The position numbers and the translations under genes were made by a program. From IMG/VR virus record IMGVR_UViG_3300021255_002723, positions 1 to 64,000 of that record: a DNA stretch of 64,000 nt. The stretch is one strand, 5' to 3'. This document shows, piece by piece, positions 1-64,000 of the stretch. The stretch is from a virus. Lineage: Duplodnaviria > Caudoviricetes. The notes under the pieces were generated by a model that was given only the letters and a program-made list of their open reading frames with translations, searched no databases and was not told the origin of the DNA. Numbering within the stretch: the first letter of the stretch is position 1; each line of letters opens with the position of its first letter.

Positions 1-724
1 CAGGTGCTGTGGTTAGACCTGTACAACCATTGAACATATAACCATAACAACCATCTGCTAATGTTGTAGCAGGTAACTCAGGTGCTGTAGTTAGACTTGT
101 ACAACCTCTGAACATATTATTGTAACAATTACTTGCTAAAGTTGTTGCGGGTAGCTGTGGCGCTGTTGTTAGACTTGTACACCTATAGAACATACTACTA
201 TAACACCAACTTGCCAATGTTGTGACAGGTAATGACATATTTTCAGCACTTGTTATTCCTGTACAACCACTGAATAAATTTTTAAATGCATAGTTCTTTC
301 CTGTTAAATCAGTTTGTTCTACAAAATCATCACCATAGAGCAATGACATCGGATTGCCTTCAATGTCGTAGTTTCCACTTGAACTAAAACGACCAATACC
401 CTTTGATGATGTTGGAGTTAAACCTCTTGCTTTCCACATAATCTTGTTACCAGCTGTAACAGTTGGAGTATTAGTGTTACTTGCAAGCGTTATCCATGTT
501 TCGCCATTATCAAGTGAATATTGCACTGTGTTGCCACTCAATTTAAATGTACCATCTTCTAATGCTTCAAATGTTAGATATTCTTGTGAATAGTCAGGTG
601 GCACAATTGGATTATAATGCACCTCGACCTCTTGAATACAATGGCTTACATTAGGCAAATTTAAATTTTGCCTTGCTTCTTCATACTCAGCATGATTTTT
701 AAAAAGTTTAATATATTTTCCCAT
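1..724 (-). CDS. BspA/LRR-like repeat protein (partial, runs off the left edge)
   Basis: Translated by hand from ATG 724: MGKYIKLFKNHAEYEEARQNL..., then 24-aa repeats MFxGCTSLTTAPELPATTLAxxCY. Not in the ORF track because it is truncated. Confidence 0.8.
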   Translation of the reverse strand, partial: MGKYIKLFKNHAEYEEARQNLNLPNVSHCIQEVEVHYNPIVPPDYSQEYLTFEALEDGTFKLSGNTVQYSLDNGETWITLASNTNTPTVTAGNKIMWKARGLTPTSSKGIGRFSSSGNYDIEGNPMSLLYGDDFVEQTDLTGKNYAFKNLFSGCTGITSAENMSLPVTTLASWCYSSMFYRCTSLTTAPQLPATTLASNCYNNMFRGCTSLTTAPELPATTLADGCYGYMFNGCTGLTTAP

Positions 725-1009
725 AATCTACTTATTTACTTTTATTTCTTCTTATTATTAATAATAAATATCATAAGAAAGACAAAATGAGATGCCTTTC
801 CTAAAAGGGTATCTAATTTTTATGTTATTGTATAAGTATACAAAAAATGGAACTTTGTGTCAACAAGTATATCGTTTCCTTAATTTTATATATAATAAAT
901 ATAACTAATTTTCAATAATTTGTTATAATATATATATTATAATATTATTATATAATAATATATAAAGAAAAGAAATATATAAAGAAAAGAAAAATTCGTT
1001 ATTCAATTT

Positions 1010-1041
1010 TTTGCTTTTTTAACTTTTTTTTTATATCTTTG
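1010..1041 (+). promoter_or_regulatory. Bacteroidota sigma70-type promoter (-33 TTTG / -7 TAnnTTTG)
   Basis: TTTG 1010-1013, 20-nt spacer, TATCTTTG 1034-1041, upstream of the ORF at 1067. Confidence 0.75.
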
Positions 1042-1066
1042 CATTGAAGTTAAAAAAGTTAAAATT

Positions 1067-1633
1067 ATGATTACAACAGAAACTAAAGAAAAAAATTTGA
1101 AATTATTCTTCAAAAAGCTTTCTCAACTAGGAATTGACACAGCTCGTCTTGAAGAAACTTATGGAACTGCAATTATGAACGGAAGTTTCACCAATTCTAA
1201 CGAATTTGGTAATGCTTACGAGGGTTCATTGCTTGAAATTGTATTAAAAACATTAACCCCATACGCAGTTAAATTGAATGAGCTTCTACCAGAAGACAAA
1301 AGGGTAGATAAAAACACATTGGTAAAAATCTGCTTGCTTCACCAAATTGCAAAAGCAATAAGACTTATACCAAACGATAATGCTTGGGAGGTAGAAAAAA
1401 GAGGATTCGTATATAAATACGATGGAGATTTACCATCAATCAGAACAGGACTCCACTCTCTTATAATGTGTCAAAACTGTGGAATTCAATTTACGGCAGA
1501 AGAAGCAGAAGCAATGACTGTGAACGATAGAGACTTGACAGATGACCAAGCAAGGTGGCATTCGAGCATAATGGCAACTATTGTAAGGCAAGCTAGCGAA
1601 TTAACTTATCTAACACTAAATGATAGAAAATAA
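1067..1633 (+). CDS. HD-domain-like protein (degenerate)
   Basis: CLLHQIAK resembles the HD motif LLHDIGK, with a downstream H and an 'xxQA' helix; the catalytic Asp is replaced. Confidence 0.45.
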   Translation: MITTETKEKNLKLFFKKLSQLGIDTARLEETYGTAIMNGSFTNSNEFGNAYEGSLLEIVLKTLTPYAVKLNELLPEDKRVDKNTLVKICLLHQIAKAIRLIPNDNAWEVEKRGFVYKYDGDLPSIRTGLHSLIMCQNCGIQFTAEEAEAMTVNDRDLTDDQARWHSSIMATIVRQASELTYLTLNDRK

Positions 1634-2286
1634 TGGCAGAATTTAATGATGATGAATTGTTCTTGTCATATGCTAAAAAGGCAATAGGACACGAGCCTCT
1701 GAATATAAAAATACAAAAATTAGATAAAAAGGCAGTTATTCCATCTTATGCTCATAAAGGTGATGTTGGTATGGACTTAACCGCAATTTCAGTAGAGTAT
1801 GACAGAGAAAAAGACATATACATATATCACACTGGTCTTGCAGTAGAAAGTGACGAACATTATGGCATTTTCCTTTTCCCAAGGAGTTCAAATAGGAAAA
1901 CTGATGCTTATTTGTGCAACCACGTTGGAATAGTTGACTCAGCAATATACAGAGGTGAAATAATGTTATGTTTTAAGAATAGGACATCGCTTGAAGTTAG
2001 GGAAGAGATTGAGAAAAGCAGATATTTAATTTCACGTTTGTCTTATGAGCCGTTTACAGTAAGTAATGGTGATGGAATAAGGTTTCAATGGCAAGATGTT
2101 GCAAGGGATGCAGAAAACGCAGGAAATTGGATTTATGACAATCCAATGGATTTCGCCCCATATCAAGTTGGGGATAGAGTGGCACAAATGGTAGTTTTGC
2201 CATACCCACAAGTTAATATTATAGAAACAGAAAATCTTTCAATCACAGAAAGAGGTTCTAAAGGTTTTGGTTCAACAGGAAATTAG
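1633..2286 (+). CDS. dut: dUTPase (trimeric) with an internal insertion
   Basis: Motifs GDVGMDL, PRSS, GIVDSAIYRGEI, GDRVAQ and ERGSKGFGSTG. Confidence 0.95.
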   Translation: MAEFNDDELFLSYAKKAIGHEPLNIKIQKLDKKAVIPSYAHKGDVGMDLTAISVEYDREKDIYIYHTGLAVESDEHYGIFLFPRSSNRKTDAYLCNHVGIVDSAIYRGEIMLCFKNRTSLEVREEIEKSRYLISRLSYEPFTVSNGDGIRFQWQDVARDAENAGNWIYDNPMDFAPYQVGDRVAQMVVLPYPQVNIIETENLSITERGSKGFGSTGN

Positions 2287-2288
2287 TT

Positions 2289-2813
2289 ATGAATATATTA
2301 GAAGTATTTTTTTGGTACTGTAAGTACATGGGGATAATGGGTCAAATATACAAAATATACCAAAATAAAAATTTTGGATATTGGAAATATGACTATATTT
2401 ACGGTTCACGATTTGAAAGGTGTGGCTTAAAAAATTTCTTACTAAAAGAATATAAAAATAGTAGTCTAAAAGATATGTTTTGGAGTATACAAAGATATTC
2501 AACGGAGTATGTCGTAAACAATGACGAAAAATACAAAAAGGCTCGTGCTCGTTGGAATGCATTTGTTAAAAACAATCTGATATATGACCCAAGTTTTATT
2601 AAAGAAGGAGAAAAAATAACTGTTTATGGTGTTGCATATACAGTCATCGGTTTCGGTGAATATGGATTAATAAAAGTTCAAAATGGCCATAATGGAAATA
2701 TTTTATACATATCTCCATTTGAAAATGGTTTACGTTTTGAACACTATGAAATCAGAGAACCTAAATTCCTAATTAAGAAAAATAGAAAAATATATGGGGC
2801 TGATAAAGAATAA
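2289..2813 (+). CDS. hypothetical protein
   Basis: 174-aa ORF tightly packed in the operon. Confidence 0.7.
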   Translation: MNILEVFFWYCKYMGIMGQIYKIYQNKNFGYWKYDYIYGSRFERCGLKNFLLKEYKNSSLKDMFWSIQRYSTEYVVNNDEKYKKARARWNAFVKNNLIYDPSFIKEGEKITVYGVAYTVIGFGEYGLIKVQNGHNGNILYISPFENGLRFEHYEIREPKFLIKKNRKIYGADKE

Positions 2814-3906
2814 AATGTATTACACATACACAGATGTTACAATATTACCAGGAGTGATAAGTGACATCGAACACAGAAAAGAATGTATTCCTCTAGATGA
2901 AAACGGAATGTTACCATTATTTACTGCTCCTATGGATACAGTAGTAAATGAGGCCAATTTCCAAATATTCAATGAGGAAATGATTTATGCCATTCTTCCT
3001 AGGACAATCAAACTAGAGACTAGAATTAATTACTCTATTAAAAATCGTTGGGCTGCATATTCGCTAACTGAATTTGAAGACGTATTTTGTAATACGTTAC
3101 AAAAATTGAATGAATCAAATGGTATCTGTGCACTTATAGATATTGCAAATGGCCATATGAAAAAGGTTTTAGATTTAATTAGAGCCGCAAAAAACATATA
3201 TGGTAAGAATATAACCATAATGGTAGGTAACATTGCAAATCCAAAAACATTCGCTAGATTGTCTGAGGCTGGTACTGATTTCATACGTTGTGGAATAGGA
3301 AGTGGTTGTGGTTGTCTATCAACAAGCAACACAGGAATTCATATGCCAATGGCTTCACTTATTGACGAAGTTGCAACCATTAAAAAAGAATTAAACCTTA
3401 ATGCTAAAATTATCGCAGATGGCGGCATAAGGAACTATTCTGACATTATAAAGGCAATTGCTCTAGGTGCTGATTATGTAATGGTTGGTAGTGTATTTGC
3501 CAAGATGCTTGAGTCAGCAGCAATAAAATTCCCAAATTCTGAGGATTGGTCAGAAAGACCGCTTGGAGTAGAGTTATCTGATTTAAGAGACGTACATAAA
3601 GAGGGCAATGCTTGGTATGGCTCATATAACCACGAAACATTTTACTTAGGTGACATCAGTCTTAAATTCTATGGAATGGCATCAAAACAAGGCCAAATAG
3701 CTTTAAGCGGTGCTAAAACAAAGACAAGTGAAGGGTTAATGAAAACTTTACAAGTTGAATATACAATGCATGGATGGTGTAACAATTTTGTAGATTACTT
3801 ACGGTCAGCAATGTCTTATGTTGGGTCAAAAACTTTAACTGATTTCAAACGAGACTCTGTAGTAATAATAAATTCACCAAATGCAGTTTCTGTTGTAAAT
3901 AAATAA
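2794..3906 (+). CDS. IMP dehydrogenase / GMP reductase family protein
   Basis: TAPMDTV, IDIANGH, GIGSGCGC catalytic loop, IIADGGI, FYGMAS, LRSAMSYVG. Confidence 0.9.
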   Translation: MGLIKNKMYYTYTDVTILPGVISDIEHRKECIPLDENGMLPLFTAPMDTVVNEANFQIFNEEMIYAILPRTIKLETRINYSIKNRWAAYSLTEFEDVFCNTLQKLNESNGICALIDIANGHMKKVLDLIRAAKNIYGKNITIMVGNIANPKTFARLSEAGTDFIRCGIGSGCGCLSTSNTGIHMPMASLIDEVATIKKELNLNAKIIADGGIRNYSDIIKAIALGADYVMVGSVFAKMLESAAIKFPNSEDWSERPLGVELSDLRDVHKEGNAWYGSYNHETFYLGDISLKFYGMASKQGQIALSGAKTKTSEGLMKTLQVEYTMHGWCNNFVDYLRSAMSYVGSKTLTDFKRDSVVIINSPNAVSVVNK

Positions 3907-3940
3907 GTGATTAAGAGTTGATTCTTAATCACTTTTTTTT
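3905..3940 (+). terminator. intrinsic terminator
   Basis: aagtgattaaga-gttgat-tcttaatcactt hairpin followed by a T tract. Confidence 0.75.
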
Positions 3941-3955
3941 ATTTTTTAATAAAAA

Positions 3956-4651
3956 ATGGAAAATAGTATTTCAGTTGTATTTTGTTCTAAGAAAAAAGGC
4001 GATGAGAACAAAGATTTTATAGAGCATATTAAAGACACATGTGATTGTGATGCTCATGTTGTATATATACATAATCCAGATGGCGTGTCACTTTCAAAGA
4101 TATATGCTGATATGGTTGTATCAAAGGAAATTGATACAAACATAATTGTGTTCATACATGATGATATTGAATTTTTAAGGAAAGGTTGGGGAAAAGAAAT
4201 ATTAAGGCTTTTCAATGAACACGAAGATTACGGAATTATCGGAGTCGCTGGCTCTGCACAATTTGATGAAAAAGGAGCATGGTGGAACTATGATAAAAAA
4301 TATGGACAAGTTCTACATAGAAGTGAAGGAAAATCTTGGCTTACAGCATTTTCGCCATTGCTAGATAAAGACCTTCAAGATGTTGTAATAATTGATGGTT
4401 TGTTTATGGGAGTTCATAAACAGAGAATTGCTGAGAATTTCAGTAGAGAACTACAATTTTTTGACATGTATGATGTATATTTTTGTCTAGCCAACTTTTT
4501 ATCTAAAAAATGTAAGATTGGAGTAACTACTAATATTAGGTTAGCACATAATTCTATAGGAAAATTAAAAGATAGCTGGTATAAAAATAGAGAAATAATT
4601 ATTGAAAAATTTGGAAGATATTTTCCAATAGATATAGAAAAAAAGAAATAA
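3956..4651 (+). CDS. glycosyltransferase-like protein (GT-A/GT2-like)
   Basis: VFIHDDIEF (DxD-like), GIIGVAG, IIDGLFM, FDMYDV, and H-x-S-x-G near the C-terminus. Confidence 0.75.
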   Translation: MENSISVVFCSKKKGDENKDFIEHIKDTCDCDAHVVYIHNPDGVSLSKIYADMVVSKEIDTNIIVFIHDDIEFLRKGWGKEILRLFNEHEDYGIIGVAGSAQFDEKGAWWNYDKKYGQVLHRSEGKSWLTAFSPLLDKDLQDVVIIDGLFMGVHKQRIAENFSRELQFFDMYDVYFCLANFLSKKCKIGVTTNIRLAHNSIGKLKDSWYKNREIIIEKFGRYFPIDIEKKK

Positions 4652-4671
4652 TTGGTACAATTTTTGCTGTA

Positions 4672-4923
4672 ATGAATAAAGATAAATTAAAAACAATGAA
4701 AATTGACAAACTTGCAAGTTTGTATGGCGTTATTAATGAATTATGCGCTGACTATTCTAGAATGACAGATGGATATTCTTTGGCTACTGGCGATAAAATG
4801 TTTGAAACAATACCAAATGATATTAAAAATATGATAGACGAGAGACAAAAGTTTTTCTCTTACAGAAATGTAGTTAAAGAAATCCTTAAAGATAAAATAA
4901 TTAAAATCATGGAAAATGAATAA
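4672..4923 (+). CDS. hypothetical protein
   Basis: 83-aa ORF in the operon. Confidence 0.7.
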   Translation: MNKDKLKTMKIDKLASLYGVINELCADYSRMTDGYSLATGDKMFETIPNDIKNMIDERQKFFSYRNVVKEILKDKIIKIMENE

Positions 4924-5896
4924 AGTAAAAAAATTTTTTCTTAAACTCTTCTATGGTTTGCCATTCGGTCTTAAAGGTGCTGACACTGAAATCATGGGAA
5001 GTGGAAGCAAAGACGAAAATGGTACTACGATAGGACAAGAAGTATCTGACGAAAGGGTGGCAAAGCATCTTTTAAAAGGAGAGGTGACGCAAGAAGTAGA
5101 GGAACTTAGATATAGGACATACAAGGTTGCGAATGAAGCTGAGAATTACGAATATTTGGGAAATGGTGTTGCGATTAAAAACGAAGTTAAACCAAGGAAG
5201 GACAGAACGAAATACAAGTTTACCCAAGAGAACGAAAACTTATGTGAATCTGTATTGGATGCATTGAAACAAGTCGGCAACTATGGAATGGAAAAATACA
5301 GGTTTGAAATCGAATATACAGAGTTCATTAGATTTAAGGTTGAAAAATATGCAACCAAGATTGACGTTAACATAGACGATGATAACGGAATCGTAGAGAC
5401 TACCTTACATTTCGACACAGAGCCTAACCCTTACGATGCAGTTTCGAAGCCATTCATCAATGAATTGGAAAAAATAGCAACAGCTAAAAACGAGCATGAA
5501 ATAGCTAGGAATGAAATTGCGTCATCCATCAAGAGCATTTCATTTGCCACATACAAAGCTTCAAATGAAGATGACTTGGTAACTTACAGTTTCAGCAACG
5601 GAAAGTTCAAATCCTTTGAAAAGAAGGGGTATGAATATCTGATGACTTATTCATGGGATGAATATGTAAGACTTCCTCTTAGCCTAGAAAGCAAATATTA
5701 TTCCGCATCAATGGCCGAAAAGTACAAGAACAAAGAAAGGAAAAACACCCTTGTTTCGATGGCGGAAAGTAAAAGGAAAAAGTATTGCTCAGTGTGTGGA
5801 AAGGAAATATCAGTGTATGATGCTGACATACAAGAGGCTGATGGACATGAACCAGTATGCAAAGAATGTATGCGAAAAGCATTTAATAAACAATAA
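4916..5896 (+). CDS. hypothetical protein with C-terminal zinc ribbon
   Basis: CSVCG...VCKEC at the C-terminus. Confidence 0.7.
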   Translation: MNKVKKFFLKLFYGLPFGLKGADTEIMGSGSKDENGTTIGQEVSDERVAKHLLKGEVTQEVEELRYRTYKVANEAENYEYLGNGVAIKNEVKPRKDRTKYKFTQENENLCESVLDALKQVGNYGMEKYRFEIEYTEFIRFKVEKYATKIDVNIDDDNGIVETTLHFDTEPNPYDAVSKPFINELEKIATAKNEHEIARNEIASSIKSISFATYKASNEDDLVTYSFSNGKFKSFEKKGYEYLMTYSWDEYVRLPLSLESKYYSASMAEKYKNKERKNTLVSMAESKRKKYCSVCGKEISVYDADIQEADGHEPVCKECMRKAFNKQ

Positions 5897-5914
5897 AAAA
5901 CATTATATAATTAT

Positions 5915-6514
5915 ATGATAACAATTGGAATTGAATTAAATCATGTCATAAGAAATATTAACAGGCAAATTGTTAAATACTATTCAAAGGAATATGACCC
6001 ATCAACTGACATTGATGAGATTGATGATAAGGAAGATGTGTTAGAAACATACGCCAAGTTTAAGAGCACATACGATAAGAACAACTTTCTGTTTATAGAC
6101 TATCCTTATGAAATATTTGGATGCGCGAATACAATGGAAAAGAAACTGTCAACCAAAATAACCAACTGGTTAACTGAAATTTCAAACATTGAAGACAAGG
6201 ACATCAGAATAATATTCTACAGCTTGAATGAAGAGGCGCTTACCATTCAGTCAACTTTCTTCTTTTTAAGCAAAATTGGAACTAGGGTGAGAAAAGTAAT
6301 ATTCCCTAAGAGCATAGATGAAGTGTGGGATGAATGTGATGCCATAATAACTGCAAGGAATGAATTCTTTGAAAAGGGCATCCCAGATGGTAAGAAAGTT
6401 GTTCTAATCAACAGACCATTCAATAAGGAATTTAAAGACAAAGCCATTTTGAATTATGATAATTTAAGTGACTTAATTGATGATAAAAACTTTTTTAATG
6501 AAATTACAAAATGA
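5915..6514 (+). CDS. HAD-fold 5'(3')-deoxyribonucleotidase-like protein (degenerate)
   Basis: ITIGIELNHVIRN parallels IGIDxDGVLR; C-terminal LINRPFN. Confidence 0.55.
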   Translation: MITIGIELNHVIRNINRQIVKYYSKEYDPSTDIDEIDDKEDVLETYAKFKSTYDKNNFLFIDYPYEIFGCANTMEKKLSTKITNWLTEISNIEDKDIRIIFYSLNEEALTIQSTFFFLSKIGTRVRKVIFPKSIDEVWDECDAIITARNEFFEKGIPDGKKVVLINRPFNKEFKDKAILNYDNLSDLIDDKNFFNEITK

Positions 6515-6849
6515 ATGAAAGCATGACATTAATTTTCGACATTAACAAAATCACCGACTTTGTTTTTGGAAATCCAAACGACAGAACAAATGAGGTAGAG
6601 ATAACGGAGTCTTTCGTGTTTGACAAGAAATTGGATAAGATGATTCCAAACACAAAGGAAGTTAAGGAAGTAAAGGTTAATGACTATACTGGCCAAAACA
6701 CTATCCGTTATGACATGGTTAAAACGTTCATAGACATTCTAGACGCAGTTGAAGACACAAATGCAATGACTCTAGGACAGAAGATAACATATAACACAAT
6801 GCAAGCTTACGAACTAATAAAAGACATTAAAAACAACGATAATGAGTAA
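6511..6849 (+). CDS. hypothetical protein
   Basis: 112-aa ORF overlapping its neighbours. Confidence 0.7.
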   Translation: MNESMTLIFDINKITDFVFGNPNDRTNEVEITESFVFDKKLDKMIPNTKEVKEVKVNDYTGQNTIRYDMVKTFIDILDAVEDTNAMTLGQKITYNTMQAYELIKDIKNNDNE

Positions 6850-7577
6850 TGAAAAAGAAAACTAGTGAACAATTTATAGAAGAAGCTAAAAAAGTTCATG
6901 GTGATAGATATGACTATTCGAAAGTAAGTTACAATACTAACAAAATTGAAGTTTGTATTATATGCCCAATTCACGGTGAGTTTTGGCAACGTCCAGACAG
7001 ACATTTGTTCGGTCAAGGATGCCCTATTTGTAGATATATTAAATCTGCGAACTCAAATAGGAAGGGAAATGAAAATTTTATTATAGATGCTAAAAAAATT
7101 CATGGTGATAAATACAATTATTCCAAAGTAAAATATATAAATAATAAAACAAAGGTTTGTATTATATGCCCAAAACACGGTGAATTTTGGCAAAAACCAA
7201 TCAGTCATATAAATAAGCATCAAGGATGTCCTATCTGCGATGAATCACATTTAGAAAAAGACATTAGAATGTTTTTAACAAATGAAAATGAAGAGTTTAT
7301 ACAAGAATACAAACCAAAATGGTTAAAATTACAAAGTTTAGATTTCTATTTACCAAAACATAATATTGCAATTGAATGCCAAGGAAAACAGCATTTTGGT
7401 TTTGGCGGTTGGATTAGTAAAGACTTTAAAATTATTAAAGAAAGAGACGAGCGTAAAAGAAAACTTTGTGAAGAAAATGGAGTTAAACTTTTATATTACA
7501 GTAATTTAGGAATTAAATACCCATATAAAGTATATGAAAATAAAAATGAAATTTTAAATAAAATAAGATATGAGTGA
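6849..7577 (+). CDS. putative homing endonuclease (two zinc-ribbon repeats plus PD-(D/E)xK/Vsr-like domain)
   Basis: Two repeats FI..AKK.HGD.Y.YSKV.Y......VCIICP.HGEFWQ.P..H...QGCPIC, then LDFYLP...IAIECQGKQH. Confidence 0.8.
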   Translation: MKKKTSEQFIEEAKKVHGDRYDYSKVSYNTNKIEVCIICPIHGEFWQRPDRHLFGQGCPICRYIKSANSNRKGNENFIIDAKKIHGDKYNYSKVKYINNKTKVCIICPKHGEFWQKPISHINKHQGCPICDESHLEKDIRMFLTNENEEFIQEYKPKWLKLQSLDFYLPKHNIAIECQGKQHFGFGGWISKDFKIIKERDERKRKLCEENGVKLLYYSNLGIKYPYKVYENKNEILNKIRYE

Positions 7578-8658
7578 AAAAGATTTAAAAATAATTGAGA
7601 ATATCAATAAAGAAATCTCAAAAATAAATAAGAAAGAAAATAGAATATACTTTTTTGTGATTGACACAAAAGGCGTTAGTTCTGGCTCATTGGAGTACAT
7701 TTATAAACTAGCAATGATTCTAAAGGATGAAGGATATGATGTAAGTATGCTACACACTGAAGATGAGTTTGTCGGAGTCGGTGAATGGCTGGGAGAAGCC
7801 TATGCTGCTTTACCACACTATAACGTAAACAAAGATGAAACTGGTACATCACCTTCAGATTTGTTGTTTATTCCAGAAATTTTTTCACAAGTTATGAATC
7901 AGACAAAGACTCTTCCTTGCAAGAGGGTTGCCATCCTTCAAAACTACAACTATGTCGTTGAGCAGATGCCATATGCTGCACAATGGGGAGATTTCGGAAT
8001 CATGGAGGGCATAACAAACTCAAAATACCAAGCTGCCGAGTTAAATGAGTCATTCCCATATGTAAAGCTTACAAAGGTTACTCCTTTCATTTCAAAGGTA
8101 TTTGGTACAACAAATGAGCCTAAAAAAATGGTTATAAATATTGTTGCGAAAGACCAGTCAGATATAAAGAAGGTTGTAAAGCCATTCTATTGGAAGTACC
8201 CAATGTTTAAGTGGGTGTCATTTAAAGAGCTTAGAAACTTACCAAAGACTGACTTTGCAAAGGAATTGCGTGAGAACGCTGTAACCATCGTCATAGACGA
8301 AGATGCAAGTTTCTGCTATTCAGCACTAGAGGCGATGAAGAGTGGGGCAATCACTATGTGCAAAGTTCCTAATACTACTTTGGACTGGGCTGATTCAGAG
8401 GACGGAGTTTTGCCAAACTGCTGTGTGTGGTTTAACGACTATGACACGTTACACAAGCAAATTGCAAGCGTTGTCCGTTCTTGGATTACTGATAAAGTTC
8501 CAACTGTGTTGACAGAAGAAGCTAAGAAGGTTTGTGAGCAGTTTACAGAAAACAAGACCAAAGAACAACTATTAACATTTGTTTCTTCAGTGCTAGACAA
8601 AAGAAAGAAGGAAATGGAAGACCTAATAACGCAAATTAAAAACAAAAAGGAAGAGTAA
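7570..8658 (+). CDS. glycosyltransferase (GT-B-like)
   Basis: SSGSLEYIY N-terminal loop, FIPE, and a DEDASFCYSALEAMKSG variant of the ExFG..xxEAM motif. Confidence 0.7.
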   Translation: MSEKDLKIIENINKEISKINKKENRIYFFVIDTKGVSSGSLEYIYKLAMILKDEGYDVSMLHTEDEFVGVGEWLGEAYAALPHYNVNKDETGTSPSDLLFIPEIFSQVMNQTKTLPCKRVAILQNYNYVVEQMPYAAQWGDFGIMEGITNSKYQAAELNESFPYVKLTKVTPFISKVFGTTNEPKKMVINIVAKDQSDIKKVVKPFYWKYPMFKWVSFKELRNLPKTDFAKELRENAVTIVIDEDASFCYSALEAMKSGAITMCKVPNTTLDWADSEDGVLPNCCVWFNDYDTLHKQIASVVRSWITDKVPTVLTEEAKKVCEQFTENKTKEQLLTFVSSVLDKRKKEMEDLITQIKNKKEE

Positions 8659-8771
8659 TTGTTGTGAAATGATTGAAAAGAAATTTAAAAATCCTGACAG
8701 AAATGACAAGGAAATCAAAGACGAAAGTCTTGACAGATTTTATAAAATAATTGAAGATAAAAAGAAACAGA

Positions 8772-9548
8772 ATGAAGGAACTAGTAGTGATAATACCAAT
8801 GCATGAATTTGGTAAAGAAAATATTGAGTTGTTAAATAAAGCCGTTGATTCAGTACCAAACGAAATCAATGTATTACTTTCAGTACCAAAGGGCATTGAT
8901 GGGAAGAAATTGAAGGGAATCAGTGACAGACTTGGTGTTATATCTGAATCAGAAGGTAGTTCTTTTGCTGAACTTGTAAACGCTGCCGTTGATAATATTG
9001 AAGAGAAGTGGTTCTCAATTCTTGAGTTCGATGATACATATACACCTATTTGGTTTGATAACGTCAAGAAATATATGGAATATATGCCAGAGGTAAGCGT
9101 GTTCATGCCTTTGGAAGATGTAGTTGATTTCAACAACTCAAAATATATTGGATTCGGAAATGAAGCAGCATGGGCATCTTCATTCTCAAACGAAATCGGT
9201 TACATTGACAATGAATGTCTTCAGAACTATTTTGATTTCTACCTAACAGGTAGTATTTTCAACACTGCCGATTGGAAAGAAATCGGAGGACTGAAACCAT
9301 CCATCAAAGTAACGTTTTGGTACGAATTCCTTCTTCGCCTAACAAATAAGTCAAAGAAAGTGTATGTAATTCCAAAGGTGGGATATATACACGCACTAGG
9401 AAGAAAGGGTTCTTTGATTGAAACTTATAAGAGCACGATGTCAAAGGAAGAAACACAATGGTGGTTCGACCTTGCAAAACGTGAATATTACTTTAAGGAA
9501 GACAGAAAGAAGGAATATAAGAAAACAGAAGATAATACCGAAGAATAA
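8772..9548 (+). CDS. glycosyltransferase family 2-like protein
   Basis: LVVIIPMH, KAVDSV, VNAAV, ILEFDD, WKEIGGL; likely start MKELVV at 8772. Confidence 0.75.
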   Translation: MKELVVIIPMHEFGKENIELLNKAVDSVPNEINVLLSVPKGIDGKKLKGISDRLGVISESEGSSFAELVNAAVDNIEEKWFSILEFDDTYTPIWFDNVKKYMEYMPEVSVFMPLEDVVDFNNSKYIGFGNEAAWASSFSNEIGYIDNECLQNYFDFYLTGSIFNTADWKEIGGLKPSIKVTFWYEFLLRLTNKSKKVYVIPKVGYIHALGRKGSLIETYKSTMSKEETQWWFDLAKREYYFKEDRKKEYKKTEDNTEE

Positions 9549-9560
9549 ATTAGTTATTGA

Positions 9561-9597
9561 AAAATGGCATTAATCTTTTATGGTTAGTGCCATTTTA
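9561..9597 (+). terminator. intrinsic terminator
   Basis: aaaatggcattaa...ttagtgccatttt hairpin. Confidence 0.65.
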
Positions 9598-9745
9598 AAT
9601 GCATCAAAACGGCAGCACAAAGATTTTCTCTTGAAAATGTGAAAGAAAGTGTGTTGAAAATACGCAGATTTGCCTTTGATAAAATATTTAGTAATAAAAT
9701 AATAACTAATCAAGGGATATTTCCTAAATATAAATATCATTAGTC

Positions 9746-10522
9746 ATGTCAGAAATTTGCGTAACCGAAGAAAAAGTTAAGAAAAAAAGAGGTAGAAAAC
9801 CTTCCAAGGAAAGGAAGGGCTACTTCTACGAAGAACAAGAACAAGCTGTTGTGGATTACATTTCAACTGACGATGAGAAGGTTAAGAACAGAATCTTCAA
9901 TGCTACGTTGAAGCCAGCATTTACTAAAATGATAGAATCAATCATCAGAAGATATAATTTATATCCGCCTGACGAAGAATTCAAAGAGACATTCGATGAT
10001 ACAATATCATTTTTAATGACAAAGTTGTCTTGTTTCGACCCCACCACGAATTATAAAGCATATTCATACTGCGGAACAATTTGCAAAAACTACCTCATCT
10101 ACAAAATCAACCAATTTTCCAAAAATCAGAAAAGAAACCTATCGTATGACTCACCTTATGAGTCAAGCATTCAAAGTGACATTAATGACAGTGTAAGGTA
10201 TTCTTATGATGAAAGTGACCCAAGGAAAACGTTTTTATCAGAGCTTACTTGCAATACCGTAACCAACATTGAAAAGATATTGTCTGAGAAGGACAAGATG
10301 AAACTAAACGAAAATGAAATAAAGGTTGGTCAAGCATTGGTCAACCTAATGAAAAACTGGGATGAACTTTTTGCCCAAATGGGTAGTAATAAGTTTAACA
10401 AAAGTTCTATTTTATTGTTTTTAAAAGAAACCACCATGTTAAACACAAAAGAAATCAGGGATGCCATCAGAGTTTACAAAAAAAGATATTATGATGTTAA
10501 ATGGAAACTAATCAATGAATAA
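9746..10522 (+). CDS. phage sigma-like late transcription factor (T4 gp55-like)
   Basis: FDPTTNYKAYSYCGTICKNYL resembles the sigma region-2 segment of gp55-like proteins (FDP...xFAYFTQI..N); it precedes structural genes. Confidence 0.6.
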   Translation: MSEICVTEEKVKKKRGRKPSKERKGYFYEEQEQAVVDYISTDDEKVKNRIFNATLKPAFTKMIESIIRRYNLYPPDEEFKETFDDTISFLMTKLSCFDPTTNYKAYSYCGTICKNYLIYKINQFSKNQKRNLSYDSPYESSIQSDINDSVRYSYDESDPRKTFLSELTCNTVTNIEKILSEKDKMKLNENEIKVGQALVNLMKNWDELFAQMGSNKFNKSSILLFLKETTMLNTKEIRDAIRVYKKRYYDVKWKLINE

Positions 10523-10558
10523 ATGGAAATTATAATATTTATAAACAAAGATTAGACT

Positions 10559-10957
10559 ATGGGTAAACTTAAAATAGAACTTAATGACACCCAAAACATA
10601 AGAGACCTTTTACAAGAAGCCTACAGATTGGCCGATGAACAGATTATACAAGCTCAGAACGAGATTAACAAGCTTTCTGTGGCCACCGAACTACAGAATG
10701 AGCCAATGGAGGCTAGAAGTAAATATGCAAAGGCTATAAACGATTATTTGGGTATGAAAGATAAGGCAATATCAAAGAAAATAGATATTGCGAAAATACT
10801 AACGGACATATATCACCATAACGGTGATGTTAAGGAAGCATTTGAACATGGAAGTTCAATGAAGGACATGTCATTCAATTTCGATGACATAAGGAAGATT
10901 GTAGATGATTCTTTACAAGAAAAAGAGCAAACTAAGAAAATAGAACTTAATAAGTAA
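10559..10957 (+). CDS. hypothetical protein (helical)
   Basis: 132-aa ORF preceded by the ATATTTAT motif. Confidence 0.7.
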   Translation: MGKLKIELNDTQNIRDLLQEAYRLADEQIIQAQNEINKLSVATELQNEPMEARSKYAKAINDYLGMKDKAISKKIDIAKILTDIYHHNGDVKEAFEHGSSMKDMSFNFDDIRKIVDDSLQEKEQTKKIELNK

Positions 10958-13128
10958 TGGCAAGCATAAAATCAATGCAAGAGGAAGCAATGGCTTCCAT
11001 TGATACCGCGAAAGCGTTGATTGACAAAGTAATAACCATAATGGGCATTATGGAGTCTTCACCGTCTTTGTCTTTCAGTTTTGCAACAAATCCTATTGGT
11101 TTTCTATTACAGTTACTTAAACAACTTGGAATAGGATATGAAGACATACGCCTTTGGTTGGTAAAGTTTTTAATATATGTTGTTCCAGTATTGGAAATAT
11201 CTGTAAAAGCTATTTTGTTAACCAATCTGAAAAAAATGGTGTCATGCTCTGTTGACCCTAGAATTCCCGATAAATTTAGAAAAAGGCATAAAAACCCAAA
11301 TGATACAAATACTCCAAATGAATACGGAATAGACATCAGTATTGAATCTATTGACCTTTTAGACAAACTATCTGTCAATCCCCTCAGTGATGCTGGCAGT
11401 GAAATGTATTTTGGGTTAGAAGGTATCGAAGACGTATATAAATTTGTTAGAGCAGACGATTTTGATGCATTTTTATGGTTTGTAATTCATAAGGGTAAAT
11501 TTCCTACATCTTCCAAAATGGGTAGTGTAGATGAATTTAAAACATCTTTCTCTGCTGATACGGTTACAAAATCAAATAGTACGGAAGAAGCAAAAACATT
11601 TTTAGCTCCAATTGATTTGAATTTTAACCCGCAAACAAAAGGTTCATCTTCTATATTTTTAGGTAACACATTTGCGCATGATGCAAATAAATGGCCAATT
11701 TCAATGTGTATTGACGCTAAATACGATGAAAACAACCAAATCATAAAAAACACAATTGTTCCAGTGTCAGATGACTGGACTAGTGTAAATTGGTATGCTA
11801 GACAAGCTAGCCAATTTGGTAAAAACCTAGGATTTGGATGGAGTGTTAATTGGAAAGATAAAACTGCCACAACAAGATTTAGACAAGGCAAAAAAGGAAG
11901 AAACTATAGTAAAGAAAAAGCATTATGCAATTTACAGTATATAGACCAATCTTCAACAGACGGCCCTTTAACAGGACTTGTTAACAACAAGTTAAGGTTC
12001 ACCATTCTGCCAAAACCATTGGTTCATACGCCAGACATAGCTGGAGGAGAGCCACCTTGGAGATTCAAAAGACTTTTGTTTGATTGCGATGGAAACTATG
12101 ATGGAAATGGCAAATACACAGTAGCAGAAGAAACTGGTATTGAAATAGACAAAAAGAGTGGAAAAGTAATATATCAAAACAATGAGACATTTAAGGCTAA
12201 ACTATTTGAAACATATAAAGGCTTAACTGTTTACGAATTCAATTATGACTTTGTGATGAGTATTAAGCTTTTTGATGCTAAAGTATTGGCAACTAGCCTT
12301 TTGGATTCATTGATAGATATGAGAGTTGGTATAAATCTTGGGTTGGGAGAAAAACACCAAGCCGAAACCGAAATACTCAAAGAAATCATTAAAAACATAA
12401 TCAATACTGATGATTCTGCTATAAGTGACTGTTTCTATAGTTTTGACAATAGTAAGTATGACGAGTTGCTTAGAAAGGCTGAACAAAAAAGAGCTAAAAA
12501 AGAGAGCTTTGGAAATAATTCGCATAGTATAGGTGATTTTAGTGACGTTAAAGAAATATTGAAAGAATATGACGCTAACGGAAAATTACACGAACAAATT
12601 GATATATTAGGAAGAGTAATTACACAAGCTTCTGTCAACATTACAGAGGGATTACCTGAAAAGGATAAATTCGCAGTAGAATACAATTTTGTATTTGACT
12701 TGATTGAGAATTTGGTAATGGCACTAATGAAAGCCGTATTAAGCCCTAAAGTTCTTTTACTTTTAGAAGTAAACCAAAAACTAATGGGTGGAACTTGGGA
12801 AAAGTTCACATTGGAAGACTTAATAAGAGCCATGTCATCCATGATAAAAAGTATTGTAAAAGAAATTAGAGACCTAGTAATTCAAGAACTGCTTAAACTG
12901 TTGTTAAGTCAATTACAGCCAATAATAGCAATGCTTTCTAGTATTCTTCTTAGAGAACAGCTTGAGAACTATGCAGAAGCAATTACAGAAATCATTCGTA
13001 ATTGTCAATTCATATGGTTTAAATTTGGCAATAGAGACCAAGAAACTAAATTGGATACTGTTGATTATGCTGACATAGATGTTAGCAAAATAAAAGAAGG
13101 TGAAAAACCTGAATTGAATAACTGTTAA
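10957..13128 (+). CDS. putative virion (baseplate-region) protein
   Basis: 723-aa ORF in an operon ending with the spike gene; function inferred from context only. Confidence 0.5.
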   Translation: MASIKSMQEEAMASIDTAKALIDKVITIMGIMESSPSLSFSFATNPIGFLLQLLKQLGIGYEDIRLWLVKFLIYVVPVLEISVKAILLTNLKKMVSCSVDPRIPDKFRKRHKNPNDTNTPNEYGIDISIESIDLLDKLSVNPLSDAGSEMYFGLEGIEDVYKFVRADDFDAFLWFVIHKGKFPTSSKMGSVDEFKTSFSADTVTKSNSTEEAKTFLAPIDLNFNPQTKGSSSIFLGNTFAHDANKWPISMCIDAKYDENNQIIKNTIVPVSDDWTSVNWYARQASQFGKNLGFGWSVNWKDKTATTRFRQGKKGRNYSKEKALCNLQYIDQSSTDGPLTGLVNNKLRFTILPKPLVHTPDIAGGEPPWRFKRLLFDCDGNYDGNGKYTVAEETGIEIDKKSGKVIYQNNETFKAKLFETYKGLTVYEFNYDFVMSIKLFDAKVLATSLLDSLIDMRVGINLGLGEKHQAETEILKEIIKNIINTDDSAISDCFYSFDNSKYDELLRKAEQKRAKKESFGNNSHSIGDFSDVKEILKEYDANGKLHEQIDILGRVITQASVNITEGLPEKDKFAVEYNFVFDLIENLVMALMKAVLSPKVLLLLEVNQKLMGGTWEKFTLEDLIRAMSSMIKSIVKEIRDLVIQELLKLLLSQLQPIIAMLSSILLREQLENYAEAITEIIRNCQFIWFKFGNRDQETKLDTVDYADIDVSKIKEGEKPELNNC

Positions 13129-13141
13129 AATATAATTTAAT

Positions 13142-13534
13142 ATGGGAATACAACAAATATGTCAAACAATTACAAACTTTTTTAGTAATGTAAGGCCACC
13201 TTTTCCACAGTTGTCTAGGTTATTATTGGTGTGCTCTATGATTCGTAGACCAGGTTTATCTGTAATACAATCAACTGCAAATATTGTTAAAGATTTAAAT
13301 AAACTAGGTATTCCAACTGGTCCAATGCCAGATGGAAGTGCTAATCTTACTGTTGGAGTTACATTTGCTAACACTAAAGAATATTATAGAGGCTTTAAAA
13401 AAGATGCTTCAATACAAATCGGATTCCAACCAGGTTCAATGATGGTAAGAGCATATGGCGGTGGTGCTGGAGGCCCAGTTGTTGTTAATGGAATGAACAT
13501 GTCCCCTGGACAAGGTTTTGGTGCTATTAATTAA
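13142..13534 (+). CDS. hypothetical protein, probable baseplate/spike-associated
   Basis: 130 aa with a Gly-rich C-terminus (GGGAGGPVVV), next to the spike gene. Confidence 0.5.
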   Translation: MGIQQICQTITNFFSNVRPPFPQLSRLLLVCSMIRRPGLSVIQSTANIVKDLNKLGIPTGPMPDGSANLTVGVTFANTKEYYRGFKKDASIQIGFQPGSMMVRAYGGGAGGPVVVNGMNMSPGQGFGAIN

Positions 13535-13541
13535 ATATGAT

Positions 13542-13730
13542 ATGGAAAAAGTAGATTTTACAAAACTTAGTAATTCAGAGATTAACATTAAGTTAATGGG
13601 TTACGAAAATGAATATGAAATTAAAAAAAGTAAAATAATAGAATTGGTTCATGATTTGGAAGATTTAGATAAATTATATATCAGTGCCAAAAATGAACTT
13701 AAAAAAAGAGGAGTTTTAAACGATGCCTAA
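13542..13730 (+). CDS. small coiled-coil hypothetical protein
   Basis: Likely start MEKVDF at 13542. Confidence 0.6.
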   Translation: MEKVDFTKLSNSEINIKLMGYENEYEIKKSKIIELVHDLEDLDKLYISAKNELKKRGVLNDA

Positions 13731-14727
13731 ACAAATTGCTTTAAGAATAGGAACTGTTAGAGAAATTGAATCCGAATCATCTTATCATAGGGATTCTCGC
13801 ACAAACCAAGAAATTAGTGATAATTATGGCGGTTTGAGGATTAGAGTAGAGGTAGAAGGTGATTACGTTGGAGACAGTAAAACTGACCCTAACTATCCTG
13901 ATTATTCATTGCTTCCTTGGTGTTTTCCATTGTTACCGAAAACATTTCAAAGCATACCAAAATTAGGTGAAGCTGTAATTGTTTTTGTTGCGGATTTAGG
14001 AGCACCAACAGATAGCCAACGCTATTATATAGGTCCAGTTATATCACAACCACAATTTAATAACTATTGTTCTGGTCCACAATTTAACGCTTATCATTCA
14101 GGTGGTGATGCAACCTCATTACTTGATAAAGCTGATAAAAAACCTTTAGAAGCTGTTAATAAAGAGCCATATACTGTTGGTTCGTTTCCTAGACCTTCTG
14201 ATGTTGCCGTAATAGGAAGAGGTAAAGAAGACGTTATACTAAGGCATGGGATAGACGATAGTAGTGAAATTCAACTCAGAGCTGGTATTAGAGGAAAGCC
14301 AACAAATGACCCTAACCCAAATATGAAAGGTGATATTATCTTTAATGACGTTGACCCAGCATATATACAGTTGAAACATAAAAAGAACTTAACTGCTGGC
14401 GAAAGTTTAGAAGCTAATAGTGTTATTAACATTGTTGCTGATAGAATTAATATTATGAGTAATAAAGATAACAACATAGCAGATAATATTAAGAATAGGG
14501 ATTCTTTAGTTTCAGAGGGAAAACTTAACGACATAATGGTAAGTTTACAGCCAGTTCCTCTAGGACATAACTTATTTGATTTATTATCAATTATGAAGAT
14601 GTGCATATTACATCATGTTCATCCTTGGGCTGGAATGGAACAATGCGGTGACTGGGGAGGCTATATTAAAGAACTAGAGAAATTTGACCTAGAACGTATA
14701 TTATCTAAATATGTTAGAATATCATAA
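13723..14727 (+). CDS. baseplate hub/central spike protein (gp5/GpV OB-fold-like)
   Basis: RIRVEV...LPWCFPLLP...IPKLGEAVIVF...YYIGPV OB-fold signature and a C-terminal HHVHP metal-binding tip motif. Confidence 0.7.
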   Translation: MPKQIALRIGTVREIESESSYHRDSRTNQEISDNYGGLRIRVEVEGDYVGDSKTDPNYPDYSLLPWCFPLLPKTFQSIPKLGEAVIVFVADLGAPTDSQRYYIGPVISQPQFNNYCSGPQFNAYHSGGDATSLLDKADKKPLEAVNKEPYTVGSFPRPSDVAVIGRGKEDVILRHGIDDSSEIQLRAGIRGKPTNDPNPNMKGDIIFNDVDPAYIQLKHKKNLTAGESLEANSVINIVADRINIMSNKDNNIADNIKNRDSLVSEGKLNDIMVSLQPVPLGHNLFDLLSIMKMCILHHVHPWAGMEQCGDWGGYIKELEKFDLERILSKYVRIS

Positions 14728-14766
14728 AAAAATAAGCGAATCTAAAAAAGATTCGCTTATTTTTTG
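14727..14766. terminator. bidirectional terminator, GCGAATC/GATTCGC stem
   Basis: aaaaaataagcgaatc-taaaaaa-gattcgcttatttttt between convergent genes. Confidence 0.8.
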
Positions 14767-14820
14767 GAACGATAACTTGTTTGTAGTAGTTCCTTATTTT
14801 GAATAAATATACAATAATGG

Positions 14821-15201
14821 TTAAAAATCCAAGTCGTTTTCTATTCGTCTGAAATGTCCATATTCATCTTTAACGTATTCATTAAAATCTTGGTCTCTGT
14901 AAATAGGCTCATCATCTTCTCTATCTATTCTTTCCCATCCTTTTGGTAGACTTTCTCTTGTATGATGCTTATACACAGCATCTTCCCAAGGGTCAATACC
15001 TTCTCTTAATATTCTACTCACAGATTCTTTCACAATATTGTGGATATAGTTTTCCATATTAAGATTCTTCAATTCCTTGTTTTTTCTAACCTTATCTAAA
15101 GGACTTTTCCACTCTTCATCACCCTCTTTCAATATTCTGTTAACTGATTTTCTAACTATATTGTGAAGGTCTGATTCTGTTAATCTTATTAATTTTTTCA
15201 T
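14821..15201 (-). CDS. LTES-leader family protein (putative head-internal protein)
   Basis: Starts MKKLIRLTESDLHNIVRKSVNRILKE, with a second internal copy IHNIVKESVSRILRE. Confidence 0.75.
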   Translation of the reverse strand: MKKLIRLTESDLHNIVRKSVNRILKEGDEEWKSPLDKVRKNKELKNLNMENYIHNIVKESVSRILREGIDPWEDAVYKHHTRESLPKGWERIDREDDEPIYRDQDFNEYVKDEYGHFRRIENDLDF

Positions 15202-15316
15202 ATTATAATACGTATTAATTTGTTATTTTAATAATAAAAATTACATTGATTTTGTTTTTTTTTTTCTGAGGAATTAAAAATTGGGAATGATATACTTGTT
15301 GACATTAAATATTATA

Positions 15317-16207
15317 CTACCACTTTATAAGATTATTTGAAATCCAAGTAAATAGTTTTACACTATCAATATTTTTAGACTTATATATTAATTTATTGTT
15401 TTTGTTATATATTTCACCATATCCATGTGATAATTTAAATCTGCATATCATTTCCTTTACTGAATCTTTATCAAAGATGCATTCTAGCACAGGCATATTA
15501 TCATTAGTGTCACCATAATGGTTTACTTCTACACCGCTACCAATAAAAACAACCCCCTCTTTACCATAGTTAGACAGTCTATATTGAGTATCGTTAATAA
15601 TATCATTAAGCTTATAAGCAAAACCATAATTTCCTTTCTCATTCTTATAGCCAAATGTCCAACCAAGGTTTTTTAATTCTGCACCATATTTAAAACCGTT
15701 ATTAAAAATGCTTTCAGCATCACCATCTTCAAAACAATAATGAACAAGCGGTTTGTTTAAAAACGGCTTTTTATAACCTAAAGTAATTGCATCTGGGATT
15801 ACATTTAACTTATTAACCCATTTTGCTGTTTTTTGTGAATAATATTGAGGAAACTGCATTATTCTTTTTTTAACAAAAAAACCAAACCTTTCATCAATAG
15901 GAAGAGAGTTTTCTTTTATGAAATTAGACATAGTATATTGAGTTAAATTATCAACCACGTCACCCAAATCCCACTCATATTCGTCATAGAGTTCTCTATT
16001 AACAATCGCCAAATAGTCAGCATAAAATTCTGGATAAATGTCAGCTAGCCATAATAAGGTTTTTTCATCCATTTTATGAATATTTTTTAAATGATTTTTT
16101 AAGTCACCATTCAATTTAGTCCAAGATTCATATAAAGCATACTTAACCGATTCTTTCACAATTCTATGAAGGCCTGATTCTGTAAGTCTAATTATTTGTT
16201 TATCCAT
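15317..16207 (-). CDS. LTES-leader family protein, possible ART-like C-terminal domain
   Basis: Starts MDKQIIRLTESGLHRIVKESV; LVHY...AESIFNNGF weakly resembles ADP-ribosyltransferase strand 1 and helix. Confidence 0.65.
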   Translation of the reverse strand: MDKQIIRLTESGLHRIVKESVKYALYESWTKLNGDLKNHLKNIHKMDEKTLLWLADIYPEFYADYLAIVNRELYDEYEWDLGDVVDNLTQYTMSNFIKENSLPIDERFGFFVKKRIMQFPQYYSQKTAKWVNKLNVIPDAITLGYKKPFLNKPLVHYCFEDGDAESIFNNGFKYGAELKNLGWTFGYKNEKGNYGFAYKLNDIINDTQYRLSNYGKEGVVFIGSGVEVNHYGDTNDNMPVLECIFDKDSVKEMICRFKLSHGYGEIYNKNNKLIYKSKNIDSVKLFTWISNNLIKW

Positions 16208-16359
16208 TGTTTAGTAATATTATTTCGGTAATAATATAGAAGATGGCACAAAACTATACAATGCCATCAGCATAGTATTGTTGTTCCATTTTTGATACAT
16301 ATTCTAATCCTATATAGTTGCCATATTATTTCTTATAAATATCAGCCTAAGTAAAAAAC

Positions 16360-17166
16360 TTATTCCCAAACATCCAATATTTTCGTAATCAATGGGTTTC
16401 TAACAATGTCATCCCTTGTGAACTCTGTCACTCCGACCTCATCCAAGTCTTTCAGTTGGTTTGCGGCATATGCCAATCCACATTCTGATTTTTTGTTTAC
16501 AATGTCTCGTCTGTTAACTTGTCCGCAGTCACCAGTTATTATGACTTTGCTATGCTCTCCAATTCTTGTAAGCAATAGTTTCATGTTGTCTTTTGTATAT
16601 TGTTCCGCTTCATTCACCAAAATTATTGAATCGTCAAATGTTTTTCCCAATGCATAGTTTATAAATTCATATCTTACATACCCACTGTTAATCAAGTTTT
16701 GTGCCATTATCGTTGGGTCTCCGTTGCCACTGTTTTTAAGGATTTTTGTAATCGTTTCCTCGTCACATTCCTTGAACGGTCTAGTTTTGTCTTCAAAGTC
16801 ACCCTTTAGGTAGCCAAGGTTTAAGTCCAAACCTCCTGCTGGTGCTGTAGGAACAATCATTATGATGTTGTTATACCTACCTTCTTTAAGCTCCCTTAAG
16901 GCAAATGAAAGTGAAATGTAGGATTTGCCAGTACCTGGAGCACCAATACCAAAACATATTTGGTAATTTTTATTTTTCAAAACATTAAGGAAATCTTTTT
17001 GCTTTTCGTTTTTGCACTTAATATCCAATTTAAAACTCAAAGCTTTAAGTTGTGTAACCATTCCGCAAGACGTTAGATAATTGAGAGCACTGTCTCCTTT
17101 CATCTTGTCTTCGATGAATTCAATTTCAATTTCACTTAAATTTTGTAAATGTTTTTTTCTCCCCAT
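16360..17166 (-). CDS. phoH: PhoH-like ATPase
   Basis: GAPGTGKS Walker A, LGYLKG, GKTFDDSIILVNEAE, LLTRIG, ITGDCGQ, DIVRNPL. Confidence 0.92.
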   Translation of the reverse strand: MGRKKHLQNLSEIEIEFIEDKMKGDSALNYLTSCGMVTQLKALSFKLDIKCKNEKQKDFLNVLKNKNYQICFGIGAPGTGKSYISLSFALRELKEGRYNNIIMIVPTAPAGGLDLNLGYLKGDFEDKTRPFKECDEETITKILKNSGNGDPTIMAQNLINSGYVRYEFINYALGKTFDDSIILVNEAEQYTKDNMKLLLTRIGEHSKVIITGDCGQVNRRDIVNKKSECGLAYAANQLKDLDEVGVTEFTRDDIVRNPLITKILDVWE

Positions 17167-17375
17167 AATTTTTTTAATTAAGAAAAAAGCGCACTAGTCC
17201 ATTAAAGAACCAGTGCACTTTTGATTATGTAGTATTTAATGTTTTATCCATTAGCATTACATTTATATCTATAAATATATAAAAAGTCATTATAATTTAG
17301 CCTTCTTAATAAAATTTTTAAATTTTTTGAACGAAGTGTCAATAAAGTATTTTTAACAGCGTCTTTATATTCATT

Positions 17376-18869
17376 TTAAGCGTATTTGTTGTTTAAATCA
17401 TCTACAATATCGAATGATAAAACGTCATGGTGTATAATGCTATTCATGCCGTATTTTATTCTTATATCAACGTAATATCTCTGAGGTATTAGGATGTTCG
17501 TGTCAATCACATAGAAGTTGTTTGAGAACGACTTATTGACCCTATCCCATTCGATTACGTCAATTTCCCTAGTTCCGTCCTTAATGTATAACCTCAAGTC
17601 CATACTATCCAACAATTCGTATGTATTGTGTGTGTAAGACGGTTTTCCGTTTATAACTAATTTCCTTATGTCACCCCTCTTAATCTGTTCCTTCTCCTTT
17701 ATTCCGTTAATGGCTGGATTATAGGTTATGCTCTCAGGCTCAAGTGAATTTCCTATGTTGAAGAAATTAGCAGTCTTTTTAAGCGTAAAATCAAGCTCTA
17801 CAGCCTCTAATTCTGTTCCTTGGTATACTAACCCATCCCACGTGTCATAAAGCATCCTATCGGCCTCAAAATCGCTCGTAGAGAGTTTTAAATCTATGTA
17901 GTAAATTCCTTTTGATTGCTTCTTTGCCTCAACCTCCAATATTTCGTTTCCATCAGAGTCTTTTATGACCTCATCATCGTCATTCCTAATGGTTACTTTT
18001 GGATTTGAATCCAAATTCTCAAGGTGCTCTCCAATTGTACAGTACAAGTACAACTTGTTGTTTTTGTTCAGCACAAAATTGGAACGGTCATCTGAAACAA
18101 CATCATCATATCTAGTTTCAACAAATGGTTCAAAAAATGTGTTCGTCTTGTCTGTAAGCCAACCCACATAGTTCTCCCATTGACTGTCCATCACCTCTAG
18201 CATTGGAGAATAAGCCATACCTATTCCAAAGTTCTCAAGTTCTCCGCTCAAGAACTTGTTAAACGTATCTGTAATGTCCAAGTTGATGCATTCGTTTCCG
18301 TAATCGAAATGTTGTCTTCCGATGATGATGGAATCTTCACCAGCAGCCCATTTATCATATTCTTTTGATAGGGTTTCGTTGTCGTAAATTCCAGCTTCAT
18401 CCCACTTCAATCCATTTTGTCTTTGAAACCAGTTGCATCCTTCTTCAGAAATTAACCTTTGTGGGTCAATAGGAGCTGGAGAATAATACCCAGTATTGAA
18501 ATAAGTTTTTACATAGTTAAATCCTTTACCCCTATCCCAAGGCTTTGGAATAAGGAAGAATATGATGTCAAATGACGCAGCTCTGATTTTTTTATTGTCA
18601 TTGATTGAACTAGTCTCGCACATGTGCAACTGTGTGAAATCAGTAGAACCTGCGTTGGTGATATGAAGAGTGTGCTTCATCTTATTTATGTCAATCATAA
18701 TACCATCATCAATAAGTTTCTTAACCTTACTGTGGTCGAAATAGAACAATGCCCTAGACACTATCGTATCGCGTCCATAAACAAGCTCAGACACAGGATT
18801 CAATCCAGTGTTGATTTTACTGTTGCTTACAATAGTGTTGAATTTAGATATGTATGTCTTATAAACCAT
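17376..18869 (-). CDS. putative structural protein
   Basis: 497-aa beta-rich ORF with an upstream late motif. Confidence 0.55.
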   Translation of the reverse strand: MVYKTYISKFNTIVSNSKINTGLNPVSELVYGRDTIVSRALFYFDHSKVKKLIDDGIMIDINKMKHTLHITNAGSTDFTQLHMCETSSINDNKKIRAASFDIIFFLIPKPWDRGKGFNYVKTYFNTGYYSPAPIDPQRLISEEGCNWFQRQNGLKWDEAGIYDNETLSKEYDKWAAGEDSIIIGRQHFDYGNECINLDITDTFNKFLSGELENFGIGMAYSPMLEVMDSQWENYVGWLTDKTNTFFEPFVETRYDDVVSDDRSNFVLNKNNKLYLYCTIGEHLENLDSNPKVTIRNDDDEVIKDSDGNEILEVEAKKQSKGIYYIDLKLSTSDFEADRMLYDTWDGLVYQGTELEAVELDFTLKKTANFFNIGNSLEPESITYNPAINGIKEKEQIKRGDIRKLVINGKPSYTHNTYELLDSMDLRLYIKDGTREIDVIEWDRVNKSFSNNFYVIDTNILIPQRYYVDIRIKYGMNSIIHHDVLSFDIVDDLNNKYA

Positions 18870-18910
18870 TTTACTTTATTTTTTTATATAACAATAAATA
18901 TCCAATAGCA

Positions 18911-18944
18911 AAAAAAATCGGAGTCTTTATAACTCCGATTTTTA
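18911..18944 (-). terminator. intrinsic terminator
   Basis: aaaaaaatcggagt-ctttata-actccgatttt. Confidence 0.7.
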
Positions 18945-18948
18945 ACCT

Positions 18949-20787
18949 TTAACCTTGGTTTCTTTCTTCCAATGCAGTAACTCTATTTTCCAAATCAGAA
19001 ATTTTAGAGATTAATTCAGCTATTACTATATTTTTATCATGAAGCTCTCTGTGCATCACATCAATGATTCCATTACCCTCATCTGTGTAGTCTATGCGGT
19101 CATCGCCATCCCAATCGGTCAATGCTGCAACGATGTTTCCGATGTGTGTTGTTGCGCTAATCAAACTTGTCTCTTGTTCTAGCGCACGAGAACGTTCACT
19201 TGCTATGCTTGCTGCCAATGAAACCTCTTCACCTTTAGCGCGTTGTCTCTCAGCCTCTACCTTGCTGTCGATTTCGTTTAGAACGTCATTTTTAACAGCG
19301 TTTACATATGTCTTGTCAGCCTTTCCGCTTATTTCTCTCTCAAGAGGTTCTACAATCTCATCTTGGATGAATATTCTAAGCTGGCTATCCTTGTTGTCAG
19401 TATAAATGTTAGCCTCATCAACAGCGTTTGCAGCAACCTTATCAGCGTATTTCCTAGTTCCGTAAATGGTCAATGCAATATCCTTATCAGTCGGTTGTCC
19501 AACGATGGCAGCATCACTTGCAATGCGGTCAGCAATCTCTTGTTCCAAACCACTCTCAAGGTTTGCAATCTTATTGTCTCTTCCAACATTATCCTCTTCG
19601 ATGTCATCAATCAAATCATCAACCCCATCTATTCTGTTACCCAATGCAGCATCACCAGCAATACGGTCAGCAATTTCTTGGTCGATTTTCCCATTCAAGC
19701 CATCAACTGCGGCACTCACTTCATTTAATGCAGTCTTGTCAGCTTTTTTATCATCCAAGTTATTGATTGCGTTTGTGATGTTTGTCTTGTCAACGTTATA
19801 GTCAATCTTGTCAACCTTATTGTTCAAGTTAGACTTAACAACATCTACTTCAGCTTTTAAATCGTTGAAATCACTCTTATTTACCTTGTTTGGTAACGCA
19901 ACCTCATTGATTTGCCTAATTTCTTCCTTATTTGCATTGATTTGGTTCTGCAAGTCATCAACTCTTCCGTTTAGACCTTCAATTTCCCTGTCATGCTTAG
20001 TCTCCAAAGTCGTGAGTCTTCCATTAAGGGTATCTAATCTAGCGTTGGTGTTGTTCTTGAACGTTGTGTAATCGTTGTTTAAGGAATTGTACTGGTTGTA
20101 CAAATTCGTCTGAACATCGTTAACTCTATCCTCAAGGGCTGTAAGCCTTGCCTTTGTAGCGTATTTTGAATCAGCATCAGTTTCACTAATATAACCACGA
20201 CTTAAAACCCAATCTTTACTTGCTGCGCTATCTCCAGCTTCTTCGATTAAATTATCAACTTCTCTTTTAGTATATACATCAGACTTTTTGGTATAAATTT
20301 CTTCTGCTTCACTCTTACTAAGTGTTTCTTCAAACTTGTTATCTATCTCATCAAATTTATCCCTTGCCTCTTCTTCAAAATCGGAATATTCATCAACTTT
20401 ATCATTAAGGTCATCAATCTTGTTCGTAACATCTTCAAGTTCTTCTTGAATTGGATTTAAATCATCAACAAGCTCATTTAACTTATCAGTAATCTCAGTA
20501 TCCCTTTGCTGTAATTCGGCAATTTTATCAGAATTTGATGCTATTCCATCAGAGAGAGTCTCATTTATTAAAGCTTGCGTTTCAATAAAATTATCAACCT
20601 TTCCGCTAAGTTCTTTAACTAACTCAAGGTCAGCCTTTTCTTTGGTTGCGCCAGAAATTTCGATAATCTCCTTGTCTTGCTCTTTGTTTGTTTCACGGAT
20701 GTCACTCAAGTCTGCATTAGGTAGACCGATATATACGTTCTGGTCAGCATAACCATAGTATTCTAGGTGTCTTATTCTTTTTCCCAT
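18949..20787 (-). CDS. long coiled-coil fibre-like virion protein
   Basis: Heptad-rich, with repeated EIADRIA.DAA and KADK/KVDK motifs typical of fibre stalks. Confidence 0.65.
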   Translation of the reverse strand: MGKRIRHLEYYGYADQNVYIGLPNADLSDIRETNKEQDKEIIEISGATKEKADLELVKELSGKVDNFIETQALINETLSDGIASNSDKIAELQQRDTEITDKLNELVDDLNPIQEELEDVTNKIDDLNDKVDEYSDFEEEARDKFDEIDNKFEETLSKSEAEEIYTKKSDVYTKREVDNLIEEAGDSAASKDWVLSRGYISETDADSKYATKARLTALEDRVNDVQTNLYNQYNSLNNDYTTFKNNTNARLDTLNGRLTTLETKHDREIEGLNGRVDDLQNQINANKEEIRQINEVALPNKVNKSDFNDLKAEVDVVKSNLNNKVDKIDYNVDKTNITNAINNLDDKKADKTALNEVSAAVDGLNGKIDQEIADRIAGDAALGNRIDGVDDLIDDIEEDNVGRDNKIANLESGLEQEIADRIASDAAIVGQPTDKDIALTIYGTRKYADKVAANAVDEANIYTDNKDSQLRIFIQDEIVEPLEREISGKADKTYVNAVKNDVLNEIDSKVEAERQRAKGEEVSLAASIASERSRALEQETSLISATTHIGNIVAALTDWDGDDRIDYTDEGNGIIDVMHRELHDKNIVIAELISKISDLENRVTALEERNQG

Positions 20788-20881
20788 ATTATTTAATATA
20801 TTTAACTAGTTAATTTACTATAAATATCTTTTGTCATTTAAAAAAAACAAATGCAATAGAGATTTTCTATTGCATTTATCT

Positions 20882-21424
20882 TTATGCTGTAAATTCAGAA
20901 GAATCAACAGGACTACATTGTACTGTTCTATACAATGGAACTGTGCCCCAAAGTGTATGACTGTTGTCATAATTGTTCCTACCGTCATTGTTAACAACGA
21001 AAAACTCCATATGCTCTGGAGAAATCTGTATTCCAATGTAATCACCCTTCTTGATGTCAACGTTCAGTTCATCCAATGTCTCTTGGTAGACGCCAACGGT
21101 AAGCTTGCCTGTTTTCATGTAAGTTCCCAATTGTTTTTCCTTGTCATATGATTTCAATTCAGGTTCTTCAATCTTATAGACACAAGGTATTTCAACTGGT
21201 GTCTTGTACATCACATCATTGGGGTCTGTTTCGCCATACACGGCATCAACTTGAGTCTGTGACGCATCCACTTGGTACAGCACCACAGTTTGACCCATAT
21301 CTTGCTCGATATAGTTTTTACCAACTGTTCTTTCAAATTCAAATGATTCAGCATCATAGAATAGACTATTCCTATTAATTGGAACACGTCTAATGCTTTT
21401 TGTATTAAATTGTAATTTTGCCAT
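20882..21424 (-). CDS. putative head-closure/neck protein
   Basis: VVLYQVD...DAVYGE...PVEIPC...DIKKGDYI, similar to head-tail connector proteins (inference). Confidence 0.5.
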   Translation of the reverse strand: MAKLQFNTKSIRRVPINRNSLFYDAESFEFERTVGKNYIEQDMGQTVVLYQVDASQTQVDAVYGETDPNDVMYKTPVEIPCVYKIEEPELKSYDKEKQLGTYMKTGKLTVGVYQETLDELNVDIKKGDYIGIQISPEHMEFFVVNNDGRNNYDNSHTLWGTVPLYRTVQCSPVDSSEFTA

Positions 21425-21425
21425 T

Positions 21426-22217
21426 TTAGAAAAAATCTTGCATTAATTCTTTATAATAACTAGTGAATATATCATGATTAAGTCCACTATCAATAATTAC
21501 TATCATTGGTTTTCCATCCCTATTAACAATTCCAAAATTATTTAGAGATAAATCAGTCATTTTTGTTTTTATGATTAATTCTTTAAGTTCTTTAAACCAA
21601 ATATTGTTCGATATGTAATTTTCGTAATATCGGATAATACCAAATTCTTTATTAATATATGTACCAATAATATAATCTATTATATCCATAGCTGGACATT
21701 CATTATCATCATCATTCTTACTATTATAATCTTTAAGGTTTTTAAAATAATCATTAAATCCTATTTTAACATCGCCTTCTTTTGATGGATATATTGGTTC
21801 TTTTTTTGAATGTTGATAATAACGGCCATTATATGACATTCCCAATATTTGTTCAAAATCTTCAAACGTTGCTGGTAAGACATTTTCTGATATTAAATAA
21901 GTAAAATTTTCATCATGATATAATATTTTCGCTAGTAATGGCGAATTGGTTTCTTTAAAAACATTATATTCTGTACGATTTTGTGCAATACCAGCTGAAC
22001 GTTTTTTATATGCTAATTTAAGTACATAACTATCATTTAAAGTAAATACACACCTAGAACTGCCAAAAGCATCTGGCTCACCTAACCATTTTACACAATA
22101 ATCATATTGTTTTTCCCAACCCACAATAGCGGACAAAGTATTAAATGAAAAGCCTTCCCTATATGCTTCAAATAGCCTTTTTTGTTGCGACTCGTTTATT
22201 TTAATTGTTTTTCCCAT
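21426..22217 (-). CDS. protein kinase-like protein with INES leader (paralogue 1)
   Basis: FGSSRCVF Gly loop, VLKLA, QNRTEY, DLSLNNFG, IIDSG; likely start MGKTIKINESQ at 22217. Confidence 0.75.
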   Translation of the reverse strand: MGKTIKINESQQKRLFEAYREGFSFNTLSAIVGWEKQYDYCVKWLGEPDAFGSSRCVFTLNDSYVLKLAYKKRSAGIAQNRTEYNVFKETNSPLLAKILYHDENFTYLISENVLPATFEDFEQILGMSYNGRYYQHSKKEPIYPSKEGDVKIGFNDYFKNLKDYNSKNDDDNECPAMDIIDYIIGTYINKEFGIIRYYENYISNNIWFKELKELIIKTKMTDLSLNNFGIVNRDGKPMIVIIDSGLNHDIFTSYYKELMQDFF

Positions 22218-22219
22218 AA

Positions 22220-23014
22220 TTAATCTGCATAATGTTTTTCCCAAAGGTCAAGATTCATGCCAGCATCTAGTATAACTAATGTTGGCTTTCCGTCTCTATT
22301 GACCATTCCATAATTTTCAACGTTACAAAAATCAGATATTCTTGTCTCCTTAACCAAATCCCTAAGTGCACTCAACCATTCTGAACTATTTATTATTTTC
22401 TCTATTTTTTTGGCATCATCGCTATCTTCATCATTCATTACATATTTTGCTTCCAAATAGCAGAAAACATCATACAACGTGATTCCTTCATACTCTTGAT
22501 ACGGAGTTTTAATATTATCAAAATATTTATTAAAACCAACTGTTGTATCACCTTTGCCATTCTTACTAGAAACTTTCTTTGAGTTCTGATACCAAACATT
22601 GTTCACTGGTATACCCAATATTTTCTCAAAGTCTGTTTCTGTAGCTGGAACAACATTTTCACAAACCAAATATGTAAAGTTTTCATCTGCATCATATACC
22701 CTAGCTAATAATGGAGATTTATAACGGTTGTACATTTCATATTCCAATTTATTTTGTTCAACACCAGCATTTCTATAGCCACCCATAGCTAGTTTCAAAA
22801 CAACATTATCGCTTAATGTGAATACACATCTTGAAGAACCGAAACCATCTGGCTCCCCTAACCACTTTACACAATAATCATACTGCTTCTCCCAATCTCT
22901 CCAATCAGAAAAAGCATCACCACCAAGAATAGACAAAGTTTCAAAAGAAAAACCTTCTCTATAAGCTTCAAACAATCTATTCTTCTGTGATTCGTTTATT
23001 TTAATAATTTTCAT
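22220..23014 (-). CDS. protein kinase-like protein with INES leader (paralogue 2)
   Basis: GFGSSRCVF, VLKLA, QNKLEY, DFCNVENYG, ILDAG; likely start MKIIKINESQ at 23014. Confidence 0.75.
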   Translation of the reverse strand: MKIIKINESQKNRLFEAYREGFSFETLSILGGDAFSDWRDWEKQYDYCVKWLGEPDGFGSSRCVFTLSDNVVLKLAMGGYRNAGVEQNKLEYEMYNRYKSPLLARVYDADENFTYLVCENVVPATETDFEKILGIPVNNVWYQNSKKVSSKNGKGDTTVGFNKYFDNIKTPYQEYEGITLYDVFCYLEAKYVMNDEDSDDAKKIEKIINSSEWLSALRDLVKETRISDFCNVENYGMVNRDGKPTLVILDAGMNLDLWEKHYAD

Positions 23015-23016
23015 TA

Positions 23017-24600
23017 TTAATCTTCCGTTGCTTTTGAAACCCAATTATTTATGACAGAATCGCCCCATTTAGGGAATTCATTTCTTAGTTTTTCAGCAAG
23101 TTCTTCTCTTGAAGGCGCTGACAAATTAACGTTTCTATCTTTAAGTTTTATTGTTAAAGAATAACTCTTTTTTATCACAAAACTGTATAGTTCGTGCAAT
23201 GCGTTTTTCAGTACAGATATTATTTCAGATTTTCGTCTATTAACCTCGTTAAACATTTTTTCTTTGTCATAACCAATTTCACAGAATGAACCACTATGTT
23301 TGCAAACAATTGATTTAGATATTATATCTTTAATAATATTGTTAAAATCAATAGTAAAAATAACTATTTGTTTGTCATTAGAATCATAAATTGCATATTG
23401 TTTGTTCACCCCATCACCAAACACAAGGTAGTAATCTAAATTAAATCCCCATTTTCGATTGATTACGGCAAAATTATCAACTTGAAATGAGCATTGATTT
23501 AAATAGTTATTAACACAATAACTTATTGTTTTTTCATCTAGTTCACCATCATTAGTTAAAGCTTCATTAAACTTTTCTTCGCACAAGCTTTTTACTATTC
23601 GGTTAAATAAGTTTTCTAATACCTCATTCTCTGAAAGAGCAAATTCTTTTAAATAAGGCACTACCTTTTTAATACGAGCTTGTCTAAGCAGTTCTTTCTT
23701 TTCGTTGTATTTCCTTATTTTATCTTCTACTTTATCATTTTCCTTTTTGAAGCTGTTGAATATGTCTGAATTTTCATTAGGAGTCAGTTGAACTACAAGA
23801 CCTTCCTCTTGGGCTTTATAGGCGTTATTTATTAGTTTTTTTCTAAACTTTTTTAACAACGCATATGATTTTTTAATGAAAAAACGTTTGAAAGCTTTAT
23901 AATTAGAATTCAATAAACGTTTATTGCCAGAATACGAAACACCATTATTTTCCCATTTACTAGCAAAGTCATTTTTTAAATCGTTAAAAATAACATCCTC
24001 ATTTTTATTTGTGTGTGTCGCTAAATAATCAATCTCATCTTTTAACTCATTAATATAAGACTGACAATATTTCACGCCATATAAAGCATGAGATTGATAT
24101 GCATTTCTTTCAGTAAAAGTCCATAGCCTATATAAAATACTATTTATAGCTTCACAAGTTTCACTTCTTCGTCCTTTAAGTCTAATATAGTTTCCACCAT
24201 ATTGATAGCCAATTCTTTTATTTATTCTATCTTCTAAGTCGTGGTCAAGCGCGTGTGTTATTTCGTGATATAATCCAGTCAAAACATTAGATGCAGTTAT
24301 TTTACCATATAGATTCAAAACAATATCTTTTTTTGAAGTATGATACACCCCATCCCAACCATCACCATCAATTGTATATGTGACAACAATTGGTATTTCT
24401 TTACTGCCTAAATATAAGCTGTATCTTGCTTTAAACAGTTTGTTTCTATCAATTTTAGTTTTCATGTTTAATGGGGCGAAATCGTTTGCAATCTGTTTTG
24501 CTAGTTCAGTTATTGCATCGTTTCGCCACACCGCCATGTATTCTCTTAATAAAAACCTATTTATTTCTTCTTTAATAACTATAGTACACGCTTTTTTCAT
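23017..24600 (-). CDS. zincin-like metallopeptidase domain protein
   Basis: YHEITHALD plus downstream TERNAY; leader IVIKEEINRFLLRE. Confidence 0.65.
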   Translation of the reverse strand: MKKACTIVIKEEINRFLLREYMAVWRNDAITELAKQIANDFAPLNMKTKIDRNKLFKARYSLYLGSKEIPIVVTYTIDGDGWDGVYHTSKKDIVLNLYGKITASNVLTGLYHEITHALDHDLEDRINKRIGYQYGGNYIRLKGRRSETCEAINSILYRLWTFTERNAYQSHALYGVKYCQSYINELKDEIDYLATHTNKNEDVIFNDLKNDFASKWENNGVSYSGNKRLLNSNYKAFKRFFIKKSYALLKKFRKKLINNAYKAQEEGLVVQLTPNENSDIFNSFKKENDKVEDKIRKYNEKKELLRQARIKKVVPYLKEFALSENEVLENLFNRIVKSLCEEKFNEALTNDGELDEKTISYCVNNYLNQCSFQVDNFAVINRKWGFNLDYYLVFGDGVNKQYAIYDSNDKQIVIFTIDFNNIIKDIISKSIVCKHSGSFCEIGYDKEKMFNEVNRRKSEIISVLKNALHELYSFVIKKSYSLTIKLKDRNVNLSAPSREELAEKLRNEFPKWGDSVINNWVSKATED

Positions 24601-24710
24601 TTTTCAACACATTACGAATATATTATAAATATATTCAAAAAAACATTTGTCTAGCTATTGATTTTTCAAAATAAAATATTATATTTTATATATATAAAAT
24701 ATAATATTTT

Positions 24711-26675
24711 ATGGCATTATCATTAAGTAAAATAGAAAAAGCTCACGAATTATTGAAGAATTACAACGGTAGCAATTCTTACATAATTAAACTCAGGAAC
24801 GTCATATTTGCCTACAGACTTAGGGCTATGAACGATTTTGAGGCTGAGTATGTTCTGTGTAATTATGACAAAGAGCCTAAGTTAATCAATAAAATTGTTA
24901 AAATAGCTGATTGGTATGGAGTAAAATGTCAAGAAGAGTGGGAAACTGAATTTACACCGAATAGGTTCAAAATTACATGGTTTTTGGGCGAAACATCACA
25001 ATTCTATCATTTCTATTGTATCTATAGAAGGTCGCAAGAAAAAGCTGTTGAGGTCTTTGCCCCAAAGAAAGGAATCCTCACTGATTTCCTGTGTGAGGAT
25101 TGGAACTTGAAAGAAATTGATTTTAAGCCCTACAGCGACAAAAGTGGGCGCACCCTTTATCCTTACCAAGAAGAGGCTGTAAAGTTCCTTATAAGCCGTA
25201 AAAAGGCCATTCTCGCAAGCGAAATGGGTAGTGGTAAGACGTTGGCAGCAATCATAGCGGCATTGGAGGGAAAATACGAGAAGATTCTGATAATATGTCC
25301 AGCATCTGTAAAGCTCACTTGGAAAAAGGAATTGAACTTGTTGGTTGACGATGATGATATAACAATAGTGGAGGGTAGCAAGTGGAAGGAAAACAAATTT
25401 ACAATCATCAACTATGACATTCTTAGGAATTTCTACGAAGTTCCAACTGAAATTGTCAAAAAGAAGGAACTTAACTTGGATGACGATGGAAAAATTGTGA
25501 ATGTCATAAAGGAAAAGGAAGTCGTTTCAAGGAAGAAGTCAGTAATTGAAGAAGCAATGGAAAACAGCCAGCTTTACCAATCAAAGTTCGACTTGGTGAT
25601 AATAGACGAGGCACACAGACTTTCAAACACCACAAGCGGAATTTTCAAGATAGTTTCTGACCTAATGCACAGAAGCAACCCTAAAGGTATTTTTGCCATA
25701 ACTGGAACTCCTATCACCAACCGTCCTATAAATTTCTTCAACATACTGAAGATAATTGATGCTCCGTTGGCTAGTGATTGGAAATACTACGTTGAAAGAT
25801 ATTGTGATGGAAAGTTCTTCTACAATAAAAAAGAACGTGATGCATACTCTGCAATATTTTGTAGGAAAAAGAAAAAGAACAGTTGGTATGACCTCACTCA
25901 AGAAGAAAAAGAAGAGCTTGATGAAATACTAGACAAAAACTGCAAGAAGATATGGGTCACTAACGGTTCTTCAAACCTAGATGAGCTTCAAGAGGTCGTA
26001 AAGTCATACTATCTCAGGAGACTAAAAAGTGATTTCGGAAAGATAGTTAAAAAGACTGTTAAGGTTTTGAATTACAAATTAACGCCACAAGAAAAAAAGG
26101 AATATGACAGCGTATGGGAAGAGTATATTACGTCAAAAAATAACATTGGCAAAGAGGATATTAACAAATATAAAAATATTACTGAAGGGATTATGTTACG
26201 TCAATGGTTAGCAAAATCCATGACATCAAAGACGATTAAACTAGCGCAGAAATGCATAGACAGAGGTTATAAAGTGGTTATATTCTGCTCGTTTGATGAT
26301 GAGCTTAACGCCATTAAAAAAGCATTTAAAGACATTTGTGTGGTGCATAATGGAAAACAAACTGCCAAGAGGAAAGACAAAGCTGTGGAAGAGTTTCAAA
26401 ATAACCCTGATATAAAAGTGTTTATCGGAAACATACAATCCGCAGGTGTTGGCCTTACCCTTGTCGCTTCTCGTGTTGCAATATTCAATAGCTTTTCATG
26501 GGTAAGCGGTGACAATCTGCAAGCAGAAGACAGAATTCACAGATTAAATCAAAAAAATGACGTAACTATTTATTATCAAGTTTTTGAAGATACCTTTTAT
26601 AAGGAAATGCTAGAAAAGGTAAGAGGAAAACAAGAAATAATAAACAACATAATTGTTAGTGAAAATGATAAATAA
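24711..26675 (+). CDS. SNF2-family helicase/ATPase
   Basis: EMGSGKT, IIDEAH, TGTPITN, AGVGLTL, QAEDRIHRLNQ. Confidence 0.93.
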   Translation: MALSLSKIEKAHELLKNYNGSNSYIIKLRNVIFAYRLRAMNDFEAEYVLCNYDKEPKLINKIVKIADWYGVKCQEEWETEFTPNRFKITWFLGETSQFYHFYCIYRRSQEKAVEVFAPKKGILTDFLCEDWNLKEIDFKPYSDKSGRTLYPYQEEAVKFLISRKKAILASEMGSGKTLAAIIAALEGKYEKILIICPASVKLTWKKELNLLVDDDDITIVEGSKWKENKFTIINYDILRNFYEVPTEIVKKKELNLDDDGKIVNVIKEKEVVSRKKSVIEEAMENSQLYQSKFDLVIIDEAHRLSNTTSGIFKIVSDLMHRSNPKGIFAITGTPITNRPINFFNILKIIDAPLASDWKYYVERYCDGKFFYNKKERDAYSAIFCRKKKKNSWYDLTQEEKEELDEILDKNCKKIWVTNGSSNLDELQEVVKSYYLRRLKSDFGKIVKKTVKVLNYKLTPQEKKEYDSVWEEYITSKNNIGKEDINKYKNITEGIMLRQWLAKSMTSKTIKLAQKCIDRGYKVVIFCSFDDELNAIKKAFKDICVVHNGKQTAKRKDKAVEEFQNNPDIKVFIGNIQSAGVGLTLVASRVAIFNSFSWVSGDNLQAEDRIHRLNQKNDVTIYYQVFEDTFYKEMLEKVRGKQEIINNIIVSENDK

Positions 26676-27030
26676 AAACGATGTAGATGCTAGAATTTGT
26701 GCAAAAGGATTGTGCGGCGAATTGACAATAGAAGAAATAAACAACTTACCACGCGAATATGACGAATTGAAACCATCATTTAAAGAATGGTACTATTTCA
26801 TGAATCATGAACGTCCAAATCCAACAAAAAAAGAAACATTGAAAAGAAAAATACATCTAGTTTCAACTTTAACTTCATTGGCTAGTGATTCTGAAAGAAT
26901 AAAAGAAGCAGAGCGCAAGGTTTTCATTTCTTTTCCTGAAGAAAAACCAACTATATGGGGTAGTTTTAAAAATAAGATTAAACGAATCGTAAAATGGTTT
27001 GTAGCAATTAGGATAGTAAAAAAATTGTAA
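26665..27030 (+). CDS. hypothetical protein
   Basis: ORF coupled to the helicase gene. Confidence 0.6.
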   Translation: MINKNDVDARICAKGLCGELTIEEINNLPREYDELKPSFKEWYYFMNHERPNPTKKETLKRKIHLVSTLTSLASDSERIKEAERKVFISFPEEKPTIWGSFKNKIKRIVKWFVAIRIVKKL

Positions 27031-27032
27031 AT

Positions 27033-27593
27033 ATGAACATTATTAAAACTGATATTGAAGATGTTGTGATAATTGAACCAAAAATATTCAAAGATTCTAG
27101 AGGGTATTTTTTTGAGTCATTTTCACAAAGGGAGTTTGATGAAAAGGTAGCTCCAATTAATTTTGTCCAAGATAATGAAAGTATGTCTTCATATGGTGTT
27201 ATGAGAGGTTTGCATTTCCAAAAGCCGCCACATACTCAAAGCAAGTTGGTAAGATGTGTTAAGGGAAGAGTTTTGGACGTTGCTGTTGACATTAGGAAAG
27301 GCAGTCCTACATATGGTAGGCATGTAGCTGTAGAGCTTACAGAGGATAATCACAGACAATTATTCATCCCTAAAGGATTTGCTCATGGGTTTGCCGTACT
27401 GTCAGATGTTGCAGTGTTCCAATATAAGTGTGATGAGTTCTATCATCCAGAGGTGGACGGTGGTATCAGTATTATAGACGATTCACTTGGGATAGATTGG
27501 AAAATACCAACAGACAAGGTAATATTAAGTGAAAAGGACACAAAACATCCTTTATTGACTGAATTTGATTCACCATTTATTTATGAAAAATAA
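27033..27593 (+). CDS. rmlC: dTDP-4-dehydrorhamnose 3,5-epimerase
   Basis: DSRGYFFES, FVQDNES, RGLHFQ, KLVRC, DIRKGSPTYG, PKGFAHGF, YKCD. Confidence 0.96.
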   Translation: MNIIKTDIEDVVIIEPKIFKDSRGYFFESFSQREFDEKVAPINFVQDNESMSSYGVMRGLHFQKPPHTQSKLVRCVKGRVLDVAVDIRKGSPTYGRHVAVELTEDNHRQLFIPKGFAHGFAVLSDVAVFQYKCDEFYHPEVDGGISIIDDSLGIDWKIPTDKVILSEKDTKHPLLTEFDSPFIYEK

Positions 27594-27613
27594 TTACGCC
27601 AAAATAACTAGTT

Positions 27614-28483
27614 ATGAATATTAATTTAGATGACAAGAAAATTGTAAAAATCGTTTATGCTGTTGATGATTTTACGGAATTGAACATTGAATTTAAAGAC
27701 GGCAACATTTGTGCGGTAAACAAAAAGTACAAGAATGAAAACTCAAATTCCATGAATGAAATCAAGGACATGTTGGAAAAGAGTAGGTCATCAAATTGGC
27801 CAAGTGATATTGTTAAACGCAGGAATGAAATTGAAAAGAAAATTGAACAAGATAGGGAAAGCTTGGAAAAGTCTGTCAATGCAAAAAGAGCAGCAAAGAA
27901 TTCTGAAATAAAAAGTCTGTACGACTGCAAAAAGTTGATAGACATGGACAAAGATGGCAAACTTGATGTAATAGTAAAGGAGCATAGAGAACATGGTATA
28001 CCAAACCAATATGCTACGTTATTTAACACTTCATATAAAAATGAGCTTGATTTTGACAGATTAAATGAAGGTTTAGACGCTTTGGAATGTGCCACTAACA
28101 AAATTTGTGACAAATACATTAGCAAAAACGAAGAAGAAGAAACCTTAAAAAAGGAAATAGAAAATGCAGCAGAAAGTTCAACAGATAAAAAATACGAATC
28201 CGATGTTAAGAAGGATTTTATGTCAACTTTAGACACAATCAAAGAAAACGCTGAAAAATACATTGATGCCAAAGAATTAGAGGCAAAAAAGCATGAGGAA
28301 GAAATGACAGAGCTAATTCCAAACTTTGAAATAACTCAAATATTAATGGAACTTGTTAAAATGGGATATTTTGAAGACATTGGAAAACAATCAGATGGGA
28401 TTGAAAAATCACTATTTAGGGCTAGGTCAATAGTGGATGCAGTAAATAAAGTTAAGACTAGAAAAACTAAGAATAATGATTGA
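27614..28483 (+). CDS. hypothetical protein (coiled-coil)
   Basis: 289-aa K/E-rich ORF. Confidence 0.65.
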   Translation: MNINLDDKKIVKIVYAVDDFTELNIEFKDGNICAVNKKYKNENSNSMNEIKDMLEKSRSSNWPSDIVKRRNEIEKKIEQDRESLEKSVNAKRAAKNSEIKSLYDCKKLIDMDKDGKLDVIVKEHREHGIPNQYATLFNTSYKNELDFDRLNEGLDALECATNKICDKYISKNEEEETLKKEIENAAESSTDKKYESDVKKDFMSTLDTIKENAEKYIDAKELEAKKHEEEMTELIPNFEITQILMELVKMGYFEDIGKQSDGIEKSLFRARSIVDAVNKVKTRKTKNND

Positions 28484-28880
28484 AAAAGACGAGGTGGTTA
28501 AACTTGGATTTATAAGACTAATCGGTGAAGAGACTGATGGGTATTACAGATATGAGTTTATATTTACTGACAACATTGATGAGTTTTGGGGAGAAAATTT
28601 CGAATATAAACCAGCTTGCTTGGTTAACGACTTGACTCCTATGGATGAATACATAACCGAAATTCACATTGTAAAAATGAAAATCAAACTAGACCTCATA
28701 CAAAATTCATGCTGTTTCGGCTTCCAAGACTGTGCGGATGGCATAATTGCAATGGCATGGGAGAACTTGGACGAATATGATGAATATCCTGAAGAAGGTA
28801 GATTGTTCTTTAGATTTGGTGAGACATTAGAAGAGGTCGAAGAAAAATTAGCAATAAAAAACGTATTAATGCTTAATTAA
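28476..28880 (+). CDS. hypothetical acidic protein
   Basis: 134-aa ORF. Confidence 0.7.
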   Translation: MIEKDEVVKLGFIRLIGEETDGYYRYEFIFTDNIDEFWGENFEYKPACLVNDLTPMDEYITEIHIVKMKIKLDLIQNSCCFGFQDCADGIIAMAWENLDEYDEYPEEGRLFFRFGETLEEVEEKLAIKNVLMLN

Positions 28881-28881
28881 T

Positions 28882-29133
28882 ATGGTTGAGTCGAAATTTA
28901 AGAAAGGAGATTATATCATTAATCGTGCAGCTGGTGATATGGCAATTATTGATAAGGTAACGCCAAAAAACTATTACCAATTCAAAGCATATTATACTGA
29001 CATGTTTCATAAACTAGAAGATTTAAAACAATACAATAAAGAGCTTCAAATTAATTATCAAAAATTCTGGGATTTTTGTACCGATGATGAAAAGAAAAAA
29101 CTAGATGATATAATAAAAAAAGGAGAGAATTAA
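28882..29133 (+). CDS. hypothetical protein
   Basis: 83 aa, FKKGD SH3-like start. Confidence 0.65.
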   Translation: MVESKFKKGDYIINRAAGDMAIIDKVTPKNYYQFKAYYTDMFHKLEDLKQYNKELQINYQKFWDFCTDDEKKKLDDIIKKGEN

Positions 29134-29145
29134 TTCTCTCCTTTT
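29117..29145. terminator. bidirectional terminator
   Basis: aaaaggagagaat-t-aattctctcctttt between convergent genes. Confidence 0.7.
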
Positions 29146-29153
29146 AATGTTTA

Positions 29154-29227
29154 TTAAACTTTAGGAAAATCATATTTATCTCCGTGAACTTTTCTTGCTT
29201 TCTTTATAAAGCTTTCTAATTTCTCAT
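29154..29227 (-). pseudogene. fragment of a zinc-ribbon homing endonuclease
   Basis: Reads (MR/)LESFIKKARKVHGDKYDFPKV*, matching FIEEAKKVHGDRYDYSKV of 6849-7577; the ATG is out of frame. Confidence 0.7.
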
Positions 29228-29263
29228 AATTGTAATATAGTCACTTAGGTTCAATCATAACAT

Positions 29264-29644
29264 TTACTTAATTATAATCATTAAATCTTCTCTAATTGGC
29301 ATATTTAGTATTCCATTAGGGTATGTATATGAATCGTTTTTTAAACTAGGACTAAATGTTATTTCAAATGTGCCCTTAAACGCTCCTGCTTCCTTTGTAT
29401 CGTGTTTTTTCCAATCGTAGCATATAACATACTGCTCAGTGCAGTCATCGTTCTCACGGAGCTTTATATAGGCTTTATTTTTCGCCACCTTCGTCACGTT
29501 TGTATCTGCGTTCACCATCGTGAATGTAATATCAGCACCTTGTATGCATTCGTGAAACTTGTTAAAGTCATGTCTTCCGTCTTCAATCAACTCCATCTGA
29601 ATTCGTGGTAAAGTTGACCCTTGTTTTATGTAGAAATATTGCAT
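29264..29644 (-). CDS. BppU-N-like Ig-fold virion protein
   Basis: FYIKQGSTLP...ITFTM...YDW...DT...G.F.GTFEITF pattern. Confidence 0.6.
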   Translation of the reverse strand: MQYFYIKQGSTLPRIQMELIEDGRHDFNKFHECIQGADITFTMVNADTNVTKVAKNKAYIKLRENDDCTEQYVICYDWKKHDTKEAGAFKGTFEITFSPSLKNDSYTYPNGILNMPIREDLMIIIK

Positions 29645-29678
29645 ATATAAAATATAATTTGTTTTATATAAATATCAT

Positions 29679-31355
29679 TTAATCTTCTTTTTTCCATACA
29701 TATTTAAACAAACCACAATCCCAAATCCTATCATATCCAAGTTCTTTCGCCATTTCTAGTTCTGTCATTGTCATTGGGAAATCATACTTTTTGTGTAATA
29801 TTGATTTACACATAGACATTTTATGGACACGTTTGTATTTATCGACTTTTTCATTATAATATCTATAATCTGGTTTTGTTATTGATTCTAGTACGAAACC
29901 AAGTTTGGTATATAGATTGTTATTGCTCCAAGGTGTCCACCTTCTGTCTGCAAATGATACAACAGCTTCAGGCTCATATTTCCTTACAAAATAAGTAAAC
30001 ATTTTACTAGCAACTCCTTGGTATATGTAATGATAATCAGTTGCAAATCTAGTAAGCTCCCACCCATTGTTTGTGACATTACCATTTTTTAGTGCCATTA
30101 CTGCAACGAGTTTATCTTGGTAGAATCCACCAATATAAACAGTACTCTTGTAAAATCCTTGAATATGGAATTTATCTAGAAATTCTTTAGCGTCATTACT
30201 TAATATTTCACGAATTTGGATTTTACGTCCAGCTATTCGTTGCAAATTATAATCCTTACCAAGTATATGTTTTATTTTCGTCAATACAATATCTTTATGG
30301 TTAACGTATTCATCTTCAAAAATATGAATTAATCCATATCCTTTCTCATTGCATTGTAACGTTTTTTCTAAGTGATATTTATGATTTTTCTTGCCAAAAA
30401 ATTCGCTATGCCACTTTAAACCGTCAAATTCAATACCAATTTTAACACTTGGGACTAATATATCAATTTCCCTACCTATTAAAATTTGTCTGTTTGCATC
30501 GTGTTCTACCCCAAGTTCTGAAATATAATCATTAATTTCCTTTTCATATGAAGAAATGAATCTATTTTTTGACACAACAAGATTTCCAAGTTTCATATCC
30601 CTCTGTGCTTGCTCTAGCATATCTTTTGACATAACTCTTGCGTCTGGATATTGTTTCTTAAATTCCACCATTCCCATACTATGTGAGTTTCTAAGATGAC
30701 TATAAGTAATCTTAGGCATTTTTTTTCCGCAAATAGGGCATACCACATAGTTATTAGGGTCTTCGAGTCTTATTTCTTTTTCAATCACCTTAGTTTGCTT
30801 TTTGAAATAATTATAATCCTCTGGGTGCCTCTTAAGATGTTCCTTAATAGTCATATGGTGAACTGAAGTTAAGTGATGCGTAAAAGCACCACTCTTATTA
30901 CCAATATCATTAGTACCCCAATCGCAGTAAGGGCATTTAATAGAATATTCTACATCTTTTTCTTCCACAATATCAAACCATTGCTCCCACCAATAGTTAC
31001 CAGTTTCCATATAATATTTTCTTCTGTCATATAAAGTAGGGGCTTTAATATGATATACTTTCTCTATATATGTTGTCAGTAGCCCAGCATTGTTCATATG
31101 GTCATTATATTTAGTACCGTTGTTTTTGTCAACAGCGACATAATGATACCCATTATGTTCTTTGTATTTCTTTATACGATAGTCAGCGACAACAAATGAA
31201 CTCTTGTCCATTGGCTGTTTACCTTTTTTCCTCAATTCAACCCCATTGTCGGAGAGTATTTTCTTCACTTTCAATTTGCCAATATGATATTTCTCACAAA
31301 CATCATATATTCCCATACCATTTTGATAATCATTTATTAATTCTTTTGCGTTCAT
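29679..31355 (-). CDS. Hef-like homing endonuclease (zinc fingers, Vsr-like nuclease, GNAT-like C-terminus)
   Basis: CPYC..H...H and CPIC..H...H fingers, EIDI...IGIEFDGLKWHS, C-terminal ELTRFA...SFADRRW...GYDRIWDCG; likely start 31355. Confidence 0.75.
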   Translation of the reverse strand: MNAKELINDYQNGMGIYDVCEKYHIGKLKVKKILSDNGVELRKKGKQPMDKSSFVVADYRIKKYKEHNGYHYVAVDKNNGTKYNDHMNNAGLLTTYIEKVYHIKAPTLYDRRKYYMETGNYWWEQWFDIVEEKDVEYSIKCPYCDWGTNDIGNKSGAFTHHLTSVHHMTIKEHLKRHPEDYNYFKKQTKVIEKEIRLEDPNNYVVCPICGKKMPKITYSHLRNSHSMGMVEFKKQYPDARVMSKDMLEQAQRDMKLGNLVVSKNRFISSYEKEINDYISELGVEHDANRQILIGREIDILVPSVKIGIEFDGLKWHSEFFGKKNHKYHLEKTLQCNEKGYGLIHIFEDEYVNHKDIVLTKIKHILGKDYNLQRIAGRKIQIREILSNDAKEFLDKFHIQGFYKSTVYIGGFYQDKLVAVMALKNGNVTNNGWELTRFATDYHYIYQGVASKMFTYFVRKYEPEAVVSFADRRWTPWSNNNLYTKLGFVLESITKPDYRYYNEKVDKYKRVHKMSMCKSILHKKYDFPMTMTELEMAKELGYDRIWDCGLFKYVWKKED

Positions 31356-31376
31356 ATAACTTATATTTTTATAGTG

Positions 31377-31408
31377 CAAAGATATATATATATTTTCTAA
31401 TTTCCAAA
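31377..31408 (-). promoter_or_regulatory. Bacteroidota sigma70-type promoter
   Basis: Minus strand TTTG, 20 nt, TATCTTTG upstream of the endonuclease. Confidence 0.7.
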
Positions 31409-31468
31409 CATTATTAATTATTTATAATAAATATCAGAAAAAAATAAAAAGGGTTGAATAAAAACAAT

Positions 31469-31505
31469 AAAAAATCTTGAGCGATTTTTCACCCAAGATT
31501 TTTTA
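31469..31505 (-). terminator. terminator after the major capsid gene
   Basis: aaaaatcttg...caagattttt stem. Confidence 0.7.
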
Positions 31506-31529
31506 TGTAAGTTGCTGAAGTTCAGCGAT

Positions 31530-33572
31530 TTATCTAAACTCATTAATTGACCAATGTACAAGTCCATCAACACGAACATGGCCGTAGTACCTATTATTCA
31601 CCATCTTCTTCGCATAACGTGTCATAATTCCCTTAACTGGTGCGAAGTTGAATGGGTTGTACATAGTAGGAGTCAACTGCATTGGCACATATGGTGCATA
31701 GATGTAACCTGTGTCAAGAAGTGACTTACCCTTGTGACCGATGATAATTGACCAGTGAGGTGAATATGGGTCACGATATACAGTGTAACGTCCGCTTAAT
31801 GAACCAATCTTCTCAATACCCATGTTGTACTGGTCGCTCTCTGCTGATGCATCTGAAACGTGGAAGTACTCAAGGTTGTCGAACAATGCGCTAATTTCTG
31901 AAGATACAACTATGAAGTTTGCACCACCACGAAGAGTTGACTTGTGAATCTGTGCAGAAATCTGGTTAATCTTAGTCATAAGCTCTTGGTTCCAGTCCTT
32001 CTGAGTGTAGTTAGTTGAGAATGCTGCCATACGTCTCCAACCGTTAACATCCCAACGAGCTTGCCAAGGTGCACCCTTACGAAGGTCACGAAGAATTTCA
32101 CGGTCAATTTCTGCTGCAATCTGCTCTGAAAGGATAGCAGTCAACTCAGCCTCTGCGTCAATGTTGTGGAATGCAGAAACGTCTTGTGCCAACTCTGGTG
32201 ACCATGTAGCACGAAGCTTTCTTTCCTCAACTGATACTGTTACTGAATCAAGCTTGAAGCTAACCTCACCGATTTCGGTCTCAAGTTCAAGAGAATCATA
32301 CTGTGCCCAAGCAATCTTGAACAAACTTGCAATATTTTCCTTAGTTGCCTCGTAGTCGATAGAACCACCAGTGGTCTTAACGATTTCTGCGTCTAAAGCA
32401 GCAGCGTCAACACCAATGTAACCATCGATAGTACCTGCTTGCTGGATAACTGGTTTAGCCAAATCCAACTCAATATACATCTTACCTTCAGCATCGCAAG
32501 CTGCACCGTATTCTACGATACCCTTACCATACTTCTGAGTAACAACTCTGAAAGGAACAGACTCGAACTTACGGAAAGCTGCGGTCTTAACAGTGTCAGA
32601 ACCAGGAGCATTAGCTGCTGCGAATTCCTTCTGAGTGATAACCTTCAAAGAAGCCAAGAAACCTTCGGTATCCATTTCGTTACCATCAGGACCAGTTAAC
32701 TTTGATGCGTTAAATGATGAGAAGCCATCAATCTCAAGAATCAAGTTACGGATAGTTCCGTCAAATCCACTCTGGAAGTACATGTTCAAGTTGTCAGCAC
32801 CAAAAGGACGAACACCACCAGGGGTTAGGAATACTGGAACAGCACCACCAACCTTGATAGTAACCTTACCCTTTGAGTTGTCATACAAGAAGTCATTGTA
32901 GAACAAGTCATACAAACTCTTCTGGAAATACTGAGTTACTTCTGGACCTGCTTGACGAAGAGCAGTTACACCAAGACCTTCAGCAGCAGCACGCTCTTTA
33001 GCTGCATCGAAGTCGGTTGCATCCTCAAGAGTCTCGTTCAACTGTGGAACGTACCATGAGTTCTTGTCAAGTTCACTTACAGTCTCGTCTGGAAGATAGT
33101 AACGTGGTTCAACACGGCCTTCCTTGTTACGGTTTACACGGTCATAGCCCATGAGACCCTTGTGACGACCAGTAGTGCCATCGATGATGTCACCAGGAGT
33201 TGCGCCAGTTGCATCCTCTGGAAGTTCCCACTCTCTCTCTGAAGTAACAGGGAGGATGAAGAACAACTTACCAACTGGAAGGTTCATAGCTTGAACTGAA
33301 ACGATGTCATTAGCAAGCAACTTGCTAAATACACGTCTAATGATTGGGAAAACAACGGTCTCAAATGAACCGCTATTGTCTGAAGCAGTAGCCTCGTAAA
33401 TCAAGTGCTTTGCCTCATTTTCGTACAATGTAGCAACATTCTCCTTGATACCCTCTGGCAAACCTTCGGTAAAGCCGAGCTGGTCCCAGCGGTTCTGAAT
33501 GTCCTCACGTATCTGTCTTTGTGCGTTGTACTCGATATTACCAACTACACCACTTGATAGAAATTCCTTCAT
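31530..33572 (-). CDS. major capsid protein (T4 gp23-like)
   Basis: VFPIIRRVF..LLANDIVSVQAMNLP, RKLRATWSPELAQD..AFHNIDAEAEL, YAPYVP, GIMTRY; likely start MKEF at 33572. Confidence 0.96.
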   Translation of the reverse strand: MKEFLSSGVVGNIEYNAQRQIREDIQNRWDQLGFTEGLPEGIKENVATLYENEAKHLIYEATASDNSGSFETVVFPIIRRVFSKLLANDIVSVQAMNLPVGKLFFILPVTSEREWELPEDATGATPGDIIDGTTGRHKGLMGYDRVNRNKEGRVEPRYYLPDETVSELDKNSWYVPQLNETLEDATDFDAAKERAAAEGLGVTALRQAGPEVTQYFQKSLYDLFYNDFLYDNSKGKVTIKVGGAVPVFLTPGGVRPFGADNLNMYFQSGFDGTIRNLILEIDGFSSFNASKLTGPDGNEMDTEGFLASLKVITQKEFAAANAPGSDTVKTAAFRKFESVPFRVVTQKYGKGIVEYGAACDAEGKMYIELDLAKPVIQQAGTIDGYIGVDAAALDAEIVKTTGGSIDYEATKENIASLFKIAWAQYDSLELETEIGEVSFKLDSVTVSVEERKLRATWSPELAQDVSAFHNIDAEAELTAILSEQIAAEIDREILRDLRKGAPWQARWDVNGWRRMAAFSTNYTQKDWNQELMTKINQISAQIHKSTLRGGANFIVVSSEISALFDNLEYFHVSDASAESDQYNMGIEKIGSLSGRYTVYRDPYSPHWSIIIGHKGKSLLDTGYIYAPYVPMQLTPTMYNPFNFAPVKGIMTRYAKKMVNNRYYGHVRVDGLVHWSINEFR

Positions 33573-33643
33573 ATAATTTAATGAATTATTTTTTAAGTTA
33601 TTTTTTTTTTTATTATAAATACACACAAAAATCAAAAAGTGCT

Positions 33644-35161
33644 TTATTTCATCATTCTGTGCATCAAATCAAGAGAATCTAACATGTCAGGTGACTTGTA
33701 GATAGTTGTCTCATTGATTTTCTTTGAACCTTCAACCGTAAGACTCTTGTCTTCAGTGATGTTCATTTTATTTGATTTCTTTAGGTCACGACTGATGGAT
33801 TCGTAAAGATTCTTAGATGCCTCAATTGTCTTAGCCTCCTTTGAGAATCTAGAAATGATTTCTTTCTTCTCATCTTGTGAAGTTGAATTTTCAGAAATCA
33901 ACTTGATAATCTGTGCAAGATTATGGTTGGTTACAGCAGCTTCCTTCAATGACTGCATAACGTCAGTCAAAGTTGTCTTAAGCTCCTTGTTCTCAGAAAG
34001 AGCCTTGTTTGCTCTTCTCATGAAGCTCTCGTTGGTCTTATCATCACCATTGACAGTAACGGTAACATCTACATCGCCACTGTTGTAACGAGGCGTTGCA
34101 GTGCCCTTAACTCTACTGCCACCCTTACTCATAGAACGAGCGTTACGTCCGCTTGAGTTAGGAACATGAGACTTAGATGTGCTGTTCTGTTGCACAAAAC
34201 CGCCAACGTTAGTAGCCTCTTCTATACTCTCTTCCTCAAGTTGCTTACCTTTGCTGTCGTTGAATGGCTTGTCTGCCTTATTTTTCTTGCCGCCTTTATA
34301 TCCTGACCAAGGCTTTTCAGTTCCATGAGGAACACCTGCATCCCAGTCGTTTACATTCTTGCCTGGTTCTGACATACCTGGATTGGTCATTACATCCTTT
34401 TTCTGATAATTGTCAGTGTATCCTACGTTTGAGTCATACTCTAAAACCAACTCAAACAGTCTTTTTGTTGATTCGTTCATATCGTCATAATCATTATTTT
34501 CAAAATCATCTTCTGCACTGTCATCAGTAATTACTTCATCGTCATTTTCGACTCCAGTTGTTTCACCTTCGTCATCAAGTTTGATTAGGTACTCAGCTCC
34601 AGTTTCATTGTCTTGAATGTTGACATTTCCATTGTCATCTTTATGAACAAGAATCTGGTCATCATTCTTCATTAATTTGTAAACCTTTACGATTTCCTCG
34701 TCTTCCGCATTTGTAAAGTCATACTCATCGTCTGATATTTTGTACTTGTCAAAATCAGCCCATTCATCGCCATCTTCGCCCTCATCTTCTACACCGTCAA
34801 TTGCGTCAGCTACTTCACCCTCATCGCCAGTTTCACCTGCGACTTCATCAGACTCCATATCTTCCTCACCTTCAGTGCTAGCAGAATCAGCGTCCGTACC
34901 AGCGTCAGTGTCTTCTACGCCATCCGTAGGAGCTTCACTTGATTCGGCATCATCTGTAATATCAGAACTAGTATCTTCCACTTCCTCTTCTTCGTAGTCC
35001 TCATCATTGCCCTCAGACAATAACTTGGCATATGTATCACGCACAGCCTCATCCAAAAGGGTCTTGACTGCGCTTTCGGTATTTTCCCTCAAAGAGTTTG
35101 CGAGTGTGTTGTAATCTAATAAAGATTCTCTAACTACTTTGCTTCTAATATTTTTGCTCAT
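33644..35161 (-). CDS. prohead core/scaffold protein (acidic)
   Basis: Directly upstream of MCP, very D/E-rich, with a C-terminal coiled coil. Confidence 0.7.
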   Translation of the reverse strand: MSKNIRSKVVRESLLDYNTLANSLRENTESAVKTLLDEAVRDTYAKLLSEGNDEDYEEEEVEDTSSDITDDAESSEAPTDGVEDTDAGTDADSASTEGEEDMESDEVAGETGDEGEVADAIDGVEDEGEDGDEWADFDKYKISDDEYDFTNAEDEEIVKVYKLMKNDDQILVHKDDNGNVNIQDNETGAEYLIKLDDEGETTGVENDDEVITDDSAEDDFENNDYDDMNESTKRLFELVLEYDSNVGYTDNYQKKDVMTNPGMSEPGKNVNDWDAGVPHGTEKPWSGYKGGKKNKADKPFNDSKGKQLEEESIEEATNVGGFVQQNSTSKSHVPNSSGRNARSMSKGGSRVKGTATPRYNSGDVDVTVTVNGDDKTNESFMRRANKALSENKELKTTLTDVMQSLKEAAVTNHNLAQIIKLISENSTSQDEKKEIISRFSKEAKTIEASKNLYESISRDLKKSNKMNITEDKSLTVEGSKKINETTIYKSPDMLDSLDLMHRMMK

Positions 35162-35333
35162 AGAAAATATTTTAATACATTATTTTAAATATAAATATAG
35201 CACAAATGCAAAAAAATTACGTTAAATCCCTAAAATAATAGCATTTAACTGTTTTTTTCATACCTACATTATATATAAGCTATTATATAAATATTTACAT
35301 TGTCTCAAATATTTATAATAAAAAAATACTAAA

Positions 35334-36071
35334 ATGGAAAAAAACGAGATAGATATGCAGTTATTGAAAGCGGGTGTTAGAAGACCTGATTTGGAAATAA
35401 TTAAAGAAGGAAAAACAGGTCATGGCATCCTAATTGAACATGATGGATATATGTACATCAAAGAAAACAGACAAATTAAAGAAAGTCTTGAAAACGGTGA
35501 GTGGCATGTTCCATACCCATTCATTGTTGACGCTGTATTCCAAAAATTTGGAATCAAAAACGCAAACGGAAGAATATATCCTGAAGAAGTTTTGAAAAAA
35601 CAAGTTGAATTATATCAACAGAAGATTGATGAAAGAAGAGCAATAGGTGAGTTAAATCACCCAGCAGAGTCAACAATTGACCTTGATAGAATTGCAATCA
35701 ATATCATAGAGCTTCATTGGGAAGGTAGGACACTAGTTGGAAAACTCGAAATAAACACTTCACATGGTTTCAGAAAACATGGAATAGTTTCAACTCGTGG
35801 AGACCAAATGGCCAATTTGCTACTCAATGGAATAAAGATAGGAGTATCTTCTAGAGGTGTTGGTTCTGTAGAGCAGAAATTAGGCCAATACATCGTTGGT
35901 GACGATTTTGAACTAATCTGTTGGGATGTTGTTAGTGACCCTTCAACTCCAGGTGCTTACGTTGGACAACCAGAGGAATTACAACAGTATGTTGAAAATG
36001 ACACAACAAACAAAGGAAAATCAACCATCAATGAAAAAATAAGTAAAATTAAAAGCATACTTAATTCATGA
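35334..36071 (+). CDS. prohead protease (T4 gp21-like)
   Basis: KNANGRIYP, GELNHP, GVSSRGVGS, DVVSDPSTPGAY. Confidence 0.93.
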   Translation: MEKNEIDMQLLKAGVRRPDLEIIKEGKTGHGILIEHDGYMYIKENRQIKESLENGEWHVPYPFIVDAVFQKFGIKNANGRIYPEEVLKKQVELYQQKIDERRAIGELNHPAESTIDLDRIAINIIELHWEGRTLVGKLEINTSHGFRKHGIVSTRGDQMANLLLNGIKIGVSSRGVGSVEQKLGQYIVGDDFELICWDVVSDPSTPGAYVGQPEELQQYVENDTTNKGKSTINEKISKIKSILNS

Positions 36072-36412
36072 AAATTATAATCACTGAACAAGCTTTTAGG
36101 AAATTATTAAAAGAATCAATTGAAGACATTCTTTATGGTAAAGGTAAAGGGCATAGAGGATATGCAATACCAAATATACCACAACCTAAAAGAAGAGTGT
36201 ATGACTTTGGGCAGAAGAGAGACCCAAACGATGACATGTTCGATGGTATGCCTCACTCATACACTGTGAGCATATGGGATAACAGCGTTAACACAGAAAG
36301 GGAATTCTCTGACACGTTTGACAACATAAGAAGCTCTCGTGAGTTAGATGATGCTGTAAGGGCAAAATACCCAAGGTTAAGCCATTGGAGAAATCTTAGA
36401 AAATTTAATTAA
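36068..36412 (+). CDS. leader-family protein
   Basis: Starts MKIIITEQAFRKLLKES. Confidence 0.65.
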   Translation: MKIIITEQAFRKLLKESIEDILYGKGKGHRGYAIPNIPQPKRRVYDFGQKRDPNDDMFDGMPHSYTVSIWDNSVNTEREFSDTFDNIRSSRELDDAVRAKYPRLSHWRNLRKFN

Positions 36413-36419
36413 ATTTGGC

Positions 36420-37259
36420 ATGAAAAAAATTCTTATAAACGAAGGGCAATACAAAATATTAAACGAATATCATCATGCATATGACAATGGTTTACAAAAT
36501 GATGCTGTAGAAATTGCCAATGAAGTTTGTGAACTTGTAAAGCAAGGATGGACTAAAGGCATGCAGATGCAATTTGACAGTGACTATAAACTGTCTACCC
36601 CTTATACTTACACTTTAAAATGTTTTGGTGAAAGCAAAAAGTTGTATGTGTACGCTTGGGACGAGCCAGAAACTTGTGCATACGTTTACCCAAACAAACT
36701 TTACATAGGGGCACAGCTAATAAATGATTCTTTAGAAAATGGTAACAAAGAATACTTAGTACAATCAATATATCACGAATTAGGCCATCTTACAAACGGT
36801 GTGTATGGCGGTTATACTCAAGGAAACAGAGACTTTAAAAGGCCAACATTTTTTAAGATAAAAAATGACAAATTATATCAAAAAATTACCAAATGTTTAT
36901 ACAAGTTTTTGTCAAGGGAACTTAAAGCAAGATGTTTTGAAACAACTATGTTTTTAAAAAACAACATGAACAGAAACATTACCATTCAAGATGTATATGA
37001 TAACCGTTGTTCCGACATTTCTATGATGAGAAGATTTGTAAAAAGTCTAAAACACATATCTTCGTTAGGTGAAAGTGGGGATACCATGAATATAATAAAC
37101 GAATTGTATAAAAACTGTATTAATGATTATAAAAATCCATCTTGGGATAACAAATGTAAAAAAGTGATTTTATATTTTGAGAACAAACTACAATGGCTTA
37201 AAAAAAGAGTTGACAAAATATATTATGACTATAAAACAAATTACGGAAATTTTAGCTAA
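36420..37259 (+). CDS. zincin-like metallopeptidase with leader
   Basis: MKKILINEGQYKILNE leader; YHELGH...RELKAR. Confidence 0.65.
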   Translation: MKKILINEGQYKILNEYHHAYDNGLQNDAVEIANEVCELVKQGWTKGMQMQFDSDYKLSTPYTYTLKCFGESKKLYVYAWDEPETCAYVYPNKLYIGAQLINDSLENGNKEYLVQSIYHELGHLTNGVYGGYTQGNRDFKRPTFFKIKNDKLYQKITKCLYKFLSRELKARCFETTMFLKNNMNRNITIQDVYDNRCSDISMMRRFVKSLKHISSLGESGDTMNIINELYKNCINDYKNPSWDNKCKKVILYFENKLQWLKKRVDKIYYDYKTNYGNFS

Positions 37260-37313
37260 AAAATTTGCTTTTTGAAAAATAATTCTTATATTTTATATAT
37301 AAGAATTATTTTT

Positions 37314-37748
37314 ATGAAACGATTGAACAAAGAATACAAACTAGATGTGTGCAACCACATGATTCTCAAGTATGGGAGTGTAAACAAAGATAACCCACAA
37401 GTCGTTTATGTATCTGGACGTTGTTGGGTTTCGCCACAAACTGACATGGACTATGAGTCAGTTGTCTACGAAATAGAAAAAAAAGTTAGGAATACCATCA
37501 AGGCATTCCTGATGGATGGTGTCAACTTTGACAATAAATTTATTCTAGACTTTGACATCAACACAGACAAAATGAATAAGAATGACAAAAAATTCTTATC
37601 ATTTGACCTATACCTAAAACAAAATGAAAACAATAAGAAGACTCTTAAGGAACTGAAGGAACTGCTTATGCATAGAATAAGCACTGTGGCTAATAGCATT
37701 GTATATTTTTTTAAGGAAAACAATTTCGAAATTAACAAAAAGAAATGA
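37314..37748 (+). CDS. hypothetical protein
   Basis: Likely start MKRLNK at 37314. Confidence 0.65.
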   Translation: MKRLNKEYKLDVCNHMILKYGSVNKDNPQVVYVSGRCWVSPQTDMDYESVVYEIEKKVRNTIKAFLMDGVNFDNKFILDFDINTDKMNKNDKKFLSFDLYLKQNENNKKTLKELKELLMHRISTVANSIVYFFKENNFEINKKK

Positions 37749-37771
37749 TATTTATATAAAAACATAATACA

Positions 37772-38098
37772 ATGAAAAAGATAATTAGACTTACAGAATC
37801 AGACTTACACAGAATAGTGAAGAATTCAGTCCAAAGAATTCTTAAGGAAGACAATGTGCTTGGTAATGACTTTATGCAAGATGGGGGAAATGAAATGGAT
37901 AACAATACTTCAGTAAACAACAATTACCAATCATTCAAAGACCAAAAAGATGATTTACCATTTGGCCTAGATGATGATTTTAGCCCATTATTTAAAAACG
38001 AACATGATTGGGGTGCTCAAGGAGAGGAAAACATCGACCCAACGTTTTATGAAGACCCAGATTGGTATCGTGATGACGTGATGGGTGAAGAATGGTAA
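37772..38098 (+). CDS. LTES-leader family protein (acidic)
   Basis: Starts MKKIIRLTESDLHRIVKNSVQRILKE. Confidence 0.75.
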   Translation: MKKIIRLTESDLHRIVKNSVQRILKEDNVLGNDFMQDGGNEMDNNTSVNNNYQSFKDQKDDLPFGLDDDFSPLFKNEHDWGAQGEENIDPTFYEDPDWYRDDVMGEEW

Positions 38099-38104
38099 TA
38101 CAAT

Positions 38105-38140
38105 AAAAAGAGCAACTTTAATTAGTTGCTCTTTTTATTT
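38105..38140 (+). terminator. intrinsic terminator (insertion target of the element at 38141)
   Basis: aaaaagagcaact-ttaatt-agttgctcttttt. Confidence 0.8.
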
Positions 38141-38225
38141 GGCAATAACATAGAAGTTGACCCAACAAATCCCATCTTACTGATATTTATTATTAAAAAT
38201 AACTGTATAAACACATTAAAACGAT

Positions 38226-38699
38226 ATGAAGAAACTTATAAGATTAACAGAATCTGACTTACATAGAATTGTGATAGAGTCAGTGAAAAGAATCATCAAA
38301 GAAAATAATCAAAGGCATAAAAAAATAATAAGAGAATTCGAAGATGATGAAAGAGACTTTGGACAGTTCGGAGATTATCCACCATCTATGGAAGACATAG
38401 AAAAAGAATCAATGATAGATTGCACATTCTTGATTAATCAAAATGAATTAATATTAGAGCCAAGCGGAAACGTAATTAAAAACGATATACCAGATGATGA
38501 GTGGTGCTCAATAGAAATAACACCAGTATTCGAGAAAGATATAAATAGCCTATATGTTGATGACCTAAATTGGGAGTATTGCGAAGTGTCAGCCGAAATG
38601 GAAAAATCAATGGAATTGAAAACAATGATTGATAACGCAATAGAACAACACTTTGACGAAATATGCCAAAAAATATATAATACATCACCATATTCCTAA
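38226..38699 (+). CDS. LTES-leader family protein (cassette cargo)
   Basis: Starts MKKLIRLTESDLHRIVIESVKRIIKE. Confidence 0.8.
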   Translation: MKKLIRLTESDLHRIVIESVKRIIKENNQRHKKIIREFEDDERDFGQFGDYPPSMEDIEKESMIDCTFLINQNELILEPSGNVIKNDIPDDEWCSIEITPVFEKDINSLYVDDLNWEYCEVSAEMEKSMELKTMIDNAIEQHFDEICQKIYNTSPYS

Positions 38700-38722
38700 A
38701 TAAATATTTTGTATAACTATAC

Positions 38723-38757
38723 AAAAATGAGCAACCTAGCTAGGTTGCTCATTTTTT
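38723..38757. terminator. subterminal terminator of the cassette
   Basis: aaaaatgagcaacct-agct-aggttgctcatttttt; a near-identical copy lies at about 57391-57423. Confidence 0.8.
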
Positions 38758-38795
38758 AGATATATGGGTCAACTTCGATGTTATTGCCTTTTATT

Positions 38796-39026
38796 TTACA
38801 TTGACATCATCTGTTGTAGCTTTCTAAGCTCCTTGACTATGCCTCCAAGTTTTTCTATGGTAACTTCATGCCTAGATACGCCACCGCCAAGGATTTGGTT
38901 GTACAAACCTTCTAATTGGTCTGCACACACCCTAACCGTTTCACTGTCATTAGGATTCTTATATTCTTTTAGCATTTCCTTACTCCCTATATATTCATTA
39001 ATTACTTCATTGATAATATCCTTCAT
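38796..39026 (-). CDS. small hypothetical head-region protein
   Basis: MKDIINEVINEY...MLKEY. Confidence 0.6.
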   Translation of the reverse strand: MKDIINEVINEYIGSKEMLKEYKNPNDSETVRVCADQLEGLYNQILGGGVSRHEVTIEKLGGIVKELRKLQQMMSM

Positions 39027-39031
39027 AACAG

Positions 39032-40672
39032 TTAATCATCCATTAAAATATCCCTTATTTCAAGTAACTTTGCGATGTCCTTTACAATTGATTCTTTGTT
39101 GAACTTCTGTTCTTCCAACTGTGACTTCAATTGCTTCAACTCTGTATTTTCAGCGTCTTCCTTCAACATCTGGTTTATCTTTTCAATGCATTCATTTTTG
39201 AACTTGTTGAAAAGCTTTTCCTTTCTCTTCTCTGCGATTGGACTTCTGAAATCAGTTATCTGCTGAACGAATGACATTTCAGACTCAGTAAGAGTGTCTT
39301 TCAACTTGCTTTCAAAGTTCTTTACAAGCTTGCTAGGGTCTACTGACTCATTTATGGCATCACCCTTGTGCTTGTTCATATATTCACATATGTTGTTGGT
39401 GCTCTCAGCCAATGTTGCAACGTTAACTACAGAATTCTTCTTGGTGAAGATGTTATGACCAGACTCATATAAGGTTCTCATTTCATCGTTGATGAAATCA
39501 GTAGGAATAATATTGTTCTCTTTAAGTATGTTCCTAAACTTTGCGTTTGACTTCAACAATGTTTCCCTATTGATTGTAGGTACAACTGCTTCATATAGTT
39601 TCTGTGCCAACTCTTCTGGCTTTAATATATCAGCCATCTTACCACGATAGTTTCTTATTGCATTGTAATAGTTAAACTGACTTGACAAATTGCTGTCTTC
39701 TTTGATTAGCTTTACAACATCCCTAACAACTTTCTTGTTGTTTTTGAACAATTCTGGAAGTCTTTCTTCAAATATATGGTTTAAGATACCAAAGTTATTT
39801 GTATTAAGTTCAGCAGCAAGTTCATTTTCATGTCTACTGTCTTCAACTGCTTCGTCTAGCATCTCTTTCACATAATCATAAGCCTTGAAATCGTTTTTTT
39901 GAAGAGCTTCGTTCATTATACTGATGTAGTTTGAAAACTCTTCTTGGTATTTATTTTTTTTCATATTAACTTTGTTTTCTTTTATCGTTTTTTTAGGTTT
40001 TTTCTCTTCTTGTCTAATCAATGAATTATACTGGGCAATTGTCATTCCACCCAATTTGCTTGATTTCTTTTCTAGCGCTGAATTTGGTGTATTATACTGT
40101 CTAATAAATTCAACTAATTTTTCACTCATAGACGGTGAATCTTTTATATCATAATTCATCCATGCTTCATTGCTTGGATTACTAGGTTTATTTGAATTAA
40201 TGTATTCTCTAACCGTAACATTCAAACGTCCATTGTTGCCACTTATAACATAAATGAAATCTAAATACTTATCAACACCATCTATTTTATTTAACAAATC
40301 AGCCAATTCTTCTGACGAAACAGTATACCATGTTGTTACAACTCTAGGCGTTAAAAATATCCTTCCTTTAAATGCTGCTGTGTCATATACTGCATCTTGC
40401 ACAGCTCTTACAACATTTTCGTCAACATATTCACTATATAATGCTTTTCCAAGTATATTGTTAGCCAAATTCTTTGAAATATCCCAATGACAAAGTTTGT
40501 CATCATACATAAATTCTTTTTCGCCATCCAAACTTGTCTGGAAATATCCAAATGAAATTATGTTTGGCTGTGTATAATGAAACGATGCTTTACGCTCGTC
40601 TGTGCCATCGTCATATAGATTAAGTGTATCTGGATTTCCACTAAAATATTCTAGTAAATTATGTTTTTTCAT
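39032..40672 (-). CDS. head-region protein, apparently two fused modules
   Basis: 546 aa downstream of the portal; an internal MKKNKYQEE begins a helical second half. Confidence 0.6.
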   Translation of the reverse strand: MKKHNLLEYFSGNPDTLNLYDDGTDERKASFHYTQPNIISFGYFQTSLDGEKEFMYDDKLCHWDISKNLANNILGKALYSEYVDENVVRAVQDAVYDTAAFKGRIFLTPRVVTTWYTVSSEELADLLNKIDGVDKYLDFIYVISGNNGRLNVTVREYINSNKPSNPSNEAWMNYDIKDSPSMSEKLVEFIRQYNTPNSALEKKSSKLGGMTIAQYNSLIRQEEKKPKKTIKENKVNMKKNKYQEEFSNYISIMNEALQKNDFKAYDYVKEMLDEAVEDSRHENELAAELNTNNFGILNHIFEERLPELFKNNKKVVRDVVKLIKEDSNLSSQFNYYNAIRNYRGKMADILKPEELAQKLYEAVVPTINRETLLKSNAKFRNILKENNIIPTDFINDEMRTLYESGHNIFTKKNSVVNVATLAESTNNICEYMNKHKGDAINESVDPSKLVKNFESKLKDTLTESEMSFVQQITDFRSPIAEKRKEKLFNKFKNECIEKINQMLKEDAENTELKQLKSQLEEQKFNKESIVKDIAKLLEIRDILMDD

Positions 40673-40742
40673 TTAAATACTATTTCTTATAAATATAAAT
40701 AAATAGCAAAAGGTGCAACATTTGAGTCACACCTTTATCATC

Positions 40743-42773
40743 TTATTTTTCATCAACGAATTTGCTCAACGCATCTATCATTCTGTCAAACTCTTCATTG
40801 ATTAGCAATGACTCGCTGTCATAAATGTCAGCCCTCTTGTATTCCGTTTCTTTCGGAGTCGTTTTATGTTCAGTCAATACATCCATGTACTGTTTGAAAA
40901 AGTTTTCAGTTATTAGTGGTTTGTTCTTGCTTACAGACTCCATCGGTGCGTTAGGGTCATTTCCCATATCGGCTGTTGGCATTGAGCCTTCTGTGCCAGC
41001 GATGTCTCCTGTATCGTCACTTCCTGGAGAGCCAAGTCCATCGAGTTCACCTCCTGCGTCCATTGGTGGTGGAGCACCGCCTCCTGGCATGCCTCCTGCC
41101 ATGCCACCTCCGCCCATTCCACCGTCAGCACCCATGCCGCCTTGTCCTTGCTGGTCATCCATATACTCAGCTCCAGGCTCTCCATAGATTCTATCAACGG
41201 TGTCGAAGATACCAGTCTTCTTGATAATTTGAGTAGTCTTTTCAAGTTCAGCAGCGATACCCTTCTCAAGACGTATCTCTTCAAGGTTCTCCTTAATTTC
41301 TTTCTCAGACCATTTCATAATCTGCTTCAATGCACGAGTCTGTGACATAACTGGTAGACCATTACCTGGGTCTGACACAGCGTCTCTAACGGCATCAATC
41401 TTCTTCTGCATGTTTTCAATCTCAAGTTGTTCTGCTTGTGTTGATGGGTTATTCATTGACAACGTGAAGTTGGTCAATTCATCATTGAAGCCTAACAAGA
41501 ACAAGTGTATTGATGCAACCTTAGTCAATTCCATCAAGAACGCTTGCTGTATTCTGTTCACCGTTCTAGTGAAACGAATGTCCATAAGTGCTAGGTTTTT
41601 ACCTTCACCAACACCCTCTTCAAAGTTCAAGAATGACTTAGGAATTCTAAGCGCTGTTAACACCTTATTCTGTACGAACTTGATGTCATCCAATGCCGTC
41701 ATGTTCTGAGCAGCAGAAAGCGTGTCAATAGGTGTTGGCGCATTTTCATCACGAACAGGTATGAAAATATCTTGGTCAACTGATAATATGTTCTTACGAA
41801 GGTCAACTTGACCAGTCATTGGGTCGATAATTGGAGTTCTCTTAAATTCATTTGCTATTCTTTCAACGTATGCCCCCACATCAGCATCGTCAATAGCACC
41901 AACAAATATCTTATATACACGCCTTTCAATAGAACGCTCAAGACGATAAATAAGCATCATGTCTTCCATCAAGGAAAGCATACGCCAGTGTCTACGAGCA
42001 GCGTTGAGGTAACTCACTCCATAAGGAAGGTATAGTGAATTGGTAAGCAAACGGAAATGAGCAATCTGCCAGTCACGGAATGGGATTTGAGATTGATTAT
42101 CATCCAACCAAATGAATTGGGTTGACATATCGGCATCATCTTTTGTTATGCCGTTAACTGCTATTGAAGCACCTGCTCCATAAGGATTTTGTATTCCGTT
42201 TTCAATTCTCTCCACATTAAACACTGGAAGCTGTTTCCAACTTTTAACACCATTCTTATGGTCAATGTCCAATAACATAAACTGATTACCATACTTACAC
42301 ATCGCACGTATAATCATTTGACCAGTAAGCTGAATATTAAGTCTGTTTACAAACAAATCCTCCAATATGTTTTTAATACGGTCTGATTTTGAATAAACAT
42401 TAACGACCATACCCTTATCGTTGGTTATGGTACTCTCTTCAGAAACAATATCCAATGCTGCACCTATCTCTGGAAATGCATCCATCAAGTCAGCATCACG
42501 ATACATAAGTTTAACGTTGTTCAGACCAGCATATGCAGTAACGGATAGATTAACGTTTGCCTTAATCCATCTGTTTTTTAAAAACTTATCTTGTTGAAGC
42601 TCTAGCTTTTTTTCAATGTAATCCTCTTTGTCAGTTGTCTTATACAAGACTTCTTTGTCAGTATGGCTCATGTCATATGTATTGACATGAGGAGTGACAA
42701 TATCTTGCGGATTCCATTGACCTCTTATGGCTTTATCTAGGGCTTGAAATACTGTTGTACTTTTCTTTGCCAT
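40743..42773 (-). CDS. portal protein (T4 gp20-like)
   Basis: PEIGAALDIVSEE, IAHFRL, MEDMMLIYRLERSIERRVYKI, ALRIPK, DIRFTRTVNRIQ. Confidence 0.95.
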   Translation of the reverse strand: MAKKSTTVFQALDKAIRGQWNPQDIVTPHVNTYDMSHTDKEVLYKTTDKEDYIEKKLELQQDKFLKNRWIKANVNLSVTAYAGLNNVKLMYRDADLMDAFPEIGAALDIVSEESTITNDKGMVVNVYSKSDRIKNILEDLFVNRLNIQLTGQMIIRAMCKYGNQFMLLDIDHKNGVKSWKQLPVFNVERIENGIQNPYGAGASIAVNGITKDDADMSTQFIWLDDNQSQIPFRDWQIAHFRLLTNSLYLPYGVSYLNAARRHWRMLSLMEDMMLIYRLERSIERRVYKIFVGAIDDADVGAYVERIANEFKRTPIIDPMTGQVDLRKNILSVDQDIFIPVRDENAPTPIDTLSAAQNMTALDDIKFVQNKVLTALRIPKSFLNFEEGVGEGKNLALMDIRFTRTVNRIQQAFLMELTKVASIHLFLLGFNDELTNFTLSMNNPSTQAEQLEIENMQKKIDAVRDAVSDPGNGLPVMSQTRALKQIMKWSEKEIKENLEEIRLEKGIAAELEKTTQIIKKTGIFDTVDRIYGEPGAEYMDDQQGQGGMGADGGMGGGGMAGGMPGGGAPPPMDAGGELDGLGSPGSDDTGDIAGTEGSMPTADMGNDPNAPMESVSKNKPLITENFFKQYMDVLTEHKTTPKETEYKRADIYDSESLLINEEFDRMIDALSKFVDEK

Positions 42774-42826
42774 TATAAACCTTTTCTATAAAAAATAATT
42801 ATTTTTATATAAATATCAAGACTATC

Positions 42827-44704
42827 TTATTTAACTCCACCCATAAGCCACATATACGTTCCATTTGGAACATTATCATATTTATGTAGATTTTTTCCTG
42901 AATAGAATGGCAAACCAACAGAAGGTGAAATAGCAGAGCCATAATTGATTCTAGGCTTGTTCATCCTAATTGCATTTGTCATCATATAGGCATTAAGAAT
43001 TGATTTGTCTTTGTTTACAGTATTCTGTATTCTATTGACAGTAAACTGCATTACAAACAATCCCATTGCCAACGCAGTAAGGGTATCGTCATGCGCACCG
43101 TCTTGGTGGTCTATTCTAGCATTTTCACCCTTGAATATCCATGTCTCCAATTCGTTGATAACCCTAGCAGAACGAATCTTAAACTCATCGTTACGAACAA
43201 GTCCTGCAAAGTTAGCCAATACTGGATAACGGTTTCCTTGGAAATGGAAACCAGGAAGTTTATCCGTATATCCGTCATAGTTTTTAGTTGACCTCTGTAC
43301 TGTATATGTCTTTTGATTTGAATCTTCATAGTAAAGGTTTTTGTACCCCATTTGAAGCATCGTCAATATACAAGCATCACCTTGACCACCAGTACAGTCA
43401 ACGACAACAAACGCATCATTGTACAACGTGCCATACTGATAGCACAGCGCACCGATGTCATCACCTAGCTTTTTACCAACATATTCCGCAACTTGTTCTA
43501 TGATAGGCATTCCGTTTTCATCCCTACCGTCCATATCAATTATCTCTATGGCAGTTCTATCGGCTGATACACCTCTAGATGGGTCGCAAGCTAGAATGTA
43601 TCTATGCCCTTCAATTGGTTTCTTCCAAAACCAAGTCTCTTCAACCAATGGGTCAGCGAAATCCTCAAGCGGTTCTCTGTTGTTAAGCTTCTCTTGCATT
43701 TCAATAAACTCTGGAGCAACAACGTTGTCAGCAGAACCCATGAACGATACGTCTAGCTCTTGGGCTATTTTCATTGAGTCGTTATTGAACGACTTACACA
43801 TATCTTCATACCAAGGTGCTGTAGGCTTCCATCCCTTATGCTCTAATTCTGCCCACCTTTCCTCATCATACTTAACGCTACCCTCATCATCTATGATTGG
43901 GTCTTGGTCGTACATCCATTCACCTGTGTCTTCATTTTTCTTTTTCCACACAAGGAACTTGTTGAATCGTGGGTCTTGATACCAACGGAACTGAACAGCA
44001 ACAAAGTTGTTTTCACGGCTTAAGGCTTGTCTGTATGTGTTGTAATACAACTCATCCCTACCATTAGGCGTAGACACCATCACAGTCTTGGAATTTGGGT
44101 TTGAGGCCATTGTAGCGGCAGCAGTGGTAAATACTGCCACACCCTCTTCAATGAACGCAGCCTCGTCCAATATAAGCACAGATACAGCAGAAATACCACG
44201 AGCAGCATTAGGACCGCTAGCACGTGCAATCACTCTGCAACCGTTGAAAAGTTTTAACTCGCCTTTTGCGTCTTTAACGAATATTGATTTTATGTTTTTT
44301 TCTGAATTTGGGTCAGGACTAAAATACTCACTTCCCCAAATCCATCTTGGAACTTGCTCAAGAAAATCACGGATTTTAATAATAATTTCTTGTGCTTGTT
44401 CAAGTTTGTTTGCAATACACAACACAGTCTCTGGGGAATCTTTTGATGCAAATGCGCACTGAGCAGTTACCCACGCGCTTGATAATGTTGTGATACCACA
44501 CTGTCTAGGTTTAATTGCAACCACATTTCTGTTTTCAGCCAATGCCCTCAAGAAAGCCCTCTGTCTAGGGAAACAGTGGAATTGGGTCTTCTTACCTTTA
44601 ATTGCATTGAAAGTAGATAGGTATTTTTCAATGAACGCTATCCTAGATTTGTCAGCATAGCACATTGCATAGTCTTGCTGGATTTGTTTGTAATCGTATA
44701 TCAT
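42827..44704 (-). CDS. terminase large subunit (T4 gp17-like)
   Basis: KPRQCGITT, ILDEAAF, VSTPNG, QELDVSF, CDPSRG..AD, HDDTLTA. Confidence 0.95.
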   Translation of the reverse strand: MIYDYKQIQQDYAMCYADKSRIAFIEKYLSTFNAIKGKKTQFHCFPRQRAFLRALAENRNVVAIKPRQCGITTLSSAWVTAQCAFASKDSPETVLCIANKLEQAQEIIIKIRDFLEQVPRWIWGSEYFSPDPNSEKNIKSIFVKDAKGELKLFNGCRVIARASGPNAARGISAVSVLILDEAAFIEEGVAVFTTAAATMASNPNSKTVMVSTPNGRDELYYNTYRQALSRENNFVAVQFRWYQDPRFNKFLVWKKKNEDTGEWMYDQDPIIDDEGSVKYDEERWAELEHKGWKPTAPWYEDMCKSFNNDSMKIAQELDVSFMGSADNVVAPEFIEMQEKLNNREPLEDFADPLVEETWFWKKPIEGHRYILACDPSRGVSADRTAIEIIDMDGRDENGMPIIEQVAEYVGKKLGDDIGALCYQYGTLYNDAFVVVDCTGGQGDACILTMLQMGYKNLYYEDSNQKTYTVQRSTKNYDGYTDKLPGFHFQGNRYPVLANFAGLVRNDEFKIRSARVINELETWIFKGENARIDHQDGAHDDTLTALAMGLFVMQFTVNRIQNTVNKDKSILNAYMMTNAIRMNKPRINYGSAISPSVGLPFYSGKNLHKYDNVPNGTYMWLMGGVK

Positions 44705-44785
44705 AATTGAAACTTTCTAAATTTTAATAAATATAGCGTAACTTTCAAAAGTTATTCATTTATAAATATTTACGAATAAAAAAAA

Positions 44786-44879
44786 GAGCGAATCAGAAAG
44801 ATTCGCCCATATGTTCGACAAGTCGATTGGACTTGTTCGTAAATGGTCTGAAATTAGGGTAGGTTTGATTGATGTGTAA
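44786..44879 (+). pseudogene. 3' end remnant of an IS1595-like transposase
   Basis: Encodes SESERFAHMFDKSIGLVRKWSEIRVGLIDV*, near-identical to the C-terminus of 58525-58734. Confidence 0.85.
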
Positions 44880-44883
44880 TGCA

Positions 44884-45207
44884 TTAACCTTCCATTCCCA
44901 AAAACTGGCCACCTTCATCATATTTTTCAAAATTGTTAGTGACCTTTGCGACACTTCTAACCGTTACTAATATTCCTTTAAAATTCAAGTCAATTAATCC
45001 TTCTCCTTCACTACCATTTAAAGCACCAAAAGAAAAACGGTTATCCATATATGGTAGTTTTTTAACATCTTCAAAATCCATACCATCTATTATTTGCTTT
45101 GCTTCCATATAGTCTTCGTTATGGCCTTCTTTCAATACTCTATTTACAGACTCCTTCACAATTCTATGAAGTTCACTTTCTGTTAATCTAATCAATTTTT
45201 TATTCAT
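44884..45207 (-). CDS. LTES-leader family protein
   Basis: Starts MNKKLIRLTESELHRIVKESVNRVLKE. Confidence 0.8.
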   Translation of the reverse strand: MNKKLIRLTESELHRIVKESVNRVLKEGHNEDYMEAKQIIDGMDFEDVKKLPYMDNRFSFGALNGSEGEGLIDLNFKGILVTVRSVAKVTNNFEKYDEGGQFLGMEG

Positions 45208-45260
45208 TGTTGTATATTTTTTTATAAATATTAATTAAAAAGCAAAAATTTGATATTTGC

Positions 45261-46787
45261 TTATATGATGTTCAAATCATATTCAATTTCATCAGTTTCC
45301 TCTTCTGTCATTGCTTCAATGTTAACTATTGGGTCTAAATATCGCAAGCCCAAACAATATGCATTGTTAAAACGCTTGCTATGATGTTCAGTACAATTTT
45401 CACTGTTCAATTTATTTCTATCTATAGTTACCCTATACACGCAAGGCCAATCATTATTAAAGGCATAATCTAACGCCATTGTTTTGGAATCTGTTAGCCA
45501 ATATGTGCCATACATTTGAGGGTCTTCGTTTTTATTCCCACCATGATACAGAATTATTGTGCTAGCATCTTCATCTTCTTCAATTACATCACCATCACCT
45601 TCCTCTGAATCTAGTTCATATCCATTGGTTTCAGCACCAGTGAAATATGAGTCCTTAATTAAAGATTTGTCAACATTTCTAGCATTTATTCTATTTGTAA
45701 ACTGTTGGTATCCGTTGTCATATTCGGCTTCCTTCATCAGTTCTCCGATTATTTCGTTTCCCTTTTCAGTTGATGCTAGTATTTCCTTAACCACATCGTT
45801 GAACTCATCTATGGAAATCCTGACAAATGACGTGAACATATAAGGAATCATGTTGGTGTCTTCAACCCTTCCGAAAATCATATCCCAAAGGCCAACGCCA
45901 AGCCTTAAATCCCAAGGCTCTGCAAGCACGAAATCAGCTTTCTTTATGACATGCATTGCATTTTTCTTATCCTTTGGAAGTCCATGTGATGAGAACAATT
46001 CAAACATACCTCTTATTGCCTCTTGGAACAACAAAGGAAATATAATACCTTGAACCTTTATTGTTGTTTTTGAATCACCGACACCCAAATGTGTCTCAAC
46101 GTAAGAACCTTGCATTGGCTTGTCATCTGTCATTTTTTCCTTTTTAATGAAAAGCAAATAGTCATTGATTATCCTTATTCTTCTGTACAATCTAGGAAGT
46201 TCAGGATTTATCCTATCAATGTCGCTGATATAAAGTCCTTCAACCTTTGCATATGTGTATGAAGCACCTTGTATTAAAGCATCTATAAATCTTCTCTTTT
46301 CAATTGCCTTATTTGAAAACTCTATATCCTTTATGTCCTTAAACGTGTGGTTTAAATCCACATTTGACTCTGGTCTCAATCTAATTGCGCTCTTAAACTT
46401 AATTCTGTCAACCAACTTAAAAATCAAGTTAATACTTTCCTCTGGAATTGCAAACAACTTGTTCAATGCGTTTTCGCATATCTTCTCCAACGAATCCCTA
46501 ACAGGCATTTCCAATTCTTTTGCCCTTTTCAGAAGTTCGCTAAGTTCAGTCATAAGCTCATCCTCAGTACAAGACCCCAATCCGATAGCCTCAATTTCAT
46601 CGCACACCTCATTATACCTTGTTTTCAACAAAGTATAATCAAACGGATAGTCACCAACATTAGGAAACGCACCATTATCGCCTAATGACGTACAGTGGGT
46701 TTTAACCATCTTATACAAAAACCTAGGCAATAGTCTTCCGTTTATAACACTAGATACAGAATTTTCGTTTATGTATATTTTTTTCAT
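45261..46787 (-). CDS. putative head protein with C-terminal ART-like domain
   Basis: MKKIYINE leader; C-terminal ILYHGG...YWLTDSKTMALDYA...VYRV. Confidence 0.55.
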   Translation of the reverse strand: MKKIYINENSVSSVINGRLLPRFLYKMVKTHCTSLGDNGAFPNVGDYPFDYTLLKTRYNEVCDEIEAIGLGSCTEDELMTELSELLKRAKELEMPVRDSLEKICENALNKLFAIPEESINLIFKLVDRIKFKSAIRLRPESNVDLNHTFKDIKDIEFSNKAIEKRRFIDALIQGASYTYAKVEGLYISDIDRINPELPRLYRRIRIINDYLLFIKKEKMTDDKPMQGSYVETHLGVGDSKTTIKVQGIIFPLLFQEAIRGMFELFSSHGLPKDKKNAMHVIKKADFVLAEPWDLRLGVGLWDMIFGRVEDTNMIPYMFTSFVRISIDEFNDVVKEILASTEKGNEIIGELMKEAEYDNGYQQFTNRINARNVDKSLIKDSYFTGAETNGYELDSEEGDGDVIEEDEDASTIILYHGGNKNEDPQMYGTYWLTDSKTMALDYAFNNDWPCVYRVTIDRNKLNSENCTEHHSKRFNNAYCLGLRYLDPIVNIEAMTEEETDEIEYDLNII

Positions 46788-47269
46788 TATAAGCTATTTA
46801 AAAACTTGCTTAATTCTTTTTTTGTGAAAGGAATGGAATTCCTTCTCATTTCATCCATAACCTTTCTAGGCGCAACTGAATTTGTTTCCAAAGAACTAGA
46901 ATCTGAAGAAGTGTTGGACGTTGCTGGTGTTAAATCTACTGACATGTCATCATTTTCAGGTTTACTAGCCAAATTTTGAACTCTACTTATTTGCGCACCT
47001 GTAGCATTAGCTGGTAAGCTAACTTTTAAACCTTCACCAGTATTTGAGTCATTTTGATTATCCATTTGACCCAATTGATTTTGAACAAGTTTTGTGTTAG
47101 GATTCTGGTTCATTATTTTAGACCCTTGAGCAACAAATTGTCTGATATTTTTAGCATTTGGCGCAGTGGCAACAAAACCTTCTTCGTTTAGCCTTAACTG
47201 GCTTTTTGAATAAATTCTACCTTCACCAAGGTTTACCAATTTATTATTTCTTTTAACCAATATTTTCAT
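46787..47269 (-). CDS. hypothetical protein
   Basis: 160-aa ORF with a late motif upstream. Confidence 0.65.
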   Translation of the reverse strand: MKILVKRNNKLVNLGEGRIYSKSQLRLNEEGFVATAPNAKNIRQFVAQGSKIMNQNPNTKLVQNQLGQMDNQNDSNTGEGLKVSLPANATGAQISRVQNLASKPENDDMSVDLTPATSNTSSDSSSLETNSVAPRKVMDEMRRNSIPFTKKELSKFLNSL

Positions 47270-47341
47270 ATTACAAATTTTATATATAAATATTTAGACA
47301 AAATAAAAAAGGGATACTTCTAAGTACCCCTTTTGTTTATT

Positions 47342-47879
47342 TTAGAATGGAGATATAAATGGACTCACCATGTCTCTGTATGCCCTAGGCAACTTTTTCT
47401 GTGGCCTTGTTGTGCCTACCCTATCATCTAGCACATCATTTATCGTTTCATCAATAATTGATTTCATATTTACTCTAGATTCCATTGGCATATCACCTTG
47501 TGGCATTTCACCACCTTCTGAATCATCTGCCATGCTTTTTGCATACTTTGTCACAGCTGCCTTGTCTTCAATTGAAAGTCCGTTGATGATACCCATTAGT
47601 TCATCATCTTCACCTCCCATTGGCTCTTCACCTCCCATTGGAGGTTCTTCACCCATTGCGTCAGGGTCTTCTCCACCCATATCGTCTGGAGCACCACCCA
47701 TAGGGTCAGCCATTTGGTCTTCTCCACCCATGTCATCAGCTCCCATTGGTGGCATTGGAGCATTATCTAAATCACCCATGCCATCCACATCGCCACCTAG
47801 GGTGCTGTCAGGTATTTCAAGTTTCGTTGGCCTTTCTTCAAAAAAAGCTTCCGTTAACTTACTTGTTTCTTTTTTTTTT
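47342..47879 (-). CDS. probable frameshifted continuation of the 47859-49574 protein (G/D/M-rich)
   Basis: No convincing start of its own; joins the upstream ORF across an A10 run at 47870-47879. Confidence 0.6.
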
Positions 47880-49574
47880 AAGACGGTCAAATGCTTCAGC
47901 AATTGCATTGTCAATTGAATCTGGGTCAATTTCGAATGGAGCACCATCACCAATTCTCTCACCGTAAGGCATATCGTTCTTAACAGAATCATCATTCATG
48001 TCATAATAATCTGGGAACTCTTGCAAATCCTTTGGAGGCAATGTCATCACTGTCTTCTGATATGCTGGGTGCTTTCCGAAATCATCCAACTTGTTCATGT
48101 TTCCTTGTGGAACACGACCTGCATCCTTAAATGGAGTCATACCCTCTTCGTTCATTCTTTGCTTGCGCATTGCATTTCTAAATGCTCTCGTCTCGAAAAT
48201 CTGAACACCATTTCTGCGTCTGCTTTCCATTGGCATTTCATCATCATCCATTTCATCATCTGGACCGAATCCTTCCTCGTCATCCATTGGCTCTTCATCA
48301 TCGAACTCACCCTCTTCTTCATCACCGAATAGGTCATCATCATCATATTCGGCATCATCAACTGGAGCATCTTCAACACCAAGCTTTGCAGCGATTTGTG
48401 TCAAAAGGTCTTCAATTGCCTCAACACGTGACTCAAGGTCATCTTCATAGATGTCATCATCTTCAACTTCCTCATCACCGAACTCATCATCTGCTGGTTC
48501 TTCATCGCCAAGGTCATCACCCATTGCATCAGCATCAATTGGCTCACCTTCGCCTATGCCATCGCCCATTTCGTCACCTACTGGCTCGCCATCGCCCATG
48601 TCATCGCCAAGGTCATCATCTGCTCCGAAATCATCAATAGCTTCGTCCAATTGCTTGCCCTTCTCAGCATCAAATGGTTTGTTGTTGTCATCAGATGGAC
48701 CTTCACCTACGCCAACTGCTGGCTTATTCTGGTCATCAGTATCGTGCATTGAAGTTCCATGATTCTCTACAACACCGTTCTTCATTTCACCAGTCTTGGT
48801 TACTTTCTTGTCACCGTCATCGATGTTTCTTGCGGTTGCATCATCGAAAGGTGCACTGTCACCAATTTCAGTTCCATGAGACTTATCCATATAATCCTTA
48901 TCGTTACGATTCCAACCAAGAACCTTCTCGCTTGTTTCCTTAACAACTGACTCGCCTAGGCCTGAGCCACTTGGAAGAGTTGCATTAGTATAACCAGCAT
49001 TAGCTGTTTCTGCATTTCCGCACTCATCTACTTCACTAGAGATATTAGGTTTTTGTGTATCAGCACATTCTTTATCGACCTTATCGCAGCAAACACCATT
49101 TGCACAGTCCTTACCTTTCTTCTCTGCAATTATCATTGCATTCTTCATAATCTGGCGTTCACGAAGGATTTCTTTCTTCATTTTGTCAGTTGCTTCAATG
49201 ACAACATTTTCCTTTTTGTCCAAATCCCAAGAATTGATGTTGAAGTCAGTCTTGCTAGCAGCCTCCTTCAAAGACATCATCTTTAGGTCAAACTGCTTCT
49301 GAGCGTTTGCGAAAGAAGTATACTCATTGTCTTTTCTATTTCTGAATCCTCCAATGTAATTGAAGTCTTCCTTTACTAGGTTTTGCTTGTTAGGAGCAGA
49401 CTTGATGTAGTATTTTGCACCCTCGCGGATAATGGCATATACTTTTCCATCAGCAGCAAGCTTCTGGTTCTCTACAGAACTGTAAGGAGCTTTTTTGTTT
49501 TCAGTCTGAAGACCATAACCCATTAAAGTCTTCATTCTTGCCAACTGCTCGTTTGTATTCATTTTATTGTTCAT
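47859..49574 (-). CDS. acidic prohead-core-like protein
   Basis: D/E/G-rich; shares KPF...KGKQL.E with the scaffold at 33644-35161. Confidence 0.65.
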   Translation of the reverse strand: MNNKMNTNEQLARMKTLMGYGLQTENKKAPYSSVENQKLAADGKVYAIIREGAKYYIKSAPNKQNLVKEDFNYIGGFRNRKDNEYTSFANAQKQFDLKMMSLKEAASKTDFNINSWDLDKKENVVIEATDKMKKEILRERQIMKNAMIIAEKKGKDCANGVCCDKVDKECADTQKPNISSEVDECGNAETANAGYTNATLPSGSGLGESVVKETSEKVLGWNRNDKDYMDKSHGTEIGDSAPFDDATARNIDDGDKKVTKTGEMKNGVVENHGTSMHDTDDQNKPAVGVGEGPSDDNNKPFDAEKGKQLDEAIDDFGADDDLGDDMGDGEPVGDEMGDGIGEGEPIDADAMGDDLGDEEPADDEFGDEEVEDDDIYEDDLESRVEAIEDLLTQIAAKLGVEDAPVDDAEYDDDDLFGDEEEGEFDDEEPMDDEEGFGPDDEMDDDEMPMESRRRNGVQIFETRAFRNAMRKQRMNEEGMTPFKDAGRVPQGNMNKLDDFGKHPAYQKTVMTLPPKDLQEFPDYYDMNDDSVKNDMPYGERIGDGAPFEIDPDSIDNAIAEAFDRLKKKRNK

Positions 49575-49647
49575 AATTAATATATTAATTTTTTTTCAAA
49601 CTTATTTTTAATATAAATATTTCGTACTAATGAAAAATACTTTATAC

Positions 49648-52600
49648 TTAATAATTTCTAACGTCATCATAAGTGCCCCTTACATTATCAAAGCCCCTAT
49701 TATCGAATTGTATGTTTCTTCTGATGTTTGGAGTAAACTTGTCTAACGCCCTAATATATACAACACTCTTAGGCTTCATCTCAATTTCATCCCATTGGAC
49801 GCATAGGCAATAATTATACCCTATAAGGTTTGATAGCCAAGTGTCCGTAAAGCACTTATAAAGCTTTCCTTGCTTGTTATCTTCCTTCGACTGCATTACT
49901 ACACCATTGTTACATATAAAGTCCTTCAGAACCTTTCTTTCGGTTTCCCAACGCTTTTTATATGGGTTTGAATTACTGCTGCCGTCTAATGCAAACTCTT
50001 CCTTTAGAACCGTAATATATTTCTTTACAGATTCATCAACGTGAATGTTTTTTTCCTTAAACCACTCAATGTTTTTTTGCATATATTTCGCAATTAATGC
50101 TTCTTTGTCTTTAACAATAGAATGATTAAGCAATTCAAAATTAAACAATACGTATTCAGTATCAAACTCAAAACCATCAATACCTAATGATAGGTATAAT
50201 TTTGACAACTGTTTATCAGGGTTTCTATCCGAATACCACAACAAAGGTATGTGGTTATTTAAATAGAAATAAGTTAAATCATTTTCATCACTTTCCGAAA
50301 TAACTTGAATAATGGCATTTAGTAAATCTTTGTCAACCGTATTATCATATTCTTCAATCATTGAAGAAATTCTGTCATATTCTCTGTTGTTTCTTGCATT
50401 ATCAAGTTTATTTTGTAACAAATAATATTCTTTTTGTTTGTCCAAGAAAATATTATTGTCTTTGTTAATCTTATCCCTTAAATTAATAATATTAAAACCA
50501 TTTATATTTGCTATTATATAATGTCCATCTGTATAAGTGGTATATTTTTCGCATTTATATGCGTGGGCTGTAAAATATATTCCATAGCCGTATGTTCCTC
50601 TGCTTCCACCTTTTATCTTTGTTGGGTCAACAGTATCCCACTCTGTTCCATTTCCATCTTCTCCTGTGCCATGAAAAACATATCCATCTTCTGCCATTTC
50701 GCCAATAACCTTATATCTAGCCATTTGGTTATTCCTGAAAATGTCGTATCTAGCACCTTCCGTTACAGACTCTGTAATTGAATTCGTCTTGTCATAAACA
50801 GCATTCGAAAGCTTCCAAAGACGGTCAAGATAGCCTGTTCTTCTCAGTATCTTATACACAATGTTTCCGCTTCCGCTTTCGCCATGCTTCTCAAGACTGC
50901 TCTTGCGCATTTCCTTTACCTTTTTCCAAAGATAATCTGCATCATCACCCATCTGTTCTATTTCATAAGAATCATCCGTAGCTGCAAGAGCGTCATACAT
51001 ATCGTCAATGATTGTCATGATTTTTGCTGCCTTGTCCTTAATTGAAAACTTGTTCAACCTTATTGGTTTAATATCATTAGGATTTGGCTCTTTTATCCAA
51101 TCATTTTCCTCCAAGTCATAAATGCCATTTGATTCTGGCATTTCACCCAAATTCTGAACATAAAGCTCAACTTGGTATCCCATTATCTGAAGACCTTTAT
51201 GCTCGTTGTTCCACTCATTCTTCTTTGCATCTAAATAATCATGGACAAACTCTGTCTTTTCATCAATTTCATTGAAATCAACAATAAGATGTAAATCAAT
51301 GTCAGAATATTGAGACCAATTGAAATTACAGATTGAACCTGTTAATATTATACCACTAGGCTCAACCCAAGTCAAGTTTACATATTTCCAAAAATCGTCT
51401 GCAATGTCTAATAGTTTAAGCCTAATTCTTGAATCTAGCTTGCCATCTGGTTTCCATATATTTGGAACTAATTCATGTTTTTTCTTGAATGAAGATAAAT
51501 CTATTTCAGAACTATCTACCTCAAAATCAAAATTCTCTTTAATTATTTTTAGTTGGTTTTCAGAAACTACTATTTTCTTATTTTTATTCTTTGACTCAAT
51601 TAACGATAAATTACCGCTAGTGTCAAGTTTATATACATTACCATTAAGTTGAACCACAGCAAAACCTTCACGGAAATTACCAACATAATCAAACCATTGG
51701 TTGCTCAACAATCTACCTTCTTGGTTGATGAAATTCCACTTGTTATTAAGACTAACCTTAGCAAAACCTTCACGGAAATTACTGATAAAATCAAACCATT
51801 GGTCACTTAAAAGCCTACCTTCTTGATTGATGAAATTCCATTTGCCATTAAGTTCGACACTAGCAAAACCTTCACGGAAATTACCAACATAATCAAACCA
51901 TTGGTTGCTCAACAATCTACCTTCTTGGTTGATGAAATTCCACTTGTTATTAAGACTAACCCTAGTAAAACCTTCGCTGAAATTACCAACAGTATCAAAC
52001 CATTGGTTACTCAACAATCTACCTTCTTGATTGATGAAATTCCATTTGCCATTAAGTTCGACACTAGCAAAACCTTCACTGAAATAACCAACATAGTCAA
52101 ATACATCGTGTATATCTTCTCCATTAGCAAGACGTTGCATAACATTGGCTATAAGTTCATTCCACTTATTGTTTGGCTTAAACGCCTCAAAGAAATTCAT
52201 ACCAATTACTTGACTCACTTCCTTTGCATTCATAATACTGTCATCACCACCATTATCGTGATTCCAACGACAAGTGCAAGTGTTTAACATGCCATTTTCA
52301 TTAACGCTTACGGCTATCATAGACAAGCCGTACTCATCCAATGGACAACCTTCAGATGGTGCTTCCTCAACATTCTCAAAACCATTTCTTAAGCAAAAAT
52401 AAAATTGGTTGATACCGTCACTAGTGTATGAATTAAACATATTATTATCGTGCGTTACACACCAAGATACGTAATCACCGTATTCCTCTGCTTGTTCAAA
52501 AGAGTCAATTCTAACAATCTCATAATCAGAAGGGGTGTTAAACGCCATCTTGCCAATTTCAGCCTTCTCAGCCTCAAGATTGTCACTCATTGCTTTTGCA

Positions 52601-55119
52601 AACCTTTGAATAAGTTCTTGACAAGACATTCCATTAAGATTCCTATCATACTCATTGATATGAGCATCTGAAGCCACTAACTTAAGTGTTGAATTAAGAT
52701 TTCCAATGTCATTGGCAGTTCTTAATTCACCGTCACAGAACATCCTTGTCACGCCAAGGATGAACTTGCTGCCTTGAGGTGTTCTTAACGTTGGAATGTC
52801 GTTTCTGAGTTTAATCCTTATAAATTTATCAGCTTCTTGTTCATTATAGTTAAGTCTTTGCATTACAAGTTTTTTTGCAGCTGCAATGGACTTTGATTCT
52901 TGCGACTCTATAATTAGATGAGAATTATTCATGTTTTTATTTTCATATTGCACGTTTCCCATTGGTTTTATCCCATCCTCATAATATCTCCTTATATCTG
53001 CAACAACAGCTTGAGGTTTAGCATCTGAGTATGAAACTGAATGCAATGTATTTCCTTTGTCATCGGTAAAATCTATGTCAACGTCAACAGCATTTCTAAT
53101 AAAATCTCGTATTACATAGAACTGTTCATTTGTAGGCTCTTTAGTCATGTCAAGAATTCCAGTGTTAACGTCACATCTTATTGCACCGTGATTCATAAAG
53201 TCAACAACATAGTTATAGCGATACTCGTCATTCCATATTTTTATCCCATTCTGTTTATAAACAGCTGCTATTTGTCTATGGTCTGTTTCTCTATATCCAT
53301 CACTTCCAAAATTCAACAATTTCCCATCTGGAAGAATATATCCAGCTTGGTTCAATCTGCTAGTTAAACCAAACTCATCTATGGCCAAAGAAATAATATC
53401 ATAATTTTCTTTTGGCTGTTCTAAATCTTTTCCGTTTTCTTCTTTGTTTTCTTCGTCAGTCCAAAGTTTAGTAATTTTATGGAGTCTATCACTTAATGCT
53501 GTATATATCTTAATATCTTTTGGGTCTACACTTATTTCTGGGTGCGTCTTTTTCATCCAAGAGCTTATATACCAACCATCAAACCCATATTTTTCTTTTC
53601 CTTGTTTCAAAAAATATTGTAGGCCGTAATTTGCCTTGTTAAACAAATCATCATATTTATTTTCTATTATTTGCGCTTTATTTTTTTTACTTTCGTGGAA
53701 ACGATTTCCTTGAGGTTTTATCCCTTCATCAAAATATGCTAATATATCGTTTATAATCCTATTAGGGTTTGCATTTTTGTATTCTGCACCACATATCATT
53801 TCTGCATAAAATCTCCCCTCTTTATATGAGGAAATGTCCAAAAATAGACTTCCATCAAATTCTATGATATGTTTTTTCAATGGTTTTATTTGCTCTTTCG
53901 TTGGTTTTTTAGTTAATTCTATTCCTCCAAGGTTGCCAATTCTTATATTCCCTAAATTCAAGAATTTACCAACAGTCATGCCATTTATTTTAGATATTTC
54001 ACTATGGTCTCTGAAAGTTATAACATCACCATTTGTTAAAATATATGAACTATTCCCTTTGGTTTGTATTTTTTTGGCAATTGCATTAATATCCATAACT
54101 GCGCCAATTTCAGATGAATCGAAACTAGCAGATTCATTGATATTTAAACCATCTAATAGATTTTTATTCTTTGACTCATAATATTCATTTCCTTGTGGCT
54201 TAATTCCTTCTGAATAAAACCTGTCAATTTCTCCCATGACATATCTCCAATCTGGACGTATATAGTGCGCCCCAATACTACTTTTTCCTTGGTATATGTC
54301 CAAGTATAGTTCCTCATCTGCATAACAAGCAATCGCTCTTCTTAACACGTCTCTTTGCTCACTTGTTGGCTCGCTACCAATATCAATTGACTGGGGCAAT
54401 ACCCTAATATTACCCATTCTTATAAAATCAAATTTATTGTTTATGTTTGGTATCCTACATATTTCATTATGTTCTGATTCAGTGTATACCACAACACCAT
54501 TTGTCAAGATAAAACCTCTACAATCCTTGAAATAGTCACCATGCCTTAATAATTTCATGGCCATATTGTTGATGCTATCTTTGTTGCTCACATCCACGTC
54601 ATTGTCAGAATACAAGTTAACAGTTTCAAATGAACCACTGCCATCATTCATGCAAGTTGTTAAAATCTCGTTTTGCATCTTACTGCCAAACATATCTTCT
54701 AACGTATCATAATCCACATAGTCAGTACCGCAAGTATGATAAGTTTCATTATCTAGATATTCTAATTCAAACTCAACATTATCATTAATGTATTCCATCA
54801 ATGACTCTTGCGTGTTCTCATACTCAGCATCTTGTAGCCATTCTTGATATTCATCTTCGTCAAAATCCCAAGAATAGTTAACTGCGCCAACTTCAGATGA
54901 ATCGAAACTAGCAGATTCATTGATGTGATAACCGTTACCGCCTACTGGGGGATTATCACTTTCAGCACCAATTTCATATTCATCAATTTCTGGTGCCGCT
55001 TCGTTCACATTTACAGAAACGTCATTATGGCTGACACCATCAGTGCCAACCATAACTTCGTTTAATCTATTTTTAATCATTATTAAACTGCCTTCATTAA
55101 ATCTAACAGTCTTACTCAT
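49648..55119 (-). CDS. 1823-aa multidomain (polyvalent-like) protein: three repeat domains, WG repeats, nucleotidyltransferase, ART-like domain
   Basis: GSICNFNWSQYSDIDLH...VELY (pol-beta NTase), YVFHGT...GYGIYFT (ART-like), KWNFINQEG repeats, three (G/S).IL..G...H..I...G.IR modules. Confidence 0.75.
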   Translation of the reverse strand: MSKTVRFNEGSLIMIKNRLNEVMVGTDGVSHNDVSVNVNEAAPEIDEYEIGAESDNPPVGGNGYHINESASFDSSEVGAVNYSWDFDEDEYQEWLQDAEYENTQESLMEYINDNVEFELEYLDNETYHTCGTDYVDYDTLEDMFGSKMQNEILTTCMNDGSGSFETVNLYSDNDVDVSNKDSINNMAMKLLRHGDYFKDCRGFILTNGVVVYTESEHNEICRIPNINNKFDFIRMGNIRVLPQSIDIGSEPTSEQRDVLRRAIACYADEELYLDIYQGKSSIGAHYIRPDWRYVMGEIDRFYSEGIKPQGNEYYESKNKNLLDGLNINESASFDSSEIGAVMDINAIAKKIQTKGNSSYILTNGDVITFRDHSEISKINGMTVGKFLNLGNIRIGNLGGIELTKKPTKEQIKPLKKHIIEFDGSLFLDISSYKEGRFYAEMICGAEYKNANPNRIINDILAYFDEGIKPQGNRFHESKKNKAQIIENKYDDLFNKANYGLQYFLKQGKEKYGFDGWYISSWMKKTHPEISVDPKDIKIYTALSDRLHKITKLWTDEENKEENGKDLEQPKENYDIISLAIDEFGLTSRLNQAGYILPDGKLLNFGSDGYRETDHRQIAAVYKQNGIKIWNDEYRYNYVVDFMNHGAIRCDVNTGILDMTKEPTNEQFYVIRDFIRNAVDVDIDFTDDKGNTLHSVSYSDAKPQAVVADIRRYYEDGIKPMGNVQYENKNMNNSHLIIESQESKSIAAAKKLVMQRLNYNEQEADKFIRIKLRNDIPTLRTPQGSKFILGVTRMFCDGELRTANDIGNLNSTLKLVASDAHINEYDRNLNGMSCQELIQRFAKAMSDNLEAEKAEIGKMAFNTPSDYEIVRIDSFEQAEEYGDYVSWCVTHDNNMFNSYTSDGINQFYFCLRNGFENVEEAPSEGCPLDEYGLSMIAVSVNENGMLNTCTCRWNHDNGGDDSIMNAKEVSQVIGMNFFEAFKPNNKWNELIANVMQRLANGEDIHDVFDYVGYFSEGFASVELNGKWNFINQEGRLLSNQWFDTVGNFSEGFTRVSLNNKWNFINQEGRLLSNQWFDYVGNFREGFASVELNGKWNFINQEGRLLSDQWFDFISNFREGFAKVSLNNKWNFINQEGRLLSNQWFDYVGNFREGFAVVQLNGNVYKLDTSGNLSLIESKNKNKKIVVSENQLKIIKENFDFEVDSSEIDLSSFKKKHELVPNIWKPDGKLDSRIRLKLLDIADDFWKYVNLTWVEPSGIILTGSICNFNWSQYSDIDLHLIVDFNEIDEKTEFVHDYLDAKKNEWNNEHKGLQIMGYQVELYVQNLGEMPESNGIYDLEENDWIKEPNPNDIKPIRLNKFSIKDKAAKIMTIIDDMYDALAATDDSYEIEQMGDDADYLWKKVKEMRKSSLEKHGESGSGNIVYKILRRTGYLDRLWKLSNAVYDKTNSITESVTEGARYDIFRNNQMARYKVIGEMAEDGYVFHGTGEDGNGTEWDTVDPTKIKGGSRGTYGYGIYFTAHAYKCEKYTTYTDGHYIIANINGFNIINLRDKINKDNNIFLDKQKEYYLLQNKLDNARNNREYDRISSMIEEYDNTVDKDLLNAIIQVISESDENDLTYFYLNNHIPLLWYSDRNPDKQLSKLYLSLGIDGFEFDTEYVLFNFELLNHSIVKDKEALIAKYMQKNIEWFKEKNIHVDESVKKYITVLKEEFALDGSSNSNPYKKRWETERKVLKDFICNNGVVMQSKEDNKQGKLYKCFTDTWLSNLIGYNYCLCVQWDEIEMKPKSVVYIRALDKFTPNIRRNIQFDNRGFDNVRGTYDDVRNY
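51610..52110 (-). repeat. tandem 102-bp (34-aa) WG-type repeats in an A-B-A-B pattern
   Basis: GFASVELNGKWNFINQEGRLLS.QWFD alternates with GF..VSLNNKWNFINQEGRLLSNQWFD; about 4.5 units. Confidence 0.9.
54097..54923. repeat. 45-bp direct repeat pair (INESASFDSSE.GAV)
   Basis: taactgcgccaaYttcagatgaatcgaaactagcagattcattgat at about 54097-54141 and 54879-54923, one mismatch. Confidence 0.85.
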
Positions 55120-55142
55120 TAATAAAATTTAAAACACAAAAA

Positions 55143-55463
55143 TTAGTTTTCACAATCATATGCCCACTCATATGTGCCATTACCGCCACACTTACAAATC
55201 TGCTGTCTAAGGTCAGTATAGGTAGCACCGTTCTCACCAATGAACTGAGGAATTTCCTTATACTTGTTAGCATTTTCAGTTGGAAGAGCTTTTTGGTATC
55301 CAGTGATGTTCCAATCATTAGATGAGAATGTCTTCATACCATTGTCACTGTAGCCATCCTTATCCAATGCGGTCTTGTATGAGTCTACGTCTGTATAAAG
55401 CAATTGGTTATCCATATCATAACCATAACCTTCATACATATAATCTAAAATGTTAGTCACCAT
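55143..55463 (-). CDS. hypothetical protein
   Basis: 106-aa ORF with a late motif upstream. Confidence 0.65.
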   Translation of the reverse strand: MVTNILDYMYEGYGYDMDNQLLYTDVDSYKTALDKDGYSDNGMKTFSSNDWNITGYQKALPTENANKYKEIPQFIGENGATYTDLRQQICKCGGNGTYEWAYDCEN

Positions 55464-55526
55464 AATTTAAAATATTTTATATTTAATTATTTTATTCTAT
55501 AAATATTATTCAATAAAAAAAAGGTA

Positions 55527-57149
55527 TCAAACATTTGATACCTTTTGTTGTTGTTTAATAAAGTTTTCTATCTCTCTATCATTTTTCCTTGCTAATGCCA
55601 TATAATCATAATCACCTTCTTTATTAAGTTTAGCAGTATTCACAGTATTATATCTGACAGCCTCCCAATAATCCAACTCTTTATATTCCATATCAATATC
55701 CCAAGATTTCAAATATTCATCATCTAAACCAATTTTCTTTAACGTTTCATAAACTTGAGCTATTGTACCTACTCTGAATAACTTATACAGATATTGGAAC
55801 ATCGAATTATAGTTTTTGCTTCTACTTCTATTATATTTTCCTTCGTTATCGTACATTATCTCCCCAGCAAAAGAGTCTGCATATGATTTGCAATATTCAT
55901 CATCCCATCCCATTGCATCAGAAAACTTGTCTTTCTGTGGGTATAAAGATATAACACCTCTTCTTACTATCAAATAGGCGCATTTTTTGTTTGTATCAAT
56001 TCTATCATAGACATTCCCTCTCTGAAGGTCGTAATATTCATTTTCCATATTTTTTTTGATTAAATACGCCTCCCTAAATGAATTTGCACCAATGGACAAG
56101 CAATAGTCCGTCAGCATTTTTGATATTTTATATGTATATTCGTTTGGCTCATCAGATAAGTATCTTCTAACAGCATCTAGTTTTTCGGCAATACCTTGTA
56201 TTCCTCCCCAAGTTTTACTAGGAGCAGCCATTATAGTTCCTATTTTATTTTTGAATTCGCTAAGTTCATATTTTGTTAAATACTCCATTGTTTTTTTAGG
56301 GAAATTTTTGCCATCAAAATCGTGATTTGCATATGCTATAAAACAAATCACTGCTTCAAGACAATCATACACCTTTCTGTAATATAATCTATCTTCAGAA
56401 ACATACCCTTCTCCATATTCAACTTTATCGTTTGCATCTTTACCATTTGGGTTATTAAATTCTTTTTCTGAATCAAAAATCTTTACATATCTACTGCCTA
56501 ATAGTGTACGATATAAAAATGATTGAGCCAACGCCATTTTATTTGGGTCTTTTTCAAAATCAACAATTAATACATCAACTGATTTAATATATCTATGCGC
56601 GTTTGGAATCATTGGTTCATATGAAAAAATCCTGTCCTCAGACTCATTAGAGATATGATGTTGTACATCATCATAGAAATTATGGTTTATCCAATTTTGT
56701 ATTTCTTCTTCTGAAGCATTCGGATGCTCTTTTTTCCATCTGTTAAGCCAAAATACATGCGCTTTGTCATTTGGTGCTGCGTTTCCATTTAATTCCGCTT
56801 GTTTCGTGTAGCCATACTTGTCGGTAAATGTTCCTCCTCCCCAGTAATTGACTTGTTTTCCCTTATATTTAGTCGCTAGAGCGCTTCCATCAAGAACAAT
56901 CCTAACCCCTCCTTGACTGAATTTTTTGGAATAGCCAAATTGACTATTCCCAATTCTAGTGCAAGAAAGGTAGAATTTTCTCTTTCTATCATAGTTATCA
57001 GCATCTTTTGCATATGCGGATTGTAAATATATTTTATCATCCTTACATATCTTATAGCCATGATTTAATGACGTAAAATGATATAATATATTACTTAATC
57101 CTTCAGTCAATAAATGCTCTTTAGACTCTTTAATATATATTTTTTTCAT
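55527..57149 (-). CDS. leader-bearing protein with ART-like N-terminal domain
   Basis: MKKIYIKESKEHLLTEG leader; ILYHFT...YLSCTR...NESEDRI. Confidence 0.6.
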   Translation of the reverse strand: MKKIYIKESKEHLLTEGLSNILYHFTSLNHGYKICKDDKIYLQSAYAKDADNYDRKRKFYLSCTRIGNSQFGYSKKFSQGGVRIVLDGSALATKYKGKQVNYWGGGTFTDKYGYTKQAELNGNAAPNDKAHVFWLNRWKKEHPNASEEEIQNWINHNFYDDVQHHISNESEDRIFSYEPMIPNAHRYIKSVDVLIVDFEKDPNKMALAQSFLYRTLLGSRYVKIFDSEKEFNNPNGKDANDKVEYGEGYVSEDRLYYRKVYDCLEAVICFIAYANHDFDGKNFPKKTMEYLTKYELSEFKNKIGTIMAAPSKTWGGIQGIAEKLDAVRRYLSDEPNEYTYKISKMLTDYCLSIGANSFREAYLIKKNMENEYYDLQRGNVYDRIDTNKKCAYLIVRRGVISLYPQKDKFSDAMGWDDEYCKSYADSFAGEIMYDNEGKYNRSRSKNYNSMFQYLYKLFRVGTIAQVYETLKKIGLDDEYLKSWDIDMEYKELDYWEAVRYNTVNTAKLNKEGDYDYMALARKNDREIENFIKQQQKVSNV

Positions 57150-57223
57150 AACTCATACGCAATATATATACATAAATAGTTAGCAATCAATATTTATTAT
57201 AAATAAAATACACATAAAACGCT

Positions 57224-57322
57224 ATGATATATTTAAAGAAATTTGAAAATCACAAACAATATGAAGACTATGTGGCAAGTGGATTTTTACACAATTTTTC
57301 TGTTGTTCACATACCAAAATAA
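57224..57322 (+). pseudogene. 32-aa stub homologous to the N-terminus of the 1-724 protein
   Basis: MIYLKKFENHKQYEDY versus MGKYIKLFKNHAEYEE; has its own ATATTTAT motif and terminator. Confidence 0.55.
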
Positions 57323-57359
57323 TAAAAGGTACTGCATTTGTTACAGTACCTTTTATTAT
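57323..57359 (+). terminator. intrinsic terminator (insertion target of the element at 57360)
   Basis: taaaaggtactg-catttgtta-cagtacctttta. Confidence 0.8.
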
Positions 57360-57426
57360 GGCAATAACATCGCAGTTGACCCAAATATCTAAAAAATGAG
57401 CAGCCTAACCAGGTTGCTCATTTCTA

Positions 57427-58008
57427 TTAATGTGGTTTAGAAGGTGTTGAACCATTCGTATTGATATTGGTTTCATAGTCTTCTCTTGCATAGAGATAGT
57501 TAGAAACGAAGGTCAGCACTCTTTTTATCTGTTCTTCATTATGGGGTAGTAAAGTATGCAACTTTCTACTACGTGTGGTTTTGTCAGAGTAAGACACTCT
57601 ATAAAAGTCTTGTGTATTGAAGTTATATTCGATTGCTCCGATACCAAATGGCCTTAACGACACCGTTAATTGTCCGTGCAATACTATTCTTTCATTGTCT
57701 ATGTACTTTACATCAGTGAAACGCAAATCGACTGGGTACGACTGATTTGTCTTCTCATTGTGTTCAACAAACTCAAGGGTCAAGTTTGGAAAGTTGTCGT
57801 GTATTGCAAGTGACAACGCTTTCATTGTTAAGTTTTCGCTACCTCCCATCTTTGTTCTTGCATTAGGATTTCTACTATTCATATAATCTTATTGTGCATT
57901 GTAGTTCGCACCGTGTGTTAGTGCAGCGCCACGATAGCCTATTTCTTTGATTACTTGTTTTACTATGTTATGTATATCATTCTCTGTTAATCTGATTATC
58001 TGTTTCAT
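57427..58008 (-). pseudogene. LTES-leader family gene interrupted by an in-frame TAA
   Basis: ATG 58008 gives MKQIIRLTENDIHNIVKQVIKE...NAQ*DYMNSR; the stop at 57889-57891 is in frame with the 57427-57882 ORF. Confidence 0.8.
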
Positions 58009-58044
58009 TCTGATACGATATTTACCATAAATATCTTCTCGCTG

Positions 58045-58076
58045 CAAAATTACATTCAATTTCTGATAAAAACAAA
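58045..58076 (-). promoter_or_regulatory. Bacteroidota sigma70-type promoter inside the element
   Basis: Minus strand TTTG, 20 nt, TAATTTTG upstream of ATG 58008. Confidence 0.6.
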
Positions 58077-58125
58077 TTCTACGTGATATTTATTAGAAAA
58101 ATAACGAATTAATACGTATTATAAT

Positions 58126-58521
58126 ATGAATAAGAAACTTATAAGACTAACAGAATCAGACCTTCATAGAATTGTAAAAGAGTCTGTACAGAGGGTTCTA
58201 AATGAAGCTTATGACTATAGTTTGCGCAATACATTGCCTAGAGATATAAACGGCATACCATTACGTGTCGGAGATAAAGTTACTTACTATAATAGAACTG
58301 GAAACTATGATACAATACCTTATAGGATTGGTGGTACAATAGAGAATATTGAAAAAACTGATGAGGGGGATGGGTTTGTTGTTACTATACAAACAAAAAA
58401 GCGTGGAACAATCTCTACAGAATGGGCAAAGCACGATGTTGAAAAGGATAATAGCAGTGGCGTAAGTCATCATACTGATGATTTGACAAGACAAATAACG
58501 CATGTCTTATTTCCACATTAA
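58126..58521 (+). CDS. LTES-leader family protein (passenger), SH3/KOW-like body
   Basis: MNKKLIRLTESDLHRIVKESVQRVLNE; DING.PLRVGDKV. Confidence 0.8.
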   Translation: MNKKLIRLTESDLHRIVKESVQRVLNEAYDYSLRNTLPRDINGIPLRVGDKVTYYNRTGNYDTIPYRIGGTIENIEKTDEGDGFVVTIQTKKRGTISTEWAKHDVEKDNSSGVSHHTDDLTRQITHVLFPH

Positions 58522-58524
58522 ACA

Positions 58525-58734
58525 CTAAGCAGCAACAAGACCAACTCTAATCTCAGACCACTTTCTAACAAGTCCAATTGACTTGTCGAACATATGGGCG
58601 AATCTCTCTGATTCGCTCATTTTTCTTGTGTTCCAACGATACACAGCCTCGTCAATGTACTGCTGCAAATGCTCATCAGAGGTGAAATACGAGGTGAGGG
58701 AGATAACGCTGTTGAATTTCTTGAAATCTATCAT
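58525..58734 (-). pseudogene. internally deleted IS1595-family transposase
   Basis: N-terminus MIDFKKFNSVISLTSYFTSDE fused to the C-terminal HLQQYIDEAVYRWNTR motif; the zinc ribbon and most of the catalytic core are absent. Confidence 0.85.
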
Positions 58735-58978
58735 AACACTTGGTTTTTTATTTAAATTCTAATACAAATATAGGATTTTTCAACTCCCAAGTGCTGGCTC
58801 TTATACATATAAATTTACGAAATTGAATATATTCTGAATAGTCAATTTACAAAGTAAATTGTTAACATCAATAATATGGTAAAAAACGAATACAAAAATA
58901 ATTCCTCAGAATCACGAGGATTCCAAGGAATTATTAAAAAGTTGGGTCAACTTCTATGTTATTGCCTTTATTATTATT

Positions 58979-59503
58979 TTAAAAATCAATGCAGAAATCT
59001 GCTAATCTCATCAAATCGTTATTCAAAACCTTCAATGATAAATCGTCTCTTCCCCATTTTAATCGTTTGTAAGGCACATAACACTCCATTGGGGTATCAT
59101 ATACCACCTCTTTGTTTTTAATTGATTCTAGGGCAAATTTAAGCAGTTTTTCTCTATCCACGAATATGATTCTATCATTAGTTCTGAAAGCTATGTATTT
59201 TGCTTCTCCTTTAAGCCATCCATCTTTGCCTTGTACATTTTGCAGTTCCAACCAATGTATTGTATCATCATAATTGTTGTCTCCTCTTTTATTTTTGCTT
59301 AAACCCTTGACATCTATACCAATTCTACCTTTACGAGGGCTGTCCCACCAGAAATCAATATGTTTATTAATGTCATCATATTTGGATGCTCTTTCAACTT
59401 CTCCTCCTAATGTTTGTTTCACTGCATCCATTACGAAATCTTCATCCAATCTCCCACTAAGATAGAACTGCCTAACCGTTTCATTCAATTTTCTCGTAAC
59501 CAT
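58979..59503 (-). CDS. PD-(D/E)xK nuclease-like protein
   Basis: E..., HIDFW, IGIDVKG, WLELQN; likely start 59503. Confidence 0.65.
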   Translation of the reverse strand: MVTRKLNETVRQFYLSGRLDEDFVMDAVKQTLGGEVERASKYDDINKHIDFWWDSPRKGRIGIDVKGLSKNKRGDNNYDDTIHWLELQNVQGKDGWLKGEAKYIAFRTNDRIIFVDREKLLKFALESIKNKEVVYDTPMECYVPYKRLKWGRDDLSLKVLNNDLMRLADFCIDF

Positions 59504-59504
59504 T

Positions 59505-60692
59505 TTATCCAACCAATAATGGCGCTTTAATAGGTGGGTCTGGACTATACCCAATTATTTCAAAATCTTCGTATTTAAAATCCTCTATAGTTTCTTGAGT
59601 TCCGTGGATAATTAATTTTGGGATGTTTTCAGAGCCTTTCCTAGACAATTGTTCTCTAACTGCATCAAAATGTGCTTCATATATATGGCAATCCCCTAAT
59701 GATGCTATAAGTTCATCAGGCACCATATTGACTAACTTTGCAATCATATATGTTAATATTGAATACTCTAACGTATTGAATGGTTGCCCCAAGAATTCAT
59801 CATTTGAACGCATCGAGTACATACAGCTCAAACCATATATAGGGATATTGTTTTCTTTTAGTTTGCTTTCAATTTCAAATTTAGATTTTGTAGGTATCCA
59901 AGGATTAATGGCCATTTCATAAGTTTCAATATCGTTTGTTTTTTCTTTATAAAGTTCCCACCTTTCATATTTGGTCAATTCCCTTGTATAGAACTGAAAC
60001 ATCGTATGACAAGGCGGTAAAGCCATATCCCCAATTTGGTCTGGGTTATAAGCAACGCACAACATTCTTCTGTCGTTTGGATTTGTTCTAAGAGTATCTA
60101 TGATGTTTTGTATTTGGTCAGTATAACCATTGCCGCCAAAACACCTCCATTGTTTTCCATAAATTGGGCCTAAGTCACCAAATCTATATTTAGACATAAA
60201 AGAACCCCAAATTTCAACCCTCTGCAACGTAAGGTCTATGAATTCTTCCTTGGTGATGTTTTGAAGCCATTCAGCATCATCTTTCCTTAGTTCATTTTCA
60301 ATCCAATACTCAAACTCACCCTTGTGCAGCACTGACGTTTCGTCATCGTTGACACAAACCATATATTGTTTTGGCTTAAACTCTTTTGAAATTGTATCCT
60401 TAAACCAACGGTAAGCGTCATCATCCCAGATATGTACACCATTTCTGATAAGGTATTCAATGTTCATGCTATTGTGGGAATTATATGACCTCTGTAAAAA
60501 CCACAATAATTCAAGGATAACTCCTTTGGTGAACACTTTTTTTGTTGTCAGCAATGGCAACCCTTTTTTTAAATCAAACCTAAGTTGTCTTCCGAAAACG
60601 GATTTAACTCGTCCAGACCTAGTATTTTTTTCAACTCCGTTGGTGAGTATGTCTTGCAGCAGATTTAAATATTGTTTATCATTTTCATTCAT
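59505..60692 (-). CDS. thyA: thymidylate synthase
   Basis: LPLLTTKKV, ELLWFL, DLGPIYGKQWR, DRR, ALPPCH, RSND.FLG.PFN, GDCHIY. Confidence 0.95.
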   Translation of the reverse strand: MNENDKQYLNLLQDILTNGVEKNTRSGRVKSVFGRQLRFDLKKGLPLLTTKKVFTKGVILELLWFLQRSYNSHNSMNIEYLIRNGVHIWDDDAYRWFKDTISKEFKPKQYMVCVNDDETSVLHKGEFEYWIENELRKDDAEWLQNITKEEFIDLTLQRVEIWGSFMSKYRFGDLGPIYGKQWRCFGGNGYTDQIQNIIDTLRTNPNDRRMLCVAYNPDQIGDMALPPCHTMFQFYTRELTKYERWELYKEKTNDIETYEMAINPWIPTKSKFEIESKLKENNIPIYGLSCMYSMRSNDEFLGQPFNTLEYSILTYMIAKLVNMVPDELIASLGDCHIYEAHFDAVREQLSRKGSENIPKLIIHGTQETIEDFKYEDFEIIGYSPDPPIKAPLLVG

Positions 60693-61214
60693 TTAATTGT
60701 CATTGTTTTCTTCGTTATTATTTGGTGTATTTCCTTGATTTTGTTGCTGATTTTTCAAGTTATCAATGTATTGCATTATTATTGGGGAATTGCCAATAAA
60801 CTCGCCAAAATGAGACAATTTATGTTTATAGCAATTTTCAGACTCATCATCGTCTATTTCCTTTACCCACTTGGCAAAATCCTTATCCAAAGCTTGTATG
60901 TACTTTGGCTTGACTCTTTTCCTGACTTGATTTTCAATGAATTCACCCCTTCTTTCTTCCGAAGGATAAAACACATCATAATCTACAGCTTTGGCATTGA
61001 AAGCCTCTCTAGTCTTTTTTGAGGAGTCAATGAAAACGATGTCATTTTCATCAACAACAGACAAAACATTGTTGACATAACCCTCTAATGCGTCATCTGT
61101 GACCTCATCCATTGGGATTTCTTCAACTGCATCAAATATCTTAACCTTATCGCCATAAGAGTTTTTGAGATATTCTCTACCACAACCAATAAAACTACTA
61201 ATTATTATTCCCAT
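60693..61214 (-). CDS. hypothetical protein (degenerate P-loop kinase-like)
   Basis: IIISSFIGCGREY N-terminus. Confidence 0.5.
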   Translation of the reverse strand: MGIIISSFIGCGREYLKNSYGDKVKIFDAVEEIPMDEVTDDALEGYVNNVLSVVDENDIVFIDSSKKTREAFNAKAVDYDVFYPSEERRGEFIENQVRKRVKPKYIQALDKDFAKWVKEIDDDESENCYKHKLSHFGEFIGNSPIIMQYIDNLKNQQQNQGNTPNNNEENNDN

Positions 61215-61270
61215 GTGTTATAATCAAATTCTTTTGGATTATTTTATTGTTTGACTTCACGGTCAACACT

Positions 61271-61552
61271 CTAGACTTTAACTTTTTCTAAACGTTCCTT
61301 TAAGCGATTCAGCTTGTATTCTCTTTCCTTTTCAAAAGCCTCATATCCAAATAACGTTGCCATCTGTTCAACCATTATTGAAACGTCTGCAAGTTCTGTT
61401 ATCACGTCTTTCTCTTCAACGCGCATACGGTCAAACTTTCCAATTGCTGAAAACAATTCACCAACTTCTTCCATCAGCATTTTCTGTTGGGCTGGAACTC
61501 CCCATTTTTCCAACGCCTTACTAAAAAGGCTTATCCTCTCCGTTTTCTCCAT
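61271..61552 (-). CDS. MazG-like nucleotide pyrophosphohydrolase
   Basis: MEEVGEL...ELADV; likely start 61552. Confidence 0.8.
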   Translation of the reverse strand: MEKTERISLFSKALEKWGVPAQQKMLMEEVGELFSAIGKFDRMRVEEKDVITELADVSIMVEQMATLFGYEAFEKEREYKLNRLKERLEKVKV

Positions 61553-62042
61553 CTTCAATGAAATTTTTACCTTCAGTATATAACTGCTTTCCAACAGCTT
61601 CCAATGCGGAGCAAATCGTATTAAATGCAGCCTCTGTTATTTTTACATCCTTTTCACAAATCACCTTATCTTTATTGTCTTTCATTGTGAATTTACCATC
61701 ATCGTAATATACGAATATGCCATCTTCCATTCGGAATGTCAATTCACCATCTAGAGTTGCAAGGTCAGCGTTTTCTAGCTTCTCATACTCATATCCTTTC
61801 GGCTTAATGAATTCATTAAGTGCCTTTCCTTGAGACGATGCATCGCGGAAAAGCAAATAATCTTGTGAATTTACATTTTTATATTCATATTGAGTGCCAT
61901 TATTGAATACTACTTTAAGTGTTTTAAGCCTATTATCATAATCCAAACACTCTGAATACTTTATATTAGATGACTTATACCACGTTCTATCTACATCAAT
62001 GCCATCTTTATTTTTTGCATACAAGTTAAATATCTTGCTCAT
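61521..62042 (-). CDS. KTSC-domain protein
   Basis: SSNI...Y......L.V.FNNGTQYEY.NV...Y..F..A.S.GK..N. Confidence 0.8.
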   Translation of the reverse strand: MSKIFNLYAKNKDGIDVDRTWYKSSNIKYSECLDYDNRLKTLKVVFNNGTQYEYKNVNSQDYLLFRDASSQGKALNEFIKPKGYEYEKLENADLATLDGELTFRMEDGIFVYYDDGKFTMKDNKDKVICEKDVKITEAAFNTICSALEAVGKQLYTEGKNFIEDGENGEDKPF

Positions 62043-62097
62043 TGTTTATTATTTTTAAAAGTTTATTTTTATCGGTGATTACAAGTTATGTATCCCC

Positions 62098-62259
62098 TCA
62101 TTTTTTTTCTAATTTTACTGCTTTACCATACAGTTCTTTTAATTTTTTTTCTACTTCATCAGGAATATCTCTATAGTCATCACAACCATTACCAGGGCCA
62201 CCAAATACCTCGTGCCTATAATTGTAATATTCTTCCCATGCTTTTTCTTTTTTACTCAT
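62098..62259 (-). CDS. small hypothetical protein (53 aa)
   Basis: ATG overlaps the ligase stop region: MSKKEKAWEEYYNYRHEVFGGPG... Confidence 0.5.
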   Translation of the reverse strand: MSKKEKAWEEYYNYRHEVFGGPGNGCDDYRDIPDEVEKKLKELYGKAVKLEKK

Positions 62260-63361
62260 AACTCTGCCTGTCTATAGCTTTTACAACTGGAAATCTAAGT
62301 AAACCGTCATTTGTTATACCGAAATAGCAAACTGTTGCCATTTTACCTATGTATTTTTCCTTATTTTCTAATATTTCTTTACATTTATCGTCTGGAAATG
62401 CCAATGTAGCATTGCAAACAGCACCATTTTTAAGTTTAACGGTTACACTCTCAGCTACCGTTTGATTTTTTCCTATGTTCACATCAAGAATTTCAAACTC
62501 TTCGTCAACAAATTCCTTGTATTTCAACAAATTGTTGCTCCTTTTATGCTCGTAAGGTGCATCTGTCCTAATTATAGCACCCTCATACCCATCTGAAACG
62601 AATTTCCTGAAATATTCATCCACTTCATCGGAGCTTCCTATTTTAAATGTAGGAACAATTACAACATTTTCAAGATTAAACAAGAATTGATTTATAATTG
62701 AATTTCTGTCTGTGAATGACATGTTTGGATTGTCATCTACCCAGAGGTCATAAACGTAATACTTGACAGTTGACTCAATTTCTTGTCTGTCTTTATCTGT
62801 TATCTTCTGTTTCTTTACCAAAGAAACGATTTTGTTGAAATTGTCATGCAGTTTATGGTTATACAATTCCCCATCTAAGTGTATTAGCGGATGCTCCTTG
62901 AAAAATTCTTCCAACTCAACTTCAATGTGCTTGGTTGAATTGAATGGCTTGTTCCTGCGACTGATGGCTTGTATCTTACCATCCTTCAATGACATATTAC
63001 ACCTTATACCATCTAGTTTCGGTTGTATATATTTCATATTGTCAGCATACAACTTATTATATATCTTAGCTAGCATTGGAGGTTGGAATTCAACGTTATT
63101 TACAGTTTCTATGTCAGTAACAAAATTCTCCATAGATTGTTTTTTCTTCCATATTGCAGTTGCTTCCAACATGGCTTGTTCATCATCAGATGTCTCATTT
63201 GAACGCCCCTTGTTCTTTCCAACGCAATATGTTTTTTCAGACTGTTGTATTGCTCCATTTACTTTTCCAAACTCAGTCCAATAACAGTTTCCTTCAATGA
63301 AAATTGTCCATTTGTTGATGGTTTGATTTACAGTTAATTTGTATAATGTTGGTAAATTCAT
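62252..63361 (-). CDS. ATP-dependent DNA ligase
   Basis: PMLA, QPKLDGIRC, LDGELY, EGAIIR, LLKYK, LRFP; likely start 63361. Confidence 0.93.
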   Translation of the reverse strand: MNLPTLYKLTVNQTINKWTIFIEGNCYWTEFGKVNGAIQQSEKTYCVGKNKGRSNETSDDEQAMLEATAIWKKKQSMENFVTDIETVNNVEFQPPMLAKIYNKLYADNMKYIQPKLDGIRCNMSLKDGKIQAISRRNKPFNSTKHIEVELEEFFKEHPLIHLDGELYNHKLHDNFNKIVSLVKKQKITDKDRQEIESTVKYYVYDLWVDDNPNMSFTDRNSIINQFLFNLENVVIVPTFKIGSSDEVDEYFRKFVSDGYEGAIIRTDAPYEHKRSNNLLKYKEFVDEEFEILDVNIGKNQTVAESVTVKLKNGAVCNATLAFPDDKCKEILENKEKYIGKMATVCYFGITNDGLLRFPVVKAIDRQSYE

Positions 63362-63372
63362 TTTATTTTTGG

Positions 63373-63403
63373 CAAAGATATATAAAAAAATGTTAAAAAC
63401 AAA
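63373..63403 (-). promoter_or_regulatory. Bacteroidota sigma70-type promoter
   Basis: Minus strand TTTG, 19 nt, TATCTTTG upstream of the ligase. Confidence 0.7.
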
Positions 63404-63475
63404 ATTTATTATGAACAATTTTACTTGATTTTTGCCTGACAATGATTATATTTTAAATGTAAAATTGAAAAAATT

Positions 63476-64000
63476 ATGAGTAAATTTAAAGAAAGTGATT
63501 ATACATTGGAGTTTAACGAAGTCATGGAATACATGACAGACACGCTTTTCAATGAGTTTCCAACAGATATTCTCACATTGGAATATCTGATTTTGGCAAT
63601 ATTGGACAACAGAAGCTGTCACGCAAACATGATTCTTGACAACTGCTTGATGTCGAACAACATAGAAGAACTTAGGAAAATATACTGTTCTGTGCTGGAA
63701 AAGCATGTAAAGCCGCAGCTCAAGACAAATAAGGTGATATTCAGTGAAGATTTGATTAAGGCTTTAGATTGTTCTAAAACTGAAGCAGATAAGTTATCAA
63801 ATAAGCCAATAGGAACTGAACACATATTGTTGGCAATATTAAACAAAGAAAATAAGTTCAAAGAATTCGAAATATTTGAGAAATTTCGCCTTGAGTATGA
63901 TTTCATTTTTGGTAAATGCTCAATGTCCAAACAAACTGAAAACATTGAAACAAAGGAAAAAGCAAGTCCAAAGCTAAAGACCAAAAGAATAAGCAAAACA
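63476..64000 (+). CDS. Clp ATPase (ClpA/B/C-like) N-terminal domain, partial
   Basis: Translated by hand: MSKFKES...LTLEYLILAILD...IGTEHILLAIL (two Clp-N repeats); runs off the right edge. Confidence 0.75.
   Translation, partial: MSKFKESDYTLEFNEVMEYMTDTLFNEFPTDILTLEYLILAILDNRSCHANMILDNCLMSNNIEELRKIYCSVLEKHVKPQLKTNKVIFSEDLIKALDCSKTEADKLSNKPIGTEHILLAILNKENKFKEFEIFEKFRLEYDFIFGKCSMSKQTENIETKEKASPKLKTKRISKT

Follow-up and report, generated by a model that had tools for sequence, protein, structure and literature searches.

Leader-bearing phage genes carried by an IS1595-family transposon common to jumbo phages and Prevotella chromosomes

The window analysed here, by which we mean the whole stretch of 64,000 nucleotides, belongs to a 94,121-bp phage record and encodes a T4 gp21-type prohead core protease (Peptidase S77), a gp23-like capsid protein, several genes with a common leader and two mobile elements (Table 1). 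The protease gene opens a gene row that is closed by a resident leader gene (37772-38098), and the terminator T-run of the latter is the insertion site of element 1. Element 1 consists of a terminal inverted repeat (TIR), a promoter-like motif, a leader gene, a terminator and the second TIR. Element 2 is inverted relative to element 1 and carries two passengers. Three leader genes of the window are not enclosed by an inverted-repeat pair (14821-15201, 37772-38098 and 44884-45207). The third forms a decayed cassette together with a convergent transposase tail of 31 codons (44788-44879, +), which provides the terminator of the gene (-13.8 kcal/mol, U8); the geometry of the passenger A terminator recurs there, at 44782-44808. 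The phage carrying the elements is a giant one of rumen type.

Table 1. Elements, passengers and related features of the window (TSD, target-site duplication; a dot marks features without strand).
Feature	Position	Strand	Remarks
Resident leader gene	14821..15201	-	126 aa, outside elements
T4 gp21-type prohead core protease (Peptidase S77)	35334..36071	+	PF03420, E 2.7e-24; PDB 5jbl, E 1.3e-15
Resident leader gene	37772..38098	+	108 aa; closes prohead-protease gene row; kept in relatives
Element 1 TSD, left copy	38133..38140	.	TTTTATTT; single copy in L017 empty site
Element 1	38141..38788	+	648-bp non-autonomous (MITE-like) IS1595-family cassette
Element 1 TIR, transposase-side end	38141..38164	+	26 nt identical to 58941-58966
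Promoter-like motif of element 1 passenger	38183..38190	+	ATATTTAT, upstream of passenger
Element 1 passenger	38226..38699	+	157 aa; MKKLIRLTESDLHRIV leader, orphan body
Element 1 terminator hairpin and U-run	38723..38757	+	-20.3 kcal/mol, z -6.9
Element 1 TIR, terminator-side end	38765..38788	-	End-pattern match and end comparison
Element 1 TSD, right copy	38789..38796	.	TTTTATTT
Decayed third cassette without TIRs	44780..45250	-	Leader gene 44884-45207(-) and transposase tail
Element 2 TSD, left copy	57352..57359	.	TTTATTAT
Element 2	57360..58966	-	1607 bp, IS1595-family; internally deleted transposase, two passengers
Element 2 terminator hairpin	57393..57422	-	3' of passenger B; -15.8 kcal/mol, z -4.0
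Passenger B	57427..58008	-	193-codon leader gene, in-frame TAA at 57889-57891
Passenger B upstream motif	58027..58034	-	ATATTTAT
Passenger A upstream motif	58086..58093	+	ATATTTAT
Passenger A	58126..58521	+	131 aa, MNKKLIRLTESDLHRIV leader
Transposase remnant	58525..58734	-	69 aa; first ~17 residues fused in frame to last ~50-60
Passenger A terminator	58594..58620	+	Antisense of transposase 3' codons
Box upstream of transposase remnant	58765..58772	-	TATATTTG
Element 2 TIR, transposase-side end	58943..58966	-	End-pattern match and end comparison
Element 2 TSD, right copy	58967..58974	.	TTTATTAT

The end pattern GGCAATAACATNGNAGTTGACCC has four matches in the window (38141+, 38766-, 57360+, 58944-) and none in any of 100 shuffled windows; with up to three mismatches allowed, the whole record holds the same four copies only. 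Elements 1 (38141-38788) and 2 (57360-58966) have inverted ends of 24 bp in common. The transposase-side ends, 38141-38166 and 58941-58966, are identical across 26 nt and the terminator-side ends, 38725-38788 and 57360-57423, agree in 92% of 64 nt; the hairpin of element 2 is likewise 92% like that of element 1, and U6 follows each hairpin. Read directly, both elements are bracketed by exact A/T-rich 8-bp duplications, TTTTATTT for element 1 and TTTATTAT for element 2, as the preliminary description had reported. For element 1 the empty site was found in a related locus, L017, where 812 nt of flank match at 98.3% identity, TTTTATTT is present once and the element is absent. In contigs X4 and X5, from two other studies, the match ends exactly at 38789 although the record continues, and X5 has a 1-nt deletion at 38105, as has L017. 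No exact empty-site allele was found for element 2, the relatives lacking the entire stretch 55527-58994.

Beyond the window, eight of eight TIR pairs found without the duplication criterion had identical 8-bp flanks. When the duplication was required, 35 complete elements were obtained, 28 of them distinct, with duplications of 95% A+T. The family inserts with an 8-bp duplication at A/T-rich sites, and in five of eight elements examined, including elements 1 and 2, the target was a T-run directly 3' of a terminator hairpin. The full form of the family reads TIR, transposase, convergent leader gene, second gene, terminator, other TIR. Intact copies encode a transposase of 324-332 aa which matches NF033547 (E 4e-57), PF12762 (E 2.8e-44) and the zinc ribbon PF12760 (E 2.8e-8); such copies, for which the preliminary description had suggested a search, were found in contigs of other jumbo phages as well as in Prevotella chromosomes. 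Among the genome_contigs stretches, 28 of 32 are labelled Prevotella or Prevotellaceae, and bacterial genes (GH26, a SusC-like receptor, peptidases S46 and C10) were present in all three flanks tested. The transposon family is a selfish IS with two kinds of home, T4-like jumbo phages of ~400 kb and the chromosomes of Prevotella. The earlier derivation from the IS1595 family is borne out by the 8-bp duplications, the empty-site allele and the transposase matches.

Compared with the autonomous copy L131, element 2 has lost 761 bp inside its transposase gene, which leaves the deleted transposase noted earlier, and its cargo A has been replaced; the ends are 82-92% identical. Elements 1 and 2 are non-autonomous copies, one transposase-less and one transposase-deleted, of one IS1595-family 'transporter IS'. 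No intact transposase was found in the 94-kb record, about 30% of a genome by CheckV. Elements 1 and 2 are immobile alone and depend on transposase in trans, which would come from an intact copy in a co-resident phage or in the host chromosome.

All three passenger reading frames start M(N)KK[LI]IRLTE[SN]D[LI]H.IV and continue into unrelated bodies, the lowest non-self BLASTP E-value among six bodies of the window being 0.03. The body of the element 1 passenger has no relative but itself among 5.8 billion proteins, and Pfam and PHROG searches of this passenger gave no match; passenger A has three close relatives only (identity 84-89%). Passenger B bears the leader, as had been claimed, but its leader and body belong to one gene of 193 aa. 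Codon 40, CAA in origin, has become TAA, which splits the gene into a leader ORF of 39 aa and a body ORF of 151 aa, and intact orthologues exist in L131 (96% aa, CAG at this codon) and L192 (95% aa, CAA). Passenger B is a single gene turned pseudogene, hence at least this cargo is without current selection.

At least one KKLIRLTESDLH-leader gene is present in 25 of the 28 distinct complete copies, far above chance and in line with the earlier expectation; L008, L150 and L202 have none. Autonomous copies in bacterial chromosomes likewise carry leader genes, and the leader hits in five Prevotella genomes all lie inside or beside IS copies (4/4). The leader is nevertheless mainly found elsewhere: a leader profile matches 7,788 cluster representatives worldwide (E<=1e-3), five complete 400-kb phage genomes have 11-19 leader copies each versus 0-3 transposon ends, two genomes have leaders and zero ends, and about 9 of 77 motif matches in 619 kb of phage loci fall inside elements. 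The cargo genes are members of a very large phage gene family, most of which lies outside transposons. Its hallmarks are the promoter-like ATATTTAT, a terminator and an N-terminal module of ~27 residues, KKLIRLTESDLHRIVKESVNRILKE, whose conservation is that of a protein sequence. ATATTTAT does precede each passenger, as first described; it also lies upstream of portal, terminase, protease and other genes, and is therefore not a cassette-specific mark.

Because leader genes reside for the most part in the phage DNA itself, the transposon is a borrower of these genes and not the principal means by which the phage shuffles them. Cargo would change by homologous recombination with resident paralogues, with crossovers in two conserved stretches, promoter plus leader on the 5' side and terminator or transposase tail on the 3' side; the transposon would then sample the phage's cassette pool and not be its creator. 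The gene of the decayed cassette (44884-45207) and passenger A (58126-58521) are alike at the 5' end (78% over 82 nt) and the 3' end (84% over 102 nt), their middle parts not being alike. In P0168 a 63-aa insert splits the leader.

As to the function of the leader, a role in head loading is plausible. T4 internal proteins enter the core via a capsid targeting sequence (CTS) and are cleaved by gp21 after Glu, and Alt is cleaved at ITE-6 and LTE-619, as described in PMC5694885; T-even internal proteins are described as highly diverse, with the CTS alone in common (PMC3012670). By analogy, the leader might be a propeptide that directs proteins to the prohead core and is cleaved after LTE, for which the S77 protease (35334-36071) is the candidate enzyme, a proposal to which we give about even chances. 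The S77 protease, LTE as a T4 gp21 motif and the promoter-like motif of head genes lend it circumstantial support; if it is true, the cargo would be proteins packed in the head and then injected. Against it, conservation extends ~17 residues beyond the proposed cut site, and leader genes on autonomous copies in bacterial chromosomes are unexplained by a purely phage-serving role. The term 'capsid leader' is not supported, since the major capsid protein (31530-33635) has no leader and the label was an interpretation. The module is also found internally or C-terminally, up to four times per protein. With the first ATG taken as the start, it begins only after 146-221 residues in several ORFs borne by the IS, so it is not strictly an N-terminal signal. 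Internal cut sites would suit a polyprotein.

Taken as a whole, IS1595 derivatives that carry members of a resident gene family, with recombined cargo and a putative head-loading leader, are in our view the probable explanation. It is possible, though we doubt it, that the leader is instead a general adaptor module with no connection to the capsid, made up of a short strand and an amphipathic helix, which would engage a common partner or oligomerise. The ~27 conserved residues, which exceed any cut site, and the internal, C-terminal and two- to fourfold repeated modules fit such an adaptor, as do 'half-leader' N-termini of the (D)KIITESINxFLNE type on other cargo and on the window ORFs 38796-39026 and 36068-36412, and structural models which, at low confidence, predict a helix at residues 9-29. 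An adaptor accounts less well for L-T-E being the most invariant residues (93%, 99% and 99% among 141 distinct DNAs), since this is a gp21 cut site documented in PMC5694885. Moreover, the leader family occurs chiefly in phages that possess an S77 protease and, in bacteria, only on the IS, and leader genes have the promoter-like motif of head genes.

The preliminary description went further than the probable explanation above and proposed that the phage shuffles head-loaded, injected proteins by means of IS-derived cassettes. In its strong form, this would be a phage-adapted system whose cargo diversifies chiefly by transposition. The cassettes are indeed complete expression units (promoter-like motif, leader, body, terminator), most distinct elements hold leader genes, and the G+C content of the elements (28-42%) is close to that of phage DNA (33-37%) and unlike that of the bacterial flanks (46-56%). 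We nevertheless consider the proposal improbable, because the leaders are mostly resident in genomes with few or no ends, passenger B, one of three, has decayed to a pseudogene, and the IS also sits in bacterial chromosomes beside ordinary genes. In addition, the TATATTTG box upstream of the transposase remnant fits TAnnTTTG, which we take to be the Bacteroidota -7, and hence a host-type, promoter consensus. The earlier observation is confirmed in this study and its interpretation partly supported; neither a majority of leader-less passengers nor a lack of empty sites, both named in the preliminary description as grounds for rejecting it, was encountered.

It is very improbable that the 5' stretch is kept as a DNA or RNA signal for recombination or translation, the peptide being incidental. 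Promoter-plus-leader DNA is 63-91% alike across loci, and the untranslated stretch before the ATG is conserved, with recurring read-throughs INTYYNM and QYNTNRNM. However, the leader codons of the 141 distinct DNAs include many synonymous ones (six for Leu, four for Thr, both TCN and AGY for Ser) at residues up to 99% identical, which indicates selection on the leader peptide and largely refutes a signal at the nucleic acid level. That the repeats are recombination cassette sites or an invertible switch, as the adjoining terminators and the PeSL-like combination of promoter-like motif and stem-loop (PMC2839356) might suggest, is ruled out for practical purposes by the empty site with its single-copy target and by full-length copies with a cognate DDE transposase, and is at odds with 8-bp duplications that are exact yet different from site to site and with copies in unrelated bacterial loci.

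We found no published description of leader-gene-carrying phage transposon cassettes in the literature. The closest relatives are IS1595-family ISs with passengers, termed 'transporter IS' or tIS (Siguier, Gagnevin & Chandler 2009, cited in PMC3129680). As characterized there, tIS share with the present family a DDE transposase that combines the IS1595 catalytic domain with a zinc ribbon at the N-terminus, TIRs, the 8-bp duplication, passengers inside the repeats and transposase-less derivatives. The present family differs in its cargo, not resistance or metabolic genes but members of a single family of phage late genes, which have an N-terminal module in common and a promoter-like motif of phage type. 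It also differs in a cargo terminator that is the antisense of transposase 3' codons, and in being common to a bacterium and its jumbo phages. Element 1 resembles MITEs and other non-autonomous ISs in its 648 bp, both ends, duplication, lack of a transposase and need for mobilisation in trans; unlike MITEs, it is coding and a complete expression unit.

PeSL cassettes of T4-type phages, as portrayed in PMC2839356 and PMC4122927, are small orphan genes flanked by a conserved promoter and terminator, sequences which similarly allow shuffling by homologous recombination in hyperplastic regions. In contrast to the present cassettes, PeSLs use sigma-70-like early promoters and are not known to have TIRs, duplications, a transposase or a shared coding leader. 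In the giant phage SPN3US, the ejection paralogues gp53 and gp54 have identical N-terminal propeptides with prohead-protease motifs and are packaged in the head, but the protease is of the S80 type, the motif is AxE, and PMC5694885 presents two paralogues only and no mobile element. The CTS of T4 (IPI-III and Alt, cut by gp21) is, like the leader, a short N-terminal peptide on unrelated small proteins (PMC3012670, PMC5694885); further likenesses to the account in PMC5694885 are that the genome bearing the leader also encodes an S77 protease of the gp21 type and that the leader holds an (L/I)xE-type motif with its last residue at position 10-11, LTE itself being a gp21 site in Alt. Unlike the CTS, the leader is only a putative head-loading signal and belongs to a far larger family, some members of which are transposon-borne. 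The conserved part of the T4 CTS comprises 10 residues, whereas that of the leader extends over about 27 and may be internal or repeated.

The two elements of the window share their terminal inverted repeats (TIRs), and an exact 8-bp repeat flanks each of them, as the preliminary description had reported. A 23-base pattern of the ends occurs four times in the window, as one inverted pair at the limits of each element, and never in 100 shuffles; the 94,121-bp record contains no further copy. The elements lie in opposite orientation: the left end of element 1 is identical to the right end of element 2 over 26 nt, and the right end of element 1 matches the left end of element 2 at 92% over 64 nt, hairpin and U-run included. 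Upon folding, the built-in hairpins reach -20.3 kcal/mol (element 1) and -15.8 kcal/mol (element 2), far below shuffled sequences; that of element 1 was recovered in this way after it had been missed by a simple terminator scan because its loop is shorter than 3 nt. All three passenger frames begin with M(N)KK[LI]IRLTE[SN]D[LI]H.IV, hereafter the leader, and continue into mutually unrelated bodies, which is what had been described initially. Passengers unrelated to transposition are found inside the inverted repeats of both elements, and a working transposase in neither.

Elements and other features discussed in the text (strand in brackets where assigned)
Feature	Position	Description
Element 1	38141-38788	648 bp; one 157-aa gene, no transposase
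Target-site duplication of element 1	both flanks	exact 8-bp direct repeat TTTTATTT
Element 2	57360-58966	1607 bp; 131-aa gene, convergent 69-aa transposase remnant, divergent frame with leader at start
Target-site duplication of element 2	both flanks	exact 8-bp direct repeat TTTATTAT
Passenger A of element 2	58126-58521
Passenger B of element 2	57427-58008
gp23-like capsid protein		T4-like head module
Portal and large terminase		T4-like head module
S77 prohead protease, gp21-type	35334-36071	PF03420, E 2.7e-24; PDB 5jbl, E 1.3e-15
Acidic protein	33644-35161 (-)	505 aa, very acidic, just upstream of capsid gene; helical ends, several LxE/IxE sites
566-aa ORF	29679-31379 (-)	adjoins capsid gene; weak sub-threshold matches to zinc finger, MTES_1575 restriction-endonuclease-like and Vsr endonuclease
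Half-leader N-termini	36068-36412, 36420-37259, 38796-39026	(D)KIITESINxFLNE or MKIIITEQAFRKLLKESIEDIL, without the RLTESDLH part
Decayed cassette gene	44884-45207	31-codon transposase tail kept, no ends
1823-aa ORF	49648-55119 (-)	four tandem 102-nt repeats at 51638-52147; sole PHROG match phrog_36119 (E 1.6e-39), of unknown function
540-aa orphan gene	55527-57149 (-)	with a short ORF between two similar terminator hairpins (55527-57326)
Short ORF before element 2	about 57224-57322 (+)	starts MIYLKKFENHKQYEDY (read by eye)
Thymidylate synthase	59505-60692 (-)	395 aa; matches positions 29-308 of 335-position profile
Internal-leader cargo, convergent with transposase		L013, L109, L152, L155, L185, L204 (element copies); also proteins P0074, P0079, P0119

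Elements of the IS1595 family produce 8-bp target-site duplications. The initial assignment to this family was borne out by autonomous copies on other contigs, in addition to the TIRs and the identical 8-bp flanks. One autonomous copy (L013, 2,599 bp) encodes a 332-aa transposase with a DDE domain of the IS1595/ISXO2 type (PF12762, E 2.8e-44) and a zinc ribbon (PF12760, residues 23-69, E 2.8e-8), and autonomous copies match NF033547 with E values of 4.2e-57 and 1.6e-57, both over the 75-bit cut-off. The remnant in element 2 corresponds to the first ~17 and the last ~50-60 residues of the L013 transposase, with 74.6% identity to residues 270-332; the zinc ribbon is deleted and the Pfam match of the remnant is sub-threshold (E 0.014). 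As compared to a second autonomous copy (L131, 2,746 bp), element 2 is 82-92% identical at both ends, differs in the gene that fills the first cargo slot and lacks 761 bp within the transposase gene, so that the larger element indeed keeps a deleted transposase. Since no intact transposase is encoded within the 94 kb of the phage record (~30% of the genome by CheckV), the window copies would have to depend on one supplied in trans. Judged by all criteria open to testing, the elements are members of the IS1595 family, namely a transporter IS and its non-autonomous derivatives. Passenger-carrying IS of this family are already known (PMC3129680).

A scan for the ends returned at least 119 stretches from metagenomes and 32 from genomes, 28 of the latter labelled Prevotella or Prevotellaceae (one isolate among them) and the other four Alloprevotella, Bacteroidales, 'uncultured bacterium' and an Alphaproteobacteria bin, one each. 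L186, one end copy on a 6.8-kb contig, was binned as an Alphaproteobacteria MAG, a label that probably reflects faulty binning rather than another group of hosts. Complete elements, defined as pairs of ends no more than 6 kb apart with a perfect 8-bp duplication, number 35, of which 28 are distinct; 56 ends yield the 24-bp consensus GGCAATAACATaGaAGTTGACCCA, and the duplications are 95% A+T. A full transposase (324-332 aa) together with one to three passengers is present in 15 of the 28 distinct copies. The canonical order is end, transposase, convergent leader gene, second gene, built-in terminator and end, the terminator of the convergent leader gene being the antisense of the last transposase codons. 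Three autonomous copies are flanked by genes for a GH26 protein, a SusC-type receptor, S46 and C10 peptidases and polysaccharide synthesis; these bacterial flanks have a G+C content of 46-55%, as against a phage-like 28-42% in the elements. At two loci the arrangement deviates: a partial extra end copy, GCAATAACATCGACA, directly adjoins the element at about 455-479 of L012, and at 1525-1570 of L010 the transposase-side end abuts a terminator-type hairpin without an end of its own. Both look like nested or rearranged copies.

Ends were found in 11 further viral contigs of IMG/VR. Eight end pairs, including the two of the window, were picked by their ends alone, and in each of them the 8-bp flanks on either side are identical and differ from site to site; five of the eight elements, again including both window elements, are inserted in the T-run directly 3' of a terminator hairpin. 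An empty site, which the preliminary description had proposed to look for, exists for element 1. In L017, a close relative of the window phage whose flank is 98.3% identical over 812 nt, the target is uninterrupted and consists of the terminator of the upstream gene, a single TTTTATTT and the right flank. In contigs of two other studies the match to the window ends exactly at 38789 and the records run on, parts without cover having been left out of the evidence; one of these contigs shares with L017 a 1-nt deletion at 38105. The right junction of element 1 is bridged in a second sample of the source study. Mobility of element 1 is thereby evidenced, as presence/absence polymorphism at a defined site.

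An exact empty site of element 2 was not found in the relatives L057, L060 and L061. In these phages, a terminator hairpin runs straight to the end of a 191-aa gene, and all of 55527-58994 is missing, that is, the 540-aa orphan gene and element 2. The three relatives have one hairpin where the window has two, without the genes in between, and by this comparison the stretch up to 57326 is taken to be a separate insertion or replacement adjoining element 2. No relative of the 540-aa ORF was found in IMG/VR.

A preference of the elements for leader-bearing cargo is evident beyond the window: at least one leader ORF is present in 25 of the 28 distinct elements (all except L008, L150 and L202), so that the outcome named in the preliminary description as refuting it, mostly leader-less passengers in other copies, was not observed. 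Most leader genes, on the other hand, reside elsewhere. The window contains three more of them without surrounding ends; 619 kb of related phage DNA contains 77 matches to the leader motif, ~9 of them inside elements; and five complete genomes (401-413 kb) have 11-19 matches each to the leader profile (36 columns, 65 leaders) versus 0-3 ends, two of these genomes being devoid of any ends. In five Prevotella genomes (2.5-3.4 Mb) the profile gave no more than four hits, all of them within or next to an IS copy. The transposon is not the origin of the leader family. The first observation is confirmed with corrections, and its interpretation is supported in part: transposon cassettes as a device by which the phage shuffles its genes agree with the cargo of the elements, but not with a leader family that lives largely outside them.

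Searching 1.84 billion cluster representatives with the profile retrieved 7,788 matches at E<=1e-3 and 1,519 at E<=1e-10. The module is N-terminal in all six window genes; a strictly N-terminal position does not hold across the wider family, in which many proteins contain two to four copies, some internal or C-terminal. Its conserved residues are encoded by many synonymous codons, including both serine codon families, and among 141 distinct leader DNAs the LTE (residues 8-11) is conserved to 93% (L), 99% (T) and 99% (E). Conservation thus acts at the protein level. Both passenger bodies that were searched are orphans: in a set of 5.8 billion proteins that of element 1 matched only itself, and for passenger A there were three close relatives. 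Nine small ORFs, made up of passengers and their neighbours, gave no PHROG and only sub-threshold Pfam matches, passengers of other elements and multi-leader proteins gave nothing over the Pfam cut-off, a cluster look-up of ten leader proteins returned no names, and both elements with their flanks found no match among INPHARED phages (blastn, distant mode). The protein of the decayed cassette scored best (0.84) with unnamed viral clusters of the ESM Atlas, which is a lead only.

Several variants of the module were noticed. The half-leaders of the window recur in the second cargo slot of six element copies (L101, L102, L136, L164, L187, L208), and two sub-modules seem to make up the leader. Many autonomous copies carry a longer ORF in which 146-221 residues separate the first ATG from the leader; the N-terminal domains of such ORFs fall into a few families (for example L204, P0079 and P0074 at 32-38% identity), have no Pfam match, and the codons directly before the internal MNKK are conserved as well. 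The Prevotella copy L202 (3949-6020) carries a 245-aa leader-less passenger starting with MAIYLKKFETQAAYEAA; this start and MIYLKKFENHKQYEDY may point to a second family of shared N-terminal motifs. A further leader-like stretch, IKLSETELKQVVKEAVNNLINE, is located outside the window, inside a 548-codon open frame of contig G000 (about 80221, minus strand).

The cargo itself appears to be exchangeable. The decayed cassette gene and passenger A are 78% identical over the first 82 nt and 84% over the 102 nt after the stops, with different bodies in between; the difference between element 2 and L131 lies precisely in the cargo between conserved flanks. Such shared gene ends around differing bodies fit a swapping of cargo by homologous exchange, which would proceed through the common promoter-leader and terminator segments. 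In a relative of passenger A, 63 residues are inserted inside the leader. Passenger B consists of a 39-codon leader frame and a 151-codon body frame of one gene; its 193-aa orthologues in L131 and L192 (96% and 95% identical) have CAG or CAA at the position of the window TAA. Reassignment of the stop codon was rejected in view of these orthologues and because no other such case was seen, and passenger B is a broken gene.

What the leader may do is suggested by its genomic setting and by T4. An S77 protease is borne by ~6,000 relatives. In the window, the protease gene is the first of a same-strand row, in which the next two ORFs have degenerate leader-like N-termini; the row closes with a resident leader gene that is conserved and into whose terminator element 1 inserted. 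The motif ATATTTAT, at a distance of 18-45 nt, precedes the leader genes and likewise those for portal, terminase and protease and some others, and its common occurrence suggests that leader genes are co-regulated with those for portal, terminase and protease; we infer that it is a late promoter. The T4 prohead protease gp21 cleaves after Glu, T4 Alt being cut at ITE-6 and LTE-619 (PMC5694885). The leader likewise presents an (L/I)xE-type motif ending in Glu near the N-terminus, a match by sequence only. Since L-T-E are its most invariant residues, a targeting-and-cleavage propeptide is the best single reading by this analogy, to which we give close to an even chance because the module also occurs internally, bacterial IS copies carry the leader too, and conservation runs 17 residues past the LTE site. 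The capsid protein itself has no such leader. A predicted complex of the S77 protease with the 36-aa leader (20- and 65-row alignments) scored 0.01 against a mark of 0.32, a value that carries no weight either way as to binding; predicted structures of the passengers were too poor for fold comparison, with a mean pLDDT of 50.0 for that of element 1 and 38.1 for passenger A (4-row alignment). Among the contigs of an RNA run, the library of which may contain DNA, eight short pieces map to the stretch, and the passengers themselves are covered by none; one piece matches leader codons 38229-38287 only and continues into other sequence.

Double-glycine bacteriocin leaders have the consensus LSxxELxxIxGG. 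LTESDLHRIV fits its first ten positions, but KE replaces GG; in the absence of the GG cut site and of any C39 peptidase seen, this reading was rejected. Among neighbouring genes, that of the very acidic protein next to the capsid gene may encode a scaffold, 36068-37748 being regarded as scaffold-like as well, the product of the 566-aa ORF may be a homing-type nuclease, and the thymidylate synthase probably holds an insertion of ~100 residues.

To our knowledge, reports of insertion sequences in the genomes of virulent phages are rare. No paper was found on the leader motif LTESDL, nor, in titles and abstract starts, on phage-borne IS1595 cargo or copies, which gene tables in supplements could mention; among the papers listed on insertion sequences or MITEs in phage or jumbo-phage genomes, none was relevant by title. 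The words transposase, insertion sequence and IS1595 have no occurrence in PMC13037316. In the available part of a 2026 review, the selfish elements of jumbo phages are satellites and homing endonucleases only, and MITEs are credited to giant eukaryotic viruses only (PMC13359090). Three features appear to be new: the consistent type of cargo, the sharing between host and phage, and the fact that jumbo phages harbour IS and MITE-like elements.

Prevotella chromosomes and ~400-kb phages exchange a well-defined IS family that brings along phage late genes ready for expression and whose insertions are of so recent a date that empty-site alleles exist. With it, gene flow has a concrete vehicle, both from one phage to an unrelated one and between phages and their host, and one common 27-residue module flags thousands of orphan proteins. 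If this module is a head-loading tag, the orphans would make up a large and as yet untapped reservoir of injected phage effectors, and the tag would be a candidate tool to load foreign proteins into such heads. One could go further and imagine a transposon wired into the late programme of giant Prevotella phages, which would shuttle between phage and host chromosomes with its cargo slot always holding a tagged gene, so that an infecting phage would express the transposon's protein, pack it and inject it into the next cell; chromosomal copies would become active only once a phage infects, their product then being loaded into the heads of the invader. We regard this scenario as unlikely. If true, the phage would have in the element a plug-and-play library of effectors to inject, and the element might also serve the host or the transposon as a Trojan horse.

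Two known systems of T4 come close to these findings. Internal proteins of T4 enter the core by means of a capsid targeting sequence (PMC5694885), and those of T-even phages are highly diverse with this sequence alone in common (PMC3012670); the likeness of the leader to it is put forward as an analogy only. Homologous exchange via promoter/stem-loop units has been described for the PeSL cassettes of T4 (PMC2839356). These cassettes have neither TIRs nor duplications nor a transposase, whereas the window elements possess the first two and belong to a family with a cognate transposase; PeSL-like exchange is invoked here for the swapping of cargo only and not for the mobility of the elements.

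Follow-up and report, generated by a model that had tools for sequence, protein, structure and literature searches.

Insertion sequences of the IS1595 family duplicate 8 bp of their target, and the ISfinder classification and Siguier et al. (2009) reportedly include in this family subgroups that carry passenger genes. Leftovers of mobile elements are also familiar as regulatory signals: MITEs and IS fragments such as Correia elements and repeats of the ERIC/RUP type act as bacterial terminators or promoters. Both kinds, the IS1595 element with passenger genes and the mobile-element remnant used as a terminator, are already known. The locus described here, just upstream of TerL in a phage genome, resembles the second kind in that a leftover of a mobile element would supply a stem-loop that shapes the transcription of a neighbouring gene; it differs in that the stem-loop comes from transposase coding sequence rather than from terminal repeats and appears to have merged with a resident terminator. 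There is a likeness also to the cassettes of integrons with their attC sites, in which small, varied, promoter-poor genes, each with a conserved hairpin at its border, alternate at one locus. This comparison is by analogy only; unlike in integrons, the hairpin here is followed by a terminator-like U-run, and mobility depends on a DDE transposase, with inverted repeats and target duplications. As in phage morons, a small accessory gene with a terminator sits between two conserved genes and is absent from the closest relative, with the difference that its origin can be traced to a specific transposon family. What appears to be new is a convergent passenger whose putative terminator lies within the transposase gene, together with the set of leader-tagged cargo proteins, the phage setting and the use of the hairpin as a cassette border. 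A literature search by titles returned nothing on IS1595 elements in phage genomes and nothing on crAss-like phages together with IS1595.

The window, that is the whole stretch of DNA analysed, comprises 64,000 nucleotides of a 94-kb viral record. The TerL of this phage belongs to the T4-like Pfam family Terminase_6N and its nearest named counterpart is that of a Flavobacterium myovirus (28% identity); an identification of the phage as crAss-like was dropped on these grounds. The features of the locus are as follows.

44705–44777, minus strand: conserved block between the terminator and the start of TerL, presumed promoter region, common to cassette-free relatives
44778–44785, minus strand: run of eight T directly 3' of the hairpin on the cargo and TerL strand, continuous with the native sequence of cassette-free relatives
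44786–44808, minus strand: terminator-like hairpin (GGGCGAATC, loop TTTCT, GATTCGCTC), from the terminator scan and RNA folding
44787–44879, plus strand: tail of an IS1595-family transposase, its last 30 codons (SESERFAHMFDKSIGLVRKWSEIRVGLIDV) and stop, from sequence comparison
44884–45207, minus strand: passenger (cargo) gene of 107 aa with the N-terminal leader MNKKLIRLTESELHRIVKESVNRVLKEG (MNKKLIRLTES)
45208–45222, minus strand: brief segment before the cargo start with similarity to other leader genes
45261–45565, minus strand: C-terminal extension of ~100 aa on the upstream 508-aa gene

The original prediction was that this tail matches the last 30 codons of a transposase remnant near 58 kb, with most differences at synonymous sites, and this is what we found. 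In a blastn comparison of the window with itself, 44780–44874 (plus) aligns with 58624–58530 (minus) at 87.5% over 96 nt (E 3e-24), and tblastn gives 82% over 34 aa (E 9e-16). The 30 codons common to the two tails differ at 14 nucleotides, corresponding to eight synonymous codon changes and three non-synonymous ones, which affect the three final sense codons (VAA to IDV); by the NG86 method dN is 0.074 and dS 0.74, a dN/dS of ~0.10. The stop codon of the tail, TAA at 44877–44879, is separated by 4 nt (tgca) from the end of the convergent cargo ORF, the same geometry as in the 58-kb copy, as had been claimed, where the cargo ends at 58521, the remnant at 58525 and the gap is 3 nt. At the other end the transposase homology stops at ~44780, directly 5' of the A-run and hairpin, so that the retained piece does begin at a GCGAATC/GATTCGC hairpin with a T tract on the cargo strand. 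The frame is open from 44766, with no in-frame start codon before the hairpin and the first ATG at 44811. Terminal inverted repeats had been reported as not visible, and a search of 44700–45300 for element ends (26 nt, at least 17 of 26 matching without gaps) likewise found none; such matches lie at 16227, 57360, 58941, 38141, 38763 and elsewhere, and with at most three mismatches the sole match in the window is at 16227–16251.

The tail piece contains neither the catalytic domain DDE_Tnp_IS1595, beyond which its 30 codons lie, nor the N-terminal zinc ribbon. Around tail and cargo (44780–45222) no 8-bp target-site duplication can be defined, and the segment does not have the combination of both inverted repeats and a duplication, with no transposase, that characterises a MITE. 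Since the tail piece is without the DDE domain while its full-length relatives sharing the same tail have it, we regard it as a relic of an IS1595 member and not as a member itself. By its sequence relationships, then, 44780–45222 is a genuine relic of a passenger-carrying transposon of IS1595 type.

Other pieces of such elements, and a related hairpin, are found elsewhere in the window.

57360–58966, no strand: derivative element of 1607 bp with repeats at 57360–57385 and 58941–58966 and the 8-bp duplication TTTATTAT on both sides
58525–58734, minus strand: transposase remnant of 69 aa in the 1607-bp element, with an in-frame internal deletion
38141–38788, no strand: transposase-less element of 648 bp with repeats at 38141–38166 and 38763–38788 and the 8-bp duplication TTTTATTT
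14734–14758, no strand: stand-alone bidirectional hairpin with a GCGAATC stem and A-run, 62 nt past the leader gene 14821–15201 (minus)

The 69-aa remnant keeps ~20 N-terminal and 49 C-terminal residues of the full-length transposase and aligns with only the last 20 positions of the DDE_Tnp_IS1595 profile (E 0.014, 15.9 bits, below the cut-off of 27). The 1607-bp element also holds a 131-aa leader gene (58126–58521, plus), a 151-aa ORF and a 39-aa leader fragment. The 648-bp element, which has the repeats and duplication of a MITE and no transposase, contains a leader gene from 38226 (plus) and a palindromic terminator at 38727–38752, the outer stem of which (ATGAGC...GCTCAT) is common to the tail hairpin. 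The 8-bp duplications of both bounded elements are perfect. A further tail remnant beside the hairpin at 14734–14758 was considered and rejected, the match being confined to the A-run and stem. Over the whole 94-kb record there is no further match to the 69-aa remnant, and no intact transposase was detected in the phage.

Intact versions of the element were found in other contigs. A scan of viral contigs with the 69-aa ORF identified 24 tail loci, five of which (L003–L007) have a full gene of 328–331 aa with the same tail. The full-length gene matches DDE_Tnp_IS1595 (E 2e-45) and Zn_ribbon_IS1595 (E 5.5e-9 in L003, 1e-8 in L007). In four of the five, inverted repeats of 25–27 nt (GGCAATAATATAGCAGTTGGCACAA) enclose the transposase and convergent genes, with the left repeat ~85–110 nt before the transposase start and the second repeat beyond one or two more genes. 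These four bounded elements measure 1513, 2504, 2701 and 3026 bp, and three are flanked by 8-bp duplications (L003 AAAAATTA, L006 TTTCCTTA and L007 AAAAAAAG); L004 has no 8-bp duplication and no right end was found for L005. In the full-length viral loci the gene directly after the transposase is convergent with it and its stop abuts or overlaps that of the transposase; it is a leader gene in L003 and encodes an unrelated protein in the others. The transposase is also 64–98% identical to genes in contigs titled as rumen or gut Prevotella, Prevotellaceae and Bacteroidaceae MAGs, some of which may themselves be phage DNA. Of the loci L080–L130, 43 were assessed that contain a full-length ORF with no less than 30 nt beyond it; in 30 of these a convergent ORF of at least 60 aa lies at the transposase stop, at least nine of these ORFs being leader genes, and the pairs of repeats in the MAG loci imply elements of ~2–3.4 kb. 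In 50,697 named phage records the intact transposase has three unannotated matches at 37–38% identity, and neither the 69-aa remnant (tblastn) nor 42800–47300 (blastn) has a match.

The intact form is therefore a left inverted repeat, a transposase (328 aa), one or more convergent passenger genes and a right inverted repeat. The intact relatives resemble the IS1595 family in their DDE_Tnp_IS1595 domain, N-terminal zinc ribbon and terminal inverted repeats, in the 8-bp duplications of A/T-rich targets and in the extra genes inside the repeats. They are unlike the family in the convergent orientation of the passenger, which adjoins or overlaps the stop of the transposase, in that the passengers are highly variable small proteins, many with an N-terminal leader of ~25 aa, and in that a predicted terminator hairpin for the passenger strand lies inside the transposase coding region. 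The elements here are also in phage genomes, and the piece in the window is without domain, repeats and duplication.

On the plus strand the hairpin reads GAGCGAATC (44786–44794), loop AGAAA and GATTCGCCC (44800–44808), preceded by eight A at 44778–44785. Read on the minus strand it has the features of an intrinsic terminator, namely a G+C-containing stem-loop followed by a U-run, and its position is also that of one, with the stem 75 nt past the cargo stop and the T-run ending 73 nt before the start of TerL. The terminator scan of this strand gives nine pairs, five of them G-C, a loop of five and the tail TTTTTTTTAT; over 44000–46000 the scan found 2 sites, compared with 1.1 ± 1.1 in shuffled sequences. 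The minus strand folds at −13.8 kcal/mol (z −6.4, with none of 200 shuffles as good), compared with −9.6 kcal/mol on the transposase strand. This bias is general. Every one of the 26 tail copies compared has the hairpin, with folds of −11.9 to −18.8 kcal/mol on the cargo strand. The fold of the transposase strand is usually several kcal/mol less stable, since one position of the stem is a G.U pair on one strand and an A.C mismatch on the other. Its loop is hypervariable among the relics and in three of them contains a stop codon. An A-to-G change (Ser to Gly) in four relics converts the G.U pair to G-C, a T-to-C change in two pairs on the cargo strand only, and in the tail copies W44 and L018 loss of the ATG has brought the T-run right up against the stem. 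At the same site a second, different hairpin, in another register, is found in divergent transposases (AAAGCGTTCC/GGGACGCTTT).

The hairpin also goes together with the convergent gene. Of 39 copies with a convergent ORF, 34 have a fold of −10 kcal/mol or better, compared with 3 of the 17 that have no such ORF (Fisher p 9.5e-7, kinship ignored); these 56 full-length copies are those of 62 scored loci that have at least 300 nt downstream or a convergent ORF, and the copies with neither hairpin nor convergent gene are mostly the most divergent. The hairpin is thus conserved, favours the cargo strand and tends to be found where there is a convergent cargo gene. RNAalifold predicted no consensus pair from a mixed alignment of 49 sequences, which contains two hairpin registers and some hairpin-free copies, so the support for the hairpin comes from the folds of single sequences. 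Rfam gave no match at E ≤ 1 for 44500–45400. A second stem in the tail (ACAAGTC/GACTTGT) was rejected as a functional hairpin, being broken by synonymous Gly-Leu codons in L003, L016, L017, L021 and L025. We conclude that the hairpin is probably the terminator of the passenger gene and would now double as one ahead of the promoter block of TerL. The ~70 nt of tail that separate the hairpin from the cargo stop have been kept as well, a fact for which the role as terminator gives no account.

Assembled Logan contigs from 4 of 17 public runs, most of which contain just a small share of the sampled words, were compared with the window; such contigs show neither RNA ends nor strand nor level. Their summed depth is raised over 44772–44852 (37–76, compared with ~5), which shows only that tail sequence is a multi-copy repeat there. 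The sole joint in them, from 44864 to 45126 in run X10, links tail and leader sequence and is probably derived from a different element. All four runs are without contig cover over 45258–45500, which is uninformative.

The original prediction had looked to the same locus in related phages for intact versions, and there the answer is negative. Of 51 TerL loci, 39 were used after 12 with little or no upstream sequence, or no TerL N-terminus, had been dropped; the tail is present in none of the 39 and a leader gene in four. The closest relative, L027, has a TerL protein 100% identical and an upstream gene 98% identical in DNA, and is without window 45565–44817. The ~750 bp absent from it comprise the extension of the upstream gene, the cargo and the tail. 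The upstream gene of L027 ends in DVIEENE and a stop, as it does in the more distant L053 and L052, which indicates that the window represents the insertion state. At the same position L027 has a hairpin and a run of seven T; its arms are both those of the window (GAGCGAATC/GATTCGCTC), its loop a wholly different one. More generally, 12 of the 17 relatives, out of the 39, for which the region upstream of TerL was aligned have a terminator at this spot without a cassette, mostly with the related stem GAGCAATC/GATTGCTC, and these native terminators precede the same conserved block up to the TerL start. A contig of run X9 likewise leads from the TerL side into a hairpin of L027 type.

This comparison places the junction. 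The 5' arm and loop of the window hairpin are of tail type, as in the relic L020, its 3' arm is common to the resident terminator of L027, and the T-run and everything downstream of the hairpin match L027 and are native. The junction between cassette and native sequence thus lies inside the hairpin. In L062 the native hairpin comes directly after a leader gene, with no tail in between; termination of such a gene at the TerL locus thus does not require one. The missing right repeat, the missing element sequence upstream of the cargo and the gain of a domain by the upstream gene imply more than one event, and the history can be only partly reconstructed. The proposal that an older related element had been eroded to leave the cargo and the hairpin that terminates it can therefore be kept in part. 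The locus does hold a decayed member of a family that combines transposase and cargo; a gradual erosion halted at the hairpin is not required to explain the border, as the cassette-free L027 has a terminator of the same stem there and the junction is inside the hairpin.

The cargo itself gives few clues. Pfam and PHROGs returned nothing significant for the 107-aa protein, for other cargo genes or for other passengers, the ESM Atlas gave for the cargo only unnamed viral clusters at scores in the chance range (≤0.84), and its C-terminal 80 aa have no relative in the viral contigs. A database search with the cargo returned 412 proteins at E ≤ 0.001, none functionally named. Of these, 11 (including that of the window) align over at least 97% of its length at 55–100% identity, and most of the others share just the first quarter to half, which is the leader. 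There are seven leader genes in the window. Upstream of the cargo, on the side of the right end (IRR), no homology to the element extends beyond 45208–45222. The metagenome contig L078 has the same cargo, with 97% DNA identity over a 298-nt stretch that takes in the derived, unusual end of the tail; after it come a hairpin of native type and then a different convergent transposase of IS1595 type. In L079 a cargo of 53% identity precedes a tail of L006 type, and the hairpin of this tail is joined to a left repeat. Both L078 and the 648-bp element indicate that other hairpins can serve in place of that of the tail.

We consider it reasonably probable, on the evidence above, that 44780–45222 is a non-autonomous IS1595 relic, that its hairpin serves as the terminator of the passenger and that its border was made by recombination between two hairpins. 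Of the element there would remain the 107-aa passenger, a member of the leader family, and the 30 final codons of the transposase. The hairpin of intact elements, with an 11-bp stem that includes a G.U pair and is followed by a U-run, lies within the 3' coding region of the transposase and would act as an intrinsic terminator when read on the passenger strand; the passenger transcript would then end ~75 nt past its stop, before running antisense through the transposase gene. In this phage the tail hairpin would have merged with the resident terminator and T-run, which in cassette-free relatives lie before the promoter block of TerL. The body of the transposase and the left repeat would most likely have been lost by recombination between two hairpins of the same stem, either as a deletion in situ or by import of an already trimmed cassette through one hairpin crossover. 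We infer both the actual termination of transcription at the hairpin and this recombinational route. This reading has no account of why the resident hairpin of L027 should have a stem of transposase type.

The border could also have arisen if a complete element had been worn by random deletions and selection for the terminator had stopped the loss exactly at the hairpin, which we think unlikely. Such a history would fit the co-occurrence of hairpin and convergent genes, the relics in which the stem or T-run has been improved (W44 and L018 by loss of the ATG) and the finding that in 12 of 20 truncated tail copies, collected with the tail as query so that relics which had lost it were missed by design, homology is lost right at the A-run and hairpin. 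Several of these 12 borders are, however, not independent, seven of them being one orthologous locus, and L015 and L019 show a fusion of left repeat and A-run at the microhomology CACAA(A/G)AAAA, which gives their border a mechanical cause. At the TerL locus, erosion would have to contend with the same-stem terminator of cassette-free L027 and the native terminators of the 12 aligned relatives, with a T-run and downstream block that are native and not element sequence, and with the lack of either right repeat or duplication at 44780–45222. The exact border is better explained by hairpin-to-hairpin recombination than by erosion halted by selection, and selection for keeping a terminator at the position before TerL is likely. 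It is very unlikely, in our judgement, that the hairpin is mainly a recombination site, at which cassettes of tail and cargo are swapped by one crossover in the A-run or stem, with termination incidental. Two independent switches at the hairpin between near-identical flanks do speak for this: one is that between the window and L027, and the other that between L017 and L024, which have identical 144-aa neighbours and 4 differences in 600 nt of flank, then from the A-run and hairpin onward 10 in 60 and different cargos. At seven loci upstream of a homologous 144/146-aa gene, moreover, the tail is kept and the cargos have only a leader of ~25–30 aa in common. Exchange would also suit the codon differences, 477 synonymous to 284 non-synonymous in tail-only copies compared with 40 to 34 in intact genes (pooled without L006 and the frame-broken relics); as the tail-only copies are as synonymous-biased as intact genes, the relics descend from many working transposases and not from one old fragment. 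Yet the stem is the only sequence conserved in all copies, and ordinary homologous recombination would favour it in any case, while the strand-specific wobble changes and the U-run point to a function in RNA.

A wider scheme, quite unlikely in our estimation, would make the tail hairpin with its A/T run and the leader the constant borders of an exchange system, in which rumen phages swap leader-tagged genes at hot spots (before TerL and before the 144-aa gene) by hairpin crossovers without a working transposase, and stand-alone GCGAATC terminators such as those at 14734–14758 and in L027 would be the last traces of earlier cassettes. It is hardly credible that a small peptide is still made from the tail, or that the tail is kept for a function at the protein level. 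The dN/dS of the two window copies would be in keeping with it, as would the 15 of 20 truncated copies in which the 30-codon frame is still open, most with the ATG before the hairpin; the window copy, however, has no start codon there and the ATG is lost in W44, L018 and L025, the loop stops of three relics and frame-breaking indels in L024, L025 and L026 interrupt the frame, and descent from various working transposases accounts for the synonymous bias.

The relic described here links insertion sequences in phage genomes of lytic type with the origin of small "moron"-like accessory genes and with the origin of terminators. It belongs to an IS1595-type family that is common to rumen Prevotella and Bacteroidales contigs and their phages, that delivers diverse small proteins, each with a ready-made predicted terminator in the transposase gene, and whose relics persist as cassette borders. 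The leader-tagged proteins, with more than 400 matches and no functional name, form a large uncharacterised family for which a shared role is worth testing. If the hairpin does terminate transcription and is the preferred point of crossover, this would explain how accessory genes are shuffled at fixed positions while core promoters are left undisturbed.

Seven genes in the window share an N-terminal leader of ~25 residues, M.KKLIRLTESDLHRIVKESV.R.L.E:

14821-15201, minus strand, leader gene
15317-16207, minus strand, leader gene
from 37766, plus strand, leader gene
from 38226, plus strand, leader gene
44884-45207, minus strand, leader gene
57889-58008, minus strand, leader gene
58126-58521, plus strand, leader gene

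Beyond the leader the seven proteins are mutually unrelated, and in the 126-aa leader protein the motif occurs twice, the second copy being internal. The leader is also the sole part common to > 400 database proteins, none of which carries a functional name.

The gene upstream of the cassette (45261-46787, minus strand) has, in the window and in loci L027–L075 encoding relatives of TerL, a conserved body of ~400 aa that closes with an acidic linker; beyond the linker comes a C-terminal module that varies between loci. This module is about 100 aa in the window, about 150 aa in L028, L035 and L042 and about 280 aa in L044 and L069, and is missing from forms of 404–406 aa. Elsewhere, the 1823-aa ORF at 49648-55119 contains tandem ~102-nt repeats (51638-52101, 82–92% identical) that encode repeated ...NGKWNFINQEGRLLSNQWFD... 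units of this giant protein. Self-comparison also revealed perfect palindromes of 42 nt (24671-24712) and 28 nt (29118-29145), the latter a bidirectional terminator-like site.

A solo end of the IS1595-family element lies at 16227-16252 (plus strand, 23/26 matches), the sole match when up to three mismatches are allowed. Leader gene 15317-16207 begins 19 nt from this solo end, which is oriented away from the gene. Between this gene and leader gene 14821-15201 there is a second, weaker end-like site (15283-15308, plus strand, 18/26). The two sites may represent a further rearranged cassette.

In L078, a database locus with the same cargo gene as the window, a different IS1595-type transposase (851-1453, minus strand) with another C-terminal end (...HNVYYHWYMHNKVSA) is convergent to the cargo, with a native-type hairpin in between. 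In L079, another cargo-bearing locus, two element ends stand back-to-back at about 3330-3400 with only a T7 run between them, suggesting adjacent or nested insertions into one A/T run.

Several terminators of the window have a common stem type, (A/G)AGC(G)AA(T)C:

14734-14758, terminator
38108-38133, terminator
38727-38752, terminator
57392-57423, terminator

Two of these directly adjoin an element end, on its inner or outer side. The 8-bp targets of the elements are A/T runs adjoining hairpins of this type, which suggests that the elements insert into terminator T-runs.
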